The notes beneath the pieces are model-generated. The model worked only from the letters and a program-made list of their open reading frames with translations, made no database searches and had not been told where the DNA came from. A DNA stretch of 64,000 bases from IMG/VR virus record IMGVR_UViG_3300003690_000024, positions 31,397-95,396 of that record; one strand, 5' to 3'. Numbering within the stretch: position 1 is the stretch's first letter; each line of letters opens with the position of its first letter. The translations under genes were made by a program, and so were the position numbers. This DNA is from a virus. Of the stretch, positions 1-64,000 are shown one piece after another.

Positions 1-5
1 AAAGA

Positions 6-764
6 TTGATTGAAGCCTCTATATTAGCTGGGTGTGACTATGTAAAGTTCCAAAAAAGAACTCCTGATTTATGTGTTCCAGAACAACAAAAAAATAAAAT
101 AAGACAGACTCCGTGGGGAGAATTGCGTTATATTGACTATAAAAAGAAAATTGAATTTGGAAAGGAAGAGTGCGAGGAGCTTTTTGATTATGTTAAGGAG
201 AAACCAATTGAGTTGTTTGCATCGGTGTGGGACAAACCTTCCGTTGATTTTATGAAAGAGTATACTAGTATTATGAAGATCGGATCCGCGCTAATTAATG
301 ATATAGATTTGTGTAAATATGCTCGTACAAACTGCGAACTACTTATTATTTCCACAGGCATGAGCACAGAATCCGAAATAGAAGAGTGCATCAAAAGCTG
401 TAATCCGAATGTTGTTATGCACACCAACTCCACTTACCCGTCGCCGGTTTCAGAGCTAAATTTAAACTATATTAACTGGCTTAAGGAAAAGTGGAACGAT
501 AAAGAAATTGGATATAGCGGCCATGAATATGGCTTGACCACAACTTTTGCAACGGTTGCGATGGGGTGCACCTGGATAGAAAGGCACCTAACGCTAGACA
601 GAACAATGTGGGGAAGCGATCAGATAGCTTCCGTTGAGCCGCAAGGATTGATAAAATTAGTAAAGGGAATTCGAGATATTGAAGACGCGATGGGAACTGG
701 CGGCCCACGTAAAGTATTGGATGGTGAAAAAGCAAAAAGAAAAACCCTAAGGAGGAAAAGTTGA
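6..764 (+). CDS. neuB: N-acetylneuraminate (nonulosonic acid) synthase, NeuB family; 5'-truncated by window edge
   Basis: Motifs GCDYVKFQKR, FASVWD, KIGSA, ISTGMS, HTNSTYP, GYSGHE, IERHLTLDR, GSDQIASVEP; frame open to window start; lacks C-terminal SAF domain. Confidence 0.93.
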   Translation: MIEASILAGCDYVKFQKRTPDLCVPEQQKNKIRQTPWGELRYIDYKKKIEFGKEECEELFDYVKEKPIELFASVWDKPSVDFMKEYTSIMKIGSALINDIDLCKYARTNCELLIISTGMSTESEIEECIKSCNPNVVMHTNSTYPSPVSELNLNYINWLKEKWNDKEIGYSGHEYGLTTTFATVAMGCTWIERHLTLDRTMWGSDQIASVEPQGLIKLVKGIRDIEDAMGTGGPRKVLDGEKAKRKTLRRKS

Positions 765-1069
765 TTTACTACGTCGACATAGATGAAACAATTTGTTACT
801 ATGAGGGCCCTAGAGAATATCCGTTCGCGCTTCCTATTCATGAGAATATCAAAAAGATTAATGATTTATATGATGCGGGACACACCGTTGTTTACTGGAC
901 TGCGCGCGGCTCTTTGAGCGGCATCGATTGGAGAGAGATAACAGAAAAGCAGTTTGAAAAGTGGGGAGTGAAGTTCCATGAATTAAGACTCCAGAAGCCG
1001 GCCTACGATGTATTTATATGTGATAAGGCCATTAATTCAAATATATTTTTTAAAGGAAAGAAACAATGA
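761..1069 (+). CDS. Small HAD-superfamily phosphatase (EcbF/BcbF capsule-associated type)
   Basis: HAD motif I VDIDETI, motif II WTARG, KP..D..I.DKA. Confidence 0.8.
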   Translation: MIYYVDIDETICYYEGPREYPFALPIHENIKKINDLYDAGHTVVYWTARGSLSGIDWREITEKQFEKWGVKFHELRLQKPAYDVFICDKAINSNIFFKGKKQ

Positions 1070-2073
1070 AGAAAGTACTAGTATGTGGTGGTGGCGGTTT
1101 TATCGGTGGCGCCATGGCCAAGAGGCTAAAACAAGATGGGTACTGGGTACGCGTCGTGGATCTGAAGCTTCATGACTTTTTTGACATAATGGAGGTTGTA
1201 GATGAATTTGTACAGGGCGATCTCCGGGACCCTACAGTGTGTGATCAAGTGGTTACTGAGGACTTGGACGAAATCTATCAGTTTGCGGCCGACATGGGAG
1301 GCGCCGGATTTGTATTTACTGGCGAGAATGATGCGGATATTATGCACAACTCAGCCATGATTAATCTCAATATTGCCGAACAGTGTGTTAAGAAAGGCGT
1401 TAATCGAATTTTTTACTCGTCATCTGCTTGTATATATCCTGAGCACAATCAGCTCGATCCGGATAATCCCAATTGTGTTGAGCACTCCGCATACCCCTCT
1501 CAGCCTGATTCAGAGTATGGTTGGGAGAAATTATTTAGTGAGCGGCTTTGGCTTGCTTTTGCGCGTAATTATGGATTAACAGTCCGCGTCGCGCGCTATC
1601 ATAACATTTTTGGGCCCTTGGGCACGTGGGACGGCGGCCGCGAGAAAGCCCCTGCCGCGTTCTGTAGAAAGGTCGCTGTAGCCTCTGAGGGCGACGAGAT
1701 TGAAGTTTGGGGCGACGGTGCACAGACGAGGTCCTTCCTCTACATTGACGAGTGTATAGAGGCTACTAAGCGCCTTATGGATCATCCTACATTTGTTGGT
1801 CCTGTCAATATCGGATCCGAAGAAATGATCGCGATCAACAAGTTCGCCGAGATGGCTATTGAGATCTCGGGCAAAACGCTAACTATTGATAATATTGATG
1901 GTGGCCGCTTCGAAACTAAGTATGGATTCCCTACTCCGATCGGTGTCCGCGGCCGGAACTCAGATAACGCCCTGATTCGTGAAAAACTAGGGTGGGACTA
2001 TGAGCAATCGTTGCGTGTTGGTATGGAAAAAACATATCACTGGATCAATCAGCAGGTGCAAGAAAATGGCTAA
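1066..2073 (+). CDS. GDP-mannose 3,5-epimerase (extended SDR)
   Basis: GGGGFIG, QFAADMGGAGF, YSSSACIYPE, SEYGWEK, GGREKAPAAFCRK, GVRGRNSDN are characteristic GME motifs. Confidence 0.88.
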   Translation: MKKVLVCGGGGFIGGAMAKRLKQDGYWVRVVDLKLHDFFDIMEVVDEFVQGDLRDPTVCDQVVTEDLDEIYQFAADMGGAGFVFTGENDADIMHNSAMINLNIAEQCVKKGVNRIFYSSSACIYPEHNQLDPDNPNCVEHSAYPSQPDSEYGWEKLFSERLWLAFARNYGLTVRVARYHNIFGPLGTWDGGREKAPAAFCRKVAVASEGDEIEVWGDGAQTRSFLYIDECIEATKRLMDHPTFVGPVNIGSEEMIAINKFAEMAIEISGKTLTIDNIDGGRFETKYGFPTPIGVRGRNSDNALIREKLGWDYEQSLRVGMEKTYHWINQQVQENG

Positions 2074-2953
2074 ATGTCTCGTGACCGGTCACGTGGGCTA
2101 TATTGGATCTAAGCTTTATAAAAAACTTCAGGATCTCGGGCATGAAGTGCTTGGGGTGGATCTAGAAGACGAGATCTCCGGCGATGTTAAAAAAGTTTTA
2201 AGTGAAGATACGGATGGCCACTTTCATCCATATTATTCTTCTTTTGAACCTGAGTATATTTTTCATTTAGCATGTTGGCCACGTGTGGTATACTCAATGG
2301 AAGAGCCAGTCGCTACTATGGAAAATAATGCGTTGGCTGGCTCCGTTCTTTTAAATTTTGCTAAAAAGTGTCCGTCGGTGAAAAGGGTTATATATTCTAG
2401 TTCTTCCTCTATTGTGGGTAATGGCCATGGCCCAACCAACCCCTATGCACTTCAAAAATATGTTACAGAGCTAGAATGTAAAATTTATGCCGAATTATTT
2501 GGGCTTGACACTGTTTCTTTAAGGTATTTTAATGTATACTCTGAAGATCAGAAGGCCACAGGGCCTTATGCTACGGCGGTCGCTAACTGGATGGAACACA
2601 TTAGAACCTGTAAAACACCCTTCATAACGGGCGACGGAGAACAAAGACGGGACATGATCCACGTTGACGACGTTGTGTCGGCTAATATATTTGCGATGGA
2701 TTACGCAGAGCGATTTGACGGAGCTATTTTTGATATTGGCACAGGAGATAATATCTCTTTAAATGAAATAAAAGAGATTGCTCAGACGTACCATAATATT
2801 GAATTTGACTACACGCCTCCACGCGATGGCGATGTTTTAGAAACCCGCGCGAACACACAGAAGTTAAAAAATATTGGCTGGAAACACTCTATATCAATTA
2901 AAGACGGTATACATAGCTGTTTCAAAAATACACAAACAAAGGAGTTAAAATGA
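2066..2953 (+). CDS. NAD-dependent nucleotide-sugar epimerase/dehydratase
   Basis: Start reassigned to ATG 2066 (MAKCLVTGHVGYIGS); YSSSSS, PYALQK (YxxxK), LRYFNVY, GDGEQRRD. Confidence 0.88.
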   Translation: MAKCLVTGHVGYIGSKLYKKLQDLGHEVLGVDLEDEISGDVKKVLSEDTDGHFHPYYSSFEPEYIFHLACWPRVVYSMEEPVATMENNALAGSVLLNFAKKCPSVKRVIYSSSSSIVGNGHGPTNPYALQKYVTELECKIYAELFGLDTVSLRYFNVYSEDQKATGPYATAVANWMEHIRTCKTPFITGDGEQRRDMIHVDDVVSANIFAMDYAERFDGAIFDIGTGDNISLNEIKEIAQTYHNIEFDYTPPRDGDVLETRANTQKLKNIGWKHSISIKDGIHSCFKNTQTKELK

Positions 2954-3165
2954 AACTAACCAATCAAGCAATTGGTGCCCTTATGATGGCACTTCAAAAA
3001 TCATTAATGGAACAAAGCGATATAGTTCCAACTCTTCAGGAAATGAATTTTGCGATGAATCCTGAAGATAGTAGTCATTCTACATTAGTGATAATAAACC
3101 CTCCAGTGGTCTCATTCGAAAGTGTAGACTTTACTGAGGATATAGAACAAGAAAGGAAAAATTAA
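2950..3165 (+). CDS. Hypothetical protein
   Basis: AGGAG SD upstream, start overlaps upstream stop. Confidence 0.7.
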   Translation: MKLTNQAIGALMMALQKSLMEQSDIVPTLQEMNFAMNPEDSSHSTLVIINPPVVSFESVDFTEDIEQERKN

Positions 3166-3166
3166 G

Positions 3167-3349
3167 ATGGCACAAACACGAACAAGCTTAAAAAAAGCAA
3201 AGACGTCCACTAAGACAGTTTCTGAGGCCCACGTACGCGAAGTTGTTGATGAGATGCTCAGAACAGCGTTTCGTTCTCATTCCCGCGACCTCGAAACGGT
3301 TTTGAACGATATCGATCGTAGATTGCGACTATTAGAAGAAAAGAGATAA
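3167..3349 (+). CDS. Hypothetical small protein
   Basis: Tightly packed in operon, AAGGA upstream. Confidence 0.65.
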   Translation: MAQTRTSLKKAKTSTKTVSEAHVREVVDEMLRTAFRSHSRDLETVLNDIDRRLRLLEEKR

Positions 3350-3354
3350 CGAGC

Positions 3355-3606
3355 GTGCCTCGTTATCAATATTGTTGCTCACACTGTCGTCACACTTGTG
3401 TGATACAGCACTTATCTGACGATACAGTATCGATCTGTCCTGCGTGCAACAAAGAGGATGCACTTGTGAAGCAGTTAACTTCTTTCACAAGCATCAACAT
3501 AAAGGCTATACCAAAGGCAAAAACCGGACAGGTAACGGAGGAGTTTATTCAAACTGCTCGGCAGGACCTTAAACAGCAAAAAAAAGAATTACTTAACAAA
3601 GACTGA
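3355..3606 (+). CDS. FmdB-family zinc-ribbon protein
   Basis: MPRYQYCCSHC...CPAC matches MPxYxYxCxxC...CPxC pattern. Confidence 0.78.
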   Translation: MPRYQYCCSHCRHTCVIQHLSDDTVSICPACNKEDALVKQLTSFTSINIKAIPKAKTGQVTEEFIQTARQDLKQQKKELLNKD

Positions 3607-3608
3607 TA

Positions 3609-3938
3609 ATGCTTATATACATCATACTTGCTGTCTCTATTTTACTTAACATACTGCTTGTTTGGTATGTGATAGGACTACTCAAAAAATTCTTTTTTAT
3701 ATCCGAAACAATGGCCGATACCTACTTGACCGCCAAAGATTTTAGTGTCTTTGTTGAATCAATGTACAGTATGGACAGTTATCATGGGGAGCCAATGATA
3801 CAAGAGTTGATGTTTAGAATCCGCGAAGTTCTACAAGAGATGGAAAAATTTAGAGAAATCTTTGAGTATACGATCGATACTGAAATTGAGGATGCCCTAG
3901 ATGGTGTTGATGAAGCCGAAGAAGCAGCAGAAGCGTAA
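3609..3938 (+). CDS. Hypothetical membrane protein
   Basis: N-terminal hydrophobic helix (LIYIILAVSILLNILLVWYVIGLL), acidic tail. Confidence 0.7.
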   Translation: MLIYIILAVSILLNILLVWYVIGLLKKFFFISETMADTYLTAKDFSVFVESMYSMDSYHGEPMIQELMFRIREVLQEMEKFREIFEYTIDTEIEDALDGVDEAEEAAEA

Positions 3939-4605
3939 AAAGAATTTATATTTTACAAAGGTACATGAAGATGCCATCGTAAAGTATGCGAACACGAATG
4001 ATCGTCAGATACGCACGATTCTTTATATTGAATATATTCAGCCTGCGTTCGATCAAATGGTCGATAAAATTGTTTATACTTACAGGTTTACTACCTTACC
4101 CAATATAGATTATCTTAAAGATGATTGTAAGATATGGCTAACTACTATTTTAAATAAATACGACCCCTCCAAGGGGTCTAAGGCTTTTTCCTATTTTTCT
4201 GTTGTTACTAAAAATTGGTTTATTCATAAGGTAAAGCAAACACAGAAACGAAATCGAACCGAAATTTTCTTAGAAGATATGCTAGAGAGGAAGGGAGAGG
4301 AATTAGAATCCGAAGAGCCTTCGTATGAAGATGAGAGAGAAGAGGCTGAATTTTGGGTATCCTTAAGCAACGAAATTAGTACGTGGGACTCTTTTATGTT
4401 AAAAGAAAATGAGAAAAAAGTATTAATGGCTGTTCGAATCGTATTAGACTCTGCAGATGAAATAGAAATTTTTAATAAAAAAGCTATTTATTTATATCTA
4501 CGGGAGATAACGGGGCTTAATACAAAACAGGTTGTCAACAATTTGAAAAAGCTACGAAAAAGATACAAGGTGTTTAGGGATAAATGGGAAAACGGCGAAA
4601 TTTAA
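3901..4605 (+). CDS. Phage RNA polymerase sigma factor, T4 gp55-like (late transcription)
   Basis: Sigma region-2 like KYDPSKGSKAFSYFSVVTKNWFI; N-terminal NLYFT; C-terminal helix-turn-helix-like LREITGLNTKQV. Confidence 0.72.
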   Translation: MVLMKPKKQQKRKKNLYFTKVHEDAIVKYANTNDRQIRTILYIEYIQPAFDQMVDKIVYTYRFTTLPNIDYLKDDCKIWLTTILNKYDPSKGSKAFSYFSVVTKNWFIHKVKQTQKRNRTEIFLEDMLERKGEELESEEPSYEDEREEAEFWVSLSNEISTWDSFMLKENEKKVLMAVRIVLDSADEIEIFNKKAIYLYLREITGLNTKQVVNNLKKLRKRYKVFRDKWENGEI

Positions 4606-4901
4606 ATCTTGATGATTATATCGATGAAGCGACTACCAACATTCGCGAGGATCGCGCTATGGCCAAATCTTTATTAATGGATGCAATTCGTGATATGAAA
4701 TTGTCTGACTCTGCACGCAAAGAGTTGGGCCCCATCGCAGCCAAGTATGTTGAGAATCTGCAGCGCTCCAACGAGCAACTGGTACGCGTTTCCGGTCTTC
4801 TGCAAAAACAGAAGGCTCAGCATGTCGGCTTAACGGACGACGATCGAGAACAGCTATTTGATTTATTACATGGCGGAGGAGAGGATAATGGCAAAGGATG
4901 A
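4584..4901 (+). CDS. Hypothetical helical protein
   Basis: ORF between sigma and lysozyme gene; candidate late motif at 4484. Confidence 0.7.
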   Translation: MGKRRNLNLDDYIDEATTNIREDRAMAKSLLMDAIRDMKLSDSARKELGPIAAKYVENLQRSNEQLVRVSGLLQKQKAQHVGLTDDDREQLFDLLHGGGEDNGKG

Positions 4902-6240
4902 CGAAGGACAGAGTGGGGAAGGTGGCCTAGACCTAAGAAGTCTTAGGTTTGGCACCCTTAACTTTTTAAGAGATGATTCGATCAACGATTCGGGCGATCG
5001 CCGTCGCGGAAATCCTCTAACCTTTTTAGTTCAGAGTTTAGGGAAAGCGTATGGCATTGATACGCTGAAGGACGTTATAAATTTTCGTGGAATTGTATTG
5101 AAGGCCGAGAAGGTTAACAAAGACTCAATAGTTCCTATTAACCGTTCTGAAATTTTAAATGCTTATCTTAATGTGTCCTTAGGTGCTAAAATCGTAGCAG
5201 CCTTCACTAGAGATAAGCCCGTATATGTTTATAAGGTTTATATTCCTGAATTAGAGATGAGACCTCCGCCTGTTTCCGCAGACGATCCGATTTTAGATAC
5301 CTATTTTGATGTTTATGACTCGCGCGTCTTCCCAGAAGACGATGCTGAGATCAAGAAAGGAACCGTAGTTACTGTAGTATTTGAGGACTTCAAAAACCTG
5401 CTTAACCCTCAAATCATTGGTGCCGAAAAGAAGCCACTAATCATCAAAGGACTCCACAAGGGCGGCAGTGTCCTTGAGGCGTTAAGAAACTTTTTTGGTG
5501 GCAGCCCCGGCAAAGGCAAGGTTGGAGATAAGGAAAATGCAAGTGGATCTCCCCGAAATCCCGAAGAAGGCGCCCCAGCGCACTCTACGGGGACCGGTGA
5601 TGCAGGATCTCCTGCGCGCACATTTGATGAAAACCCGCCCGACCAGGATCCTGATGCTCCTGTTATTAAGAAGATGTCTGCATCGGAAGTGGAACACATG
5701 GCACAAAGTGAGGGAATTTTGATGAAGCTCTACAACGACCCTTATGGTTACTGTACTATTGGAGTAGGCCACCTCATACAGGGACGCGTCAACGGAGAGA
5801 ACTGGAAGGGCCCCTGCAGTCAAGCAAAGCGACATGGTTTAATCCCATCCAAGTGGCTGAAAGGAGGTCTTCCTCCCGATGGAAACAACACGCGCGCCCC
5901 CTCGGAAACTATGACGAGGTCCGAAGTAATGGCTCTTTTTCAGCAAGACGTCTCCATCCGCGAGAGATGGCTTGTTAGCAAATTGCGACGGATCGGCGAT
6001 GTTAGGGTTACCCAAGGCCAATTCGACGCCCTGCTCTCGGTTGTCTATAATTCTGGGGGCGGAAATGTTAGCGAATTCATTATTGACCCCCATCTAGCCA
6101 AATCGCCCCCAGATTTCAGAGGAGCAGCAGAAGCTTTTACAGTGTATAATAGACTGGGCTACCGGAGAGAAGATCATCGCAGGTATCGGGCCGGACTGAA
6201 TGCCCGCAGAGAACGAGAGCAGAGCATGTTCTTTACTTAA
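4888..6240 (+). CDS. Baseplate hub-associated lysozyme (gp5-like: OB-fold-like N-terminus + GH24 lysozyme)
   Basis: T4-lysozyme triad spacing E-x8-D-x5-T in SEGILMKLYNDPYGYCTIGVGH; QGQFDALLSVVYN and GLNARR; start set at ATG 4888 behind GGAGGAGAGG. Confidence 0.8.
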   Translation: MAKDDEGQSGEGGLDLRSLRFGTLNFLRDDSINDSGDRRRGNPLTFLVQSLGKAYGIDTLKDVINFRGIVLKAEKVNKDSIVPINRSEILNAYLNVSLGAKIVAAFTRDKPVYVYKVYIPELEMRPPPVSADDPILDTYFDVYDSRVFPEDDAEIKKGTVVTVVFEDFKNLLNPQIIGAEKKPLIIKGLHKGGSVLEALRNFFGGSPGKGKVGDKENASGSPRNPEEGAPAHSTGTGDAGSPARTFDENPPDQDPDAPVIKKMSASEVEHMAQSEGILMKLYNDPYGYCTIGVGHLIQGRVNGENWKGPCSQAKRHGLIPSKWLKGGLPPDGNNTRAPSETMTRSEVMALFQQDVSIRERWLVSKLRRIGDVRVTQGQFDALLSVVYNSGGGNVSEFIIDPHLAKSPPDFRGAAEAFTVYNRLGYRREDHRRYRAGLNARREREQSMFFT

Positions 6241-6261
6241 AAGAACATAAGGAGTTTATTT

Positions 6262-7275
6262 ATGGGTAGCATTAAATTAGGCGGTAAGCCAAAAAAGTTT
6301 AAATTTTCATTAGACTTATCGAAGCTGGGAAAGACCGAACGAAAACTATTTGATTCGCTGCCGCCAGTACAGCAGGCGGAATTCGTCGGCCTAGGCGAGA
6401 GTTCTAAAATTGATTTCGATACTCCGGTCTATGTTGCATCCGGAGCAGAACATCAGATAGCAAAAGGAAATGCGTCGATTGTACTCGGAGTTGACCGCCC
6501 AAGCAATCTATATTCTGGTTACGGCGGCCTAAGGAACACTCACTGTGCTTCTATTGATATAGTGGCCGGCCGAATGGGCTACCGCGCCCGTTCGACGACG
6601 GAAGATGGGGAGTCTGTTAATGTGGATCCTAATTTTAAGTTGGATGCCGCTCGAATCTATATTTCACAGAAAGCAGATCCTGATGGATATTTTGGTCTCG
6701 CGGCGGGCAAGTCGGGAAACACCTCAAAAGAATCGCCCCGAAGTACGGTCGCAATAAAGGCCGATACAGTTCGTCTCATTTCGCGCGAGAATATAAAACT
6801 TATAACGCGCACTGATGCAGAGAATGCCCAAGGTGGTGATTTGGATACAGGCTATACTGCGCCCTTTGGGATCGACCTTATCGCGATGAATGATGACTCC
6901 GGCTTGCAGCCACTTGTTAAGGGAGATAATTTGCTTCAGTTATTAAAGTCTATGATGGAATCAATCCATGATTTACGAGAGCTGTTCACTAATTTTTTAG
7001 AATACGACAGAACACTAACTATGGCCCTTCTAAATCACACACACCAGTCACCATTTTTTGGAGCCTCTACATCTCCGTCGTTTGTTAAGCTTTTACCTGA
7101 AGGGATAAAGGTGATAGTGGACAAACTAACAAACGTCGAACTACAGATGAAGCTTCAAATGCAGAAGCTCACAACACTCCAGCAGGAATATTTGGAAACT
7201 CCTGCAGGGGCAGAAACAACAGATAACGACGGGAATGGGCTCTTCATCTTGAGTAAATTTAACCATACTAATTAG
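6262..7275 (+). CDS. Putative baseplate central spike protein
   Basis: Beta-strand-rich (AARIYIS, VAIKADTVRLISRENIKL), PLVKGD motif and HxH (NHTH); position between lysozyme and gp25. Confidence 0.55.
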   Translation: MGSIKLGGKPKKFKFSLDLSKLGKTERKLFDSLPPVQQAEFVGLGESSKIDFDTPVYVASGAEHQIAKGNASIVLGVDRPSNLYSGYGGLRNTHCASIDIVAGRMGYRARSTTEDGESVNVDPNFKLDAARIYISQKADPDGYFGLAAGKSGNTSKESPRSTVAIKADTVRLISRENIKLITRTDAENAQGGDLDTGYTAPFGIDLIAMNDDSGLQPLVKGDNLLQLLKSMMESIHDLRELFTNFLEYDRTLTMALLNHTHQSPFFGASTSPSFVKLLPEGIKVIVDKLTNVELQMKLQMQKLTTLQQEYLETPAGAETTDNDGNGLFILSKFNHTN

Positions 7276-7277
7276 AG

Positions 7278-10200
7278 ATGCCAGCACTTCGAACCCCACG
7301 TAAATATAAAGGCAAGTCAACGGGAATTCCTTTTTCGGCGGTTGAAAAGGGTTCTACGCGCTATAAGCTTAAGCTTAAAATAGATCAGGCCGTTGCGAAT
7401 TTTGATCAGCCTGCGGCAATAGAAGAGGCTGTCGATCGATATATCATTCATTATTTTCCTGAATTTTATATTGCGCTTTATGATCAACCTGCGTTTATGG
7501 CGGCCAATGAGGATCCAAACGACGCCCAGGCCGCTTTTGTCGTTCTGTGGATGTACGAGACATTGAGGGTCCAGCTTGGGAATAAAATAGAAATAGACGC
7601 GCAATATCCCACCTCTCCTCCCTCCGATAACGAAATAATGATTTTTAGCTTAAGATACGATGTTTTTAAAGCACGGGAGCAACTAACCAATCAAATGTTT
7701 CAGGGTGAGACAGACCAAAAACAAATGCCTTCCTTTGAGGCGAGTCTGAATTACTTTAATAGTGAAAATGGATTCGGCCCCACTGAAAGTCAGACAGAAT
7801 TTCCTATCAAAAAGATGCCAGCAATTTCTCAGAGTTTACAGGGTGCTTTCACAAAATTCAGTAAACAGCAGAAACGATCAAGAGGCCCGAAGGCGCCTAT
7901 ATCAGTCGACTTTAATTCTGTGGGGACCTCAGTTGGTAAAATAATGGCTACCCTCGTTGGTGAGCTCATGGAGACAGTTAAAGGCGCCGGCAGAACTTAT
8001 AAATTTAGAGAAGGGGATACCTTAACACTTTATTTTGGGGCCTCTACTTCGTCACCGTCGACTGAAAAGGCTGTTGTGGTTCCTGATTCTGTGATCACGG
8101 ATATAAAATATTTAGCTACCGATAAATCAATTGCCGCAGAACAGTTAAAAGTGGGACACTTTTCTCTCGTAAAGTATAGTCCACTTATAAAGGATAAGGT
8201 TGTGTTAGGCGCCTTAAAAAACTACAGTTTAGTCCTGAAGATGGATAAGGAAGCCTCCAAAAGGGGCCCCAATTCGTTTTCGGTTGATGAATTTTTTGGG
8301 GAAGCACTTGGTGTCGACACCGCTGACGGCTTTCCTTTAGAGTGGGACACATCCAATGATTCTGATGTGGAACAGGACGATGAAAATAATGCTTTAATAA
8401 ATACGGCAGTTGACCTAGGAATCATTGATATTGCCGACACCGCCGGTCTTCAAGTGAGCATCGCCGCGTATACCACAGAACAGCTTACCACTCTCAACGC
8501 AGCAGTAACCCAAAATCCCGAGCTTTATACCGAGGTGTTTGCGGGACAAGAAAAGAAAAAAGATGAAGCTTCCCCCGACTTTTTAAACCAGATTGAAAAA
8601 GTATTAGCGGACGGCCCGATGGGTGCTGTTGCCGACAATAGCCCAGTGGGGGCATTTTTCCGCCACTTTGGTATCGATACACTCGTAAAAGAGGCGCTTT
8701 TGTGCCTTACTTTTGGGATAAATTTTGAAATCGATCGCATTACTGCCCTTATCGGCGAAATTAAGGGCCTAGCTTTCAGTGGCAACATAGTAGTAGAGTT
8801 TGGGGGTTCAGTTAAGGGAGTTACAAAGCCTCAAATATCGCTCCCTTCTCTCGGTGATCTCTCGTTAAGTTTCCCAATGTTTACCATTACAGGCGATATC
8901 TGGAAGATGATTCTAGAGATTATTATTGAAAGTCTTGAAAAAGCCTTAATTCAAGTGATTGCTCAGCTTGTAGAGCTTCTTCGCGAACTGTGTGACTTTA
9001 ATAATCCAAGGTCCCGAGATTATGGCGACACAAATATGCGCGATCTGATGCCCCTCACAGCGCCAGGCACAAAACGGGGCGCTAGGGGACAAGAGGACGA
9101 CTCTAATCCTGATATGGGCGCGCAACACGACCCGTTTGATCCCTTTAGGGGCTCCAATGTAGAGGAAGCCTCGGGGATGACACCAGATGAGATCCTCGAC
9201 TATCTTGAAGATCTTTCATCTATTTTAAGTTCTATGGAGATATGTGTATTGCTCACTAATCCAGCATCGGCCGAAGAAGATCTCCTTCAAAAAATATTAG
9301 ATTATAATTTAGCGTACGGGGCCAATGCACAAGTTGCACAACAGATGACCACCTTTACAGAAATCATAGGATTTTTTGCTGAGTTGGCCAAAGTGGTGGA
9401 TGTAACAGACTTGTGTAACGAGATCGCAAACGAGGTTGCAGTTCTTAATCAAGACAATCTCTGCCTTACCGAAGATGACATCCAATCTGTTAATATGGAT
9501 GATGTGGATAATATTGAGACTCTTTTGGATATTTTGAAAAACGGCTTGCGACCAGGCGTTGCGGGAGTTCCGGAGGTCTTCAGGCCTAATTTCGAATGTC
9601 CAGATAAACCCAACTATGTAGAAGACCCCACCTTTAGAAAATCAATCTACGAGACACTCAATGTTCTGATAGAAACGGTTGAGCTTCAGTTTAGCTATTC
9701 GACAGAATCTATTAAGAATGTACTGTTGGACTCCCGACTGACTGCAGCCGGCGGAGCGGCGTTTGATGCGATCGGCGCAGCTGAAGTTCCGCCTCTCTCT
9801 GAAGAGTGGGCTCCGGCGCCTAATAAGGCGATGATTGATATATTGAAGGCTATGATACAGGGCTTCGAAAACGTTGAGCAATATTCGGACGACATTGAAG
9901 ACTGCATCAACGATAATCAAGATGTTTTTGGTTTAGACGTAAATCTCGACTTCGACGACATCACCAGGATCCTGAATGTCGTAAAAGAAGGAATGGAACT
10001 CGGCTTCGCTACTGGTGGACAACTAGGAGGCCTTGTCGACACGCTTGGAGACTTGTCAAACGCCTCGGAGCAAGGTACCCCTCTCATATCACGAAAAGTT
10101 TTCAATAAACGCTTTTTGAGAGAATTTGAAGATTATATTCTCATTAGCCAGCCCTCGACCGGTTCCACGGGTGCGCCAACATGGAACCAAAACATTCTCA

Positions 10201-12896
10201 ACTCGATGAACCCTGCTTCGTTCATGAACAACACCAACAGACTCTTCAACGTCCCGAGCCAAGGTACCACCGGTGCCGGCGGCGCCTACAATTTTAGGGG
10301 ATCCGACCCGGCCTCGATGACGAACCTGCTCGGCTACGGCCGCGAGATTCTTACGTGGTACTTTCGGCCGCTTATGACAAAGTCGGGGGGCACCCAATTC
10401 ACGACGGCCGCCGCCGAGACCGCGGCCCAGGCCGCGGCCCTCAAGAAATTCGCTTCATGGGGGACCGGGACGATCAAGCTGTGGTACCCCCCTTACCAGG
10501 ACACGACCCTCGATGGTCTGTCGAGTTTCGCCCTGCATGCAATAGGCGTTTCAACTACGTCCGAAGCGGGTGCAGACTTTGCGGGTGACATACTGCCGGA
10601 TACTGAGATAGCCAACCTTACTATGGATCCGTTTATTGAGAGTGTTAAGAGTACTCTTCGAACTGATAGATATCCCCCGGGTAATTCCATCTTCTATCAA
10701 CCCGCGGCGGAGAAGTATGCACAACGCCGCGCCTTCCCGATGGCCAATGCGCTCTTGACCGATTATTTGTTTGATTATTATATTAAGAACGGGGTATTTG
10801 ATGCAGCAACCCTTCAGTCACTTAGCTTTTTCCATAATAACGAAAATTGCCAGCCAGGAGATACATCTGATCTTTTAGATGTCGGCGACATCCTTAACAA
10901 GATGCTTCGGATGTTTGAAAAGCTCGCATGCGGTAGCGACCTTCCGGCGCGTAAAAAAGTACGGCTAGCTCTAAAATATGGAATGTATCTTCTGTTTGTG
11001 CAAATCCATATTGCAGAATTTATTATTAAAAACATATTTGTGTTCGCAGCCACAGAAATAGATGAACTATTTGCTAAGCCATTTATAACCATGTATATGC
11101 GCGCGCAGATCGAGAATTCAATGGCAAACTATCTTGCTGATATTGATGAATCGGTACGAGATATGTTTGTAAACGATCTCACCGAGTTATTCCAACAAGT
11201 TAATCAGGTTGAGGGTGGTATTACAGATTACGAAGGGAACGTAGTTTTTAATTCTGGGGAAAAGTTACCCCCAGATGAGGCTACCTATAATAAGATTATT
11301 AACTATTTGATTGGTGAAAGGATTATGGATTCAAAATCTGCAGTGAACAATGCCATTAAGCAGGCCCACCCAAATGCAAATCCAAAGCCGCTAGATGAAA
11401 TTTTCTTACATTCCATTCCTGCCTACCAGACCGCCGCGGAGTGGGCCAACGGCGGCCCGTTTCACTTGGACCCGCATTTCCAGGATGAGTTCGGCCAGGA
11501 CGATGGCTTTTTCCTTCCCCGGCCGGCCGGCAACACCCGCCGTGTCACCATCCAACGAGATTTTGGGCTCGACCACGACCGGCCACGCCTATTTATATTA
11601 AAGTCTTATTATCCACGAGTCGATCTTCTGCGTCAGTCTCGTACCCTGGGCCCCGACAGCTTTGTATCCGCGACCCTGATCCCACGGGGCATCTTCAGCG
11701 TCGACGAGATGGTCGAGCTCGGCCCGCCCACGGCCTTGCCCTTCGACAACAACCTCCGTCTCATGCTCCTCCAAATGGACACCGACATCGAGAACGGGCT
11801 CGGAATAGAATATATCATACGATATAAATTTTTCCTTTCTTTTCCGGACCCAGACATGTCCGCCCCCGCCGAGCGGGCCCTCGTCACCGAGCATCGACTT
11901 TATCCCCTTCTGCCGGCCGGTGATTCTGGAACTTCAGGCGCCGAGCTGGGGAGTCGTCCGGTATGGGTCGAGAGCGACCATACTTTTGATAGAACCGTCT
12001 GGTTGCCGTCTTCCGGACCAGGTGGCCGAAGAGAGTTCGAGCAAGCGCGCCCCGGGCAGGGCGAGGATTTCAAACCCATCACCCTTACGCAAGACGACGT
12101 TGACTTCTTGATGGGAATCCCGGAGTATCAAGACTATTTTACAAACGTGTTTGACAAAGGAGTGTTAAGTATGATTCCTATCATACAAAACTTCTACTTA
12201 ACAACCAAATATTTCGATGAAATTACCGGCGCGATGAAGCCTCCGAAAGATGCATGCCTTAATATTGTAAAAAATACTATCGCAAGTGACGACAAATATG
12301 ACAAGACCCCAGATATGAGTCGCGACAACGTTGCCAGCTTTACTAATACCTTTAGTGGCGATGACGCTTTTGAGTCTTTTATGCGTGATTTTATTTTGAT
12401 AATGCTCATCAAGACGCCTATTGATATTCTTAAGGGGATCCTTGAATTGATTGATCCTCACGTTGCTATCAGCAAGATGATCAAAACTATCACCGGACAA
12501 GTGTTTAACATCTTGAGTCGCGTGTTTGACGAAATCCTTGACTCGGCCCCGGAAGAACTCACCACGGTGATCGATAGTGGCGAAAAACTATTGGCTATTG
12601 TCTTGTGTCTCGTGGATGTGGTAATGAAGAATCCTCCTGGCACCCCTCCCGGCCCCGCGCAGGACATGTTGTTGAAACAAAACATGGAGGCCTTCTTCCC
12701 GCGCATCACGGCCGAAGGTATTGATTTCTTGGGGTCAATAATGGGAATGTTTATGATACCTCCTTCACCTCTAGGTATCCTTTATTTGCTTCTCTCACTA
12801 ATTAATGTGGAAGTTCCCGAGTTCGGGGTGGACACCGGAGATAATGCAGTAGTGAATTCATCGGATCCATCCGCGCCAACCGCTCCCGATTGTTAG
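7278..12896 (+). CDS. Large (1872 aa) putative virion protein, helical, C-terminal hydrophobic segments
   Basis: Long ORF in baseplate block; no recognised catalytic motif. Confidence 0.7.
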   Translation: MPALRTPRKYKGKSTGIPFSAVEKGSTRYKLKLKIDQAVANFDQPAAIEEAVDRYIIHYFPEFYIALYDQPAFMAANEDPNDAQAAFVVLWMYETLRVQLGNKIEIDAQYPTSPPSDNEIMIFSLRYDVFKAREQLTNQMFQGETDQKQMPSFEASLNYFNSENGFGPTESQTEFPIKKMPAISQSLQGAFTKFSKQQKRSRGPKAPISVDFNSVGTSVGKIMATLVGELMETVKGAGRTYKFREGDTLTLYFGASTSSPSTEKAVVVPDSVITDIKYLATDKSIAAEQLKVGHFSLVKYSPLIKDKVVLGALKNYSLVLKMDKEASKRGPNSFSVDEFFGEALGVDTADGFPLEWDTSNDSDVEQDDENNALINTAVDLGIIDIADTAGLQVSIAAYTTEQLTTLNAAVTQNPELYTEVFAGQEKKKDEASPDFLNQIEKVLADGPMGAVADNSPVGAFFRHFGIDTLVKEALLCLTFGINFEIDRITALIGEIKGLAFSGNIVVEFGGSVKGVTKPQISLPSLGDLSLSFPMFTITGDIWKMILEIIIESLEKALIQVIAQLVELLRELCDFNNPRSRDYGDTNMRDLMPLTAPGTKRGARGQEDDSNPDMGAQHDPFDPFRGSNVEEASGMTPDEILDYLEDLSSILSSMEICVLLTNPASAEEDLLQKILDYNLAYGANAQVAQQMTTFTEIIGFFAELAKVVDVTDLCNEIANEVAVLNQDNLCLTEDDIQSVNMDDVDNIETLLDILKNGLRPGVAGVPEVFRPNFECPDKPNYVEDPTFRKSIYETLNVLIETVELQFSYSTESIKNVLLDSRLTAAGGAAFDAIGAAEVPPLSEEWAPAPNKAMIDILKAMIQGFENVEQYSDDIEDCINDNQDVFGLDVNLDFDDITRILNVVKEGMELGFATGGQLGGLVDTLGDLSNASEQGTPLISRKVFNKRFLREFEDYILISQPSTGSTGAPTWNQNILNSMNPASFMNNTNRLFNVPSQGTTGAGGAYNFRGSDPASMTNLLGYGREILTWYFRPLMTKSGGTQFTTAAAETAAQAAALKKFASWGTGTIKLWYPPYQDTTLDGLSSFALHAIGVSTTSEAGADFAGDILPDTEIANLTMDPFIESVKSTLRTDRYPPGNSIFYQPAAEKYAQRRAFPMANALLTDYLFDYYIKNGVFDAATLQSLSFFHNNENCQPGDTSDLLDVGDILNKMLRMFEKLACGSDLPARKKVRLALKYGMYLLFVQIHIAEFIIKNIFVFAATEIDELFAKPFITMYMRAQIENSMANYLADIDESVRDMFVNDLTELFQQVNQVEGGITDYEGNVVFNSGEKLPPDEATYNKIINYLIGERIMDSKSAVNNAIKQAHPNANPKPLDEIFLHSIPAYQTAAEWANGGPFHLDPHFQDEFGQDDGFFLPRPAGNTRRVTIQRDFGLDHDRPRLFILKSYYPRVDLLRQSRTLGPDSFVSATLIPRGIFSVDEMVELGPPTALPFDNNLRLMLLQMDTDIENGLGIEYIIRYKFFLSFPDPDMSAPAERALVTEHRLYPLLPAGDSGTSGAELGSRPVWVESDHTFDRTVWLPSSGPGGRREFEQARPGQGEDFKPITLTQDDVDFLMGIPEYQDYFTNVFDKGVLSMIPIIQNFYLTTKYFDEITGAMKPPKDACLNIVKNTIASDDKYDKTPDMSRDNVASFTNTFSGDDAFESFMRDFILIMLIKTPIDILKGILELIDPHVAISKMIKTITGQVFNILSRVFDEILDSAPEELTTVIDSGEKLLAIVLCLVDVVMKNPPGTPPGPAQDMLLKQNMEAFFPRITAEGIDFLGSIMGMFMIPPSPLGILYLLLSLINVEVPEFGVDTGDNAVVNSSDPSAPTAPDC

Positions 12897-12906
12897 AGGT
12901 GTCATA

Positions 12907-13299
12907 GTGTCGTCAGGACTGTCAGTTAAATTACCATTAACAACGAGCCCTACTTTTGGGGCCTATAATTTAAATACCACTTTCAAAGAAGTCGCCCGGC
13001 AGAACTTAAAAATGCTAGTTCTTACGGTGCCAGGGGAGCGCATTATGGACCCTAGCTTTGGGGTGGGCCTCAAAAGGTATTTGTTCGAGTTTAATGGTCC
13101 CGAAACCTATAGTAAGATTAGTTCAAAAATTCACGAACAGGTTGCGAAGTATATGTCATATATTGCTATTACAAATCTTAACTTTCAAATACCCGAAAGC
13201 AACCCAGATTTGTTTCCTCACACGATGTCGCTGAGGATATCTTTTAATATTGTTCCCCTGGCGACAGAAGCTGCTCTTCAAATTGATGTAAAGAACTAA
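12907..13299 (+). CDS. Baseplate wedge subunit gp25/GPW-like
   Basis: QNLKMLVLTVPGERIMDPSFGVGLKRYLFE is the gp25 signature. Confidence 0.92.
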   Translation: MSSGLSVKLPLTTSPTFGAYNLNTTFKEVARQNLKMLVLTVPGERIMDPSFGVGLKRYLFEFNGPETYSKISSKIHEQVAKYMSYIAITNLNFQIPESNPDLFPHTMSLRISFNIVPLATEAALQIDVKN

Positions 13300-13314
13300 T
13301 TAATGAGATAAAAA

Positions 13315-15108
13315 ATGCCTAAAAAACTACAACCCATTAACTATACAAGCCGTGACTTTGATTCTATTCGCAGAGATTTAGAAGATTACGCAAAAAGATA
13401 TTATCCGAATACCTTTAAAGACTTCAATGAAGCATCATTCGGATCATTGATGCTGGATACTGTATCGTATATTGGCGATATTCTTTCCTTTTATTTAGAC
13501 TATCAAACAAACGAGAGTTTTCTAGAAACGGCGGTCGAATATGAGAATGTCGTGCGCCTTGCGCGCCAGATGGGATTTAGATTAAACACAAGCCCCTCTT
13601 CATTCGGGGTCCTCACTTTCTATGTTCAAATCCCATCCCTCACTAGTGGGCCAAACCTTGCGTATGCTCCGGTACTTAAGGCTGGCTCTGTGTTCTCGTC
13701 GACTGGAGGAGGCCTTTACACACTACTGGAAGATGTCGATTTTGCTAAGAGCAATAATCAAATCGTGGCCGGCCAGATAAATTCCGCAACTGGGTCGCCC
13801 TCAACCTTTGTTATCCGTGCAGTAGGTCGCGGCGTCTCTGGCCGCGTTGTGGTGAAAGAGATCGATATCGGCGAATTTCAAAGATTTACTAGAGTTCAGC
13901 TAGAGACTAGTAACGTGGCAGAAGTTCTTTCTGTTGTGGACTCCGAGGGTCATGAGTATTATGAGGTAGATAATTTATCCCAGAATGTAATTTATAAGTC
14001 CATCCGCAACACAAATACCTCCACCAATGCAACTGTGGGCAATATTCTTAAAGCCACACCGGTAGCTAGAAGATTCACGGTAGAAAGAAACAATGATGAA
14101 ACTTATTTACAGTTCGGATATGGATCAGATTCGGAGCTATTATCCAATTCGGTGGTCGATCCTGCTGATGTTATTATGGATCTCAGCGGCCGCACATATA
14201 TTACTGATCGAGATTTTGATCCCACCAAACTGATTAGTAGCGACAAGTTTGGAATTGCTCCTTCTAATACCACGTTGATTATCAACTATCGTGTAAACAC
14301 CCTAGAAGATGTTAATGCCGCAGTAGGCTCAATTACTCGTGTTGATGGTCCAATATTTAGATTCACTGATCAGAGCGCCCTCTCCGTTGGCCTTCGAAAC
14401 ATTTCAATAACTTCGTTAGAGGTTACTAATGAAGAGCCCTTTGTTGGTGACATTTCGCTTCCCGATTCAGATGAAATAAAACAGCGTGTATTTGGCTATT
14501 ATGCTACGCAGCACCGCGCGGTGACAATTCAGGATTACCAATCAATTGCTTATGGAATGCCCACTAAGTTTGGAGCGATAAAAAGAGTCGCAGTCGTTAG
14601 GGACTTCGATGAATTTAAGAGAAATATAAACCTATATGTGCTTTCTGAGGATACTAGCGGTAAGTTTACAACAGCTAATATAACTCTTAAAAATAATTTA
14701 AAGACCTGGATCTTACAATATAAAATGATTAACGATACCGTTGATATTCTAGATGCGGTAATTGCTAATTTTGGTATAAATTATGTGGTTACTTTAGATT
14801 TAGATGCGAACAGATATACGGTGATCAACAAGGCCAATGCTGCGATCGCTGCACATCTTCGTAAGAATATCTATGCCATTGGTGAAGAGATACTCATCAC
14901 TGACTTTTATAAAATTTTACAAAAGATAGAAGGAATCATAGACGTGATAGATCTGGAAGTTGTTGGAAAGTCGGGAGTAAGTTACTCAGATCTAGACTAC
15001 GATTTTGAAGGGAGTCTCGCGGCGAACGGCCGCACGATCCTCGCCGCAAAAAATGTTGCATTCGAGCTGAAGTTTCCGAATATAGATATCAAAGGATCTA
15101 TTCAATAA
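13315..15108 (+). CDS. Baseplate wedge subunit gp6-like
   Basis: INYTSRDFDSIR, YIGDILSFYLD, ESFLETA, LQFGYG, QHRAVTIQDY; follows gp25. Confidence 0.88.
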   Translation: MPKKLQPINYTSRDFDSIRRDLEDYAKRYYPNTFKDFNEASFGSLMLDTVSYIGDILSFYLDYQTNESFLETAVEYENVVRLARQMGFRLNTSPSSFGVLTFYVQIPSLTSGPNLAYAPVLKAGSVFSSTGGGLYTLLEDVDFAKSNNQIVAGQINSATGSPSTFVIRAVGRGVSGRVVVKEIDIGEFQRFTRVQLETSNVAEVLSVVDSEGHEYYEVDNLSQNVIYKSIRNTNTSTNATVGNILKATPVARRFTVERNNDETYLQFGYGSDSELLSNSVVDPADVIMDLSGRTYITDRDFDPTKLISSDKFGIAPSNTTLIINYRVNTLEDVNAAVGSITRVDGPIFRFTDQSALSVGLRNISITSLEVTNEEPFVGDISLPDSDEIKQRVFGYYATQHRAVTIQDYQSIAYGMPTKFGAIKRVAVVRDFDEFKRNINLYVLSEDTSGKFTTANITLKNNLKTWILQYKMINDTVDILDAVIANFGINYVVTLDLDANRYTVINKANAAIAAHLRKNIYAIGEEILITDFYKILQKIEGIIDVIDLEVVGKSGVSYSDLDYDFEGSLAANGRTILAAKNVAFELKFPNIDIKGSIQ

Positions 15109-16637
15109 TGAGTATTTTCAGATATACAGCTAGCGCCGACAACACTATTACAAATGCATTCACAGCTAATCTGCTTGAAATTAACCGTGGCTCAGGGTCA
15201 AACATGGGATATGCGGATGCTTTAGAAATTTTTTCCATTTATGGGCAAGCCTCCTCATCCGCGGGCCAAACTCAAGAACTATCACGAGCGCTAATTAACT
15301 TTTCGACAGCATCTATAGCGGCAGACAGAACATCCGGTAAGATTCCGGCTTCTGGCAGCGTATCCTTTTATTTGAGGGTCTTCAACGCGCGAACCCCATT
15401 TACTCTTCCTCAAGATTTTACATTAGTCCTCGCGCCCGTTTCTCGTTCGTGGGTTGAGGGAAGCGGCCTCGATATGGATGAATATAAAGATCTTGGAAAG
15501 TCCAACTGGATGTCCGCAAGCACTACAACGGCATGGACCAGTGTTGGAGGGGACTATCGCACAGGTTCCAATTATGAGGTAGTCTTCCCGCAGGGATATG
15601 AAGACGTAGAACTTGACGTCACCGAGTTGATGGAAAGGTGGCTAGCTGATGAATTTGAGAGTTATGGGTTTGGCGTTCGTCTCACAGCGAGTCAAGAAGC
15701 ATATTACTCCGGCTCTTCGGGGGTAGACACGGGCAGCCTAATTCAGAATACTGATGGTGCAACACAATCATACTATACGAAAAAGTTCTTTTCCAGATCC
15801 ACTGAATTCTTTTTTAAGAGACCAGTTATTGAAGCCAGGTGGGACTCTAGAATTAGCGACGATCGAGAGAACTTCTACTATTCTAGTTCTCTAGCTCCTT
15901 CTCTAGAGAATCTTAATACCATCTATCTTTATAATTACGTGCGCGGGAAGCTTGTCAATATCCCCACCATTGGTACGGGCCCAGTATATGTTTCTTTTTA
16001 TTCTAGCTCCAATAACGTTCCGACAGCCTCTGCAATTAAGCTGTCTGAGGGCGGAGATGTTGTCGCGGCCCTAGATATAAATGCCACAGGTGGCTATGTG
16101 AGCACCGGTATTTACTCCTGCTCGGTTGCCTTAACGGCCGCATCTACACCCTTTGCGCTGGTGCACGATGTATGGAGTAATTACAGCGGCACAATTCAAT
16201 TCTACACGGGATCTATCTATCCAGAATTGATGCCAACTTATGATTCGGCACCTAGCTTCAGCCGCATAACGTCTTGTAAGAATCTTAGAAAGAAGTATTC
16301 TAATCAAGAGACCGCGCGTTTTAGATTTTTTGTGAGAAATAAAAATTGGAGCCCAACGGTGTATACTGTTTCGACTACCAACAATCCAACAGACATTATA
16401 CCAAGCGCTTCATATTCAATTTTTAGAGTAACTGACAACTATAATGCAATTCCATATGGCACTGGCTCTGATTTGAGTACATATTTGTCCTATGATAAGG
16501 AGGGGAATTACTTTGACTTAGACCTATCTTTGCTAGAACAAGACTACATGTATGAAATTAGATTAGCATACTACAATGATAGCATCGGCTCATGGCAAGA
16601 ACAGCCGCAAACGTTTAAATTTAGGGTTGAAGAATAA
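15108..16637 (+). CDS. Putative structural/baseplate protein (beta-sandwich, DNRLRE-like)
   Basis: SRALINF, ELDVTELMERWL, GFGVRL, KKFFSRST..RPVIEARW; translationally coupled to gp6-like gene. Confidence 0.6.
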   Translation: MSIFRYTASADNTITNAFTANLLEINRGSGSNMGYADALEIFSIYGQASSSAGQTQELSRALINFSTASIAADRTSGKIPASGSVSFYLRVFNARTPFTLPQDFTLVLAPVSRSWVEGSGLDMDEYKDLGKSNWMSASTTTAWTSVGGDYRTGSNYEVVFPQGYEDVELDVTELMERWLADEFESYGFGVRLTASQEAYYSGSSGVDTGSLIQNTDGATQSYYTKKFFSRSTEFFFKRPVIEARWDSRISDDRENFYYSSSLAPSLENLNTIYLYNYVRGKLVNIPTIGTGPVYVSFYSSSNNVPTASAIKLSEGGDVVAALDINATGGYVSTGIYSCSVALTAASTPFALVHDVWSNYSGTIQFYTGSIYPELMPTYDSAPSFSRITSCKNLRKKYSNQETARFRFFVRNKNWSPTVYTVSTTNNPTDIIPSASYSIFRVTDNYNAIPYGTGSDLSTYLSYDKEGNYFDLDLSLLEQDYMYEIRLAYYNDSIGSWQEQPQTFKFRVEE

Positions 16638-16644
16638 TTAAGAT

Positions 16645-19600
16645 ATGAGTATTAAGAAATATTTTGAAAATGTTTCAAATATTAAAGCTCTCTCTGGTAA
16701 AACTTCTCATGATATAGGCGGACAAGTTGAGTCCGCAGAGTACCATGAACAGGATATTATCAATGAGGAGAGGTTTATTCCTCATGTGGACTTCACAAAG
16801 CCAGAGAATTTCGCAAAATATGGTTCAGCCGAGGAGTATTATTTTACTGCGCTACAAAGGATCTATAGTACCTATCCTTATGATGGATCACTGAAAGAAC
16901 GACTAGAGTGGCAAAACCAGTCCACATACTTAGATCTCTATATTTATGACAATCGATACCCGCGCACGAACGGTTACATTATTTTTTCATCGGCTTCTTG
17001 GGGCACACAGCAAAGCACCACCGATGGCTACGGACTATCAGATACTCTTGAATATATTTCTTTCGAGGGCGGCCCAAACAAAAATCCAAACGGTCTAACT
17101 CCATCGAGAATTGAATTTACAGGTTCAAACTATTATGAAGTAGCGATGAATCGGCAGTCTAATCTGCAGCTGGATATGGCTACGGATGGTGCTTCTGTTG
17201 AGTTCTGGATGAAGAAAGATGCCTTTGATACAACCAAGACTCAAAAAGAAGTTATTTTTGACCTTTGGAACGGTAAAGGTTATGCAGCACCGGACTATGC
17301 TCGCCTTACAGTTGAGCTAACCAGCTCTACTGGTCACGCCATCGCCGGCGCCGATCCGTTCCGGCTCACGATATATTCCGGCGCGCTTGGGTTCCAAACA
17401 GCATCAGTCTGTTCCTCAAATTTCACTACGGCTTCTGTTACCGATGGAAAGTGGCACCACTACGCGTTCACGCTCAAGTCGGCATCGGCCGGCGTACAGA
17501 GTCGCTTTTATGTTGATGGTGAACTAGAGAACGAGGCTACTATCCAGACAACCGGCAGTGCCCTCGGCGCCGCGGCAGGCATTAATGATATAGACTTTTA
17601 TGGTATGCGTGCCACCATTGGCGCGCTGGCAACAAATCCGTCTGCGTCCACTGCGGCCACCGGCTCTGGTAAGTTATCTGCATCTCTTGATGAGTTCCGA
17701 TATTGGAAGACACAGAGAACAGGTGAACAGATTGGTCGGTTCTGGTTTACACAAGTTGGCGGTGGTGTTAATACTGACCCGACTCCATTTATTGAGACGA
17801 AAGAAACAGCTAACGTTAATTTGGGAGTTTATTATAAGTTTAATGAAGGTATTACGGGTGTTACAGCTACCGATCGTACGGTATTAGATTATTCTGGTCG
17901 TTTTTCCAATGGTGTGTGGACCGGATATACTAGTGGCGCGCGTAATACTGGTTCCGCTATTGTCCTTTCTGACGCTGCTATTAAAGAATTTAAAGATCCA
18001 ATTATTTATCCCTTCCATCCCGAGGTACATGATCTCATCCACGCTCTTCGTTCTAGTGGTTCGGCGTACGATGTTAATAATAATGCCTCAATTTATAATT
18101 CTATTCCAAGCTGGATTATAGACGAGGACCAAGAGGGTTCCGGCGATGTTAAGAAATTAACCCAAATTATTTCGAGTTATTTTGATACACTGCAAATGCA
18201 GATTGAGAATTTAAACAAACTTAAGGATATTGCATACATAAGTGGAAGCAACAAGCCGTTGCCGTTTTCGGAAAAGCTCTTAAGTTCCTACGGATTCGTT
18301 GCTCCCGAACTCTTCCTCGATGCGGATATTCTTGAAAAACTTGCAAATCGAAGTGAAGATAAGGTTTATGAAAAGTCGCTGGAAGATATTAAAAACATTA
18401 TCTACCAAAATATTTATAACAACTTAAGTTACATTTATAAGTCAAAGGGTACGGAAAAAGCATTTAGGAACCTTATTCGATGCTTTGGAATCGATGATGA
18501 GCTTATTAAAATAAATATGTACGCCGACGGCGTTGAATACAATCTCGATAGTGATCGCAGAAACGTAATTGTTACTGATCGCTATATTAATTTTAACACT
18601 GTCAACAATAAGGTAGGAACAGTATTCAACTATCAGGATCATACTAATTCGGTGGGCTTCATAACCTCTAGTACGGTACTCTCTGGAGGGCACTCGATTA
18701 CTTTAGAAACTGAGTTGCTTATGCCACTTAAGCCTCTAGCTTCCTCAATTACTTATATCGACACCAACACAATCAGCTCTTCCTTGTTTGGCGTGCATGG
18801 CGTGCGCGAAATCATCACCGGCCCTAATGATACACAGTGGCCGTCAGGAAAGCATTCAGATGCCGTTAACTTCCAAGTGTACGCCGTCCGTGACGAGATA
18901 GAGTCGACTAATGCTAGGTTTGTTTTGACCGGAACTGCTGGTGGCTATGTGCCCTCTCTGAAGAGTTCTCTATATGAAAATATCTATGATAATACTAAGT
19001 GGAATATCTCAGTTAGAGTGCGCCCTCAAAATTATCCCTTAGCTAATTTTGCCAGTGCATCTAATAATGGTAATTTCGTTGTAGAATTACATGGTGTACA
19101 GGCCGAATCCGGCGAAATTCTTCAAGAATTTACCCTTTCTGGCACTGTTACTAACCCGACTGGTTCTTTTATAACTGGTAGCCGCCGCGTTTATATTGGC
19201 GCCCACCGTACAGATTTTACATCTTCGCTGTTAGAGCCGTCGGATGTAAAAGTGAATGCGTGTCGTTATTGGCTTGATTATCTTGATGACGAGATTCTAA
19301 AGGCTCATATCTTAGATACCGAGAATCATGGTAATCTGCTAACGCACCAGTATGCATATACTTTCAATCCGTCTGCGTCGGATGGTGATATCACAAAATT
19401 TGACACTCTAGTTTTTAATTGGGAATTCCTGAACAATACTGGATCTAACGCCAGCGGCCAATTTACTGTTGAAGACGTTAGTTCTGGGTCTGTCAATCTT
19501 ACTCGTTTCGGTTCTCTAGGAAAGATTCTCAACCAGCAGTACACTGCTTTGGGTTATGATTTCGCCACATCTTCGGTGACGCCTATTGATAAAGACTTTG

Positions 19601-22600
19601 TTGTTTCCTCCAAACTAAACCTTCCCGAGAATATCCAATCAACAGACATGGTAAAGGTTCTAACAGCGCAGGAACGGGATATATTCACCCGAGATACACG
19701 TCCTATTAACTACTATTTTGCCTTCGAGAAGAGCATGTATCAGGTGGTGTCTGAGGAAATAATTAATTATTTCGCTAATGTTAACCTATATCGACCCGAA
19801 TATAAATCATTAAAATTCTTAAGACAAAAGTTTTTTGAAAAGGTTGCCAACTCTCAATTAGACTTTGATAAGTTCTACGAGTTTTATAAGTGGTTTGATT
19901 CATCGCTATCCATAATGCTCAATCAGTTGGTCCCTGCATCCTCTGATTTCTCGGATAGTGTACGAACGGTTATAGAAGATCATGTTTTGGAGCGTTCAAA
20001 GCAACGCCGTATTTTCCCATTCTTAGAGAGAAAAGGGGCCACCGATATTACTGGTGCTGTCGAGGGTGGTGGTGATGCTTCTGCGCAGGCTTCCCCCCAA
20101 GACTTCCCGCCTGGTTCTGGGTTCTTTTCTAATACGGCTTTTACAAAGCGTCAGATTGGGTCGTCAAACACAATTCAGATTGATCCATGGAAGCATGTGC
20201 ATGCTCCCATAGATCATGTACCGGCTATTCCTGGACATGCAAAATCCTTAGAGTTCTCAAAGGGCGGCATCGCTGATCACTACGTTGATATAGGAACTAG
20301 TGCCACGTGGGATGCACTCATCGGAGGCTCCGGAACCGACACCAAAGCATTTAGTTTGTCTGCCTGGGTTTATATGACAGACCAGGGCGGATCCTCCCAA
20401 GGCACTATTATTTCCTTTTCCCAAAATGATCGAGTAATTCATTATCACAGCGTTGGCGGTGGTAGATATAAGTTTTATATGGAGGGCGCCACCAATGGCG
20501 ACAAATGGTCCAACGACGGCTCGGCCGTATTTGACACTTGGACACACATTGTTGCAACCTATGAAGGGGGCACCGCCGGCGATCTGAAGATATATATCAA
20601 TGGATCGGAACAGACCGCCATCGCGCAGACTTCGATTTCCAACCCAGACGCCATCGATGGCAGCGATTGCTACATCGGCGCGCGAGATGACGGCGTCAAC
20701 GCTGTAAACGAGTGGGAGGGAAATATCTGCGATGTTGCTGTATGGGGCAAAGAGCTAAACTCTACTGAAATCACTGAGCTTTATGGTTCGGGCAAAAGAG
20801 TTTATCTTATTGGTCCGAGGCAATATATTCTGCCGCCGCTGCCTTATCTGGATCTTTTGTCCTGGTGGAGGATGGGGTCAGACTCTCGCGATACCTACAA
20901 CGGCCTGATGTACGATCAAATCGGCGGCAGGGACGGAACGCCTACTAACTTTTCCGCGGGGGAGATAACCACAATCTCCCCAGAGTTTCGAGATCCTTAT
21001 GGCTGGGCTCCTGGAATTCCCGGTCTGCAGGGGGTTAATCCAAATGCAAATATATATTGGCATCGGTATAGAGAAGAAAGGAGTTCATCTGTTAGAGTCG
21101 AGCTGCTTGCTGCTATTAAAAAATCTTATGATAGACGCGTTGGATCTCCTGCAAAATTCTCAGTTGAAGGAGCAGTCACCTTCGGCGGTGTTGCCCGTCA
21201 TCAAAGTAATCAGCCCAACTATGTTTTTAGGGAAGTCGCACCCCTTCCGGGCGCCTCGGGCTCGCTCACAAATATTCTAGTTACACAAAAGGCAGATGTT
21301 GAGAAACTGCTCTCATCTTCATCGGATGTTTTCTATCCAAGTCTTAAGCAACGTTTGGGATTCAATATGAATCCAGACATCAATACCGACGAGCCGAATG
21401 ATCGAACCCTAGATGGAAATGTGTATGCTCCGTTTAGTATGTATAGCTCCTCGGTAAGCGGCGGATATGCCGCCACTGTGTCTAGTTCTTTTACACCTGG
21501 AGTAGATATTACCAACTTGCATCACGACTATGTGTTCAATCACGATATTCCCATGCAATCACCCTTCACCGAAAAGTTTGTGGGGGGACGTCAATATAGG
21601 CATCTTCCACTTAATAGAAGCTCCTCCTTGCGCCGGCTGGATACGAACAACTCCCGCGGCGAGGCCTTCCGTATTAAGTTTGATGGTGTGGCTTCTAGGG
21701 ATGGGGGCAATTTCTCCAACTCGCTCGCCATTATACCGGCTGATTCATCCGGTTCCGCAACCACGCGCGACTTTCCCACTGCTGTTCGATTCCGAGACGA
21801 AACTGCAAAACGCCCCGTAAACATTAAAAATATTTTGATGTCAACCGCGTCGCTAGACATAAATCTGTCCGGTACCATTATGCATAGCAATATTGGAAAC
21901 TACCAAAAGAATTATCAAGTTGTTCAAACCTCGGGGCGCACAACTAATGATTTGTACTTCCGCGATCAAACAATGACTTTTTCTACGGCGAGCTGCATTC
22001 CTTTTATTCGCCGTAGGACCACCGACACGGAAGGATTTGAGGGCGTAAGATGGCCTCTTTCACTATTGCGAGATAAGGTAGTTACGACGAAATCCTTTTA
22101 TAGCTCCGGATCCAAGGGCGTCGACGAATCTATCTCTGCACTTCGCATCCCCTACAACAAAGCGTTCGATACCGGAGGAGAGGACGTCAATAACGGAAGT
22201 ACGGGCTTTACTTTTTCCTGTTGGTATTCAGCCTCGGCCGACATGTCGAGCATCGGCGTGAACCGACCTTTCTTTTCACATGGTGTGGGCACATTTCACA
22301 GTCAAAACGTAAATGGGTATACCCCCATTAGTGTGCTTGATTGGGTCGAGTGGACGCCCAAACTAAGGTATACTCGCCTGGCTACGACGGAGACTGGCGC
22401 CGACGCCGAAGTCACGAATATGTATGAGGTGTATACAACCTTAGAGTTGATGACAGGATCTCACATTGAGGGATGGAACCATCTTGCTTTAACTTTTCAA
22501 CACTCGGGTGCGGTGGATGTAGGTGCCGCCAATTGGACTACCTATGTGTATCTTAATGGCTCTAGATACACGTTTAGTTATGGAAATTCTCCTGGCAACG

Positions 22601-25600
22601 CCAGAGCCTATCCTATAGTCAGCGGGTCAGTCTATACTACTACTACCGCCTCCTATGGACAAGATCTTACTATTAAATCCTATTTTAATGCAGATGCCTA
22701 TCAGGTCCCCGCGGGAGACCATGCGGCCTATCGAAATGGTGTCAATGGCAACTTGGACGAAGTATCGTATTTCAATTCGGTGCTGACTCCGCTTCAAATT
22801 GTACAGCTTTATAATCTTGGATGCCCAGGAGATGTCAATCTTCTTGGCGCCACGGGATGGTGGGGGATGGGCGAAAGCACCAGCGGCTCTTCTGCCGACC
22901 TTACAACGGCCGCGGCAAACGGCGGCTTTTATATACCAGATCGTACAGACAACGGATACATCGGTTTAATGACCGGATCGTTCTCAAACACAAAGACGGA
23001 CGACGAATACGACTCAGGCAGCATCCGAGCACAAATTCCGTGCCTCATCACGCTGCCCGATACTCGCTACTTAGACTTCTTGCTCCCCAACAGAGAGGAC
23101 AAGCTAGCACGCTCTAACAAGACGGTCATTGTAAACCGGTTCAGTTCTCCTGGATCATTTGAGGTTTCCTCCCGCGGGTATACAATTCAGCCAGCCGAAG
23201 AACTTTCGCCCTACAATGCAGCACCATATCGCAATAGAATAGTAATCAGTTATGGCATGACTGGATCGGCATCCGCGGATCCTATTACCGTTGTAACAAT
23301 CTCGCCGCGCGACCAGATCGATAAGCCTCGTGGTTTAAATCAACTTTCTACATTACATGCAGGACAATTCGGATATGACTATGCTTATGGTTCTATCCCA
23401 ACCGATACTTACATAACTATTCCTTCCTACCAAAAAACAAATAGAAACAGAGTTCTACAGATGGTGTCTGGCTCGGGACACGATGCATACTTTACTGGAT
23501 CCCAGTATGACAACCTCTTCATCCAACACGCGATCCCTCGATCAACACGACAATATAGTTGGGTAACTGCATCGTTGCCCCTAAACAGTCAAATATATGG
23601 TTTAGAAGCGGAATCATGTATCAGCGCTTCTGTTCTTCAGACTGTGACCAGCTCTGGTCGTGTTGTGGGGTTCCCCCTAGGGAACGTCCGCCAGAAAGCT
23701 ATATCCAGCCCCCCGCTACCCTACATCCACGGCAGCGCACCCTATGACATAACCTCGGGATATGGGGTGTACACTGCTTTTGTCGACGCCAATCTGCAGG
23801 GCCCCGTCGGTGCTCGACCGATAAATATGGCGGATCATACTCTTTATCGACCACTGGGCGCCTTTAACAGGCGTTCTCTTTATATGTCTGGCACAAATGA
23901 GACTAATTATAATTCGCATATTTTCATTGGCACAGCTGCTAAGTGGGATAACTTAATCGGCGGTAGCGGCGACGATGCAAGACCATTTAGCATTTCATTT
24001 TGGATGAACGCAAGGCCACAAGATAACCTTTTCCCACGAATTGTGGATTTCTCTTCAGATATGATCATTACACTCACTCAATCGACCGGCAATCCGACGA
24101 CTGCCTACGAGCTTGGCTTTACAATTTACGGAAATGGAACAAACGGCACAGTTCAAACAGCTGGAAAGCTTAGGTATGGGGACTGGTATCACTTTGTGGC
24201 AACTTTTGACGGGGGAGATCCCGAAGGGGAGGACAGCGTCAAGGCCCAGCGACTCTACGTTAACGGGATAGAACAAACTCTAAAAATCAACACCCTTGAT
24301 AACCCGAAAGGTTTTTATGGATATAGTTGTTATGTGGGAAATGGAGTCGGCTGGGCAACTGGAGCGGGCAGAAACTACGTAGGAAATCTAGACGAGGTTC
24401 AAATTTATACAGCGGCCGTGAATGTAGACCAAGTTGGTATTCTTTATAATCATTCCACGCCGGCCGATCCGTATTTATTGGCAAAAGATAATCCAGAATT
24501 TCAGGACATCGCCGATTCTTTAGTAGCGTGGTGGCGCGCCGGGGACAGAGCAACCGGTGTGTATGGTTATGATGGTTCCATCTCCGAGCATCCCAGCGGG
24601 GCTATTCTGCATGATCATTCCGGTCACAACAACGATGCAGTGATCGGACTAGGGAGCGCAGCCGTCTCCGGCCACCCTGCATACTTTACTCTCACCTCCT
24701 CCGTTCCTGGCAATTCAGCCGGCTATTCCTTCAACACGATGATGCTGAACCGCAACGGTCCATACGGCTGGCCTACTTGGAAGCAAATTCGCGCCGGGGA
24801 ACACCCTGTTGCGCGACGAATGCGACAGCAGAACTTAATTGGATCTGTATTGCCTCCTCCGTTTATCGCCGGCGACGCCGGTATTGGGGGCGTTCTCGGC
24901 CTTAGCCCGATTACGTTCGCTGACTATTATGAATCACCAGTGAATGATTCAAATCTACCCATTAATTTTATTTTTGAGGACAACACTGACGATGCAGATT
25001 CGGCCAACAACATGCAAGTTACTGTTCCGTATGCCAATCAGTTCGAATATTTTTCTCACAATGGGCTAAACAACCTCCTAAATCTTAAGATAGATACCAC
25101 ACGTCGTCGAGCTTATAATTCGGTTTTAGATTATGCAGTCCAAAGCAATTTGAGTTTGGTGGCCAATTATGGTCAGCGAGTTTATCCTTCAGAACGAAAT
25201 GCTTATAAGGGCACTATTCGTGGAAGGACCAAATATAACATTACGACCATCTGGTACGACGATCGCTCTACCAGGACAGCCGAAACACTTCAAAGTAAGG
25301 CTTCGTGCTCTATGGGCTATAGGCGCGTGCTATCTCAAAGTATGTGGCCGCTGGACGGACACAACAACTTCAGGACTACATCTTCACTGGCGCGCCCGTC
25401 CCATAATGATGGGGCGGGAGAGATGCTGGCTAGTTATACCTGCTTCACAGGATCCACCGTCTCCAGCTCGGCCCGATATACAGCGTCTTCTTCAGCGACA
25501 GCAAATCCAGGCATCCCCGCGTCCCCGAACCAATATGCGGGCCCAACGTACGCGCAGCGAATTTATGGCGGCGCGACTTTGACTGATAATTATCCTATTT

Positions 25601-26043
25601 TGGCAGGAGATGCTGAGTGGTTGGTTGCGGAACAAGCCGGCAAAGCTCCATATCAAGATTACAAGACGTATGAGACCCATATTCGAGAAGTAGGAAAAGA
25701 CCACTCAATAATTCCCGAGTTTAGAATCTCACAACATATGGAAACTTACATTGATGGGGAGGAAAATAACTTTTTAGTAGACATTGATGGTTTATTTGAG
25801 CTCACGGGCGCCGCCTATAGTAGTAGCGCTCAAGAGCCGTTCTATAGAACTTATTCAAACGGAGATTTTCTCAAGTACTTTAAGGTTATAGATGATGATC
25901 TGTTTGGCAAGAGACCGGCGCCTCTTACTATTGTGAGAGACAAGATTACATTAAGCTGTGATGGTCTGATTAAGTTTTTGCCATATAAGGGGTTCACGCC
26001 GGCTGAGCGTACGCTACTTCCGCCGCGATTCTTCTGGCGTTGA
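16645..26043 (+). CDS. Giant virion protein with about four LamG/concanavalin-A-like domains; N-terminal part of an apparently frameshifted gene
   Basis: Repeated FS.S.W...W.H...T......YING...G..DE/DV motifs; gp7-like YKSKGTEKAFRNLIRCFG; aberrant end LLPPRFFWR. Confidence 0.75.
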   Translation: MSIKKYFENVSNIKALSGKTSHDIGGQVESAEYHEQDIINEERFIPHVDFTKPENFAKYGSAEEYYFTALQRIYSTYPYDGSLKERLEWQNQSTYLDLYIYDNRYPRTNGYIIFSSASWGTQQSTTDGYGLSDTLEYISFEGGPNKNPNGLTPSRIEFTGSNYYEVAMNRQSNLQLDMATDGASVEFWMKKDAFDTTKTQKEVIFDLWNGKGYAAPDYARLTVELTSSTGHAIAGADPFRLTIYSGALGFQTASVCSSNFTTASVTDGKWHHYAFTLKSASAGVQSRFYVDGELENEATIQTTGSALGAAAGINDIDFYGMRATIGALATNPSASTAATGSGKLSASLDEFRYWKTQRTGEQIGRFWFTQVGGGVNTDPTPFIETKETANVNLGVYYKFNEGITGVTATDRTVLDYSGRFSNGVWTGYTSGARNTGSAIVLSDAAIKEFKDPIIYPFHPEVHDLIHALRSSGSAYDVNNNASIYNSIPSWIIDEDQEGSGDVKKLTQIISSYFDTLQMQIENLNKLKDIAYISGSNKPLPFSEKLLSSYGFVAPELFLDADILEKLANRSEDKVYEKSLEDIKNIIYQNIYNNLSYIYKSKGTEKAFRNLIRCFGIDDELIKINMYADGVEYNLDSDRRNVIVTDRYINFNTVNNKVGTVFNYQDHTNSVGFITSSTVLSGGHSITLETELLMPLKPLASSITYIDTNTISSSLFGVHGVREIITGPNDTQWPSGKHSDAVNFQVYAVRDEIESTNARFVLTGTAGGYVPSLKSSLYENIYDNTKWNISVRVRPQNYPLANFASASNNGNFVVELHGVQAESGEILQEFTLSGTVTNPTGSFITGSRRVYIGAHRTDFTSSLLEPSDVKVNACRYWLDYLDDEILKAHILDTENHGNLLTHQYAYTFNPSASDGDITKFDTLVFNWEFLNNTGSNASGQFTVEDVSSGSVNLTRFGSLGKILNQQYTALGYDFATSSVTPIDKDFVVSSKLNLPENIQSTDMVKVLTAQERDIFTRDTRPINYYFAFEKSMYQVVSEEIINYFANVNLYRPEYKSLKFLRQKFFEKVANSQLDFDKFYEFYKWFDSSLSIMLNQLVPASSDFSDSVRTVIEDHVLERSKQRRIFPFLERKGATDITGAVEGGGDASAQASPQDFPPGSGFFSNTAFTKRQIGSSNTIQIDPWKHVHAPIDHVPAIPGHAKSLEFSKGGIADHYVDIGTSATWDALIGGSGTDTKAFSLSAWVYMTDQGGSSQGTIISFSQNDRVIHYHSVGGGRYKFYMEGATNGDKWSNDGSAVFDTWTHIVATYEGGTAGDLKIYINGSEQTAIAQTSISNPDAIDGSDCYIGARDDGVNAVNEWEGNICDVAVWGKELNSTEITELYGSGKRVYLIGPRQYILPPLPYLDLLSWWRMGSDSRDTYNGLMYDQIGGRDGTPTNFSAGEITTISPEFRDPYGWAPGIPGLQGVNPNANIYWHRYREERSSSVRVELLAAIKKSYDRRVGSPAKFSVEGAVTFGGVARHQSNQPNYVFREVAPLPGASGSLTNILVTQKADVEKLLSSSSDVFYPSLKQRLGFNMNPDINTDEPNDRTLDGNVYAPFSMYSSSVSGGYAATVSSSFTPGVDITNLHHDYVFNHDIPMQSPFTEKFVGGRQYRHLPLNRSSSLRRLDTNNSRGEAFRIKFDGVASRDGGNFSNSLAIIPADSSGSATTRDFPTAVRFRDETAKRPVNIKNILMSTASLDINLSGTIMHSNIGNYQKNYQVVQTSGRTTNDLYFRDQTMTFSTASCIPFIRRRTTDTEGFEGVRWPLSLLRDKVVTTKSFYSSGSKGVDESISALRIPYNKAFDTGGEDVNNGSTGFTFSCWYSASADMSSIGVNRPFFSHGVGTFHSQNVNGYTPISVLDWVEWTPKLRYTRLATTETGADAEVTNMYEVYTTLELMTGSHIEGWNHLALTFQHSGAVDVGAANWTTYVYLNGSRYTFSYGNSPGNARAYPIVSGSVYTTTTASYGQDLTIKSYFNADAYQVPAGDHAAYRNGVNGNLDEVSYFNSVLTPLQIVQLYNLGCPGDVNLLGATGWWGMGESTSGSSADLTTAAANGGFYIPDRTDNGYIGLMTGSFSNTKTDDEYDSGSIRAQIPCLITLPDTRYLDFLLPNREDKLARSNKTVIVNRFSSPGSFEVSSRGYTIQPAEELSPYNAAPYRNRIVISYGMTGSASADPITVVTISPRDQIDKPRGLNQLSTLHAGQFGYDYAYGSIPTDTYITIPSYQKTNRNRVLQMVSGSGHDAYFTGSQYDNLFIQHAIPRSTRQYSWVTASLPLNSQIYGLEAESCISASVLQTVTSSGRVVGFPLGNVRQKAISSPPLPYIHGSAPYDITSGYGVYTAFVDANLQGPVGARPINMADHTLYRPLGAFNRRSLYMSGTNETNYNSHIFIGTAAKWDNLIGGSGDDARPFSISFWMNARPQDNLFPRIVDFSSDMIITLTQSTGNPTTAYELGFTIYGNGTNGTVQTAGKLRYGDWYHFVATFDGGDPEGEDSVKAQRLYVNGIEQTLKINTLDNPKGFYGYSCYVGNGVGWATGAGRNYVGNLDEVQIYTAAVNVDQVGILYNHSTPADPYLLAKDNPEFQDIADSLVAWWRAGDRATGVYGYDGSISEHPSGAILHDHSGHNNDAVIGLGSAAVSGHPAYFTLTSSVPGNSAGYSFNTMMLNRNGPYGWPTWKQIRAGEHPVARRMRQQNLIGSVLPPPFIAGDAGIGGVLGLSPITFADYYESPVNDSNLPINFIFEDNTDDADSANNMQVTVPYANQFEYFSHNGLNNLLNLKIDTTRRRAYNSVLDYAVQSNLSLVANYGQRVYPSERNAYKGTIRGRTKYNITTIWYDDRSTRTAETLQSKASCSMGYRRVLSQSMWPLDGHNNFRTTSSLARPSHNDGAGEMLASYTCFTGSTVSSSARYTASSSATANPGIPASPNQYAGPTYAQRIYGGATLTDNYPILAGDAEWLVAEQAGKAPYQDYKTYETHIREVGKDHSIIPEFRISQHMETYIDGEENNFLVDIDGLFELTGAAYSSSAQEPFYRTYSNGDFLKYFKVIDDDLFGKRPAPLTIVRDKITLSCDGLIKFLPYKGFTPAERTLLPPRFFWR

Positions 26044-26068
26044 TGCCAAAAAGAGGTTTAGAATATTA

Positions 26069-28432
26069 ATGGATCCTCTTTTTTCTCCGGGTATTCTTTA
26101 TAACACCATTAAGTCAGGCATTGCAATGTCTAATTTTGTTATTTGCCATACTGCCTCGGGCGAGAACGACACCGTCGAGCGCTCGATATACTCGATGGAA
26201 TCTGGCTCCATGTACGAATGGTACGGCCGCCCGAAGGTAGGCTCCGGGAACCCCGGAGGGCAAAGATTTGAAGAGGGTTACCTTTATATGGATAACGTGA
26301 TGGCCGTCGGCCGAAGCATATACGACTCCACCTCGCCGTACTATACGACTGTCTCCGCTAGCTCGCTTGGTTATAACATGCAAAAGGTTCCGTTTGAGGC
26401 TCTTTATAATCCCGAAAGTTTCTTTAACGGCCAAGTGATCGGTGGCCTAAGCCCTGGCTCCGGAACTATTGGACCGCCTCAAGCCATTGCAGCAGCTGCC
26501 GCCATCGAGACCTCCGGCCAGAGCGGCGGACCATTTATATATGATCGAATGCCTTCTTCTTCTATAGCGTGGGTCCCGTCCTTCCTGACGAGTTCAGACT
26601 ATTCGCTGCCGGGTACCGCAGAGTCTTATCTTCCCAAAGGAAACACCTATATCAAACTAACGGAGCTGCACGGAAGCTCTCTGTATAGAATGGCAATGGA
26701 CAACTTTTTATGCGAGACAACAAATATTTTTTCAGATGGATTTGCTAACTTTAAATCCAAGCGCGAGGAAAACTTTGCGTCTGTTGTATCGGGTAATGTT
26801 TATACGATGGAAGTGAGACTTTATAGAACTCGACAAACAGGGTCCGCGATGTCGAACTATTTCGCGTTTCCAAATCACCGGCCGCGAGCTGGACAGCCTA
26901 GGCCTGACAGAGACAGATTTACGATGTATTCTAGAGAGTCTGCTTTTGGGCCGCCGGCGTGGTCGCCGGCCAACGGCCAGCGAGGCGCCAGCTTTGTGCA
27001 TTGTTCTCCCCCCTATTATAATCAGCCCGCATCTGCTTTGATTACCTATAGTAGCTCTGTTGGGGGTATTCCAACGCTTCAGGACATTTATGATAATCTC
27101 ACAATTGAATTTAGCAACCAAGCGAGCGAGATAGGCTGGGTGGAAGCCGACACGGTACCGGGGATGCATATTAATAGTTGCGTCAACCTAACAGAGCGCC
27201 TCCTGTCCGTTCCAGAGGGGACACAAGTACAAAAGAGCAGTTGGGTTATCCAGAGCAAGTATGAGACTCCTGTGATGAATTTTGCGAATGTAAGCGCAAG
27301 TTCGCCGCCTAGTGGTAATGTTGATGCGGGATATGATGCGAGTCTCATCTCAACAAAGGGAATGTGGCATCAGTATGGAACTGTCCCTAGTGCGTCAGAT
27401 AATGGAATTTTCATCGAGATACTAGACAAGCCGAGTAGATATCTGAGAGATATTCCCGGCGCCGCAGCATCCCGCCGCGCGCTTAGCGACTCGTTGGCTA
27501 AGGTAGTCGGATTTGAAACAGGCGCCCCAACCCGCGTTGGTCGAGTTCCGAATGAGCATAAATTTGAAGAAGCTATTGTGGCGGTCCCATTCAAGACAGT
27601 AGAAAATCAGAGGCAATTCTTTGCCCTTAATGCGATAACGGAGGCATCGATCACATATGAGAATATTGTGAGAGCAATGAACAAGTATGTCTTCCCGCCC
27701 AAGATAGACTTTACGCGCCATCCGGATTTTGTTACTCCTATATTAATGTATATTTTTGAATTCGAAGCGAAACTCACGAAAAAAGACCTGACGGACATGT
27801 GGCAGAATCTTATGCCCTCCATCGCCACCAAATTCGAACAAAAGAAGGTTGTGGTAGAAGACAAAGTATTGGTCGACATCCTTGCCAACAATACCGAAAA
27901 TGTGAGATGGATAGTATTTAAGGTTAAGAAGCGCGCTATTAAGAACTTCGAGAAGTACAGAAGAAGCCTCATCACAAATGACCTCACAGGCTATGAAAAT
28001 GATTCAATTGGTCCGCACTCTTATAACTGGCCTTATGATTATTTCTCTTTAGTGGAGCTAGCAAAGATAGATGAAGCCGTACAGTATAAATCAGCAGATT
28101 TGGTTAACCAGATTGATACAAATGAAGCGGCCGGTGGGAGCTCCGGTACCAGTGCGACTACAGCTGCAAGTGCTGCAACTGGTGCTCCAACAGGAGGAGG
28201 AGCCATGGGCGTTAACGCGGCGGTCACAACCACTTCTGTCGAAGCAGCTAGCATAGCCCTCGCACCGGCCGTCCGGAGGGGCGCCCCCGACGCCCCTCCA
28301 GCCCCTCCTCGTCGCCCAGTACCGCGCTTTCCGCCCCCGAGGAGGCCCTACAATCCCAACCGGCGGCGCCGGACTGCTGTTGAGGACGTGGCCCGATCGC
28401 AGATTGAGCTGACGTCCCGACTTATAAGGTGA
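26069..28432 (+). CDS. C-terminal part of the giant LamG protein (probable continuation) or separate structural protein
   Basis: Frame open from 25970, overlapping upstream ORF end; same SGS/TGS-rich composition; Pro/Arg-rich tail. Confidence 0.65.
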   Translation: MDPLFSPGILYNTIKSGIAMSNFVICHTASGENDTVERSIYSMESGSMYEWYGRPKVGSGNPGGQRFEEGYLYMDNVMAVGRSIYDSTSPYYTTVSASSLGYNMQKVPFEALYNPESFFNGQVIGGLSPGSGTIGPPQAIAAAAAIETSGQSGGPFIYDRMPSSSIAWVPSFLTSSDYSLPGTAESYLPKGNTYIKLTELHGSSLYRMAMDNFLCETTNIFSDGFANFKSKREENFASVVSGNVYTMEVRLYRTRQTGSAMSNYFAFPNHRPRAGQPRPDRDRFTMYSRESAFGPPAWSPANGQRGASFVHCSPPYYNQPASALITYSSSVGGIPTLQDIYDNLTIEFSNQASEIGWVEADTVPGMHINSCVNLTERLLSVPEGTQVQKSSWVIQSKYETPVMNFANVSASSPPSGNVDAGYDASLISTKGMWHQYGTVPSASDNGIFIEILDKPSRYLRDIPGAAASRRALSDSLAKVVGFETGAPTRVGRVPNEHKFEEAIVAVPFKTVENQRQFFALNAITEASITYENIVRAMNKYVFPPKIDFTRHPDFVTPILMYIFEFEAKLTKKDLTDMWQNLMPSIATKFEQKKVVVEDKVLVDILANNTENVRWIVFKVKKRAIKNFEKYRRSLITNDLTGYENDSIGPHSYNWPYDYFSLVELAKIDEAVQYKSADLVNQIDTNEAAGGSSGTSATTAASAATGAPTGGGAMGVNAAVTTTSVEAASIALAPAVRRGAPDAPPAPPRRPVPRFPPPRRPYNPNRRRRTAVEDVARSQIELTSRLIR

Positions 28433-28439
28433 ATATAGA

Positions 28440-29492
28440 ATGGAATTTTTAAACAAAAAAGAAGAAGTATTTGAGTTTCAACTAACGGAGTATGGAAAGT
28501 ATCTCCTATCTATTGGAAAATTAAAGCCTGAATATTACGCATTTTTTGATGATGATATTTTATATGACACAAGCGGCTCGGGGTACACTGAGATTCAGAA
28601 TATGTCACGGGTCCGAATTCAGGACGAAACACCAAAATTGAAAGCGACAGTGACACGAACAAGTGCCGAGACTCGCGTCACACAGTTTTTAAATAACTTA
28701 GAAGGACCTATTGGAAGCAGCAATTCCGATCCTGCTCATCGAACTTCCTATTTTAGACAGCCTGTTTTTGAAGATAAAGGGAAAATTAATGCGCACGCTA
28801 TTGGCCGTTCGTCGCTCAATACACAGTACAATCCTTCTTGGACCGCGACAGTTCTTTCATCTGCCGAAATAAGCTCATCTCGGGACTATATTGATACATC
28901 GGATTACATCGAACACATTCCACAAATTAATATTACACTTGACTATTACACTTATTTTAAGAGCGGCGATCTAACAGACAATTCAGTTAGTACCCACCTA
29001 GAGTCTCCGCCCGGCAGCGGCCAGACTACAGATGTGTTTTTAGCGCTAAACGAGGATTATCTTTTAATGGAGATTTTAGAAGAGAACACTGATTTTGAAA
29101 AAGAAAATTTTGATATTGAAATTTACCATTCTTCATCTGCGCCCATTGGAACAGGCTCTTTTGTGCAATTAGCATACACCCCAGAGAATGACAGATTCTT
29201 CGAATTCCCGCGCGAAATCAATAATAGTCTTAATGCTGCTGGCAATGTGGAGTATTATTTTAATGTTTTGGTAGACAAAGAAATTCCCATCGAAATTATT
29301 AAGGAACTAAATATATCAGAGAAGGCGCTTTCGACGGACGCGTCCAGAATAAAGCTAAACCGCGATTTGTATACAACAGGTGCACCTCCCGCCGGCCTGG
29401 GCCACGGAGGAGGCCCAGGAAGAATCTCTGCCACAAATACGGTATCTACCCCTACTTACCCTGGTGACTCTGCTGATGAGGAGCCCTGCTAA
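28440..29492 (+). CDS. Putative tail/baseplate structural protein
   Basis: N-terminus (QLTEYGKYLL...YAFFDDDILYD) parallels 35326 gene (VLTDLGRKRL...FALGDDEIDY). Confidence 0.65.
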   Translation: MEFLNKKEEVFEFQLTEYGKYLLSIGKLKPEYYAFFDDDILYDTSGSGYTEIQNMSRVRIQDETPKLKATVTRTSAETRVTQFLNNLEGPIGSSNSDPAHRTSYFRQPVFEDKGKINAHAIGRSSLNTQYNPSWTATVLSSAEISSSRDYIDTSDYIEHIPQINITLDYYTYFKSGDLTDNSVSTHLESPPGSGQTTDVFLALNEDYLLMEILEENTDFEKENFDIEIYHSSSAPIGTGSFVQLAYTPENDRFFEFPREINNSLNAAGNVEYYFNVLVDKEIPIEIIKELNISEKALSTDASRIKLNRDLYTTGAPPAGLGHGGGPGRISATNTVSTPTYPGDSADEEPC

Positions 29493-32411
29493 ATGTCTGT
29501 TTCTGCTGGCCCATACAAAGGAATTCTTCCATTTCTTAATATAGAGTCCTTCGCCGTGGCCGAGACCGCTGTCGGGCTAATTCTTTCCAACGAAATAGCC
29601 ATGACCTCAACTACTCCGGCAAAAACAATTACTTTTGGCAATTTTATTTTCTTATCGTCAAATAAAGAAATTATTGAAGGTTTAAATGTGGATGATGCCG
29701 CGCTCAAAGACAAGATTCTGAGCGGCACGGCGACGGGACAGAATAATGTTTATTATTTTACTTTGGATACCAAAACTGATTTTAGATATAAGATAAACAT
29801 TCAGAGAGACCATGGTATAGATGTAGTGCAGCACAAGCACACGCAAGTCTATCATATGGATTTGAGCCCGTCTTCGACACAAGACCTTTATGTTTTGGTG
29901 GCATCCTTTGCGAACAATGGTAATAACAACATTACCCTTGGGAACGTCCTAAAGGAAACAATTTTAATAGCTGGAAGGCCTCCTTTAGAGAGCTATTTAT
30001 ATAAAATGACGACCACACAAGACCATTACGGCGAAAAAGATAGTATTTGGCCCGGCGCCGTCCATCGAATCCTCCAATCGTCGATGGCGGGCCGCTATCA
30101 TACGGGGGAGCCGCATCCTATTTTATCTGCTGATAAAGTTATCAACGTAAAGTCGAGAGATACTCGAATAATACATGTCGCAGCACAGGCAACCCCTCAA
30201 ATTATGGACCGTGTAGATATTTCGAATTTAAATCTGCCGGCCGTCACCCTCGGCGGCCTCGCGGCGGGACTCCTCGCCGGATCTATGGGGCACTTTTCTC
30301 CGCTTCATACATCGAGAGATCGCGATGGTGTGGTATATGGGTATTTTGCTTTTGATATACATGATTATTTCAAAGATAATTCATTATTTGGAAAATATAT
30401 TCAAAACTCTGCCGCACTCGCAGCATGTGTGGAACTGCTAGATATTCAGATATTTCGTAGCGCAACTAAAAAATTAGACATTCGAAGTAATAAATTAACA
30501 GCTGGGGGCACCCAGACCGGTCTTTGCAAGTTGAAGACACCGGGTGCCCACGAGACCATTATCCAGGTTGCTTCTTTAAACAGCGGTGTTGAAGTAATTA
30601 AAAGGTTTAATGATGGAGAAATAATTGGCATAGCATTTAGAGATGATAATGCCGTACAATATGCGACTACCGGCTTCCAATACCATGTGCGAGTGCTTTT
30701 GTCCGATAAAACAAAAGAGGTGTTTATGTTGATAGCGGAACAGATCGGTCAACTGGTTAGGGAGTGCGGGCCTGACGATGCCCCTATTTCAGCTTGTCAA
30801 AATTTGGTGAACTTTTACATGGCTAGTATTGAGTTTTTGAACGGAATAGACGGATTTGGGCCCTTTACTAGGCGAGAATGGCAAAAAAACTTATTAACAG
30901 CAGTCTCTTCGTTCTCAGGCGAACACGATCTGGCCGCCCAGGCGTATGGCCTCTACGGCGAGAAAGAATATATAGTTAATTCGTTGATCCGGGCGTATGG
31001 CCTCGCGATTAGGAGTATTCTTCAATCCAATAGAGAAGGCACTAAGTCAGCAGTTGCCGATTTTCATTCTTCTATCTACCGCTCCAAGAACTTTCGCCCA
31101 TTGATGGCCATAGCGGATCTAAATGGTGGTATTGAACTCGGCACTTCCAGCGGTACGGGGCTCAATTATATCGATGATTATCTTAGCAATACGGGAGCGG
31201 TCATCCCCTCGATAACTTACCAAAGAATGCAGCAAAGAGTTTTAGCCGAAGAAACAAAATATCCTGAAGCAACTGAAAATGCACAAACTACAAATTCGTT
31301 TGGCTACCTCACCCCAACATCAGTGGCTCTAGGCAACAATCCTCCTATCGACACTACAAGTCAAAACATTGATCTAGGAGACGACCAGGCTCTATTTGCG
31401 AATCAGGGCGCCCCGGGGCCCTGGGACATGGGGCACTCTTCCTACGAAAATAGTAATGCCGCAGTTATAAATTCTGTGGGTATTTCTATAACTGCGTTGC
31501 CGGTTAGCCTGAATAGACTAGTCGCGGCCTCAGAACTAGTAGAACCTCAGACTACTCCTAGTTCACAAATTTTAGGCGAGAATGCGTCTGCTTTTAATAC
31601 GGACAATTCTACCGAGCAAACAGCCAACAGCGGATCGGACGAGAGCATTATTAATGTGCACCTAACCCAGGAAGGAGCTTTCTCCGGCTATGGGAGTGCC
31701 CTCGCGGCTCAGCTTTTAGGTGATGAGTTTAACAACTGGTCTCAGGCTACGCCGCCGCCTGTTGGTTTAAATTATATGGATAAGGGTTCTCTTGCGGCAA
31801 ACACACCGGCTGCGAATCAGATTCCCACAGAACCAATTCTGGGTGTACTTAATTTTGGGTCACAAGTAAGGGTGGAATATCTTTCTTCTTATGGGGTTCA
31901 AAGTGGTATTGGGGCAGAAAATTGGTCTATCTTAACCGATGTGATCTTTAGCGATGCTCGAACAAATAGTGAACTGCTTATTTGTCGACTTGTTAAGATC
32001 GAGGAGGTCCGCTACGGTACCTTCTCGAATCCAATTTTTACTCCCTTGACGACTCTTTTTATTATAGGGCCCCTTGGGAGGATAAGAATAGAAGGGAAAT
32101 ATGGTCCTCTGCTGAGTAGCTATATAGAGCAAAACTCTATATATCTGACTGAATTTCAGGGGTTTGCTAACGCATATAGGAACGAGGTCTTTTATTCCCA
32201 AACAGTTCCAATGCATGTGGAATCGTTGAATGCTGCAGCTGAATTTACCAGTACTCCTTCTGCGCCCGAAATACCACCCGGGGCCCCTAGCTTTACCCCA
32301 AGTATTCCGTCATTCGACTACGCAGCCGAGTTCGAGGAGAGGCGTCAAGCCGAGGGGGAGCGCCGTCGCCTGGAACGTGAGGCCAGTGGCAAGAGTACAG
32401 GCTATAAATAA
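29493..32411 (+). CDS. Hypothetical large structural protein (972 aa)
   Basis: Long ORF abutting neighbours in structural block. Confidence 0.65.
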   Translation: MSVSAGPYKGILPFLNIESFAVAETAVGLILSNEIAMTSTTPAKTITFGNFIFLSSNKEIIEGLNVDDAALKDKILSGTATGQNNVYYFTLDTKTDFRYKINIQRDHGIDVVQHKHTQVYHMDLSPSSTQDLYVLVASFANNGNNNITLGNVLKETILIAGRPPLESYLYKMTTTQDHYGEKDSIWPGAVHRILQSSMAGRYHTGEPHPILSADKVINVKSRDTRIIHVAAQATPQIMDRVDISNLNLPAVTLGGLAAGLLAGSMGHFSPLHTSRDRDGVVYGYFAFDIHDYFKDNSLFGKYIQNSAALAACVELLDIQIFRSATKKLDIRSNKLTAGGTQTGLCKLKTPGAHETIIQVASLNSGVEVIKRFNDGEIIGIAFRDDNAVQYATTGFQYHVRVLLSDKTKEVFMLIAEQIGQLVRECGPDDAPISACQNLVNFYMASIEFLNGIDGFGPFTRREWQKNLLTAVSSFSGEHDLAAQAYGLYGEKEYIVNSLIRAYGLAIRSILQSNREGTKSAVADFHSSIYRSKNFRPLMAIADLNGGIELGTSSGTGLNYIDDYLSNTGAVIPSITYQRMQQRVLAEETKYPEATENAQTTNSFGYLTPTSVALGNNPPIDTTSQNIDLGDDQALFANQGAPGPWDMGHSSYENSNAAVINSVGISITALPVSLNRLVAASELVEPQTTPSSQILGENASAFNTDNSTEQTANSGSDESIINVHLTQEGAFSGYGSALAAQLLGDEFNNWSQATPPPVGLNYMDKGSLAANTPAANQIPTEPILGVLNFGSQVRVEYLSSYGVQSGIGAENWSILTDVIFSDARTNSELLICRLVKIEEVRYGTFSNPIFTPLTTLFIIGPLGRIRIEGKYGPLLSSYIEQNSIYLTEFQGFANAYRNEVFYSQTVPMHVESLNAAAEFTSTPSAPEIPPGAPSFTPSIPSFDYAAEFEERRQAEGERRRLEREASGKSTGYK

Positions 32412-32414
32412 AAC

Positions 32415-35288
32415 ATGGCTATAATATATAAAAACTACCAAGATCGAATTCAATTGGTGAACTCCAACTTGGTTGGGAAAAAAGAGAGAAAGGATTGCGA
32501 AGGCACCGCCCAGGTCGCCACCTGCTGGCACCCCGCAGCCAAAAATGATTGGGGAATTGTGGACAGGATTCGTGGTTGTTTGGGCCGCTATCTAACTGTA
32601 TACAGCAGCTCCGGTTATGCATACCACGGCCTCACCGCCGAGATTCTTATAAATTATTCTGGGTATATTAGCTCAAACGCCCGCGGCGCCTCCCTAAACA
32701 CCGGTGCGCATGATACAGATATAGGGCGCCTCCGAAGGCAGCTGACAAATATAGTTCTAGATTATGAGATTGATCCCACGGAGTACCCACGACCACCGGT
32801 GCTGAGTCTGAACGGCGCCGGGTCGCACCCCCTGCCGCGGCAGAATATGTATATATTCGCCCTCCCTGAAAAGTGGAATGCATGGCAGAATAAAGCCCCC
32901 AGCGCCGAAGGGTGGCTTGGGTACGACACGTACCCCGCCGGCATCGTCGGGTCCTTCACGGATGAGCGGGTGAGAGTGTCGAACAACTTCGAGTCCTTCA
33001 TGAACTACACCATCAACGGCTTCGATCCTGACGGCAACAGCGGCGAATATTTCGGATTGATGAAAGAAGTTTTCGCCGGATGGGCAGGGTATGTGCAGGA
33101 CCACACCTCGATCTTCTATGGGCCCCCTCGATCTAAAGAAACTAGAGAAAAGTCAGGGTTACTTTTTGATCCTTCTCCAACCTATAATTTCTATGTACAA
33201 ACACGGGTAAGCTATGAAGGTGTTGTCGAAAATTCACAAGTTAAAGAATGGCATTTACCAAATGCTTACTATTTGCAGCACGAACTAAAGAACACAAGTA
33301 GTACTCTCTTGGCCCCGTACCACCTAGATGCTATAACCCTTGGACAGAATATTGATTATTTTGAGGTGACGACTGCGACGACTGTAACAGAAGCCAACAC
33401 GCGCTCTTATTATAATATGTATACCGATGGGTTGCAAAATCTTGTAGTGCAGCCCATCTATGCTGGTATTTTCCAAACAGCAAACAGCGCCCTGGAACTA
33501 AAAAATAAAAACTTTGCAGTTTTACATTCTGATTTAGACGCTTTAGCTAAAGGGGCTATTCACCTATCAACCATACCTTTTTATAATACTATTGCGATTG
33601 GCGCCTATCAAGATCAGATAACGGGATACGAGTCGGGTCGGAGCATTCTAAATGCGCTGTGGAATGATAAAGATACCAGAGATATGGTGGATTTGCTTCA
33701 GCTAACTGCGATACGTAAGTTGACCACGGACTCTCAGTCTGTGGCCACCGGCTCCTTCACTATTACTGAAAAGCGCCCCGAAGCTTCGCCGCGCGTGCAC
33801 GGCGATGGCACACATTATCCTTCTTACACTACTGATTTAGATGCAAGGCAGAAGGTCCTTTTTGATTTGAAGGGCATAATGTATGACCTACGGTCCTACG
33901 GCGGCCAGCCGGCCGTCGCCTTGGCTAATCTTATAAACAATCCTGCTGAACTATCAGGGATGCCCTTTAAGCTTATTCGGAACTATGACAGGGAAAATCT
34001 CAATGTAGACCCCCAGTCGGCTTCGAGAGCGATGGCTCGTATGTTCGATCCACCCCCGGTCTCGGGGTCGGCGGACCCGGCTAGTGTAGAGGCGGTCACG
34101 CGCCCTATAGAGGAAATCTATAACAATACTCATTGCCATACAGAAACTCTTTTGTACGTGATCCACAAGAGAAAAGTGTGGCCCCACACCAGTACGCCGG
34201 GCCCAATTGTTCAAACCTTTTATATTTCGCCGCGCCTTCATTCGTCTCTGCCTGCATATTTTTATGACTCACAGGTAAAATACAATCAAGGATATCGATA
34301 TGAGGTTTCTAAAGTGGTCTTGGTGTTCGGAAATTACTATACTTACGCGATGAACCAGTTCAATTGGATCACCCTGGGCTACCCGCAGTACTCTCCCTAC
34401 TTCAGCACGAGTAGAATGAGGACCAAGGCAGCCATAAATGTATTGAACTACGCCGATGTTAAAGCAATATTGGTTCCTCATGTATTGGGAGGACTTGATG
34501 CTGCTCCAATTATTGATAAGCCCCCGCGCGAACCAGAAATTTCATTTTATGCGTACAAAGGAATAAACGATAAACTCCTTATTCTTCTTAACGCTACGAC
34601 AGGAAGAACTGTTCAATCACCGGTTCAAATTCTTGAGGGAGACAAACAATATTTTGAAGAAGAATATTTCTCTCAAAGTGGCGTAGATCTTACATTTGAT
34701 GAAATAAAAACACAAGATAAAAAGATTATATTCAAGAGCGATGATCCTGTAGATAGGTACCAGTTGTTTAAGCTTCGTCGCGCGCCGATATCTTATGAGG
34801 ATTTCTCTGACAGCATACTCCCCGAAATAGACCCCGATTTTGGGGTGGGAGGAACTCTGGTAGACACCATTCAACCCAATATGAAATATTATTATTGCGC
34901 GAGATCGATTGATGTCCATGAAAATGTTTCAAATCCAACACATATATTTGAGATTGAAATAGTTGACAATAATGGGCAAATCTTTTTGAAACAAAAAGTA
35001 TTTAATTTTGAAAAAGCAGAAGAAAATTTTATAAAATCAGGAAGAAGGTTTATTTATATTGAGCCAGCATTACAACAAACCGTGCTTGATCTCGCTGGCT
35101 ATGGTTCAACATTGGGAACCCCTTCTCTTACGGTGGCGCCCCCCACAGCACTTCTCGGGGCTACTGAGCTCGCCGATCGGGTGTGGGGAAAGGGCTTTAA
35201 GATAAGGCTTACAAGCAAACAAACAGGAAGGAAACTAGATTTAAATATCAATTTTACAAATACCGGCAAGGTAAAACCAAGCGAATAA
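32415..35288 (+). CDS. Hypothetical large structural protein with FN3-like C-terminal region
   Basis: DTIQPNMKYYYCARSIDVHENVSNPT resembles FN3 F/G strands. Confidence 0.6.
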   Translation: MAIIYKNYQDRIQLVNSNLVGKKERKDCEGTAQVATCWHPAAKNDWGIVDRIRGCLGRYLTVYSSSGYAYHGLTAEILINYSGYISSNARGASLNTGAHDTDIGRLRRQLTNIVLDYEIDPTEYPRPPVLSLNGAGSHPLPRQNMYIFALPEKWNAWQNKAPSAEGWLGYDTYPAGIVGSFTDERVRVSNNFESFMNYTINGFDPDGNSGEYFGLMKEVFAGWAGYVQDHTSIFYGPPRSKETREKSGLLFDPSPTYNFYVQTRVSYEGVVENSQVKEWHLPNAYYLQHELKNTSSTLLAPYHLDAITLGQNIDYFEVTTATTVTEANTRSYYNMYTDGLQNLVVQPIYAGIFQTANSALELKNKNFAVLHSDLDALAKGAIHLSTIPFYNTIAIGAYQDQITGYESGRSILNALWNDKDTRDMVDLLQLTAIRKLTTDSQSVATGSFTITEKRPEASPRVHGDGTHYPSYTTDLDARQKVLFDLKGIMYDLRSYGGQPAVALANLINNPAELSGMPFKLIRNYDRENLNVDPQSASRAMARMFDPPPVSGSADPASVEAVTRPIEEIYNNTHCHTETLLYVIHKRKVWPHTSTPGPIVQTFYISPRLHSSLPAYFYDSQVKYNQGYRYEVSKVVLVFGNYYTYAMNQFNWITLGYPQYSPYFSTSRMRTKAAINVLNYADVKAILVPHVLGGLDAAPIIDKPPREPEISFYAYKGINDKLLILLNATTGRTVQSPVQILEGDKQYFEEEYFSQSGVDLTFDEIKTQDKKIIFKSDDPVDRYQLFKLRRAPISYEDFSDSILPEIDPDFGVGGTLVDTIQPNMKYYYCARSIDVHENVSNPTHIFEIEIVDNNGQIFLKQKVFNFEKAEENFIKSGRRFIYIEPALQQTVLDLAGYGSTLGTPSLTVAPPTALLGATELADRVWGKGFKIRLTSKQTGRKLDLNINFTNTGKVKPSE

Positions 35289-35300
35289 AGATATTTAGGA

Positions 35301-35307
35301 CTATTTA
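35301..35307 (+). promoter_or_regulatory. Candidate late promoter CTATTTA (representative copy)
   Basis: Intergenic, 18 bp before ATG 35326; related copies recur before many structural genes. Confidence 0.55.
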
Positions 35308-35325
35308 TAAGAAGAGGATACAGAT

Positions 35326-36255
35326 ATGGGATTTTTAGATAATTCTGGCGACATTATTTTGGACGCTGTTTTAACCGACCTAGGCAGAAAAAGACTGGCG
35401 GAAGGTAACTTTAACATCACGAAGTTTGCATTAGGCGACGACGAGATTGACTATGGTTTATATGATAAAAACCACCCTAGTGGATCTGCATACTACGACT
35501 TAGAGATTCTTCAGAGTCCCGTCTTAGAGGCTTTCACAAATAACATGTCGAGTATGAAATCTCGACTAATCTCGTATACCTCTAATGACCTCTTATATCT
35601 TCCTATTATTGAACTAAACGAAACCGTGTCTCCATTGGAGTCTAATTCTAATTCTTATGTGATTCCCGTGGATTTGGAAACATATAATGCCCTAACGACG
35701 AATGGCACACTGGCCCTTGCAAACGGGTTTCTCAATGGAAACGAGCCGCTCGGTAGCGCGGGTTCCTCGAACTCCATCCGCGCAGACCAGGGACTGGATA
35801 CCACAGAGTTATCTCCGAGAGATACGGTCAATCCCATTCTTCTTGAGACTCAGTATTTTGTACAGTTTGATAATCGTTTCGGCACAGTCTGTAGTCCTTC
35901 GACAGTGCTAACGCCGGTTTCGATCGATGATGATAACATCGCCACATACATCGTTACATTTGAAGGACAGGGAGCGACTGCCGACGCGGTGCTACAGATC
36001 GGTGTTGACTCGTACAACACCTCGATCTCGGGTCCCGCCGGCACGATGGTACTGCTCAAGATTGCATCAAGCCTAGATCTAAAAACGAGTACATTCTTGT
36101 TTAATCAGCTCGGATCCGACGCGTCGTTAGCCCTCGCGGGGCCCACTACTTTGGCAGCTGCAGACTATAAGTTTATCGATACTACATTAAGGATTTCCGG
36201 CGTTACAACCGGATATACACTTGATATTCCGATAAGACTTGTGAAGAAGATGTAG
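35326..36255 (+). CDS. Putative tail/baseplate structural protein
   Basis: MGFLDNSGDIILDAVLTDLGRKRLA..ITKFALGDDEIDY; candidate late motif and AGAGGA SD upstream. Confidence 0.7.
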   Translation: MGFLDNSGDIILDAVLTDLGRKRLAEGNFNITKFALGDDEIDYGLYDKNHPSGSAYYDLEILQSPVLEAFTNNMSSMKSRLISYTSNDLLYLPIIELNETVSPLESNSNSYVIPVDLETYNALTTNGTLALANGFLNGNEPLGSAGSSNSIRADQGLDTTELSPRDTVNPILLETQYFVQFDNRFGTVCSPSTVLTPVSIDDDNIATYIVTFEGQGATADAVLQIGVDSYNTSISGPAGTMVLLKIASSLDLKTSTFLFNQLGSDASLALAGPTTLAAADYKFIDTTLRISGVTTGYTLDIPIRLVKKM

Positions 36256-36266
36256 AAGGAATAATC

Positions 36267-37293
36267 ATGGCACAAAATAATACACCCAGCTCATTTAAAG
36301 CACTTACAGCCAACGACGCGGTTTTAACACGAAATTTATTGCATGAAGCAATTCCAATAACGGGCTCGATACTCTCCGGCACCTACTCAGATGAAAATAT
36401 TAAGACGTATAGTCATGGTATGTTTGAATCAGTTTATGATTATCCCTATTTAAGTTCTTCTGCCAATCACATTTTGGATCTCACATGTGGATATAGCGCA
36501 ACATCTGGCTTGTCGGGCTCTACCAATAACCAGAACTCAAAGAAAATCAATATTTATAATCAGATGTCCCAAGTTCTGGTGGGCTTCGACGCGAATTCTG
36601 CTATCCGGCAGTTTGATCAAGATGGCGATCTTTCTACGGGTACAAAAGATCGTCAGTCCTTTTTTATCAATTTTGCTCGCCTTTTGAGTAAGGATGAGAT
36701 TAAAAAAGGAAGTTTTACGCTCCAGTTGGGCTGCCAAGAAGCATACACTACTCCGTTCGCAAAGATGGTAATCATTACAGACTATAGCGGTACCGACGGA
36801 TATAAAGTCACCTCGCCGGCTGGGTGTCGCGTGTGGCCTGATTTATTATCAGGCTGGCATTGCAGTGATTACGTCTTCAATTTTCTTAGGAACAGCATCT
36901 AATGGTGGCCTTTTGGCGGTATCGTCTTTGTTTAATCCCACATTAAACTCCAATGTCACTGCAAGTCTGACGGCCTCGACAATTACGGTAAATAGTGATA
37001 AGTTCCGCCACAGAATATATAACCTCTCTTTCAACAACACAACAGAGTTGAACTCTTCGGTATATTTCTGCCGCGCACACAACACCGACTTCAATTATTC
37101 GGCAAATCCTACTTATTTGAGTAGCAGCAAAATGGTGGTCAAAAACAATTCGCAGGACGCGCCAGTCTCCTTTGTTACGACAATCGGGTTGTATTCCCCA
37201 GATAATGAGTTACTTGCTGTAGCAAAATTATCGGAACCTCTTAAGAAAGACCCAACCACGGAGTTCACTCTTAGAGTAAGGTTGGACTACTAG
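36267..37293 (+). CDS. Putative tail structural protein, apparently frameshifted near 36822 (ORFs 36267-36902 and 36865-37293)
   Basis: Second frame reads CGLIYYQAGIAVITSS upstream of 36865, matching IGFALYDEGFIVLT of the paralogue at 37312; C-terminal VTTIGLYSPDNELLAVAKLSEP. Confidence 0.7.
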
Positions 37294-37311
37294 TGTTGCC
37301 ATGGATACGGT

Positions 37312-38553
37312 ATGCCTTACTACAAATTCAATAGTAATGATGTATACATCAATACATTAAAAACCAATCCAAGTCTTAAGTTTGTAGTTTACAGCGGCTC
37401 CTCTTTTTATAATAACGCACCAAACATTTCTGGTGCTTTTGCTGATCCAGTTCGCTTGACTGATTCTGGCCACATTTCGTTGTATGAACTAAACATTGAC
37501 CGTCAAAGTGCCAACACGGGACGTACCATTGGTCCCTCATCGTTACCAGATCAAACCATTAACGATAACGGGCTAATTTATTCTTGGGTCGTTAAGAACT
37601 CATCAAGAATTGGATTCCGCACCACATCTCAGCCTGCTTTTAGTTCCAATAATTTCGGTGATGTGATGTCAAGTTCTTATCCGTATACTTCTAGTATTTC
37701 TAAAGAGTATTATACTACCACTACTCCTCGCAGCGCTTCATCTAATGTTTCTCATCTTTTAGCTTTAAAGAATACTATCAACTACTATCGTTATAAAGAC
37801 CCCAATTTTACATATGGAGCCTATGGCCCTGTGACGAGAAGTCTTGACTCAGTGGAGGTTGGTTTGATTTCGATACCCACTATTTTTTATGGATCTACGA
37901 TTCAAAAGGGAACCATAGATTTAAACTATTATATAACAGGAACTCTCTGCGCCCGGGCCAAAGATTCTAATCAAGACGGGCTATTGTATGAAACATATAA
38001 TACAAACGGAACGGAGACGGGGAGTCTAATTGGGTTTGCCCTCTACGATGAAGGCTTTATCGTTTTAACGGCCTCTTATAATTTATCGGACCGCGTGGAC
38101 TATTATACCACGGCCGTAACCACAGATCCCGCGACTGAAAATCCTAAATGGGTGTACTTTGCTCAGTCGATATCTGGCGCAGTAACCGCACCTAGTTCGT
38201 CTTTTATTCTGGCTATGAGCGGAACAAACAAAATTCAAACCATGACAATGTTTGCTACGGCTCCAAAGGGAGAACTTAATCAATCAAGCAATCCAACTTT
38301 TGCACAGTATCTCACCTCCTCGACAGCTATGACAAGCTCAAAGCAATATACACAAACTTCGAAGCGACTTGTTAAAAATATAGTGAGTTCATCTTATCAC
38401 CACCCCACAGCCTCGTTTGAGAAGACTACTTATATTTCTAAGGTAGGGATTTACGACAAAGATAGGAACCTTATTGGGATCGCTAAAATGGCCACACCGA
38501 TTCGTAAAACGGTTGAGAGAGATTTTACCTTTAAAATTAAGCTCGATCTTTGA
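37312..38553 (+). CDS. Putative tail structural protein, paralogue of preceding gene
   Basis: IQKGT, YDEGFIVLT, SSNPT, YISKVGIYDKDRNLIGIAKMATP..K..E.DFTFKIKLDL. Confidence 0.7.
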   Translation: MPYYKFNSNDVYINTLKTNPSLKFVVYSGSSFYNNAPNISGAFADPVRLTDSGHISLYELNIDRQSANTGRTIGPSSLPDQTINDNGLIYSWVVKNSSRIGFRTTSQPAFSSNNFGDVMSSSYPYTSSISKEYYTTTTPRSASSNVSHLLALKNTINYYRYKDPNFTYGAYGPVTRSLDSVEVGLISIPTIFYGSTIQKGTIDLNYYITGTLCARAKDSNQDGLLYETYNTNGTETGSLIGFALYDEGFIVLTASYNLSDRVDYYTTAVTTDPATENPKWVYFAQSISGAVTAPSSSFILAMSGTNKIQTMTMFATAPKGELNQSSNPTFAQYLTSSTAMTSSKQYTQTSKRLVKNIVSSSYHHPTASFEKTTYISKVGIYDKDRNLIGIAKMATPIRKTVERDFTFKIKLDL

Positions 38554-38565
38554 TAAAATAGCAGA

Positions 38566-39099
38566 ATGATCTTAGGGCTCGATATCTCCACCAGTATAAC
38601 TGGTTATACCATATTAGATTATGAAGGCAATATTCTTATCTGTGATCATATTGATTTACGCAAAGAAAAGAACTTCTTTTTGAAGGGCGCCCAAATTGAG
38701 GAGACATTGAATAAAATTAGGTCTCTATATTTTATAGAACAAGTGTATATTGAGCAGTCACTTCAATCATTTCGTTCAGGATTCTCGTCAGCACAAACGC
38801 TTTCGCTATTATCAAAAATTAATGGTATTGTATCGTGGATATGTTATAATATCTTTGGAAGCGAGCCTCAATATCTAGGCGCCTCTTCGGCTCGTAAATT
38901 ATGCGGCATTAAAGTTCCTAAGGGACAAAAGGCAAAAGCGGTCTCAATGCAGTTTGTTATTGACAACGTGGCTAGCTTTAATGTACAATATACGAAACAT
39001 GGTAATCCAAAGCCCGGTTATACTGATCGGTCGGATAGTTATGTTATCGCACGGGCCGGCTGGATAAATGAAAGACAAAAAACTCAAAATATTGACTAA
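38566..39099 (+). CDS. RuvC-like Holliday junction resolvase
   Basis: ILGLDISTSITGY, VYIEQ, DRSDSYVIA acidic catalytic pattern. Confidence 0.8.
   Translation: MILGLDISTSITGYTILDYEGNILICDHIDLRKEKNFFLKGAQIEETLNKIRSLYFIEQVYIEQSLQSFRSGFSSAQTLSLLSKINGIVSWICYNIFGSEPQYLGASSARKLCGIKVPKGQKAKAVSMQFVIDNVASFNVQYTKHGNPKPGYTDRSDSYVIARAGWINERQKTQNID
38960..38989 (+). promoter_or_regulatory. Candidate sigma70-type promoter upstream of primase
   Basis: TTGACA-18 bp-TACAAT inside the RuvC-like gene, ~80 bp before primase ATG. Confidence 0.4.
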
Positions 39100-40003
39100 C
39101 ATATTGGGTTCCGCTTATCGGACTAATAATGAGTTTCTTTTCAAGTGCCCCTACTGCGATCATCACAAGCGTAAATTCTCAGTAAACCTCGATAAAGGTT
39201 ACTATAAGTGTTGGGTCTGTGATACGCGCGGTAAGAACTTGTATCGCGTTGTCCGCCGCTTTGGCACAAACTATGATAAAGCACAGTGGCGAGAGATTAC
39301 ATCGGAGATTGATTTCGATAGGCTCGAAGATTTGTTTGCCGAAAAAGTAGAAGAAAAACAAATACTTGAGATGCCTGAGGGGTTTGTATCCTTAGCAAAC
39401 AAGGAGGTGCCTCCGACTGGCTTTGCCGCGAGAAACTATCTCAGAAAGAGAGGCATTAGCAAGCAAGATATTGTTTGGTGGAAGATGGGCTATTGCAGCG
39501 GAGGGGAGTATGAGGGTAGAATTATTATTCCGTCATTTGATGAGGAGGGTGATTTGAACTATTTCGTTTCTCGATCTTATGACAAGGCATTCTATCCAAA
39601 ATATAAAAATCCTCCTGCAAGCAAGAACCTTATATTTAACGACCTATTTGTGGATTGGAGTTCGAATATTATTCTGGTCGAAGGCATATTTGATGCGATT
39701 ATTGCTGGCCGGAATGCGGTTCCTATCCTCGGCTCTACTTTAAATCAGCACTCAGTTTTGCTGCGTAAGATTATCAAAGAAGATGCTGGCGTTTATATTG
39801 CGCTTGACCCCGACGCCAAGAAGAAAGAGTTGGAGATTATTAAGACTTTGTTAGATTTTGATATTGAAGTATGGAAGGTTGATATTGGGGATAACGAGGA
39901 TGTTGGGGCAATGAATAAGGAACAATTCCAGAAATGCCTTGAAAATGCGACCCTTATAACTTCAGACAACTATTTATTGTTGACGCTTGTAATGTCAGTG
40001 TAG
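39068..40003 (+). CDS. dnaG: DNA primase (zinc-binding + TOPRIM; gp61/DnaG-like)
   Basis: CPYC..H....CWVC zinc domain; GRIIIP, PKYKNP, VEGIFDAI, LDPD. Confidence 0.9.
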   Translation: MKDKKLKILTNILGSAYRTNNEFLFKCPYCDHHKRKFSVNLDKGYYKCWVCDTRGKNLYRVVRRFGTNYDKAQWREITSEIDFDRLEDLFAEKVEEKQILEMPEGFVSLANKEVPPTGFAARNYLRKRGISKQDIVWWKMGYCSGGEYEGRIIIPSFDEEGDLNYFVSRSYDKAFYPKYKNPPASKNLIFNDLFVDWSSNIILVEGIFDAIIAGRNAVPILGSTLNQHSVLLRKIIKEDAGVYIALDPDAKKKELEIIKTLLDFDIEVWKVDIGDNEDVGAMNKEQFQKCLENATLITSDNYLLLTLVMSV

Positions 40004-40010
40004 AAAACCT

Positions 40011-40393
40011 ATGAAAATCTCAAAAGCCAGAATACAACAAATCATTAAAGAGGAACTCTTTTATCGAGAGTTTTATCATAAGGGACACCAACTTGTAGAA
40101 GATAAAATAGGAGATAAAATTAAGAAATTAAAGGATGAGGGCAAGCCGCACAAGCATGCCGTGGCAATTGCTTTGGATATGGAAAGGGACAAAAAATAGA
40201 GGAAGCTACTCCTGAACAAGTAAAGGCCGACTTAGAGCGTCCTGCAGGAGTCTCTAGAGCAGAGCACGAGATCGCCGAGCCACTTAAGAAATTAAAACAG
40301 GCATCTATTTCTTTATCTCCAAAGCAACTTAAGATATTGCGTCATCAACTTGATAGTCTTCTCCAGCAACTGGAGGAGAAGCCTCTCAGCTAA
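40011..40393 (+). CDS. Leader-bearing small protein 1 (ORF 40011-40199, probably continues after 1-nt slip in A6 run to 40393)
   Basis: MKISKARIQQIIKEE leader; -1 frame from 40196 is open to TAA 40391-40393 just before next SD/ATG. Confidence 0.6.
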
Positions 40394-40406
40394 TAAGGAA
40401 GATAGA

Positions 40407-40727
40407 ATGAAAATTACCAAACAAAGACTAAAAGAGATTATCAAGGAAGAGCTTAGTGAGGCCACTGAAGTGCCCATCAGCGCCGACCTCTTCCGGCGCC
40501 CCCATGACCCGGAGCCTCGACCAGACGAAGCGGCGGACGTCTGGCGGTCTCTCCAAGACATGATACTCGAAATAGATGGTTTACGAAAAGTTATTGAAGG
40601 CATCTCTATGGAGCATGGAGCGTTTGTTCACGTGAACACTTACGCAAAGAAAGCCCATGGAGCAATTGCTCAGCTTAGCGACAAAGTACAGGATGCAATT
40701 CTTGAACGAGATCGGTGGAACAAATAA
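40407..40727 (+). CDS. Leader-bearing small protein 2 (putative internal head protein)
   Basis: Start reassigned to MKITKQRLKEIIKEE at 40407 with AAGGA SD. Confidence 0.75.
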   Translation: MKITKQRLKEIIKEELSEATEVPISADLFRRPHDPEPRPDEAADVWRSLQDMILEIDGLRKVIEGISMEHGAFVHVNTYAKKAHGAIAQLSDKVQDAILERDRWNK

Positions 40728-40915
40728 TGAAAATCACCAAACAAAGACTAAGAGAGATAATTCGCGAAGAGCTAGTAAAAGAAGAAATTCCTGATCGTGA
40801 ACAAAGTGCCTTCGTAGATTTTGTTCATGATAACCGACTGAGCAAAGAAGACCTAAGGGCAATCCAAACCCAGATCGCGCTGCTGCTCGATGATCCTTCG
40901 GTCCCAGATACCTAA
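40727..40915 (+). CDS. Leader-bearing small protein 3
   Basis: MKITKQRLREIIREE; TAATG overlap with upstream stop. Confidence 0.72.
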   Translation: MKITKQRLREIIREELVKEEIPDREQSAFVDFVHDNRLSKEDLRAIQTQIALLLDDPSVPDT

Positions 40916-40949
40916 AAGATGCCTGACACATCTTACAAGAGGCAATAAA

Positions 40950-41387
40950 ATGAAAATCACCAAACAAAGGCTAAGAGAGATTATAAAAGAAGAGATTGAG
41001 TATGTTGGCGCAGAAATTGAAGATGTTCCCGAACCTCCCGAGCCCGCGCCGTCAAGCCCATCTGCCGAAGCTATGACTGTAACGAGGCCTTTTTTGGCTA
41101 TGACCGATGAATTTGCAGACTATTTGGCAGCTAACGAGATACCCTCAGAATATGATGCTATTAAGCAGCACCTACTAGATCTGGGACTCCCTCGAACTGC
41201 AGCCGGTATTTATGCTTTATATGGTATGGAAAGTCATGGGGGAATGGAAGAAAGCAAAGTAAGCAGCAAGCAATCTGAGGTTACCTATGCCAGGGAAAAA
41301 CGAGGCAAGAGCAAAAAGCCGGAGAAGAAAGCCTATAATAAGGCAGCCCGGGCTCAAGCAAAGAGGGACTTAAAGAAATCAAAATAA
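40950..41387 (+). CDS. Leader-bearing small protein 4, acidic body and very basic C-terminus
   Basis: MKITKQRLREIIKEE at 40950, GAGG SD. Confidence 0.75.
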   Translation: MKITKQRLREIIKEEIEYVGAEIEDVPEPPEPAPSSPSAEAMTVTRPFLAMTDEFADYLAANEIPSEYDAIKQHLLDLGLPRTAAGIYALYGMESHGGMEESKVSSKQSEVTYAREKRGKSKKPEKKAYNKAARAQAKRDLKKSK

Positions 41388-41390
41388 CCC

Positions 41391-41418
41391 TTGACATACT
41401 CTACCCTTGGTGTATACT
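41391..41418 (+). promoter_or_regulatory. Sigma70-type promoter for the nuclease gene
   Basis: TTGACA (41391-41396), 16-bp spacer, TATACT (41413-41418) in intergenic space. Confidence 0.65.
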
Positions 41419-41437
41419 AGGGGTAGAGTTTTAGTTT
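41398..41437 (+). terminator. Probable intrinsic terminator overlapping the promoter
   Basis: ACTCTACCCTTGG / CTAGGGGTAGAGT stem (with G-U pairs) followed by TTTAGTTT, directly after gene 40950-41387. Confidence 0.55.
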
Positions 41438-41449
41438 AGGGACAACTGT

Positions 41450-44400
41450 TTGTACAAGATAGCACACATAGCAGACACACACATAAAAAATTTAAAGTTT
41501 CACTACGAGTATAAGATTGTTTTCGAGCAATTATATGAAACACTACGAAAAGAAAAAGTAGATTATATTGTACACTGCGGCGACATCGCCCACACCAAGA
41601 CCCAGCTTTCACCAGAATTCGTCGACCTCTGTTCCGATTTCTTCGCAAATCTGGCATCAATCGCCCCGACCTATATCATCCTAGGCAACCACGATGGCAA
41701 CTTGAAGAACAGTAGCCGCCAGGACGCTCTGACACCTATTGTAAAGGCTTTGAATTTGCCGGCCTTACATCTACTTAAGAACTCCGGAGAAGTCCTCATA
41801 GGCCCCGACATTGCCTTGAACGTGCTGTCGGTTTTCGATGAGGATAACTGGGTTACGCCGAGCGATGACAAGAATATCAACATTGCACTTTATCACGGCT
41901 CTGTATCCGGAGTTAAAACCGATACTGGCTGGGTGATGACGCACGGTGATCACGACGTGGGTATCTTTGGTGGGCACGACTATGCAATGCTAGGAGATAT
42001 CCATAAGACAAATCAGATTCTGGACGACGCTGGCCGCGTGAGATATTGTGGGTCAACAGTTCAGCAGAATCATGGCGAGACCAATGATAAGGGTTTCTTG
42101 ATTTGGAATATTAAAGACAAGGACACCTTTGAAGTAAACCATCATGTTCTGCTTAACCCAAAGCCCTTCAAGACCATCGAACTAACGCCAAAGGGACGAA
42201 TGCCGAAGGGCACAAAGGTTCCTGCTGGCGCACGATTACGTCTTATAAGTAACAACAATTTGCCTCTCGATATTATGCGTAAAGCGGTTGAAGTAGCCAA
42301 GCATCGATTTAAGCCAGAAAGCATTACGTTTCTCAACCGCGCCGCCGGAGAGCGAGGGACCGTTGAGATCGGCGCCGGTTTCAAAGTCGAGAATCTGAGA
42401 GATAAAGGAGTTCAGGAGAATCTTATTCGGGAGTATCTCACAGACTATGAACCTAGTGAGGAAATATTAGAGCGAGTATTTGAGCTAAATCGAAAGTATA
42501 ACTCACAGATTGAAGAGACCGAAGAGGTTGCTCGCAATATTAACTGGAATATTAATAAGTTTGAGTGGGATAATCTTTTTAACTATGGAGAAGACAATAG
42601 TGTTGATTTTACAAATTTAAACGGAATCGTCGGGATCTTTGGAAAGAATTATTCGGGAAAGTCTAGTATTATTGATGGTTTACTTTATACAATATTTAAT
42701 ACCACATCTAAGAATGAGCGTAAGAATTACAACATTATCAATCAAAACAAAAAAGAGTGCCGCGGCCGAGTCGAACTTCAAGTCGGCGAGAAGACATACA
42801 CAATCGAGAGGACCTCAGAGAAGTATATAAAGAAATTAAAAGGTGAGGTCACGAATGAGGCTCGCACAAATCTCGATTTTAGTGGGTTTGATCCGGCCGA
42901 CGGCGAGAAGAGAAGCCTTAATGGCACGACAAGGAATGAGACAGATGCACATATTCGAAAACGTTTTGGCACAGTTGAGGACTTTCTTCTTACCTCTATG
43001 TCGAGTCAGCTTGATAATTTATCGTTTATTAAGGAGGGCTCGACGCGAAGGAAGGAAATTTTAGCTAAGTTCTTGGATTTAGATATCTTTGAGAGAAAGT
43101 TTAAGTTAGCCCAGGAGGACTCTGGAGATCTAAAAGCTCTCCTCCGACGGGTGGGCGAGGCCGACTATGATAATGAGATTGCAATCGCAGAAGTTCAAAG
43201 AGATGAATCACAGAAAGAATTAGATAAAGAGGTCACCACTTGCGAGCAACTAAGGCAAGACTTGTCCCACGCTGAAGCGGAGTATTCCTCTTTGACTGAG
43301 CAAATTGATTCCATACCTGCAGAAAGATTGGATATTAAATTATTATTAGAAAATAAAGCATCTCTCGAAAAGAAGATAGAGCAAACCAATATTAATATTA
43401 TAGAGCTGAAAGAGGAGATTGATATCTATGATAAGAAACTTAAGGAGTATGATGACTTCCTCACAACGATCGACATCGAAGACCTTCTCCAACAGAAAAA
43501 AGAATATGATAATTTTAAACAAAAGTATGATGATACAGTAAACCGTGCTCGTCTTATGGACAATGAGTATAGGGTGATGAATAAAAAGATAGAGCTGCTC
43601 GATGAGGTACCGTGTGGCGATTCTTTTCCTATGTGCCAGTTTATAAGAGACGCACACCTTGCAGCTGTAGAATTACCTTCTCTAGAAGTTGAGATTATCG
43701 ACCAGATCGAAGACGCGAAAAACTATAAAACAAAGGTTGTATCGGTCGACTCAGGGGAAATGATTGAAATTATTGACAAGTATAATGATATCATTATTCA
43801 GAAGAATAATATTGAGATCGAAAAACGAGACAACAAAGTTTCTATTGAAAAGTTATATGCTAAAATTAAAACATATCGTAATGATCTGGTGTACACAGAT
43901 GCAAAAGTAGCTTTATATGAAGACAAAAAAGAGTTGATTCAAAATATTGAAAAACTTCTTGCTTCTCGCAACGGAGTACAACTTTTGATACAAGAGACAA
44001 AAGGAACAATTCAGGAATATGATGAACTGGTGAATCAGCACAATCGCCAAATAGGATCTCTTGAACAAAAGGTAGAGTCCCTTAAAGAAAAGAAGCAAGA
44101 ATTAAACAATATACGAAAGGAATATGCAGCTTATGATTTGTTTATGCATTGCACTCATTCTAATGGTATCGCCTATGATATTATCAAGAAACGCCTTCCC
44201 ATCATTAATAGTGAGGTGGCCAAAGTTCTTTCTAATATAGTAGAGTTTGATGTAGAGTTTCAGGAGGATGGGAGAAAACTTGATATTCTCATCAAACATC
44301 ATAGGCATGATCCCCGGCCAATTGAAATGGGGTCTGGTGCCGAAAAGACTGTGGCAGCGATGGCAATTCGTTTGGCTCTTCTTTCGGTATCATCGTTACC

Positions 44401-44602
44401 AAAGGGAAATATTTTTATCCTTGACGAACCCGGTACGGCCCTCGATGCAGAAAATATGGAAGGATTTATTCGAATCTTACAATTGATAAAAATGTATTTT
44501 AAAACGGTTATTCTTATATCTCATCTGGATTCACTAAAAGATATAGTCGATGTAGAAATTACCATAGACAAATCGAACGGTTTTGCTAAGGTTAGTCAGT
44601 AG
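41450..44602 (+). CDS. Fused Mre11/SbcD nuclease - Rad50/SbcC ATPase (T4 gp47-gp46-like)
   Basis: HIADTH, CGDIAH, GNHD, LYHG, LGDIH nuclease motifs; Walker A GKNYSGKSS, long coiled coil, signature GSGAE, Walker B ILDEP, ISH. Confidence 0.92.
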   Translation: MYKIAHIADTHIKNLKFHYEYKIVFEQLYETLRKEKVDYIVHCGDIAHTKTQLSPEFVDLCSDFFANLASIAPTYIILGNHDGNLKNSSRQDALTPIVKALNLPALHLLKNSGEVLIGPDIALNVLSVFDEDNWVTPSDDKNINIALYHGSVSGVKTDTGWVMTHGDHDVGIFGGHDYAMLGDIHKTNQILDDAGRVRYCGSTVQQNHGETNDKGFLIWNIKDKDTFEVNHHVLLNPKPFKTIELTPKGRMPKGTKVPAGARLRLISNNNLPLDIMRKAVEVAKHRFKPESITFLNRAAGERGTVEIGAGFKVENLRDKGVQENLIREYLTDYEPSEEILERVFELNRKYNSQIEETEEVARNINWNINKFEWDNLFNYGEDNSVDFTNLNGIVGIFGKNYSGKSSIIDGLLYTIFNTTSKNERKNYNIINQNKKECRGRVELQVGEKTYTIERTSEKYIKKLKGEVTNEARTNLDFSGFDPADGEKRSLNGTTRNETDAHIRKRFGTVEDFLLTSMSSQLDNLSFIKEGSTRRKEILAKFLDLDIFERKFKLAQEDSGDLKALLRRVGEADYDNEIAIAEVQRDESQKELDKEVTTCEQLRQDLSHAEAEYSSLTEQIDSIPAERLDIKLLLENKASLEKKIEQTNINIIELKEEIDIYDKKLKEYDDFLTTIDIEDLLQQKKEYDNFKQKYDDTVNRARLMDNEYRVMNKKIELLDEVPCGDSFPMCQFIRDAHLAAVELPSLEVEIIDQIEDAKNYKTKVVSVDSGEMIEIIDKYNDIIIQKNNIEIEKRDNKVSIEKLYAKIKTYRNDLVYTDAKVALYEDKKELIQNIEKLLASRNGVQLLIQETKGTIQEYDELVNQHNRQIGSLEQKVESLKEKKQELNNIRKEYAAYDLFMHCTHSNGIAYDIIKKRLPIINSEVAKVLSNIVEFDVEFQEDGRKLDILIKHHRHDPRPIEMGSGAEKTVAAMAIRLALLSVSSLPKGNIFILDEPGTALDAENMEGFIRILQLIKMYFKTVILISHLDSLKDIVDVEITIDKSNGFAKVSQ

Positions 44603-45338
44603 GTTCGGGCATATTCCAACTATACCCATACATTTGAGCAAAGTAACTTTTAATTGCCAATAGTTTGGCGTCCTCGCATCCGGTATACCATCCCCACGCT
44701 ACTAGAGAAGAAATTGTTAAAATTTTAGAGAGGGTATGCTGAATATCGTCTTCCACCCATTCAAGGTGCGAGTCTGAAATATTGTCAATTTCCATGTTTA
44801 GGTCCACGGCAATAGTATAAAGAACATACCAGTTGCCTTCATCGTATGCTTTTTTTGCGCGCTTAAAAATATCTTCTAGTTTTTCAATTTCTTTTTTGGG
44901 AAGCCCTTTTGCAAAAGATTTATCGGGATGAGTAAGCGCAGCAATCTTGTAAAATATTTTTCTTAGTTCCGCAATTTTTTTGGCAGAGGGATTTTCCAAG
45001 GGTGAGTTTCCTTCTTCAATTCGTTCTACGCGAGGGTCCTCCTCAAGATTCTGCAGCGCCACGTTGCCGTTTGAAAGTTTCTCGGACTTTTCTTGTTGTC
45101 GACCTGCAGTAGCAATACGTTCTTCTAAAATTTGTTGCTCCCGAATTTGTTGCTCTCGTATTAGATTGTTGAGAATCTCTCGCTCAGCGGGGGGAAGACT
45201 TTCGATTTCTTTATTTATGGCGTTGCGAAAAAGTTTCTTAGCGTCCTCTGATATCTCAACGTGATATTCTAAGTCAGCCTGCATAAACTCAGCTTTTTTT
45301 ATTAATTTTTTAAATCTTAGCTTAAGTTGTTTTGACAT
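44592..45338 (-). CDS. J-domain (DnaJ-like) containing protein
   Basis: LRKIFYKIAALTHPDK...IFKRAKKAY = helix II-HPD-helix III; fills a gap with no good + strand ORF. Confidence 0.68.
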   Translation of the reverse strand: MSKQLKLRFKKLIKKAEFMQADLEYHVEISEDAKKLFRNAINKEIESLPPAEREILNNLIREQQIREQQILEERIATAGRQQEKSEKLSNGNVALQNLEEDPRVERIEEGNSPLENPSAKKIAELRKIFYKIAALTHPDKSFAKGLPKKEIEKLEDIFKRAKKAYDEGNWYVLYTIAVDLNMEIDNISDSHLEWVEDDIQHTLSKILTISSLVAWGWYTGCEDAKLLAIKSYFAQMYGYSWNMPEPTD

Positions 45339-45379
45339 ACCTTATACTCTGCCCTAATTATAAAGAAGAGGAGCTTAAC

Positions 45380-45565
45380 ATGCGACATTTATTAGATAGG
45401 GGATTAGAAAAGTTAGTTTCGCGCAAACTACTAGCGTGGCTTACCGCGACGTCTTTATTACTGTTTGCTGATCTTACATCCAGCGATTGGGTAATAATTA
45501 CTTGTGTTTATATTGGTGGCCAGACTGTGGTGGACACAGTCGCGCGCTTAAAGGGGTATAAATAA
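45380..45565 (+). CDS. Small two-TM membrane protein, putative holin
   Basis: Start at ATG 45380 after GAGGAG; SRKLLAW plus two hydrophobic segments. Confidence 0.55.
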   Translation: MRHLLDRGLEKLVSRKLLAWLTATSLLLFADLTSSDWVIITCVYIGGQTVVDTVARLKGYK

Positions 45566-45981
45566 TGGCCCTTATGAAGGTAAAGCTAATTACAAAAAAA
45601 GTGTGGCTTTGGGCCAAAAAGTTTTGGTGGGCGTTGGTTATAGGTTTAGGATTAATTATAGGGTTGCTGATATGGCTCCTTACAAGAAACGGCGTCTACG
45701 TTGCAACGCTGCTCGATCTAATGGAAGCCAAGCGCGATGCGCATGATCAGGAAATGGAAACTCTTGCTCATATTCACAACACAGAAATCTCTGAAAAGAA
45801 TATACGCCTTGAGGAACACCTCAAGAGAAGGTTAGAATTGGAAGAAGAATTTAAGAAAAGAGGCGAGGTTCTTGATAAAGAAAAAGAGGCAGAGCTTAAA
45901 AGACTGGTTGATGAGGGTTATAATGATCCAGAAAAGCTTGCTAGAGAGCTAGCTAAAGTATTTGGAATTGAGAATGGTTAA
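45565..45981 (+). CDS. Single-TM coiled-coil protein (i-spanin-like topology)
   Basis: Basic N-terminus, TM (FWWALVIGLGLIIGLLIWLL), charged helical C-terminus. Confidence 0.55.
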   Translation: MALMKVKLITKKVWLWAKKFWWALVIGLGLIIGLLIWLLTRNGVYVATLLDLMEAKRDAHDQEMETLAHIHNTEISEKNIRLEEHLKRRLELEEEFKKRGEVLDKEKEAELKRLVDEGYNDPEKLARELAKVFGIENG

Positions 45982-46456
45982 GAAAATATTATCACTTTAT
46001 TTAATTGCATTTTTAGTATGTCCCGCTTTTGCATATGCCGAAGAAGAGACTGAAGAGGCTGAGGAGTTTAGCGAGGAGGATTACGCCTTGGTGCCCTTAG
46101 AGACCGGCGACCCTGCTCCTTTTGATGGCATCTTGATTTCGTTTGATACCGCCGCAAAGATGGTGCTAGACAAGAAATTTGAAGATGCGGAATGTGATCT
46201 GAGAACTAGCTACGAATTACACCTGCAAGAAGAAAGATTTCAGCTGCAATTAGATTACAAAGATATTGAAATTCATTCGTGGAAAGATAAATATGAATCA
46301 ATGATGATCCTTAAGTCGGTAGAAAACGATAGACTTCACGACCTTATCATTAAACAGTCTCCCGATAAAGATCCACTTCTTGTGGCGTTGGGCTTTGGGA
46401 TTGGCACACTCACGTCGTTAGGTATTTTTGCACTATCTACTGAAATAGTTAGATGA
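45974..46456 (+). CDS. Exported protein with signal peptide, coiled coil and C-terminal hydrophobic helix
   Basis: MVKKILSLYLIAFLVCPAFAYA signal; C-terminal LLVALGFGIGTLTSLGIFAL. Confidence 0.6.
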   Translation: MVKKILSLYLIAFLVCPAFAYAEEETEEAEEFSEEDYALVPLETGDPAPFDGILISFDTAAKMVLDKKFEDAECDLRTSYELHLQEERFQLQLDYKDIEIHSWKDKYESMMILKSVENDRLHDLIIKQSPDKDPLLVALGFGIGTLTSLGIFALSTEIVR

Positions 46457-46839
46457 AAAAACGCGACCAGGAGTATGTGGCGAAGCTTGAGCGTGCAATA
46501 TCACAGAAATATGGTGATGAAGCAATCAATAATCCACGTAGATTTTGGGACAAAGAGAAGGAAAAGGAATATATCCAACAATCATCTGAAGAAAGACAGA
46601 AATTTGCTAAATTGTCTGAGTCAAATGACAAAGTAGAACAAGACGGATTTTTAATAAACAAAAAACTACTTAGTAGGGATCATAAGAGGACATGTCCAGT
46701 TTGTGATAAATATTCTTTTCATCCGCGGGATGATTTGTATATGAATAAGTTCGAAGCGTGCTTCGGCTGCTATATACAATATATCGACGGAAGAGAATTA
46801 AGGTGGGCAACTGGTTGGAGACCCAATAAGGAAGAATAA
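46453..46839 (+). CDS. Hypothetical zinc-finger protein
   Basis: CPVC-x17-CFGC. Confidence 0.7.
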   Translation: MKKRDQEYVAKLERAISQKYGDEAINNPRRFWDKEKEKEYIQQSSEERQKFAKLSESNDKVEQDGFLINKKLLSRDHKRTCPVCDKYSFHPRDDLYMNKFEACFGCYIQYIDGRELRWATGWRPNKEE

Positions 46840-46840
46840 C

Positions 46841-47386
46841 ATGGCAACAGTATACGACATCATCAAAGGAATTAATCAGGCCGCCGCAAATGCAGGTTGG
46901 GATGGTGCTCATGAAGAGTCTCTACAAGCAGACGGTAAAGCACGCGACGCTGGCCTAAAGAGACAGGACGGCCACTATATTAATGACCGTCGCGTGATGG
47001 ATGGTTTTGGAGTCACGTTCCACGGTCCTCTATTAAGAATTAAATATCAATCCGAAATAAGAATTAAAGAAGTCCAAGACAAAGGTTTTGAAGACGAGAT
47101 TATTCGTCGGCTACAGGGCATTGTTAAGTTCCTGAAGAAAGAATACAAAGCCATCACGGGCGATACACTAACCTTAACAAAGGAAGGCGAACATCACATT
47201 CTAGTACAGAGAATTTCTAATTATCGTACAGATTGTCAAGCCCACTGTGATTATCGTATCGGTGGTTTAACTGATGTTGCTGAGGTAAACAAGGGTTCCG
47301 ATGAGGAACGCCTGGACAAAGCAATCAGAGATTTTCTTTCTCTAGGGAGAGACAAAGCCAAGAAGCCTTCTAATGTGAAGGTTTAA
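46841..47386 (+). CDS. Hypothetical protein
   Basis: ORF with AAGGA SD immediately upstream of terminase. Confidence 0.7.
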   Translation: MATVYDIIKGINQAAANAGWDGAHEESLQADGKARDAGLKRQDGHYINDRRVMDGFGVTFHGPLLRIKYQSEIRIKEVQDKGFEDEIIRRLQGIVKFLKKEYKAITGDTLTLTKEGEHHILVQRISNYRTDCQAHCDYRIGGLTDVAEVNKGSDEERLDKAIRDFLSLGRDKAKKPSNVKV

Positions 47387-47389
47387 TAA

Positions 47390-48973
47390 ATGGTTGCTTT
47401 AAGCAAGCAAGAGATATTAAGAGAAGTAGTTAAAGCCGGAAAAGATCCGGTTTATTTTACTACAAGTTATTGCCGTATCTCTCATCCCCAAAGAGGGCTT
47501 ATCCCCTTTGATGCTTATGATTATCAAGAAGCGCTTTTAAAAGACTTCCGAGACTATCGTTTTAATATTATTCTTAAAGCTCGACAGCTTGGGATTTCTA
47601 CTATTACAGCTGCGTATATCGCGTGGTTGATGCTGTTTCATCGTGATAAAAATATTCTTGTGGTAGCAACGAAGCTTCAAACTGCAACCAATCTTGTTAA
47701 AAAAGTAAAAGCAATCATCAAGAATCTCCCTGCATGGATGAGGATCAGCGATATTGAAGTAGATAACCGTACCTCCTTTGAGCTAAAGAATGGTTCCCAA
47801 ATTAGGGGCTCTTCTACTTCTGGGGATGCTGGTCGTTCTGAGGCCTTGTCGCTTTTGGTTGTTGATGAGGCCGCGCATGTTGACCACCTGGATGAGTTGT
47901 GGACCTCTCTCTATCCTACCTTATCAACTGGTGGGCGCTGCATCGCACTGTCCACTCCAAATGGTGTAGGCAACTGGTTTCATCAGAATTGTGTTGAGGC
48001 GCAGAACGGCACCAACGATTTTTACATGACCACTCTTATGTGGGATGAACATCCCGATCGTAATAAAAAGTGGTTCGATAAAGAAACTAAAAATATGTCT
48101 AAGCGTCAAGTGGCGCAAGAGCTACAATGCAATTTTAATGTATCTGGTGAGACCGTTATTCATCCTGACGATTTAGAGTGGTATCTAGAGAGAATTGTAA
48201 CACCTAAGTATAGGACCGGATTCGATAGAAATTATTGGATTTGGGAGCAGTATGATCCCACTAAGCCGTATTTGATTATGGCCGACGTCGCGCGCGGAGA
48301 CGGAAAAGACAATAGTGCGTTTCACGTAATTCAGCTCGAAGATCTTGTACAGGTTGGTGAATATGTGGGGAAACCTAACCCTGATGACTTCGCAGATATT
48401 TTGTCCAATGTGGCGGCAGAGTATGGAAACCCCATGTTGGTGATAGAAAACAATAATATAGGCTATGCAGTACTTAAAAAATTATTAGATAAGGGGTATC
48501 CTAATCTATATCATTCCTCTAAAGGAGATCATCGGTATGTAGATCCGGTGACAGCCACGTGGCAGTCTAATGTGATAGCAGGGTTTACTACGTCTTCAAA
48601 AACACGACCTTTGATTGTGGCGAAGATGGAAGAGTTTATGAGAAACAAACTAATTAAAATTAACTCAAATCGTCTGCTTTCCGAAATGAAAACATTTATT
48701 TGGCGGAACGGGCGCCCGGAAGCAATGAGGAGCTACAATGATGATTTGGTTATGTCATTCGCCATTGGGTGTTGGGTAAGAGATACTGTGATTATAGAAA
48801 ATCAAAGAAGCCTAGAGTACAGTAAAGAATTTCTTTCCTCGATCTCTACGTCCACCACAGCTCTCTCCACCACAATTCAGGGGATGAGAGGACCTCAGGC
48901 GAATGCAGAAACAAAAAGAATGGCAGAGGGGCACGACTTTAACCAGGAATATCTTGCTCTTGTTAAAGGATAG
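47390..48973 (+). CDS. terL: Terminase large subunit (T4 gp17-like)
   Basis: LKARQLGIST Walker A, LLVVDEAA Walker B, LSTPNG, nuclease ADVARGDGKDNS, DDLVMS. Confidence 0.95.
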   Translation: MVALSKQEILREVVKAGKDPVYFTTSYCRISHPQRGLIPFDAYDYQEALLKDFRDYRFNIILKARQLGISTITAAYIAWLMLFHRDKNILVVATKLQTATNLVKKVKAIIKNLPAWMRISDIEVDNRTSFELKNGSQIRGSSTSGDAGRSEALSLLVVDEAAHVDHLDELWTSLYPTLSTGGRCIALSTPNGVGNWFHQNCVEAQNGTNDFYMTTLMWDEHPDRNKKWFDKETKNMSKRQVAQELQCNFNVSGETVIHPDDLEWYLERIVTPKYRTGFDRNYWIWEQYDPTKPYLIMADVARGDGKDNSAFHVIQLEDLVQVGEYVGKPNPDDFADILSNVAAEYGNPMLVIENNNIGYAVLKKLLDKGYPNLYHSSKGDHRYVDPVTATWQSNVIAGFTTSSKTRPLIVAKMEEFMRNKLIKINSNRLLSEMKTFIWRNGRPEAMRSYNDDLVMSFAIGCWVRDTVIIENQRSLEYSKEFLSSISTSTTALSTTIQGMRGPQANAETKRMAEGHDFNQEYLALVKG

Positions 48974-48978
48974 AGGCT

Positions 48979-50934
48979 ATGGCAAACAACGAAAAGAACC
49001 CAAGAAACCCAGCATCACCGCTCTTTAGAAGATTAACGAGATTGCTGTCGGGGCCCATAATAAACTATCGGGCTCAAATTGCTCGACAAGAAAAGCGCGG
49101 AGACCTAGACAAATATAGATATCGTTTCCACTCCTTGAGTGGTCAAGAATTCAAACGTGCTGACAATAATTTTTCACAAAATTATAACCTGTTTACTTCG
49201 GCAGCTTTTCGAAATCAAAACCGCGCGGAGCGCTATATTGATTTTGAACAAATGGAATATATGCCTGAGATCGCGTCCGCTTTAGATATTTATGCTGACG
49301 AGATGACGACCTCTAATGAGTATGATAAGCTTGTGAGTGTTTCGTGCATGAATCTAGAAATAAAAACAATTTTAGAAACATTATTTTATGATGCGCTCAA
49401 TATTGAGTTTAACGCTTTTGGCTGGGCACGCAGCATGTGTAAGTACGGAGACTTCTTTTTATACTTAGATATCGACGATAAGATAGGGGTAACATCAATT
49501 ATAGGTCTGCCAAACAATGAGGTCGAGCGCCTTGAGGGCCAAGATCCGTCCAATCCAAATTATGTACAATATCAATGGAATACCGGCGGCGTTACTTTTG
49601 AGAATTGGCAGATTGCTCACTTTCGAATTTTAGGAAACGATCGTTATTCTCCGTATGGAACGTCCGTTCTGGATCCTGCACGCCGCATTTGGCGCCAACT
49701 AGTTTTGCTTGAGGATGCGATGATTGCGTATCGCGTTGTACGCGCCCCCGAGCGACGAATCTTTCAGATTGATGTTGGCAATATCCCGCCACAAGATGTT
49801 CCCCAGTATATGGAGAAGGTTAAGACTGAGATGAAACGTAATCAACTTGTGGATTCCACTACAGGCCGAGTTGATCTTCGTTATAACCCTCTTTCACTTG
49901 AGGAGGACTACTTCGTTCCAATGCGCGGTGGCGTTGGATCGGATATTAAGTCCTTGCAGGGTGCATCCAGTCTCAACGATATCGATGATGTTAAATATCT
50001 TCGTGATAAATTGTTTTCAGCGATTAAGATCCCTCAATCATACCTTACAAATCTTGAGGGAGATACGGAAGATAAGACCACGCTGGCTCAGAAAGATATT
50101 CGTTTTGCTCGTACTATTCAGAGATTGCAACGCCCTTTGGTAACTGAGCTTGAGAAAATTGCGGTTGTTCATCTTTATACATTAGGCTTCCGCGGAGACG
50201 ATTTAATAAGTTTTACTCTGTCTCTCAATAACCCATCTAAGCTAGCTGAGTTGCAGCAGCTTGAATATCTGCGTACCAAGTTTGACGTTGCAAATGCTAT
50301 TCCTGAAGGAACCTATAGTAAACGATGGGTTGCTAATAATATTTTGGGCCTTTCTGATGATGAATTTTTGCGCAATCAACGAGAGTCGTTCTACGATAGG
50401 AAGTGGCAACAGTCGCTTGAGACGGTCACCGAGCAGGGGGCAGAAGAAGCTTTAGCCGGCGGAGAGCTTGGAGGAGAGCTTGGAGGAGATTTAGGCGGTG
50501 AAGAACTGGGTGGCGAAGAACTGGGTGGCGAAGAACTTGCCCCCGAAGGGGGTGAAGAATCGGCCCTCTTGGCAACTCCTCCTGGACGTCGTGAGGATCT
50601 CGGAGAAGACTCTGCACACACGAGCCACTATTCTAGGGGGCGTACCTATACTAGAAAAGACGGCCGCGACGATAAGCGCAGAACATATTCTACTGGTCCG
50701 CATCGACGGGAGATTAAAAACAGTGCTTTACCTGAAGCTCCGTCGCTTCGCACGAGGCGTGTTAGAACACCGGGAGCTATGAGTATGGCAGATTTTGCAG
50801 CGTTAATAGGACTAGAAGAGAATACACCATCTATTTATAATAAAAACGAGAAATCTTTACTGGAGAATACTACGCGAGTTCGTCAACTTATTGCGCAAAT
50901 GGAAAAAAAAGAGGCACGCAATGATGAAACATAA
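48979..50934 (+). CDS. Portal protein (T4 gp20-like)
   Basis: LLEDAMIAYRVVRAPERRIFQIDVGNIP, EEDYFVP, DDVKYLRDKLFSAIKIP, DIRFARTIQRLQ. Confidence 0.95.
   Translation: MANNEKNPRNPASPLFRRLTRLLSGPIINYRAQIARQEKRGDLDKYRYRFHSLSGQEFKRADNNFSQNYNLFTSAAFRNQNRAERYIDFEQMEYMPEIASALDIYADEMTTSNEYDKLVSVSCMNLEIKTILETLFYDALNIEFNAFGWARSMCKYGDFFLYLDIDDKIGVTSIIGLPNNEVERLEGQDPSNPNYVQYQWNTGGVTFENWQIAHFRILGNDRYSPYGTSVLDPARRIWRQLVLLEDAMIAYRVVRAPERRIFQIDVGNIPPQDVPQYMEKVKTEMKRNQLVDSTTGRVDLRYNPLSLEEDYFVPMRGGVGSDIKSLQGASSLNDIDDVKYLRDKLFSAIKIPQSYLTNLEGDTEDKTTLAQKDIRFARTIQRLQRPLVTELEKIAVVHLYTLGFRGDDLISFTLSLNNPSKLAELQQLEYLRTKFDVANAIPEGTYSKRWVANNILGLSDDEFLRNQRESFYDRKWQQSLETVTEQGAEEALAGGELGGELGGDLGGEELGGEELGGEELAPEGGEESALLATPPGRREDLGEDSAHTSHYSRGRTYTRKDGRDDKRRTYSTGPHRREIKNSALPEAPSLRTRRVRTPGAMSMADFAALIGLEENTPSIYNKNEKSLLENTTRVRQLIAQMEKKEARNDET
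50458..50538 (+). repeat. Tandem 12/15-bp repeats encoding GGEL/GGEEL in portal tail
   Basis: GGAGAGCTTGGA and GAAGAACTGGGTGGC units. Confidence 0.8.
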
Positions 50935-51736
50935 TAAGAAAAGAAATACGGCGTTTATCTATGAGACTTTATCTCGTGAATTAACTAAGGCCATATTAGA
51001 TAAAAATGCCAAGAGGAAAAATCAGATTATTTTCATCTTTAAGGAGCATTTTTCTGGGGATACTATTCTTGCAAAAGAGTTACAGATTTATAAATCAATT
51101 CTTGAAACGAGTAATATTCAAAAGAATTTAGCTGAAAGAATCTTACAAGAATCAAAAGTCGCTCATAGTGTCCTCAACGAGAAAGAAATATTTGATGCCC
51201 AGTCTCAACTTATAGCAGCGATCAATAAAGGTCTTGGTCAGGGCGTGTGGTCTAATTTTATACCAAACTTTAAGTCTTTAGCTTCTGTAGACGCCATCTT
51301 TAATAAGAAAGTGTCACTTAAAAAGCGAGTTCTATTCGAGCAAGCTGCCGTCGATACCATGAGCGAAAAGAGAGAAACTTTTACTGGCAAGAAACTACAG
51401 CCAGTTGACGCGCTAACATATAGAACCTTTATTAATAAATTTAATGGTAAGTATGAAACACTATTACAGGAGCAAAAAGATTTACTAAATAATTATATTG
51501 CTAGCTTTGCTGATGAAGGCTTCGAACTGCGCCTTTACTTAAACCAAGAACTGGGACGACTGAAGTCCGCGCTAGTTGAGTCTCGCGAGCACCAAGGAGA
51601 TGAATTTACGAAGCAAAATATAATAGGCGTTTCCGAATATTTAGAGGGGTTTAAGAAGAGAGAGTTCGGCGACTCTGACTTAATTAAGGTGTTACAAACT
51701 CAAGAATTAGTGCAGGAGCTTTCAGCAGATGATTAA
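50921..51736 (+). CDS. Hypothetical head-module protein
   Basis: Start reassigned to MMKHNKKRNTAF; directly follows portal. Confidence 0.72.
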   Translation: MMKHNKKRNTAFIYETLSRELTKAILDKNAKRKNQIIFIFKEHFSGDTILAKELQIYKSILETSNIQKNLAERILQESKVAHSVLNEKEIFDAQSQLIAAINKGLGQGVWSNFIPNFKSLASVDAIFNKKVSLKKRVLFEQAAVDTMSEKRETFTGKKLQPVDALTYRTFINKFNGKYETLLQEQKDLLNNYIASFADEGFELRLYLNQELGRLKSALVESREHQGDEFTKQNIIGVSEYLEGFKKREFGDSDLIKVLQTQELVQELSADD

Positions 51737-52235
51737 GATTAAGATTGGTGGCCCCCAAGCTACAGTCGAATTAAATGCGCGCAAGAGCCTTGATGGATCG
51801 TTGCTTATTATGGATCACAAAAAGATTGATATTGCTGTAGTACCTGATAGTATGAAGGTGGTAACCTTCCCCAAAAACGATGCCACAGAAGATGTTTATG
51901 ATTATCAAAATAGGTTACTGGAGCTTCTGGCCGACAGAGGGATTATCGATCGCGCCACCATTCAGGGGGGCAATATTTTTAGATCTCTGGAAGGAGTTGT
52001 ATATGAAAGTAAAGAAGTTAATTCTATGCAAGCAGCTGTTTATGTTATAAGTGAGTTTGTAGAAACCGAAGCAGAACATGAGAAAATTGCTGATCAGTAT
52101 GAGAAGGAACTGGAAGATATGTACACTCATCCCGATGATCGAGACTCTACAGAGTTGGGTGAGGTGCCGCAGTATGCTCAGAAGGGCTCTATGCGCCCGG
52201 GTTACTACTACTATCCATTACGCAACCGGTATTAG
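51729..52235 (+). CDS. Hypothetical protein
   Basis: AGGAG upstream; overlaps previous stop. Confidence 0.7.
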   Translation: MIKIKIGGPQATVELNARKSLDGSLLIMDHKKIDIAVVPDSMKVVTFPKNDATEDVYDYQNRLLELLADRGIIDRATIQGGNIFRSLEGVVYESKEVNSMQAAVYVISEFVETEAEHEKIADQYEKELEDMYTHPDDRDSTELGEVPQYAQKGSMRPGYYYYPLRNRY

Positions 52236-52238
52236 ATT

Positions 52239-52790
52239 GTGGGCGATATGAGGCTCATAATGGAAAACTGGCGCCATTTTCAGGAACAAGAGAGGCTTGT
52301 TGAACTATTTGGCTTTGGCCGCGAAGCACCAGCAGAAGAAGAAGAGGACGCTCTCGGTCAAGAAGAGGAGCCTAAAATTCAAACAGTTGGGCAACTTCGA
52401 GCGTTATTTAGAAACATGAAGCTAAAAAAGACCGGCGGCGCTGCAGCCAAAAAAATGGCTAAACTTGGTCTCAGTTTTTTGGGTCCTGTTGGCGGCGCAA
52501 TTCAAGCCGGCTGGGACGCAGCAGAAGAAGGTGGAGAAATAGTCAGCGCTCTAAAAGCTCTGTATGGAGCGGACGATAAATTTAGATCTAATACAGGCCT
52601 AGATGCTCTTAATATGGATGATAACATTTCAAAAATTATTGACGACCCTATTGAGGTCGCCTTTTTAAAATATTTTATCAAGAAATTCGAAGGACTCGAT
52701 GACTCTGCTCGTTTAGATGATGTTGATATGGAACAAGAGATGCAAGAATTCCTTGCTAGTAAATTTGCTGGCCATTCGGTAAAGAAGTAG
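52239..52790 (+). CDS. Hypothetical acidic head-associated protein
   Basis: MRLIMENWRHFQE leader-like N-terminus (start may be 52248). Confidence 0.68.
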   Translation: MGDMRLIMENWRHFQEQERLVELFGFGREAPAEEEEDALGQEEEPKIQTVGQLRALFRNMKLKKTGGAAAKKMAKLGLSFLGPVGGAIQAGWDAAEEGGEIVSALKALYGADDKFRSNTGLDALNMDDNISKIIDDPIEVAFLKYFIKKFEGLDDSARLDDVDMEQEMQEFLASKFAGHSVKK

Positions 52791-52798
52791 AGGATACT

Positions 52799-53116
52799 TT
52801 GGGATTGCTACATTTTATACTTGCCGCATATGGGATGACTTTTATTATAGTTTATAGTTCCATCTTCGATCGCGTACGGGAAATTTCAACTAAGTATCAA
52901 TTTATAGGAAAGCTGTTTCATTGTCCTCTTTGCATGGGATTTTGGGTTGGAGTGTTTCTTTGGGGCGTAAGTCCTATGACCGAACTATTTACTTTCAGTA
53001 ATAGCCCGATAACGGCGTTTATTTGTGGGTGTATTAGTGCTGGCACATCCTACATGTTGAGTGTAGTGATAGGCGATTACGGTATCAATGTGATACAAAG
53101 AGGAGGTGAGTCGTGA
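52799..53116 (+). CDS. DUF1360-like membrane protein with CxxC
   Basis: Three hydrophobic segments, LFHCPLCMGFWVG. Confidence 0.65.
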   Translation: MGLLHFILAAYGMTFIIVYSSIFDRVREISTKYQFIGKLFHCPLCMGFWVGVFLWGVSPMTELFTFSNSPITAFICGCISAGTSYMLSVVIGDYGINVIQRGGES

Positions 53117-53169
53117 AAAGATGGACAATTCAGCCGGTACGTAGATGCTGCTCCGGCAGCATACTTTAG
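53113..53169 (+). CDS. Micropeptide (18 aa, MKRWTIQPVRRCCSGSIL)
   Basis: AGGAGGT SD at 53101-53107, GTGA start/stop overlap with upstream gene. Confidence 0.5.
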   Translation: MKRWTIQPVRRCCSGSIL

Positions 53170-53189
53170 GTGGGGTCGAAAGGCCCCAC
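53170..53189 (+). other. GNRA-capped RNA hairpin
   Basis: GTGGGGTC-GAAA-GGCCCCAC; no immediate U-tract. Confidence 0.6.
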
Positions 53190-53212
53190 GTTAAACTTTT
53201 AGGAATAAGATT

Positions 53213-54220
53213 ATGGCATACAGAAAGAATAGAAAAAGAATAGATCCAAGGTACTTCTTGCACGAGACGGTAATGCGCGAGATGAATGCAGATATTGCTA
53301 AGCAGCTTGATCAAATAGTGCTGAGCGCTACACAAGCGCTGAGGGGCATACTAGAATCGGGGCTTCTCTCAGTTTCTAGGGATCCCGAAGCCCAGGCCGG
53401 CGCCGCTTTGCGTCCTGGAGATGAAGCTCCTCGAAATGTGGCAGGAGGTAAGCTGGAAGCAATGATAGCCCAGTATGTGGAAAAGTTGGATGAGACCGCA
53501 GCGTTGCAGCTTGGCCGCGGCGGCTCTTCTTCCCGCGGCGGCGATGCCGCGGCCGCGATATGCGGAGAGGTACTCCGAGATCTTCCCCCGTGCCCAGAGG
53601 GTGAAGAGGGGTGTGGATTGATGAGGAATGCAGTGGGATACTTAGCCTGTTTAGAGCAGGGTGACGGCGGCCGTTGGTTACAAGAGAATGGATTGGCGGC
53701 CGTAAATCAGAAGGTATACGGCGCCCTTAACGATAAACTAAGAAACAGCTTCCAGAAAGGTGCTCTGCAAGAGGGATGGGGCTGGCGCGCCGAAGATGAG
53801 GAAGAGTCCGGGTCTGAGTTCTTGAAGAGCAAGGGCCATGACCCCGAAACAGCCGAGCCTTTTAAAGGAACTAAAACGAAGAGAGGAGCAGCAAAACGCC
53901 AACGGCGACAAGAAGATCCGGCGGGGAAAGAAATCGAAGATTTAGATGAAGAGTGTCCCGGTACTGAAGAAGGGGGCGCAGAACTAGATATTAGTGGCCC
54001 CGGAGTTGAACTTCATGTTGATGATATTAGTCAGCTACCGCCCGATGAAGCTTTTGCAGCAGGAATTGCGGCTGCGAGAGCTGCGATCGATGAGTTAATG
54101 GATGGCGACGAGCCTCCAGCGGAAGAAGAGCTGCAGCAATCGGGGGACAGACCTGGGGTTGCGGAAGGTGTAGCGTATTGGGCTAAGTGGGCCGACGATC
54201 TACTGGGACGTCGACGTTAG
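53213..54220 (+). CDS. Hypothetical acidic, low-complexity head-associated protein
   Basis: AGGA SD; Glu-rich; immediately upstream of prohead protease. Confidence 0.68.
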   Translation: MAYRKNRKRIDPRYFLHETVMREMNADIAKQLDQIVLSATQALRGILESGLLSVSRDPEAQAGAALRPGDEAPRNVAGGKLEAMIAQYVEKLDETAALQLGRGGSSSRGGDAAAAICGEVLRDLPPCPEGEEGCGLMRNAVGYLACLEQGDGGRWLQENGLAAVNQKVYGALNDKLRNSFQKGALQEGWGWRAEDEEESGSEFLKSKGHDPETAEPFKGTKTKRGAAKRQRRQEDPAGKEIEDLDEECPGTEEGGAELDISGPGVELHVDDISQLPPDEAFAAGIAAARAAIDELMDGDEPPAEEELQQSGDRPGVAEGVAYWAKWADDLLGRRR

Positions 54221-54229
54221 AAAATTTTG

Positions 54230-54826
54230 ATGCCACAGCTTCTCCGCGAATACTATGAGCTATGCGAAGGCGGCGTCTGTCAGGATCTTCTGACTGAGGC
54301 CGAGAAGACCTTTGTGCGGAATGGTGGGATGTTCCTGACCGGCAAACTTCAAGAAGCTGAGGTGCAGAATGGCAACGGAAGAGTTTACCCTCGACCGGTT
54401 TTAGAGCGCGAAGTAAAGAGATACGCGAGTGTTGTTAAGGACAATCGTGCACTGGGAGAATTAGATCATCCTGACTCCTCTATTATTAATTTAGCTAATG
54501 TATCTCATATGATCACGGAAGTGTGGATGGACGGTCCCTCGGTTATGGGCAAAGTAAAAGTTCTTGACACCCCTTCAGGTCAGATTCTACGCGCTCTGGT
54601 TGATTCGGGTGTGAAGATCGGAATCTCTTCTCGGGGGATGGGATCAGTTACCGAGACACAAGGAAAGACAATTGTGGAGGACGACTTCCAGCTGATCTGC
54701 TTTGATATTGTATCTGAGCCCTCTACACCGAATGCCTTTATGGCACTTTCCGAGAATAAACTGATGAATGAACGAATCCAGAAAAAAAATAAAATCATTA
54801 CACTAATGAATGAAATATTGGAATAA
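54230..54826 (+). CDS. Prohead core protease (T4 gp21-like)
   Basis: NGNGRVYP, ALGELDHP, VSHMI, GISSRGMGS, FDIVSEPSTPNAF. Confidence 0.93.
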   Translation: MPQLLREYYELCEGGVCQDLLTEAEKTFVRNGGMFLTGKLQEAEVQNGNGRVYPRPVLEREVKRYASVVKDNRALGELDHPDSSIINLANVSHMITEVWMDGPSVMGKVKVLDTPSGQILRALVDSGVKIGISSRGMGSVTETQGKTIVEDDFQLICFDIVSEPSTPNAFMALSENKLMNERIQKKNKIITLMNEILE

Positions 54827-54830
54827 TATA

Positions 54831-55607
54831 ATGCTTATATCAGAGACGGAATTAGAAGAGCTTATTAAAGAAGAAATCGAGAGAGCAATTGATGAAGGCT
54901 GGCTCGATCGTATGATTGCAAAGGGGTCTGGGTTGAAGTCTAGGATGGGAGGTGCCTTATCTGGACTGGGTGCGAAAGCAGCCCGCGGCCTCGGCGCCGA
55001 TACTGCTGCTGCAGAGATGGAGAAAGCTGGAGCGACCCGTACGGCCGCTGCTCCGAATCAGGAGAAGCTGGGCTTAATGAAGCAGCATTCACGCAAGTTT
55101 AGCATTGTATCGACAGACATGATCAAGGATGCCCAGAAATTGGGACTTCTGGAGGATCCCAATTTTAAGAAAGCATTAGCGGCAGCCAAAGCAGTAGCAA
55201 CACGTATGAACAATATCGTGGCAGCTTGGGAAAAGGCCCCCGAACAGATTCCGGGCGGTGAAGGCGCCGCCGGTGCCGTACCCGAGGTGACCGCTGTTAA
55301 TCAAAATAATCTAGCCACAAGAGATGCAGATAATTATGGAGATGATCGCAAACTTAATGCAAAAGGCCTCCAGCTAGCCAAAGCACAAGTAGCTTTCTTA
55401 AATAAGCAAGGTAAAAATGTTCCCGATCTTTTGAGCAAAGCTATTCAAGATGCTGAAGCGGGATCGCAAGAGAATATTCCAACTCAGGTAGTACCAAAGG
55501 ACGATCTTGATGCAGAGGTCGCCGCCAGACAGGCAGCCGGCTCGCCGCCCGTTCGCGAGGCTCTTAAGAAAATTATAAGAGAAGAACTACAAAGGATGGC
55601 AAGCTAG
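54831..55607 (+). CDS. Hypothetical protein with leader-like motif at both ends
   Basis: MLISETELEELIKEE start; C-terminal ALKKIIREEL. Confidence 0.7.
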   Translation: MLISETELEELIKEEIERAIDEGWLDRMIAKGSGLKSRMGGALSGLGAKAARGLGADTAAAEMEKAGATRTAAAPNQEKLGLMKQHSRKFSIVSTDMIKDAQKLGLLEDPNFKKALAAAKAVATRMNNIVAAWEKAPEQIPGGEGAAGAVPEVTAVNQNNLATRDADNYGDDRKLNAKGLQLAKAQVAFLNKQGKNVPDLLSKAIQDAEAGSQENIPTQVVPKDDLDAEVAARQAAGSPPVREALKKIIREELQRMAS

Positions 55608-55610
55608 AGA

Positions 55611-56066
55611 ATGAAAAAGTCTGAATTAAAAAATATTTTAAAGCCGCTTATTAAAGAATGTATAAAAGAGGTTATATTTGAAGAGGGCGTTCTCTCTGGA
55701 ATTATAACAGAAGTGGCTCATGGTGTAAGCGGTTTGCGCACCGAGAGCTTCGAGCCTCCCGCGCTTCCTGTAGATCCGCCGCTTCGGAGAATACAGCACA
55801 ATGCGTTTAGTGAGCAGCCCACATCGAAACTGCAAGAGCATAAAAAGAAGTTAATGGAGGCCATTGGAGGAAAAACTTTTAATAATACAAATTTGTTCGA
55901 AGGAACGACTCCGACTTTAGGAGAGACCTCCCCCATTCAGCAGTCTAGTCCGGTGTCTGGAATGGATCCCACCGATAAGGGAGTGGACATTAGTAACCTA
56001 TTCGGGGCAGTCGGTAGAAATTGGACAGCCCACATGAATGATGTGAAAGCGAAAGAAGGAAAGTAG
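55611..56066 (+). CDS. Hypothetical protein with leader-like N-terminus
   Basis: MKKSELKNILKPLIKECIKE. Confidence 0.7.
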   Translation: MKKSELKNILKPLIKECIKEVIFEEGVLSGIITEVAHGVSGLRTESFEPPALPVDPPLRRIQHNAFSEQPTSKLQEHKKKLMEAIGGKTFNNTNLFEGTTPTLGETSPIQQSSPVSGMDPTDKGVDISNLFGAVGRNWTAHMNDVKAKEGK

Positions 56067-56073
56067 GTGTAGT

Positions 56074-56301
56074 GTGGCGATAAACGTGAGAGTAGAATTA
56101 AGAAGAGGCGAGACTACAGAACGACTTATTAGAAGGTTTATTAAAAAATGTAAGAAAGAAAAGGTGGTCGAGCAGTATCGTGCGCACACAGATCATTATA
56201 TTAAACCCTCGGTGAGAAGGAAGCTAAAGAGTACCAAGGCGCGCCGAGAGCAAAAAAAGCTTCAAAATAGAAAAAACAAGAAAAATAAAATGTTCAGATG
56301 A
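56074..56301 (+). CDS. rpsU: Ribosomal protein bS21 homologue
   Basis: V.V...E..ERLIRRFIKKC.KE......R....YIKPSVRRK.K...ARR pattern, 75 aa, very basic. Confidence 0.85.
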   Translation: MAINVRVELRRGETTERLIRRFIKKCKKEKVVEQYRAHTDHYIKPSVRRKLKSTKARREQKKLQNRKNKKNKMFR

Positions 56302-56317
56302 AACAAGTTACACGGAT

Positions 56318-56324
56318 CTATTTA
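56318..56324 (+). promoter_or_regulatory. Candidate late promoter CTATTTA
   Basis: Intergenic, before SD/ATG 56344. Confidence 0.55.
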
Positions 56325-56343
56325 ATAAACGGAGAGATAAATT

Positions 56344-56751
56344 ATGGCAACTTATAGTTATAAGCCGGGCCTTGGAGCTGCTGGCGCATACCAAGTCGCA
56401 GGCACCCCATATGTGAGCGGGAACATTGACCCCACACACGCTGAGATAAAGTTGGACTTCCCTGGGGTAACTCAGTGGGTGGTGGTGCAGAATCCCGCCG
56501 GCGCTGATCTTAAGGTGGCGTTTTCTTCAAACGGATTGAAATCAGATAAGTCTTATTACTTTACACTTCCGGCTTCTACTGTGTCGCCGAGATTTGAGGT
56601 TAAAGCTACACAGCTTTTTTTGTCGGGCGGCGCCGCGGGAGTTTCGGTGATGGCTGGCTTAACAAGTATTGATACTATAACAATAGATAATGCCTCTGTT
56701 TCTCCATCGGGCTCTAATTGGTCTGGGTCACTTGGAGCCTTGGTGGGTTAG
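56344..56751 (+). CDS. Hypothetical small beta-rich virion protein
   Basis: Candidate late motif and GGAG upstream; SGSNWSGS tail. Confidence 0.68.
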   Translation: MATYSYKPGLGAAGAYQVAGTPYVSGNIDPTHAEIKLDFPGVTQWVVVQNPAGADLKVAFSSNGLKSDKSYYFTLPASTVSPRFEVKATQLFLSGGAAGVSVMAGLTSIDTITIDNASVSPSGSNWSGSLGALVG

Positions 56752-56780
56752 GAGGATCCTATGCCACGGAGGGCGTCTGA

Positions 56781-59642
56781 GTGTCTGATCCAAAAAATAA
56801 ATGGAACCAACCCGCGGCTCCTCCTCCCCCTATGTTTTTGGGGAAGAAAGAACGCGACCTTGTTAAGCAAGTCAATGATGAACTCGCTGAACGCGTCGTT
56901 GGACAGACTATTGCTTATTATCCAATAAGCATTGAAGATTCTAATTTTAATGAAACATACGGCGAAGCGATAGAGAAAGTTTCTCTGCCGCCGATCCGCG
57001 TTCATGCATATGTAATTGTTGAAAACGAACAAACAAATGATCGTTATGGTTACGAATATCAAAGTAAGTTAACGATTAATTTTCACCGCAAGAGACTAAC
57101 AGAAGATCAAAATCTATATGTTCGCGTTGGTGATTTTATTCAATATGGCGATATTTTTTATGAGATTGTAAAAACTTATAATGATACACGTTATTACTTT
57201 GGACAAGTAGAACACAAATTTCAAATAAGTGCTGAATGTGTGAGGGCCCGCGAAGGGGTCTTCCGCGTTATGCCGGCCGTCGACCGCCCCACCGAAGTTA
57301 CCAGAGACGTTAGCCCAGCAGAATCTCCAGCCCCCCGCGCTGCTCCCTATCCTCCAGCCGGCGCCTCATATGTAACGGTGAACGCAGAGAGAAAGCTCCC
57401 GAACGAGCGGGTGCTTACGGCTGGTAGCAACATAGTGTTTACAGACGGGGGCGCGGGCGGTTCTCTTACCGTAGCCACTACGAGTGAGTTGACAGCGAGC
57501 GACATGCGCGTTACGGGCGACTTAACGGTTGTTGGGAGTCTTGTCGGTGGTTCTCCTATTAGAATCGCCGGAGGTGTTGAAATTCTAAATCCAGCCGGCG
57601 AAGTCATTGCGGCTTTGGGGTCGAGCAGCGCTGGTGCTGATGTTCTTTCGGCTAGTTTAGCGGTCGTTACTCAATTAACGGCTTCGGATCTTGTGTCGGC
57701 CAGTATGTTTTACGGCGACGGCTCACAACTCGATGGTGTTGTGAACTCACCCGCGGGCTCAACCACAGAGATTCAGTTTAATAGTGCTGGCTCTTTTGCG
57801 GGATCTTCCAATCTTACGTTTAACGGAACAACCTTAACTGGCTCCTATACGGGATCTTTGGCACAATTTACTGTTCTATCGGCTTCTGGCGTAAATGTTG
57901 GGGGCGTCGTATCTGGATCGGGCCTTTTTTCAGCAGCTGGCGGCATTAATGTGGCTGAAACGTTTACAGTTAGTGCCGCCGGCGCAGTTGTTGCTTCTAA
58001 CACTATTTCTGGTTCCGGCGCCTTAAGTGTTGGTGCTGGTGCAACACTTGCTGGTGCCTTAAACATGCAGCAAGGCGGCATTACAAATGCTGGTGCTATT
58101 GCTGGCGCAAGCACGATCTCTGGTTCTGGCAATCTCTCAGGTTTAGGGCTTGCCCTCAATGGCGGCACTTGGAATGCCGGCGGCACAATTTCTGCTGATA
58201 CTCAAGTTGGTGCTCCAACGCTGACCGACAACACCTTGTCGATTAGCAGCGGCGCGATTACTGGTGGAACATCGTATTCTGGTTCGACAACGATCTCAGG
58301 CCTCAGTCTCGCGCTGAATGGTGGTAATTGGAGTGCTGCCGGTGTTATTGCAGCGGACAGCAATATTACAGCTGGCGGTACGATCTCTGGATCGTCGACG
58401 CTGTCAGGTCTCGGCATCACGGGTACATCCTTAAACGTACAATCTGGAGGTATTACGAATGCGGGGGCTATCGGGGGAGCCACAACCGTATCAGCCTCCG
58501 TGGGTCTAAGTGGTTCGGCTCTATATGCCAGCGACGCATATCTTGATGCGGTTGTGCTGCAGGCGCTTTCGGGTACCTTAGCGGGTACAGGAAGTTATTT
58601 GGGCCTCGACGCCAGCAATAACTTGGTCCTAACCTCGTCTGCGGCCGGCCCTGCTGGATCAGGCGACCCCGGCGGATCCACCACAGAAGTACAGTTTAAT
58701 AGTGCGGGGGCTTTTGCGGGATCTTCCAATCTTACTTTTAATGGGACAACTCTGACAGGATCTTATACGGGATCGCTAGGACAATTTAGTGTTTTGTCGG
58801 CCTCCTTGATAAGCTTGGGAGCAACTTCCGGCTCACTGGCAGGAGCAGGAAGCTATTTGGGTCTTGATACAAGCAATAATTTGGTTCTTACTTCGGCTGC
58901 CTCGACAGCTGGTGACCCGGCGGGCTCTGATACGGAGGTACAGTTCAATGATGGGGGATCTTTTGGGGGATCTTCAAACCTTACCTTTGACGGCACGTCG
59001 CTGGGAATTGGTACCGATAGTCCCACTTATACTCTTGATGTTGCAGGAGACGCCGGATTTAACGAATACCTCTATCACAATGGAGATACAAACACTTTCA
59101 TCCGATTTGTACCTGATAGGATGTACATTGAGGCTGGTGGAGAAAACATGCTCTACCTCGTCTCAGGTAGCGGAGGCGACCAAAATGCCAAAGTTACAGT
59201 TAATAATGACGGCGTCGATGTCGATTTTCAAGTTAAAGGCGACAATGAGGCTAACCTTATCAGAACAGATGCTGCAAATGATATGGTGGGAATTGGCACA
59301 GCGAACCCCTCGCATACTTTAACGGTAGCCGGCGACTCGTATCTTTCGGGCGCCATGGTTCATAAGAGAACTGCTATTGCGACGCATTACACCGCATCTG
59401 CTACTGACTATATTATAGGCATAACATCAGTCCCCCTTTCTATTGAATTTAATGCAACTGTTTTTAATGATGGCCAAGTCGTTGTTGTTAAAGATGAGAG
59501 TGGTAACGCTTCTGCTACAAGTGTGATTGCCATAAGTGGCGCTTCTACACAAACAATCGACGGCGACGACGACGTGGCCATTAGTTCTCCATATGGCTCT
59601 ATATTGCTATATTGTAATGGAACGAACTGGTTTATTTACTAG
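56781..59642 (+). CDS. Neck/head-completion-like N-terminal domain fused to Gly/Ser/Thr-rich fibre repeats
   Basis: N-terminal YYP....N..YGE...K, VRVGDFI.Y....YEI resemble T4 gp14-type neck proteins; fibre modules QFNSAGSFAGSSNLTF, VGIGT..P. Confidence 0.6.
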   Translation: MSDPKNKWNQPAAPPPPMFLGKKERDLVKQVNDELAERVVGQTIAYYPISIEDSNFNETYGEAIEKVSLPPIRVHAYVIVENEQTNDRYGYEYQSKLTINFHRKRLTEDQNLYVRVGDFIQYGDIFYEIVKTYNDTRYYFGQVEHKFQISAECVRAREGVFRVMPAVDRPTEVTRDVSPAESPAPRAAPYPPAGASYVTVNAERKLPNERVLTAGSNIVFTDGGAGGSLTVATTSELTASDMRVTGDLTVVGSLVGGSPIRIAGGVEILNPAGEVIAALGSSSAGADVLSASLAVVTQLTASDLVSASMFYGDGSQLDGVVNSPAGSTTEIQFNSAGSFAGSSNLTFNGTTLTGSYTGSLAQFTVLSASGVNVGGVVSGSGLFSAAGGINVAETFTVSAAGAVVASNTISGSGALSVGAGATLAGALNMQQGGITNAGAIAGASTISGSGNLSGLGLALNGGTWNAGGTISADTQVGAPTLTDNTLSISSGAITGGTSYSGSTTISGLSLALNGGNWSAAGVIAADSNITAGGTISGSSTLSGLGITGTSLNVQSGGITNAGAIGGATTVSASVGLSGSALYASDAYLDAVVLQALSGTLAGTGSYLGLDASNNLVLTSSAAGPAGSGDPGGSTTEVQFNSAGAFAGSSNLTFNGTTLTGSYTGSLGQFSVLSASLISLGATSGSLAGAGSYLGLDTSNNLVLTSAASTAGDPAGSDTEVQFNDGGSFGGSSNLTFDGTSLGIGTDSPTYTLDVAGDAGFNEYLYHNGDTNTFIRFVPDRMYIEAGGENMLYLVSGSGGDQNAKVTVNNDGVDVDFQVKGDNEANLIRTDAANDMVGIGTANPSHTLTVAGDSYLSGAMVHKRTAIATHYTASATDYIIGITSVPLSIEFNATVFNDGQVVVVKDESGNASATSVIAISGASTQTIDGDDDVAISSPYGSILLYCNGTNWFIY

Positions 59643-59705
59643 TATTTACGCGAACCAATTTATTATTTTTTCACCCGTTTTGCCATAATATAGGAGGATT
59701 TAACA

Positions 59706-62609
59706 ATGGCATATAAATTTCAGAAAGGGACAGCAAACCTTTCAGGATCAATTAAATTAGACTCAGGATATGATCTCCTCGGCGCCGGATCCAACGATCT
59801 CGGCACGAGTGCTGCAAATTTTGCGGTAGGTTATGTTTCTATAGTCAGCGCTAGTACAGTAGTTTCTGGCGCATTCTTTGAAGGTGACGCATCCAGAATG
59901 ACAGGGATTGCCGCTACTGACGTTACAACAACTGGTACATCTACCGACGCGACTTACTATCCGCTTTTCGTTGATACCGCAGCTGGTGAATCTGGAGAAA
60001 CTGTTCGAGTTCACTCTACAGTTGCGATTAACCCGGGAACGGGTCTACTGTCCGCAACGACAGTGAGTGCCTCAACAGGTACAGGCAGCTTCGGTGGCGG
60101 CATTAGTGCCGGTAACGAAGGATTTACTGTTGGTTACACGGGCGCAGTTACGGCAACAACTATCTCTGGTTCTGGTGCTTTAAGCGTTGGTGCTGGCGCA
60201 ACTATGGCTGGTGCTCTTAACATGCAGGCCGGCGGAATCACCAATGCTGGTGCGATTGCTGGTGCAACAACTGTTGCGATGGGGGGCGCCTTCACCGGCG
60301 CAACCACGATTACTGGCTCAGGCGCTCTAAGCATCGGTGCTGGTGCAACACTTGCTGGTGCTTTAGACATGCAGCAAGGGGGCATTAATAATGCTGGTGC
60401 GATTGCTAAGGCAACAACAATCTCCGGCTCTGGTGCTCTAAGTGTCGGTGCTGGTGCAACACTTGCTGGTGCTCTTAACATGCAATCTGCAGGGATCACC
60501 AATGCTGGCTCAATCGCCGGCGCAACAACTCTTGCGATGGGCGGTGCACTTACGGGTGCAACAACGATGTCTGGCTCCGGAGCTGTTACGGTTGATAGTA
60601 TTACATTAGGCGAGGACTATAGTATTAGCAGCGCCGGCGCAGCTTCCGTCGCTTCTGTCAACGTCAATGCAGGCGGTATTACTAACGCTGGTGCAATCGC
60701 TGGTGCAACAACTATTGCGATGGGCGGCGACCTTACTGGTGTGTCGGCCCTTTCGGCTTCGGGAGGAATCACTGGATCCCAGTTCTCCATCCGCGACCGC
60801 GGTCTGTCCCCGACGGGAAACGACACACAGTTCTTTATGGGGACTGCAACTGTTGGTGGTGGTACTAACATTATCAAAAGTTATGGAAGCACGTTGTTAA
60901 TTGAAAACGAAGCGACTGGAGCTTCCGGGGACACGAAGCCCATTCTGCTTCGACTGGGAAGTAATGATGCATACACTGCTGTGAAGATTAGAAATGCCTC
61001 GAACAGCGACCTGTTCTATGTGGATGGAACCGGCGCCGCTTCTGGGTCATCAACCCTTTCGGCTCTTGGAATTACGGGTACCTCTCTTAATGTTCAGGCT
61101 GGCGGAATCACCAATGCTGGCGTTATTGCTGGTACTACATTGCTTACGGCCTCTACGGGCTTGAGTGGTACAACTATTTACGCCAACAAGCTTTTTGGTG
61201 ACGGTGCTGGTATCACTGGTATCTCGCTCTCAAATGCAGATACTGTAGACGTTACGTCTTCGACAAGTAATGTGACCTACGGACTAGTCTTTACGCAGGG
61301 CGCACAGACTGATGGTGGTTTGGGGCTTGCGCTCCAACTTACTGGTGCGACTTTCAATCCAGCGACTGCTGAACTTTCTGGATCTGGTGCCCTTTCGGTT
61401 GGCGGTGGTGCAACTATGGCTGGTGCGTTGAACATGCAAGCTGGCGGAATCACCAATGCTGGTGCGATTGCTGGCGCAACCACTGGAGCGTTTTCGGATA
61501 CACTGACCGTAGCGAGTATCACCAGTTCGGCTGGTTCAACTCTGAGTGTCGGTGGTGGTGTAACTCTTGCTGGTAACTTAAATGTGCAAGGTGGGAATAT
61601 TGAAAGCGCAGGCACAATCTCCGGTTCTGGTGCTCTAAGTGTCGGCGCCGGCGCAACTATGGCTGGTGCTCTTAACATGCAGGCCGGCGGAATCACCAAT
61701 GCTGGTGCAATTGCTGGTGCAACAACGATCTCTGGTTCTGGTGCTGTTACGGTTGATAGTATTACCTTAAACGGTGATTATAGTATTAGCAACGCTGGAG
61801 CGGCCGTTGTCGCTTCTCTTAATGTTAGTGATGGTAATATCACAAATGTTGGCGACATCAACTGCGACTCTGTTAGTGTTGATGATTCAGCTGTTGGCCT
61901 TAATATTGACTTTGGAGGCACTACAGGACTCAACAAGATTAGTCTTACTGATAATCTTGCAGATGCTCTTAACATTACGCAGGCTGGTAACTCTTATATC
62001 AAGCTTGTTACGACGGATGATGAGGAAGCGGTCGTCCTTGGTTACGATCTCCAAATTCGTGATGGTTACAACATCGCGGCCAAAGGGGATATGGGGATAG
62101 ATATCCGCCAGGCAACCACTGGTCAATCTGGTCTGAGTATGACTGATAATTTGGCGTCTGCCTTTTACATTCATCAGGGCGGCACTAGCTATCTGAAGTT
62201 TGTCACAACAAATGATGGTGAGCAAGTGCTCGCTGAGAAGGACTTCATAATCGGTGCTAATGTTAATTCTGATGTAGTTCTCGGTATTAACGGGCCAGTC
62301 GACTTTTATAGCCAGAAACTGCTTACTGCAAGTGTTAATCTTGATGAAGACGCGTCGTCTGGTTTTACGCACTCGCATACCCACTACATTTGCAGTGGTT
62401 CGTCTGCGATAACGATTGACTTGCCAGCGCTTGAAAACGGTGCTTCCTTGTGGGTTAAGCGTCACCCGAGCATGACAAATAATGTTACGCTTTCTCCGAG
62501 TGGATCAACCCACTTGATTGACGGCCTTAATGATCCCGTTGTTCTGGAAACAGCCGGAGCATCGTTGCAGCTTGTTGCATCTGGTTCCTTGAACTGGTAC
62601 ATCTACTAA
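59706..62609 (+). CDS. Fibre/whisker-like repeat protein
   Basis: AGGAGG SD; repeated SGSGALSVGAGAT.AGALNMQ.GGITNAGAIAGATT; C-terminal IDG...NWYIY module. Confidence 0.7.
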   Translation: MAYKFQKGTANLSGSIKLDSGYDLLGAGSNDLGTSAANFAVGYVSIVSASTVVSGAFFEGDASRMTGIAATDVTTTGTSTDATYYPLFVDTAAGESGETVRVHSTVAINPGTGLLSATTVSASTGTGSFGGGISAGNEGFTVGYTGAVTATTISGSGALSVGAGATMAGALNMQAGGITNAGAIAGATTVAMGGAFTGATTITGSGALSIGAGATLAGALDMQQGGINNAGAIAKATTISGSGALSVGAGATLAGALNMQSAGITNAGSIAGATTLAMGGALTGATTMSGSGAVTVDSITLGEDYSISSAGAASVASVNVNAGGITNAGAIAGATTIAMGGDLTGVSALSASGGITGSQFSIRDRGLSPTGNDTQFFMGTATVGGGTNIIKSYGSTLLIENEATGASGDTKPILLRLGSNDAYTAVKIRNASNSDLFYVDGTGAASGSSTLSALGITGTSLNVQAGGITNAGVIAGTTLLTASTGLSGTTIYANKLFGDGAGITGISLSNADTVDVTSSTSNVTYGLVFTQGAQTDGGLGLALQLTGATFNPATAELSGSGALSVGGGATMAGALNMQAGGITNAGAIAGATTGAFSDTLTVASITSSAGSTLSVGGGVTLAGNLNVQGGNIESAGTISGSGALSVGAGATMAGALNMQAGGITNAGAIAGATTISGSGAVTVDSITLNGDYSISNAGAAVVASLNVSDGNITNVGDINCDSVSVDDSAVGLNIDFGGTTGLNKISLTDNLADALNITQAGNSYIKLVTTDDEEAVVLGYDLQIRDGYNIAAKGDMGIDIRQATTGQSGLSMTDNLASAFYIHQGGTSYLKFVTTNDGEQVLAEKDFIIGANVNSDVVLGINGPVDFYSQKLLTASVNLDEDASSGFTHSHTHYICSGSSAITIDLPALENGASLWVKRHPSMTNNVTLSPSGSTHLIDGLNDPVVLETAGASLQLVASGSLNWYIY
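60160..61735 (+). repeat. Dispersed ~110-bp coding repeat (about five full copies, plus one at ~58000-58110)
   Basis: 59-bp identical stretch at 60195-60253 and 61650-61708. Confidence 0.85.
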
Positions 62610-62648
62610 GATTGTGTTGAAGACTTAACAGTCGAGTACAAAAACTTT

Positions 62649-62683
62649 AAGGGTGGGTATTCTTCGGGGTACCCACCCTTTTT
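62649..62683 (+). terminator. Intrinsic terminator with cUUCGg tetraloop
   Basis: AAGGGTGGGTATTC-TTCG-GGGTACCCACCCTT followed by TTT. Confidence 0.88.
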
Positions 62684-62695
62684 GTATTCAGCTTT

Positions 62696-62702
62696 CTATT
62701 TA
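62696..62702 (+). promoter_or_regulatory. Candidate late promoter CTATTTA
   Basis: Immediately after terminator, 4 bp before ATG 62707. Confidence 0.55.
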
Positions 62703-62706
62703 ACAT

Positions 62707-63636
62707 ATGGCGTACAAGTTTAGAAAAGGTGCGGCAGGTTTATCGGGATCAATGACCACCGATGATATTGCTTATTTTTATGATACGGACACCAAACTTG
62801 ATTGGGACAATGATTATATAAGTCTTCAGACGGGGGGCAATAATGTCTTGACGGTTAGCGGGTCGACGGTCGGGGTCCTTGACACCGCTCCGGACGGGTA
62901 TGCTCTTTCTGTTTCCGGCAATGTAGGATTTGCTGAGTATATCTATCACCAGGGCGACGATGATACTTACATCAGATTTGAAGCTGATAGCATAAACATA
63001 TATGCTGGCGGCAGACAGATGATCAAAATGGTAGAAGGTGCCACGGACAAAATTACAATCAATAATGGAGGCCAGGATCTCGATCTTCAGATTAAAGGTG
63101 AAAATGAAGCCAACCTTATCCGAACGATTGCAGCAGATGACAGCGTGGGTATCGTCGCAAATGCACCTAAGATTACTTTAGATGTACATTATACGGGCTC
63201 TGGAGATCCTATAAACCTTGGAAATGACACCGGTGGTGGTGAGGTGGTATTTTTTGGAACTTCCTCAGCCGCCATGGTCGCGGGAGGTATCTATTATTTA
63301 AATACAGATGGGGGATGGCAATCAGCGGATAGTGCAACCACGGGAAGCGGCCACAAACAGTTACTGGGGGTGGCTGTGGGTACCAAGGCCGAAGACGATG
63401 GCGTACTGATTAGGGGATACTTCGATGTAAATACCTTTTATTCCGGCTCCTTCATAAAGGGAGGTCCCATGTACATTCAATCCAGCAGCGCCTCCCGCGC
63501 TGCTACCGCAGGCGGCTATCTAAGCGGGGCCGCTCCCACGGCCGGCGATTCATATGTTAGAGTTGTGGGGTATGGCACAGATACAGCCAATGTAATTTAT
63601 TTTAATCCGGATTCTACGTATGTTGAGATCGCATAA
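62707..63636 (+). CDS. Fibre-related virion protein, N-terminal paralogue of 59706 gene
   Basis: MAYKFRKG...LSGS vs MAYKFQKG...LSGS; shares DTYIRF...KGENEANLIRT module with 56781 gene. Confidence 0.7.
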   Translation: MAYKFRKGAAGLSGSMTTDDIAYFYDTDTKLDWDNDYISLQTGGNNVLTVSGSTVGVLDTAPDGYALSVSGNVGFAEYIYHQGDDDTYIRFEADSINIYAGGRQMIKMVEGATDKITINNGGQDLDLQIKGENEANLIRTIAADDSVGIVANAPKITLDVHYTGSGDPINLGNDTGGGEVVFFGTSSAAMVAGGIYYLNTDGGWQSADSATTGSGHKQLLGVAVGTKAEDDGVLIRGYFDVNTFYSGSFIKGGPMYIQSSSASRAATAGGYLSGAAPTAGDSYVRVVGYGTDTANVIYFNPDSTYVEIA

Positions 63637-64000
63637 TGGCACAGGCCATCGCAAATATATCAGGAGTAAGTATGGCGAATATTAAAAGTATTGGCGGCGT
63701 TGATTATAGTGGCTGGGCGGAAACCTATTCGATCGATTTTGCTGATTATGATAGTAGTGGCGAAATGGCCACGGACGGCACCATCGACATCAATGGTGTG
63801 ACTTGGACCGCCGATGGCACTGGGTATGGTACAATCGAGGTTCAACCAGGCGTGGGCCTAGACATCATCGCTGGAAGCAACAGTGATATGTTCGGTGGTA
63901 CATTTAATATTCCACGTTTGACGGCTGATGTAAGCGACATGATACCGGGCCTGAACGCTCAAGACGTTATATGTATGCAGTGGATTCAAAGTTACCCCGA
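63636..64000 (+). CDS. Hypothetical virion protein, 3'-truncated
   Basis: TAATG overlap; MAQAIANISGVSMANIKSIGGV... open to window end (not in supplied ORF track). Confidence 0.65.
   Translation, partial: MAQAIANISGVSMANIKSIGGVDYSGWAETYSIDFADYDSSGEMATDGTIDINGVTWTADGTGYGTIEVQPGVGLDIIAGSNSDMFGGTFNIPRLTADVSDMIPGLNAQDVICMQWIQSYP

Follow-up and report, generated by a model that had tools for sequence, protein, structure and literature searches.

An ordered [S/T]-[G/A/S]-S tripeptide on outward-facing tail proteins of a Far-T4 phage, a candidate site of virion glycosylation

Our analysis has shown that the outward-facing tail proteins of an uncultured, marine, T4-like phage carry the tripeptide [ST][GAS]S at about four times the frequency expected by chance. 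Comparison of protein sequences supports the view that this motif is under selection at the protein level, has a fixed residue order and occurs in virion proteins unrelated in sequence. We tentatively read it, with a confidence somewhat short of even, as a recognition site, [S/T]-[G/A/(S)]-S, that may be O-glycosylated on exposed virion parts by a phage-specific pair of GT4 glycosyltransferases. The features of the window, the whole stretch of 64,000 nucleotides that was analysed, are listed in Table 1.

Table 1. Features of the window that bear on the motif (window coordinates; counts are motif sites observed vs expected).
Feature	Coordinates	Strand	Basis or site count
NeuB-family nonulosonic-acid synthase	3..764	+	Pfam PF03102, E 1.9e-62; 5' end upstream of window
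Two overlapping NAD-dependent sugar epimerase/dehydratase genes (1066-2073, 2000-2953)	1066..2953	+	Pfam PF01370/PF16363
gp6-like baseplate wedge subunit	13315..15108	+	PHROG 219/10646; 1 vs 1.6
509-aa baseplate-periphery protein	15108..16637	+	16 vs 3.9, z 6.4
3132-aa giant baseplate/fibre protein with LamG (ConA-like) domains	16645..26043	+	Pfam Laminin_G_3; 55 sites
787-aa tail protein, moderate excess	26069..28432	+	9 vs 3.4, z 3.1
350-aa tail protein, weak excess	28440..29492	+	4 vs 1.3, p 0.03
211-aa tail protein, not significant	36267..36902	+	3 vs 1.2
413-aa tail protein	37312..38553	+	11 vs 3.1
135-aa ORF, two SGS close to C-terminus	56344..56751	+	translation
953-aa fibre protein	56781..59642	+	23 vs 8.6; 11.7 expected under local shuffling
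967-aa fibre protein, paralogue of 953-aa fibre	59706..62609	+	21 vs 10.0
309-aa fibre-associated protein	62707..63636	+	8 vs 1.2, z 6.6

Site counts were compared with 1000 composition-preserving shuffles of each protein and with shuffles within local windows of 15 residues. Under both, the motif stands 4-6x above expectation in the 509-aa, 3132-aa, 413-aa and fibre-associated 309-aa proteins; for the two fibres and the 787-aa protein the figure is 2-3x. An earlier note on this DNA had counted about 15 sites by eye in the 509-aa protein, close to the tabulated value, and composition-preserving shuffling, the check that it proposed, upheld the enrichment there and in the 3132-aa protein (55 sites vs 13.4, z 11.8; local shuffling expects 17.0). 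The abundance that it reported for LamG and fibre proteins held for the 3132-aa protein and the fibres, not for the LamG domains as such: sites in the 3132-aa protein fall in domain-specific patches, with zero in a LamG-bearing stretch (residues ~1051-1479) and one in residues 2401-2850. For the sites that it placed in 36267-38553, the 413-aa protein proved enriched and the 211-aa protein did not. The statement that the motif saturates virion proteins was too strong. The gp6-like wedge, which marks the inner baseplate, is not enriched, nor are the 972-aa protein, another 309-aa protein (35326), the portal and the protease, and no head protein in the window is marked by the motif. The pooled other ORFs (8,724 aa) hold 13 sites vs 12.1 expected. 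The SbcCD-like 1050-aa nuclease and the terminase are indeed essentially empty (0 and 1 sites), and since only 0.8 are expected in each, their emptiness alone carries little weight.

The excess depends on residue order. Permutations of the same composition ([GA][ST]S, [GA]S[ST] and [ST][GA]T) lie near 1x in this phage, T[GA]S occurs 52 times vs 19 for its mirror S[GA]T, and when all tripeptides of the non-repeat proteins are ranked without bias, TGS, SGS, SSS, (GSG), TAS and SAS head the list; order specificity is weak in the 787-aa protein. Sites are usually preceded by aromatic (-2) or hydrophobic (-1) residues. Selection would act on the protein, since the sites are encoded by diverse codons and are conserved through swaps within the motif. 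Many fibre sites stem from an internal repeat: in the 953-aa fibre they lie largely inside a repeat of the type ..TTISGSGALSVG..., also seen in this phage as ..SGSGALSVG.., and the three fibre proteins are interrelated. Apart from these, the enriched proteins show no mutual similarity by BLAST.

The contig shares a T4-type portal (Portal_T4, E 1.7e-77), a large terminase (Terminase_6N, Pfam) and a gp6-like wedge with the Far-T4 phages (PMC4360716). Membership of this group was borne out by the gp20 portal and large terminase, nearer to the RM378 type than to T-even or cyanophage T4-likes; the best portal matches are Mel-JY01 (43%), LR756508 (41%), immuto (38%) and RM378 (32.5%). The nearest cultured relatives are Microcystis phage Mel-JY01, Flavobacterium phage immuto and RM378, and hosts of the clade span at least three phyla. 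The same motif excess was found in immuto, Mel-JY01 and G001, a complete relative used for comparison, and a weaker one in RM378. In five pooled clade genomes, [ST][GA]S occurs 491 times vs 118 expected (4.2x), and T[GA]S stands against S[GA]T at 52/19, 61/18, 50/14, 35/12 and 14/1. Variants gave [DN][GA]S 74 vs 69 (1.07x), [ST][GA][DN] 1.12, [ST][GA]T 1.26, A[GA]S 1.05 and [ST][GA]A 1.31; a charged middle residue ([ST][charged]S) gave 0.37 and Pro 0.67x. The G001 homologue of the 3132-aa protein has 77 sites vs 21, its homologue of the 211-aa protein is longer (382 aa) and enriched (11 vs 2.5), and in immuto fibres [ST]AS[YF] recurs at intervals of 6 or 9 residues. Enrichment was absent from the portal, terminase, protease and gp6-like wedge, and ~150 non-structural ORFs were flat as well. 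Virion proteins of T4, P-SSM2, HTVC008M and RsoM2USA had no order-specific excess, low complexity alone giving ~2x for all permutations in HTVC008M. Such restriction to the clade points to a reader that acts in trans.

The excess is confined to outward-facing parts. In relatives the motif also marks outer parts of the sheath, where regions without alignment to T4 gp18 hold 36 sites vs 10.7 expected and the conserved core 2 vs 1.6, and their major capsid protein is only mildly over, outside its core (15 vs 6.4; 0 inside). The 119 homologues of the 509-aa protein average 14.6 sites vs 3.4. At least 13 of its sites are positionally conserved, via swaps within the motif, and motif Ser is 87% conserved vs 57% for other Ser; Gly, Ala and Ser swap freely at position 2 (one column has TAS 55 / TGS 48), and D/N makes up 1% at position 1. 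Sites are likewise conserved in 120 homologues of the 413-aa protein (mean 10.6 vs 2.7), with Thr sometimes at position 3. Over longer distances positions turn over: the sheaths of immuto and Mel-JY01 share 1 of their 10 and 11 sites, respectively, and the capsid proteins (61% identity) share none of their 3 and 5. Such turnover at kept density is expected of a density-selected tag, not of a fold signature.

A structural role would compete with a recognition site. The hydroxyl-small-hydroxyl triplet would close beta-strands or form hairpin tips, in the fibres it would be a unit from which trimeric beta-repeats are built, within the kind of outer domains that the clade uses, and the glycosyltransferase pair would serve something else. 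We regard this as unlikely, yet it is the strongest competitor. An AF2 model of the 509-aa protein (pLDDT 63), predicted to consist of tandem beta-sandwich domains with weak Ig/FN3-like fold matches, places 15 of the 16 sites in loops or at the ends of strands or helices, including a two-residue hairpin tip at 7-9; the 413-aa model was too poor for use (pLDDT 49.5). The aromatic -2 and hydrophobic -1 residues fit a strand end, the motif is regularly spaced within fibre repeats, and short-range conservation of sites is good. Structural turn motifs are universal, and Asp and Asn are the usual turn-formers. Here, however, Asp and Asn do not substitute for Ser and Thr, and order-specific excess is absent from the beta-sandwich- and fibre-rich virion proteins of T4, P-SSM2, HTVC008M and RsoM2USA. 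A candidate Asx/ST-turn motif, which would accept Ser, Thr, Asp or Asn alike at its capping position and be common to beta-rich proteins at large, was rejected on the same grounds, the excess being absent from T4, P-SSM2 and RsoM2USA. Free exchange of Gly, Ala and Ser indicates that no special backbone angle is needed, density is kept while positions turn over even at 61% identity, and the enriched proteins lack detectable sequence similarity.

Genes that could supply a glycan are at hand. An 18 kb glycosylation island, located upstream of the window and at its start, encodes, in the phage itself, five GT-family ORFs plus sugar-nucleotide enzymes. None of the 18 island proteins has TM-like segments, and Pfam detected no flippase, polymerase or oligosaccharyltransferase family among them. 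The lineage-variable part of the island here comprises GT2, GT4, GT11-like, Ugd, carbamoyltransferase, methyltransferase, a B12/radical-SAM enzyme, a CMP-sugar synthetase (CTP_transf_3), NeuB and epimerases. The sugar cluster to which the earlier note tied the motif (6-2953) is the variable 3' end of the island (NeuB and two epimerase genes, 3-2953), not its conserved core, and it does not track the motif: a NeuB homologue is absent from G001, immuto, Mel-JY01 and RM378. A tandem GT4 + GT4L pair, 12-15 kb upstream of the window at contig 16170-19532, is kept in G001, immuto and Mel-JY01, and RM378 has a divergent version of it. The GT4 matches 7 of 50,697 phage records, all Far-T4 clade members, and in 185,579 prokaryote genomes it matches only mis-binned phage fragments and no genuine cellular genome. 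Both paralogues keep E-x7-E in G000, G001, immuto and Mel-JY01. In RM378, EX7E is broken in the second gene and the motif excess is weaker; LR756508 has GT4 and no GT4L in 484 kb, a weak excess, and a syntenic 509-like protein without enrichment. The excess is thus strongest where the clade-specific pair is intact, a graded contrast that comprises these two genomes and is confounded by descent, since transferase and motif co-occur in essentially one clade. The motif is plausibly the attachment site of a phage-made sugar coat.

Based upon these observations, we suggest that the motif could be a short linear recognition site on the baseplate periphery and fibres of this phage, extending in relatives to outer sheath domains and part of the capsid protein. 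Its likeliest readers would be the two soluble phage-specific GT4 (retaining GT-B) glycosyltransferases encoded upstream of the window, which may O-glycosylate motif Ser/Thr in the cytoplasm while the virion is being assembled or earlier; glycan extension would then fall to the lineage-variable rest of the island. We infer the action of the pair on the sites, the acceptor residue and the function as a coat, and such a putative coat might, conjecturally, shield the virion. The motif observation of the earlier note is thus confirmed; its glycosylation interpretation is partly supported, and still falls a little below an even bet, by an ordered, selected motif, a soluble glycan island and a clade-specific GT4 pair, linked mostly within one clade. 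That the motif is built into structural repeats in the fibres, and that Thr sometimes occupies position 3 in the 413-aa family, counts against glycosylation. Avoidance of the motif, which a promiscuous cytoplasmic enzyme might have driven, is not seen in non-virion phage proteins. The transferase GT4_423 is a generic GT4 whose best matches are BshA/MshA-like, plus a weak match to chlorovirus B736L, and none of the known families of protein O-glycosyltransferases is matched specifically. PhoH and a PD-(D/E)XK nuclease share a conserved block with the pair, a neighbourhood that would also fit a nucleic-acid-related role. A digest of immuto DNA contained canonical dA, dC and dT together with fdPreQ1, and a glycosyl-nucleoside was not among its products (PMC10516641), which would argue against DNA as substrate of the pair. 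The absence of TM-like segments and of flippase or polymerase families bears in turn on lipid carriers of the host envelope as a possible substrate.

An ordered, clade-specific and surface-restricted enrichment calls for a trans-acting partner or common ligand, and another clade-specific reader (phosphorylation, acylation, ADP-ribosylation, an assembly chaperone or weak binding of host or environmental polysaccharide) could provide one. We consider this quite improbable. The aromatics beside hydroxyls do resemble sugar-binding patches, and the clade has several clade-specific genes of unknown function; Pfam, however, detected neither kinase nor acyltransferase families in the clade-specific ORFs scanned, and the only enzymes in the clade-specific gene set are the GT pair and a PD-(D/E)XK nuclease. 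We know of no precedent for ligand binding by three-residue elements dispersed among unrelated folds. The view that the excess is an artefact, produced by composition, low complexity, internal repeats or a DNA-level bias, is close to refuted: the enriched proteins are Ser/Thr-rich (10-13% Ser), repeats inflate fibre counts and low complexity doubles all permutations in HTVC008M, but the excess outlasts global and local shuffles, same-residue permutations are flat, mirror asymmetry is 3-14 fold, codons are diverse and the signal is strongest in non-repeat proteins.

Freeman et al. 2023 (Cell Host Microbe), a study that PMC11256854 and PMC11652166 cite, reportedly showed by experiment that mycobacteriophage virions are O-glycosylated by phage-encoded glycosyltransferases, the targets being said to be capsid and tail-tube subunits in siphoviruses of Actinobacteria. 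Common to both are soluble phage-encoded transferases that would modify structural proteins while these are still in the cytoplasm. In contrast to that experimental system, ours is predicted from sequence; its putative targets are baseplate, fibre and outer sheath of Far-T4 myoviruses, its sites are dispersed tripeptides within folded domains, and its transferase family is restricted to one clade. GtfA/GtfB O-GlcNAcylate serine-rich-repeat adhesins, and SdgA/SdgB act on Ser-Asp repeats. These too are two cytoplasmic GT4-family GT-B proteins working on Ser-x-Ser type repeats (SAS.. units), with the glycan then extended by further transferases. The phage pair is not of the GtfA/GtfB type: both paralogues keep EX7E, so neither resembles the non-catalytic GtfB, the NCBIfam GtfA model has no match, the SdgA match (16 bits) is far below cut-off, and the putative targets are globular virion domains instead of long disordered repeats.

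The Bacteroidota D-(S/T)-(A/I/L/V/M/T) system is periplasmic and host-encoded. It and N-x-S/T resemble our motif in having three residues, positions 1 and 3 on the same side of an extended chain, and a constrained middle position (here Pro and charged residues are disfavoured). As the earlier note held, the motif is distinct from both: Asp at -1 is depleted (2 vs 6.4 expected), which with hosts in at least three phyla differs from the Bacteroidota system, and [DN][GA]S stays at 1.07x where [ST][GA]S reaches 4.2x, unlike an NGT/HMW1C or OST sequon. Maf/FlmG flagellin O-glycosylation is likewise cytoplasmic, acts on surface-exposed Ser/Thr of a self-assembling structure, and has a counterpart here in NeuB and CMP-sugar synthetase; flagellins also have hydrophobic residues upstream of glycosylation sites (review PMC12645811). 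No sequon is known for Maf enzymes (PMC12645811), whereas this phage has a sharp candidate sequon. A Maf/FlmG-type system was rejected, since none of the island ORFs has a Maf/DUF115 domain by Pfam (three have no family) and NeuB is missing from other motif-bearing phages.

The literature searched reports no glycan, mass shift or staining for any clade member, and Roux et al. 2015 on Far-T4 phages (PMC4360716) has 0 occurrences of 'glycosyl' and does not cover tail proteins or the motif. Extended to the whole clade, the proposal that a sequon read by the GT4 pair coats the outward Far-T4 tail and partly sheath and head, with glycans varying by lineage, seems somewhat less than an even bet. If true, phages with Gram-negative and cyanobacterial hosts would have their first example of virion glycosylation directed by a sequon, and it would concern the globally abundant Far-T4 phages. 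The glycan here would then contain nonulosonic acid with carbamoyl and methyl decorations. In the second epimerase gene of the window (2000-2953), the four apparent sites are a single SSSSS run.

Our analysis confirmed that the tripeptide [ST][GAS]S is in excess in a set of proteins encoded in the window. Sites were counted in 35 ORFs and compared with 1000 shuffles of each protein (Table). The over-representation reported in the earlier note was upheld against these composition-preserving shuffles and against shuffles within 15-residue windows. With local composition preserved in this way, z barely drops (509-aa protein, 6.5; giant 3132-aa protein, 10.2), which rules out local low complexity. 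The same note described the motif as virion-wide. This holds for the 509-aa, 3132-aa, 413-aa and 787-aa proteins, the 309-aa protein at 62707 and the fibres, but the gp6-like wedge, the 972-aa protein, the 309-aa protein at 35326, the portal and the protease show no enrichment. It had also seen dozens of sites in the LamG and fibre proteins; the LamG-bearing stretch of the giant protein (residues ~1051-1479) has zero sites. This stretch and residues 2401-2850 (at most one site) are both long and Ser/Gly-rich, and such motif-poor stretches may be buried or ligand-binding parts. The nuclease and terminase are nearly empty, as had been noticed, but the expectations there are below 1.

Features of the window, its source contig and related phages, with [ST][GAS]S counts where available
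Feature	Location	Observed	Expected
509-aa protein	window 15108-16637	16	3.9
3132-aa protein	window 16645-26043	55	13.4
413-aa protein	window 37312-38553	11	3.1
309-aa protein	window 62707	8	1.2
787-aa protein		9	3.4
953-aa fibre		23	8.6
967-aa fibre		21	10.0
21 other ORFs pooled (8,724 aa)		13	12.1
Two fibre paralogues with a common repeat	window 56781-62609		
PhoH/PIN-to-GT4-like block, upstream of window	L001:13215-16179 and L002:71-3433 (pieces of the source contig)		
GT4-like gene (696 aa)	L002:1343-3433		
CTATTTA/CTAATTA, examples in window	13296, 35301, 56318, 62696		
CTATTTA/CTAATTA, examples in contig	1203, 13190, 28945		
Gene just 5' of major capsid gene, LR756508 (576 aa)	170106-171836	9	1.4
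Gene just 5' of major capsid gene, G001	41984-43132		
Gene just 5' of major capsid gene, immuto	125582-126823		
Fibre proteins, immuto (L109/L110)	97614-100775	~60	
Fibre protein, immuto (L111)	135031-136152	17	

The excess depends on residue order. In the 509-aa protein, [ST][GA]S occurs 13 times against 1.9 expected, [GA][ST]S 2 times against 2.0 and [ST][GA]T once against 1.3. The top-ranked of all tripeptides in the non-repeat proteins are TGS (22 vs 3.7), SGS, SSS, GSG, TAS and SAS. Aromatic residues are in excess at position -2 (30 vs 14), hydrophobic residues are raised and charged residues and Asp/Asn lowered at position -1, and Pro never follows the motif. Codon triplets at the sites are diverse and nearly every site is a different 9-mer; the signal therefore lies at the protein level, and a DNA-level motif is ruled out. 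Common ancestry of the enriched proteins was also rejected, since BLAST relates only the three fibre proteins. The claim that the sites lie in unrelated proteins thus stands for the rest, but these three are paralogues in which many sites belong to an internal repeat. Two fibre paralogues have in common the repeat ..(A/T)TTISGSGALSVG.., with a period of 36-50 residues.

Conservation was followed in two families. The 119 homologues of the 509-aa protein (66-89% identical) carry a mean of 14.6 sites against 3.4 expected, with at least 13 sites fixed in position; the swaps at these sites conform to the motif (TAS/TGS/TSS, SGS/SSS/SAS, and either T or S at position 1). The final Ser of the motif is kept in 87% of residues, compared with 57% for other Ser of the same protein, and changes to Thr in only 2%. 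In the 413-aa family (120 homologues), 10.6 sites were found against 2.7 expected, with Thr at position 3 in a few columns. Between immuto and Mel-JY01, the sheaths (42% identical) have 10 and 11 sites with one in common, and the capsid proteins (61% identical) have 3 and 5 with none in common. At long range, site density is kept and positions are not.

The conserved C-terminal part of gp18 makes up the inner layer of its structure, with the variable domains on the outside. The sheaths of immuto, Mel-JY01 and G001, a complete relative, hold 36 sites in the parts that do not align to T4 gp18, where their composition predicts 10.7, and 2 against 1.6 in the conserved core. Structure mapping, which had been proposed as a check, covered one protein: in the 509-aa model (pLDDT 63), 15 of the 16 sites fall either in loops or where a strand or helix ends, but the AF2 model of the 413-aa protein (pLDDT 49.5) was too low for use. 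Foldseek with the 509-aa model returned low-TM Ig/FN3-like matches only, and a sequence search of the 509-aa profile against the PDB gave no match. The protein has more than 4,600 metagenomic matches and none by tblastn among 50,697 phage records.

The window makes up the final 64 kb of a viral contig of 95,396 bp. Nearly every gene of the window is on one strand, and it codes for a T4-type portal, large terminase, SbcCD-like nuclease, lysozyme-domain protein and gp6-like baseplate wedge. In oceans and lakes, Far-T4 phages rank among the T4-like phages of highest abundance. The nearest portals in the 50,697 phage records are those of Microcystis phage Mel-JY01, LR756508 (an uncultured phage of 484 kb), Flavobacterium phage immuto and Rhodothermus phage RM378, which is the group that Roux et al. 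2015 (PMC4360716) called Far-T4. The clade has three cultured members (immuto, Mel-JY01 and RM378) and hosts among Bacteroidota, Rhodothermota and Cyanobacteria. Proteins of 15108-40003 and 56344-63636 match no Pfam or PHROG family, the LamG domains of the 3132-aa protein excepted. Based on synteny with T4 gp6 and downstream genes and on fibre-like repeats, they are predicted to be baseplate-periphery and fibre proteins.

The motif excess was then traced across phages. Among the 174 ORFs scanned in G001 (193.8 kb), it is confined to the tail block and adjacent genes. Enriched there are the counterparts of the 509-aa protein (15 vs 3.7), of the giant protein (77 vs 21), of the 413-aa and 211-aa proteins and of the fibres, as well as the 984-aa tail sheath (17 vs 4.4) and, mildly, the capsid protein (7 vs 3.3). 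Immuto and Mel-JY01 show an order-specific excess in genes syntenic with those of the window, and RM378 shows one in fewer proteins. Pooled over five clade genomes, [ST][GA]S occurs 491 times against 118 expected, an absolute ratio inflated by the use of ORF sets picked by the motif itself. The contrast with near variants is free of this inflation: [DN][GA]S (1.07x), [ST][GA][DN] (1.12x), [ST][GA]T (1.26x) and A[GA]S (1.05x) are flat, and a charged middle residue is depleted (0.37x). A generic property of phage tails was rejected, as 22 virion proteins of T4 hold 24 sites against 25.9 with flat long fibres, and P-SSM2 and RsoM2USA show nothing comparable. In HTVC008M all permutations alike are raised ~2x, a matter of ordinary low complexity. 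Non-virion proteins do not avoid the motif (ratios 1.1-1.3); such avoidance would be a signature of a promiscuous enzyme, but its absence is uninformative. In the immuto fibre proteins, many sites are [ST]-A-S-[Y/F] units spaced 6 or 9 residues apart, a three-residue register that appears reminiscent of a fibrous repeat.

Glycosylation had been proposed to be fed by a sugar cluster at 6-2953. A sugar island is present, but these genes are its end; it begins ~15 kb upstream of the window, and only its first two genes are conserved in relatives. In order, it encodes a GT4 (423 aa) and a GT4-like protein (696 aa); a GT2, second GT4, carbamoyltransferase and methyltransferase; a UDP-sugar dehydrogenase, GT11-like protein, HAD phosphatase and nucleotidyltransferase; three ORFs without family; and a B12/radical-SAM methylase-like protein, cytidylyltransferase, NeuB and two epimerases. 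No island protein has membrane-like segments, and no flippase, polymerase or oligosaccharyltransferase family came up in the Pfam search of the island. G001 carries the tandem pair at 68% and 57% identity, immuto and Mel-JY01 at ~33% and 30%; in RM378, the second gene has weak similarity and has lost the second Glu of E-x7-E. Searches with the 423-aa GT4 against PDB and NCBIfam returned generic GT4 relatives only, and the 696-aa protein had no match by sequence in the PDB. Its C-terminal 297 aa (residues 400-696) are absent from the G001, immuto and Mel-JY01 orthologues and resemble stand-alone viral proteins of ~280-316 aa, some with Glycos_transf_1, as if a third small transferase-like module had been fused to the protein. 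Two other loci, L165 and L171, also have this long form.

By tblastn, the GT4 matched 7 of the 50,697 phage records (four immuto isolates, Mel-JY01, LR756508 and RM378). A scan of 185,579 prokaryote genomes gave 14 loci, and all four examined were Far-T4-type phage fragments under unrelated MAG names, with the block PhoH, M90-like ORF, PD-(D/E)XK nuclease and GT4, joined in the two marine ones by the GT4-like gene. The names on such fragments (L163-L176) include Pelagibacter, Woesearchaeota, Maricaulis, Flavobacteriales and Marinimicrobia, and one fragment, whose GT4 is truncated after ~315 residues, lies within CP070664.1, the 'complete chromosome' of a WOR-3 bacterium; such placements probably reflect errors of binning or assembly. 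The block of PhoH/PIN, 206-aa M90-like ORF, PD-(D/E)XK nuclease, GT4 and GT4-like recurs in relatives (L165, L170, L171 and L176), and its recurrence links the transferases to nucleic-acid-type genes, not to tail genes. Published LC-MS of digested immuto DNA found normal dA, dC and dT, with formyl-preQ1 replacing dG, and detected no glycosylated nucleoside (PMC10516641), which argues against DNA as the substrate of the pair. By its distribution, the pair is a core gene pair of one phage clade, and since the hosts of this clade span three phyla, a phage-intrinsic substrate is indicated.

LR756508 has the GT4, but the GT4-like gene is absent from its whole 484 kb. In the first 400 kb, to which the motif scan applies, the syntenic counterpart of the 509-aa family has 1 site against 0.5, the giant protein 6 against 2.5 and the capsid protein 1 against 1.1; a 576-aa protein is clearly enriched and the most motif-rich there (Table). 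The gene in this position, just 5' of the major capsid gene, is clade-specific, and its product is possibly a capsid decoration protein. With RM378 included, these genomes suggest a graded series, from strong excess with an intact pair, through weaker excess with a degraded one, to none or weak without it. The proposed correlation of motif excess with transferase content has this series of very few genomes in its favour; its main weakness is that shared descent within the clade confounds it.

Most simply, the motif would be a site read by a clade-specific factor, because it is ordered, excludes Asp/Asn and Thr for Ser and tolerates Gly/Ala/Ser in the middle, and because its density is kept through turnover, in outward-facing parts only and in one phage clade only. 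Among the clade-specific enzymes found, only the two soluble GT4 proteins fit. On this ground we tentatively favour sequon-directed cytoplasmic O-glycosylation of virion proteins, in which these two proteins would O-glycosylate the motif in the cytoplasm; the glycosylation interpretation is partly supported. A structural role for the motif is unlikely but has points in its favour: sites lie at strand ends, and fibre repeats incorporate the motif (in immuto as [ST]AS[YF] at intervals of 6 or 9 residues, in the window as SGSG units). It is improbable that the motif serves another modification or a ligand, and highly improbable that the excess, itself confirmed, is an artefact.

If O-glycosylation by the pair is correct, the system would be a form of phage-encoded virion glycosylation. 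No known O-glycosylation sequon matches the motif, in which Asp/Asn is depleted at -1, and it is distinct from N-x-S/T and D-S/T-x as the earlier note maintained. A 2025 review lists no sequon of [ST][GAS]S form and reports that none is known for Maf-type enzymes (PMC12645811), and our literature search for glycosylated tail fibres or such a sequon found nothing relevant. The pair fails the comparison with GtfA/GtfB; both of its members look catalytic. Tails and sheaths sugar-coated at a simple sequon could differ in adsorption, aggregation, resistance to proteases and grazing, and sticking to organic matter. Modified peptides would be missed in viral metaproteomics, affecting peptide recovery. 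Further, a compact cytoplasmic O-glycosylation tag and enzyme pair would be available for glyco-engineering, and virion glycosylation would be extended past mycobacteriophages and giant viruses.

The sequence CTATTTA/CTAATTA lies 10-45 nt 5' of many ORF starts of all gene classes, contig-wide, with one copy within the island ahead of the radical-SAM gene. A late-promoter tie between island and tail genes was rejected, as CTA[TAC]TTA precedes genes of all classes, one of them in the island, and is non-discriminating. Its distribution resembles that of a general element of promoters or start regions rather than a late-specific one.
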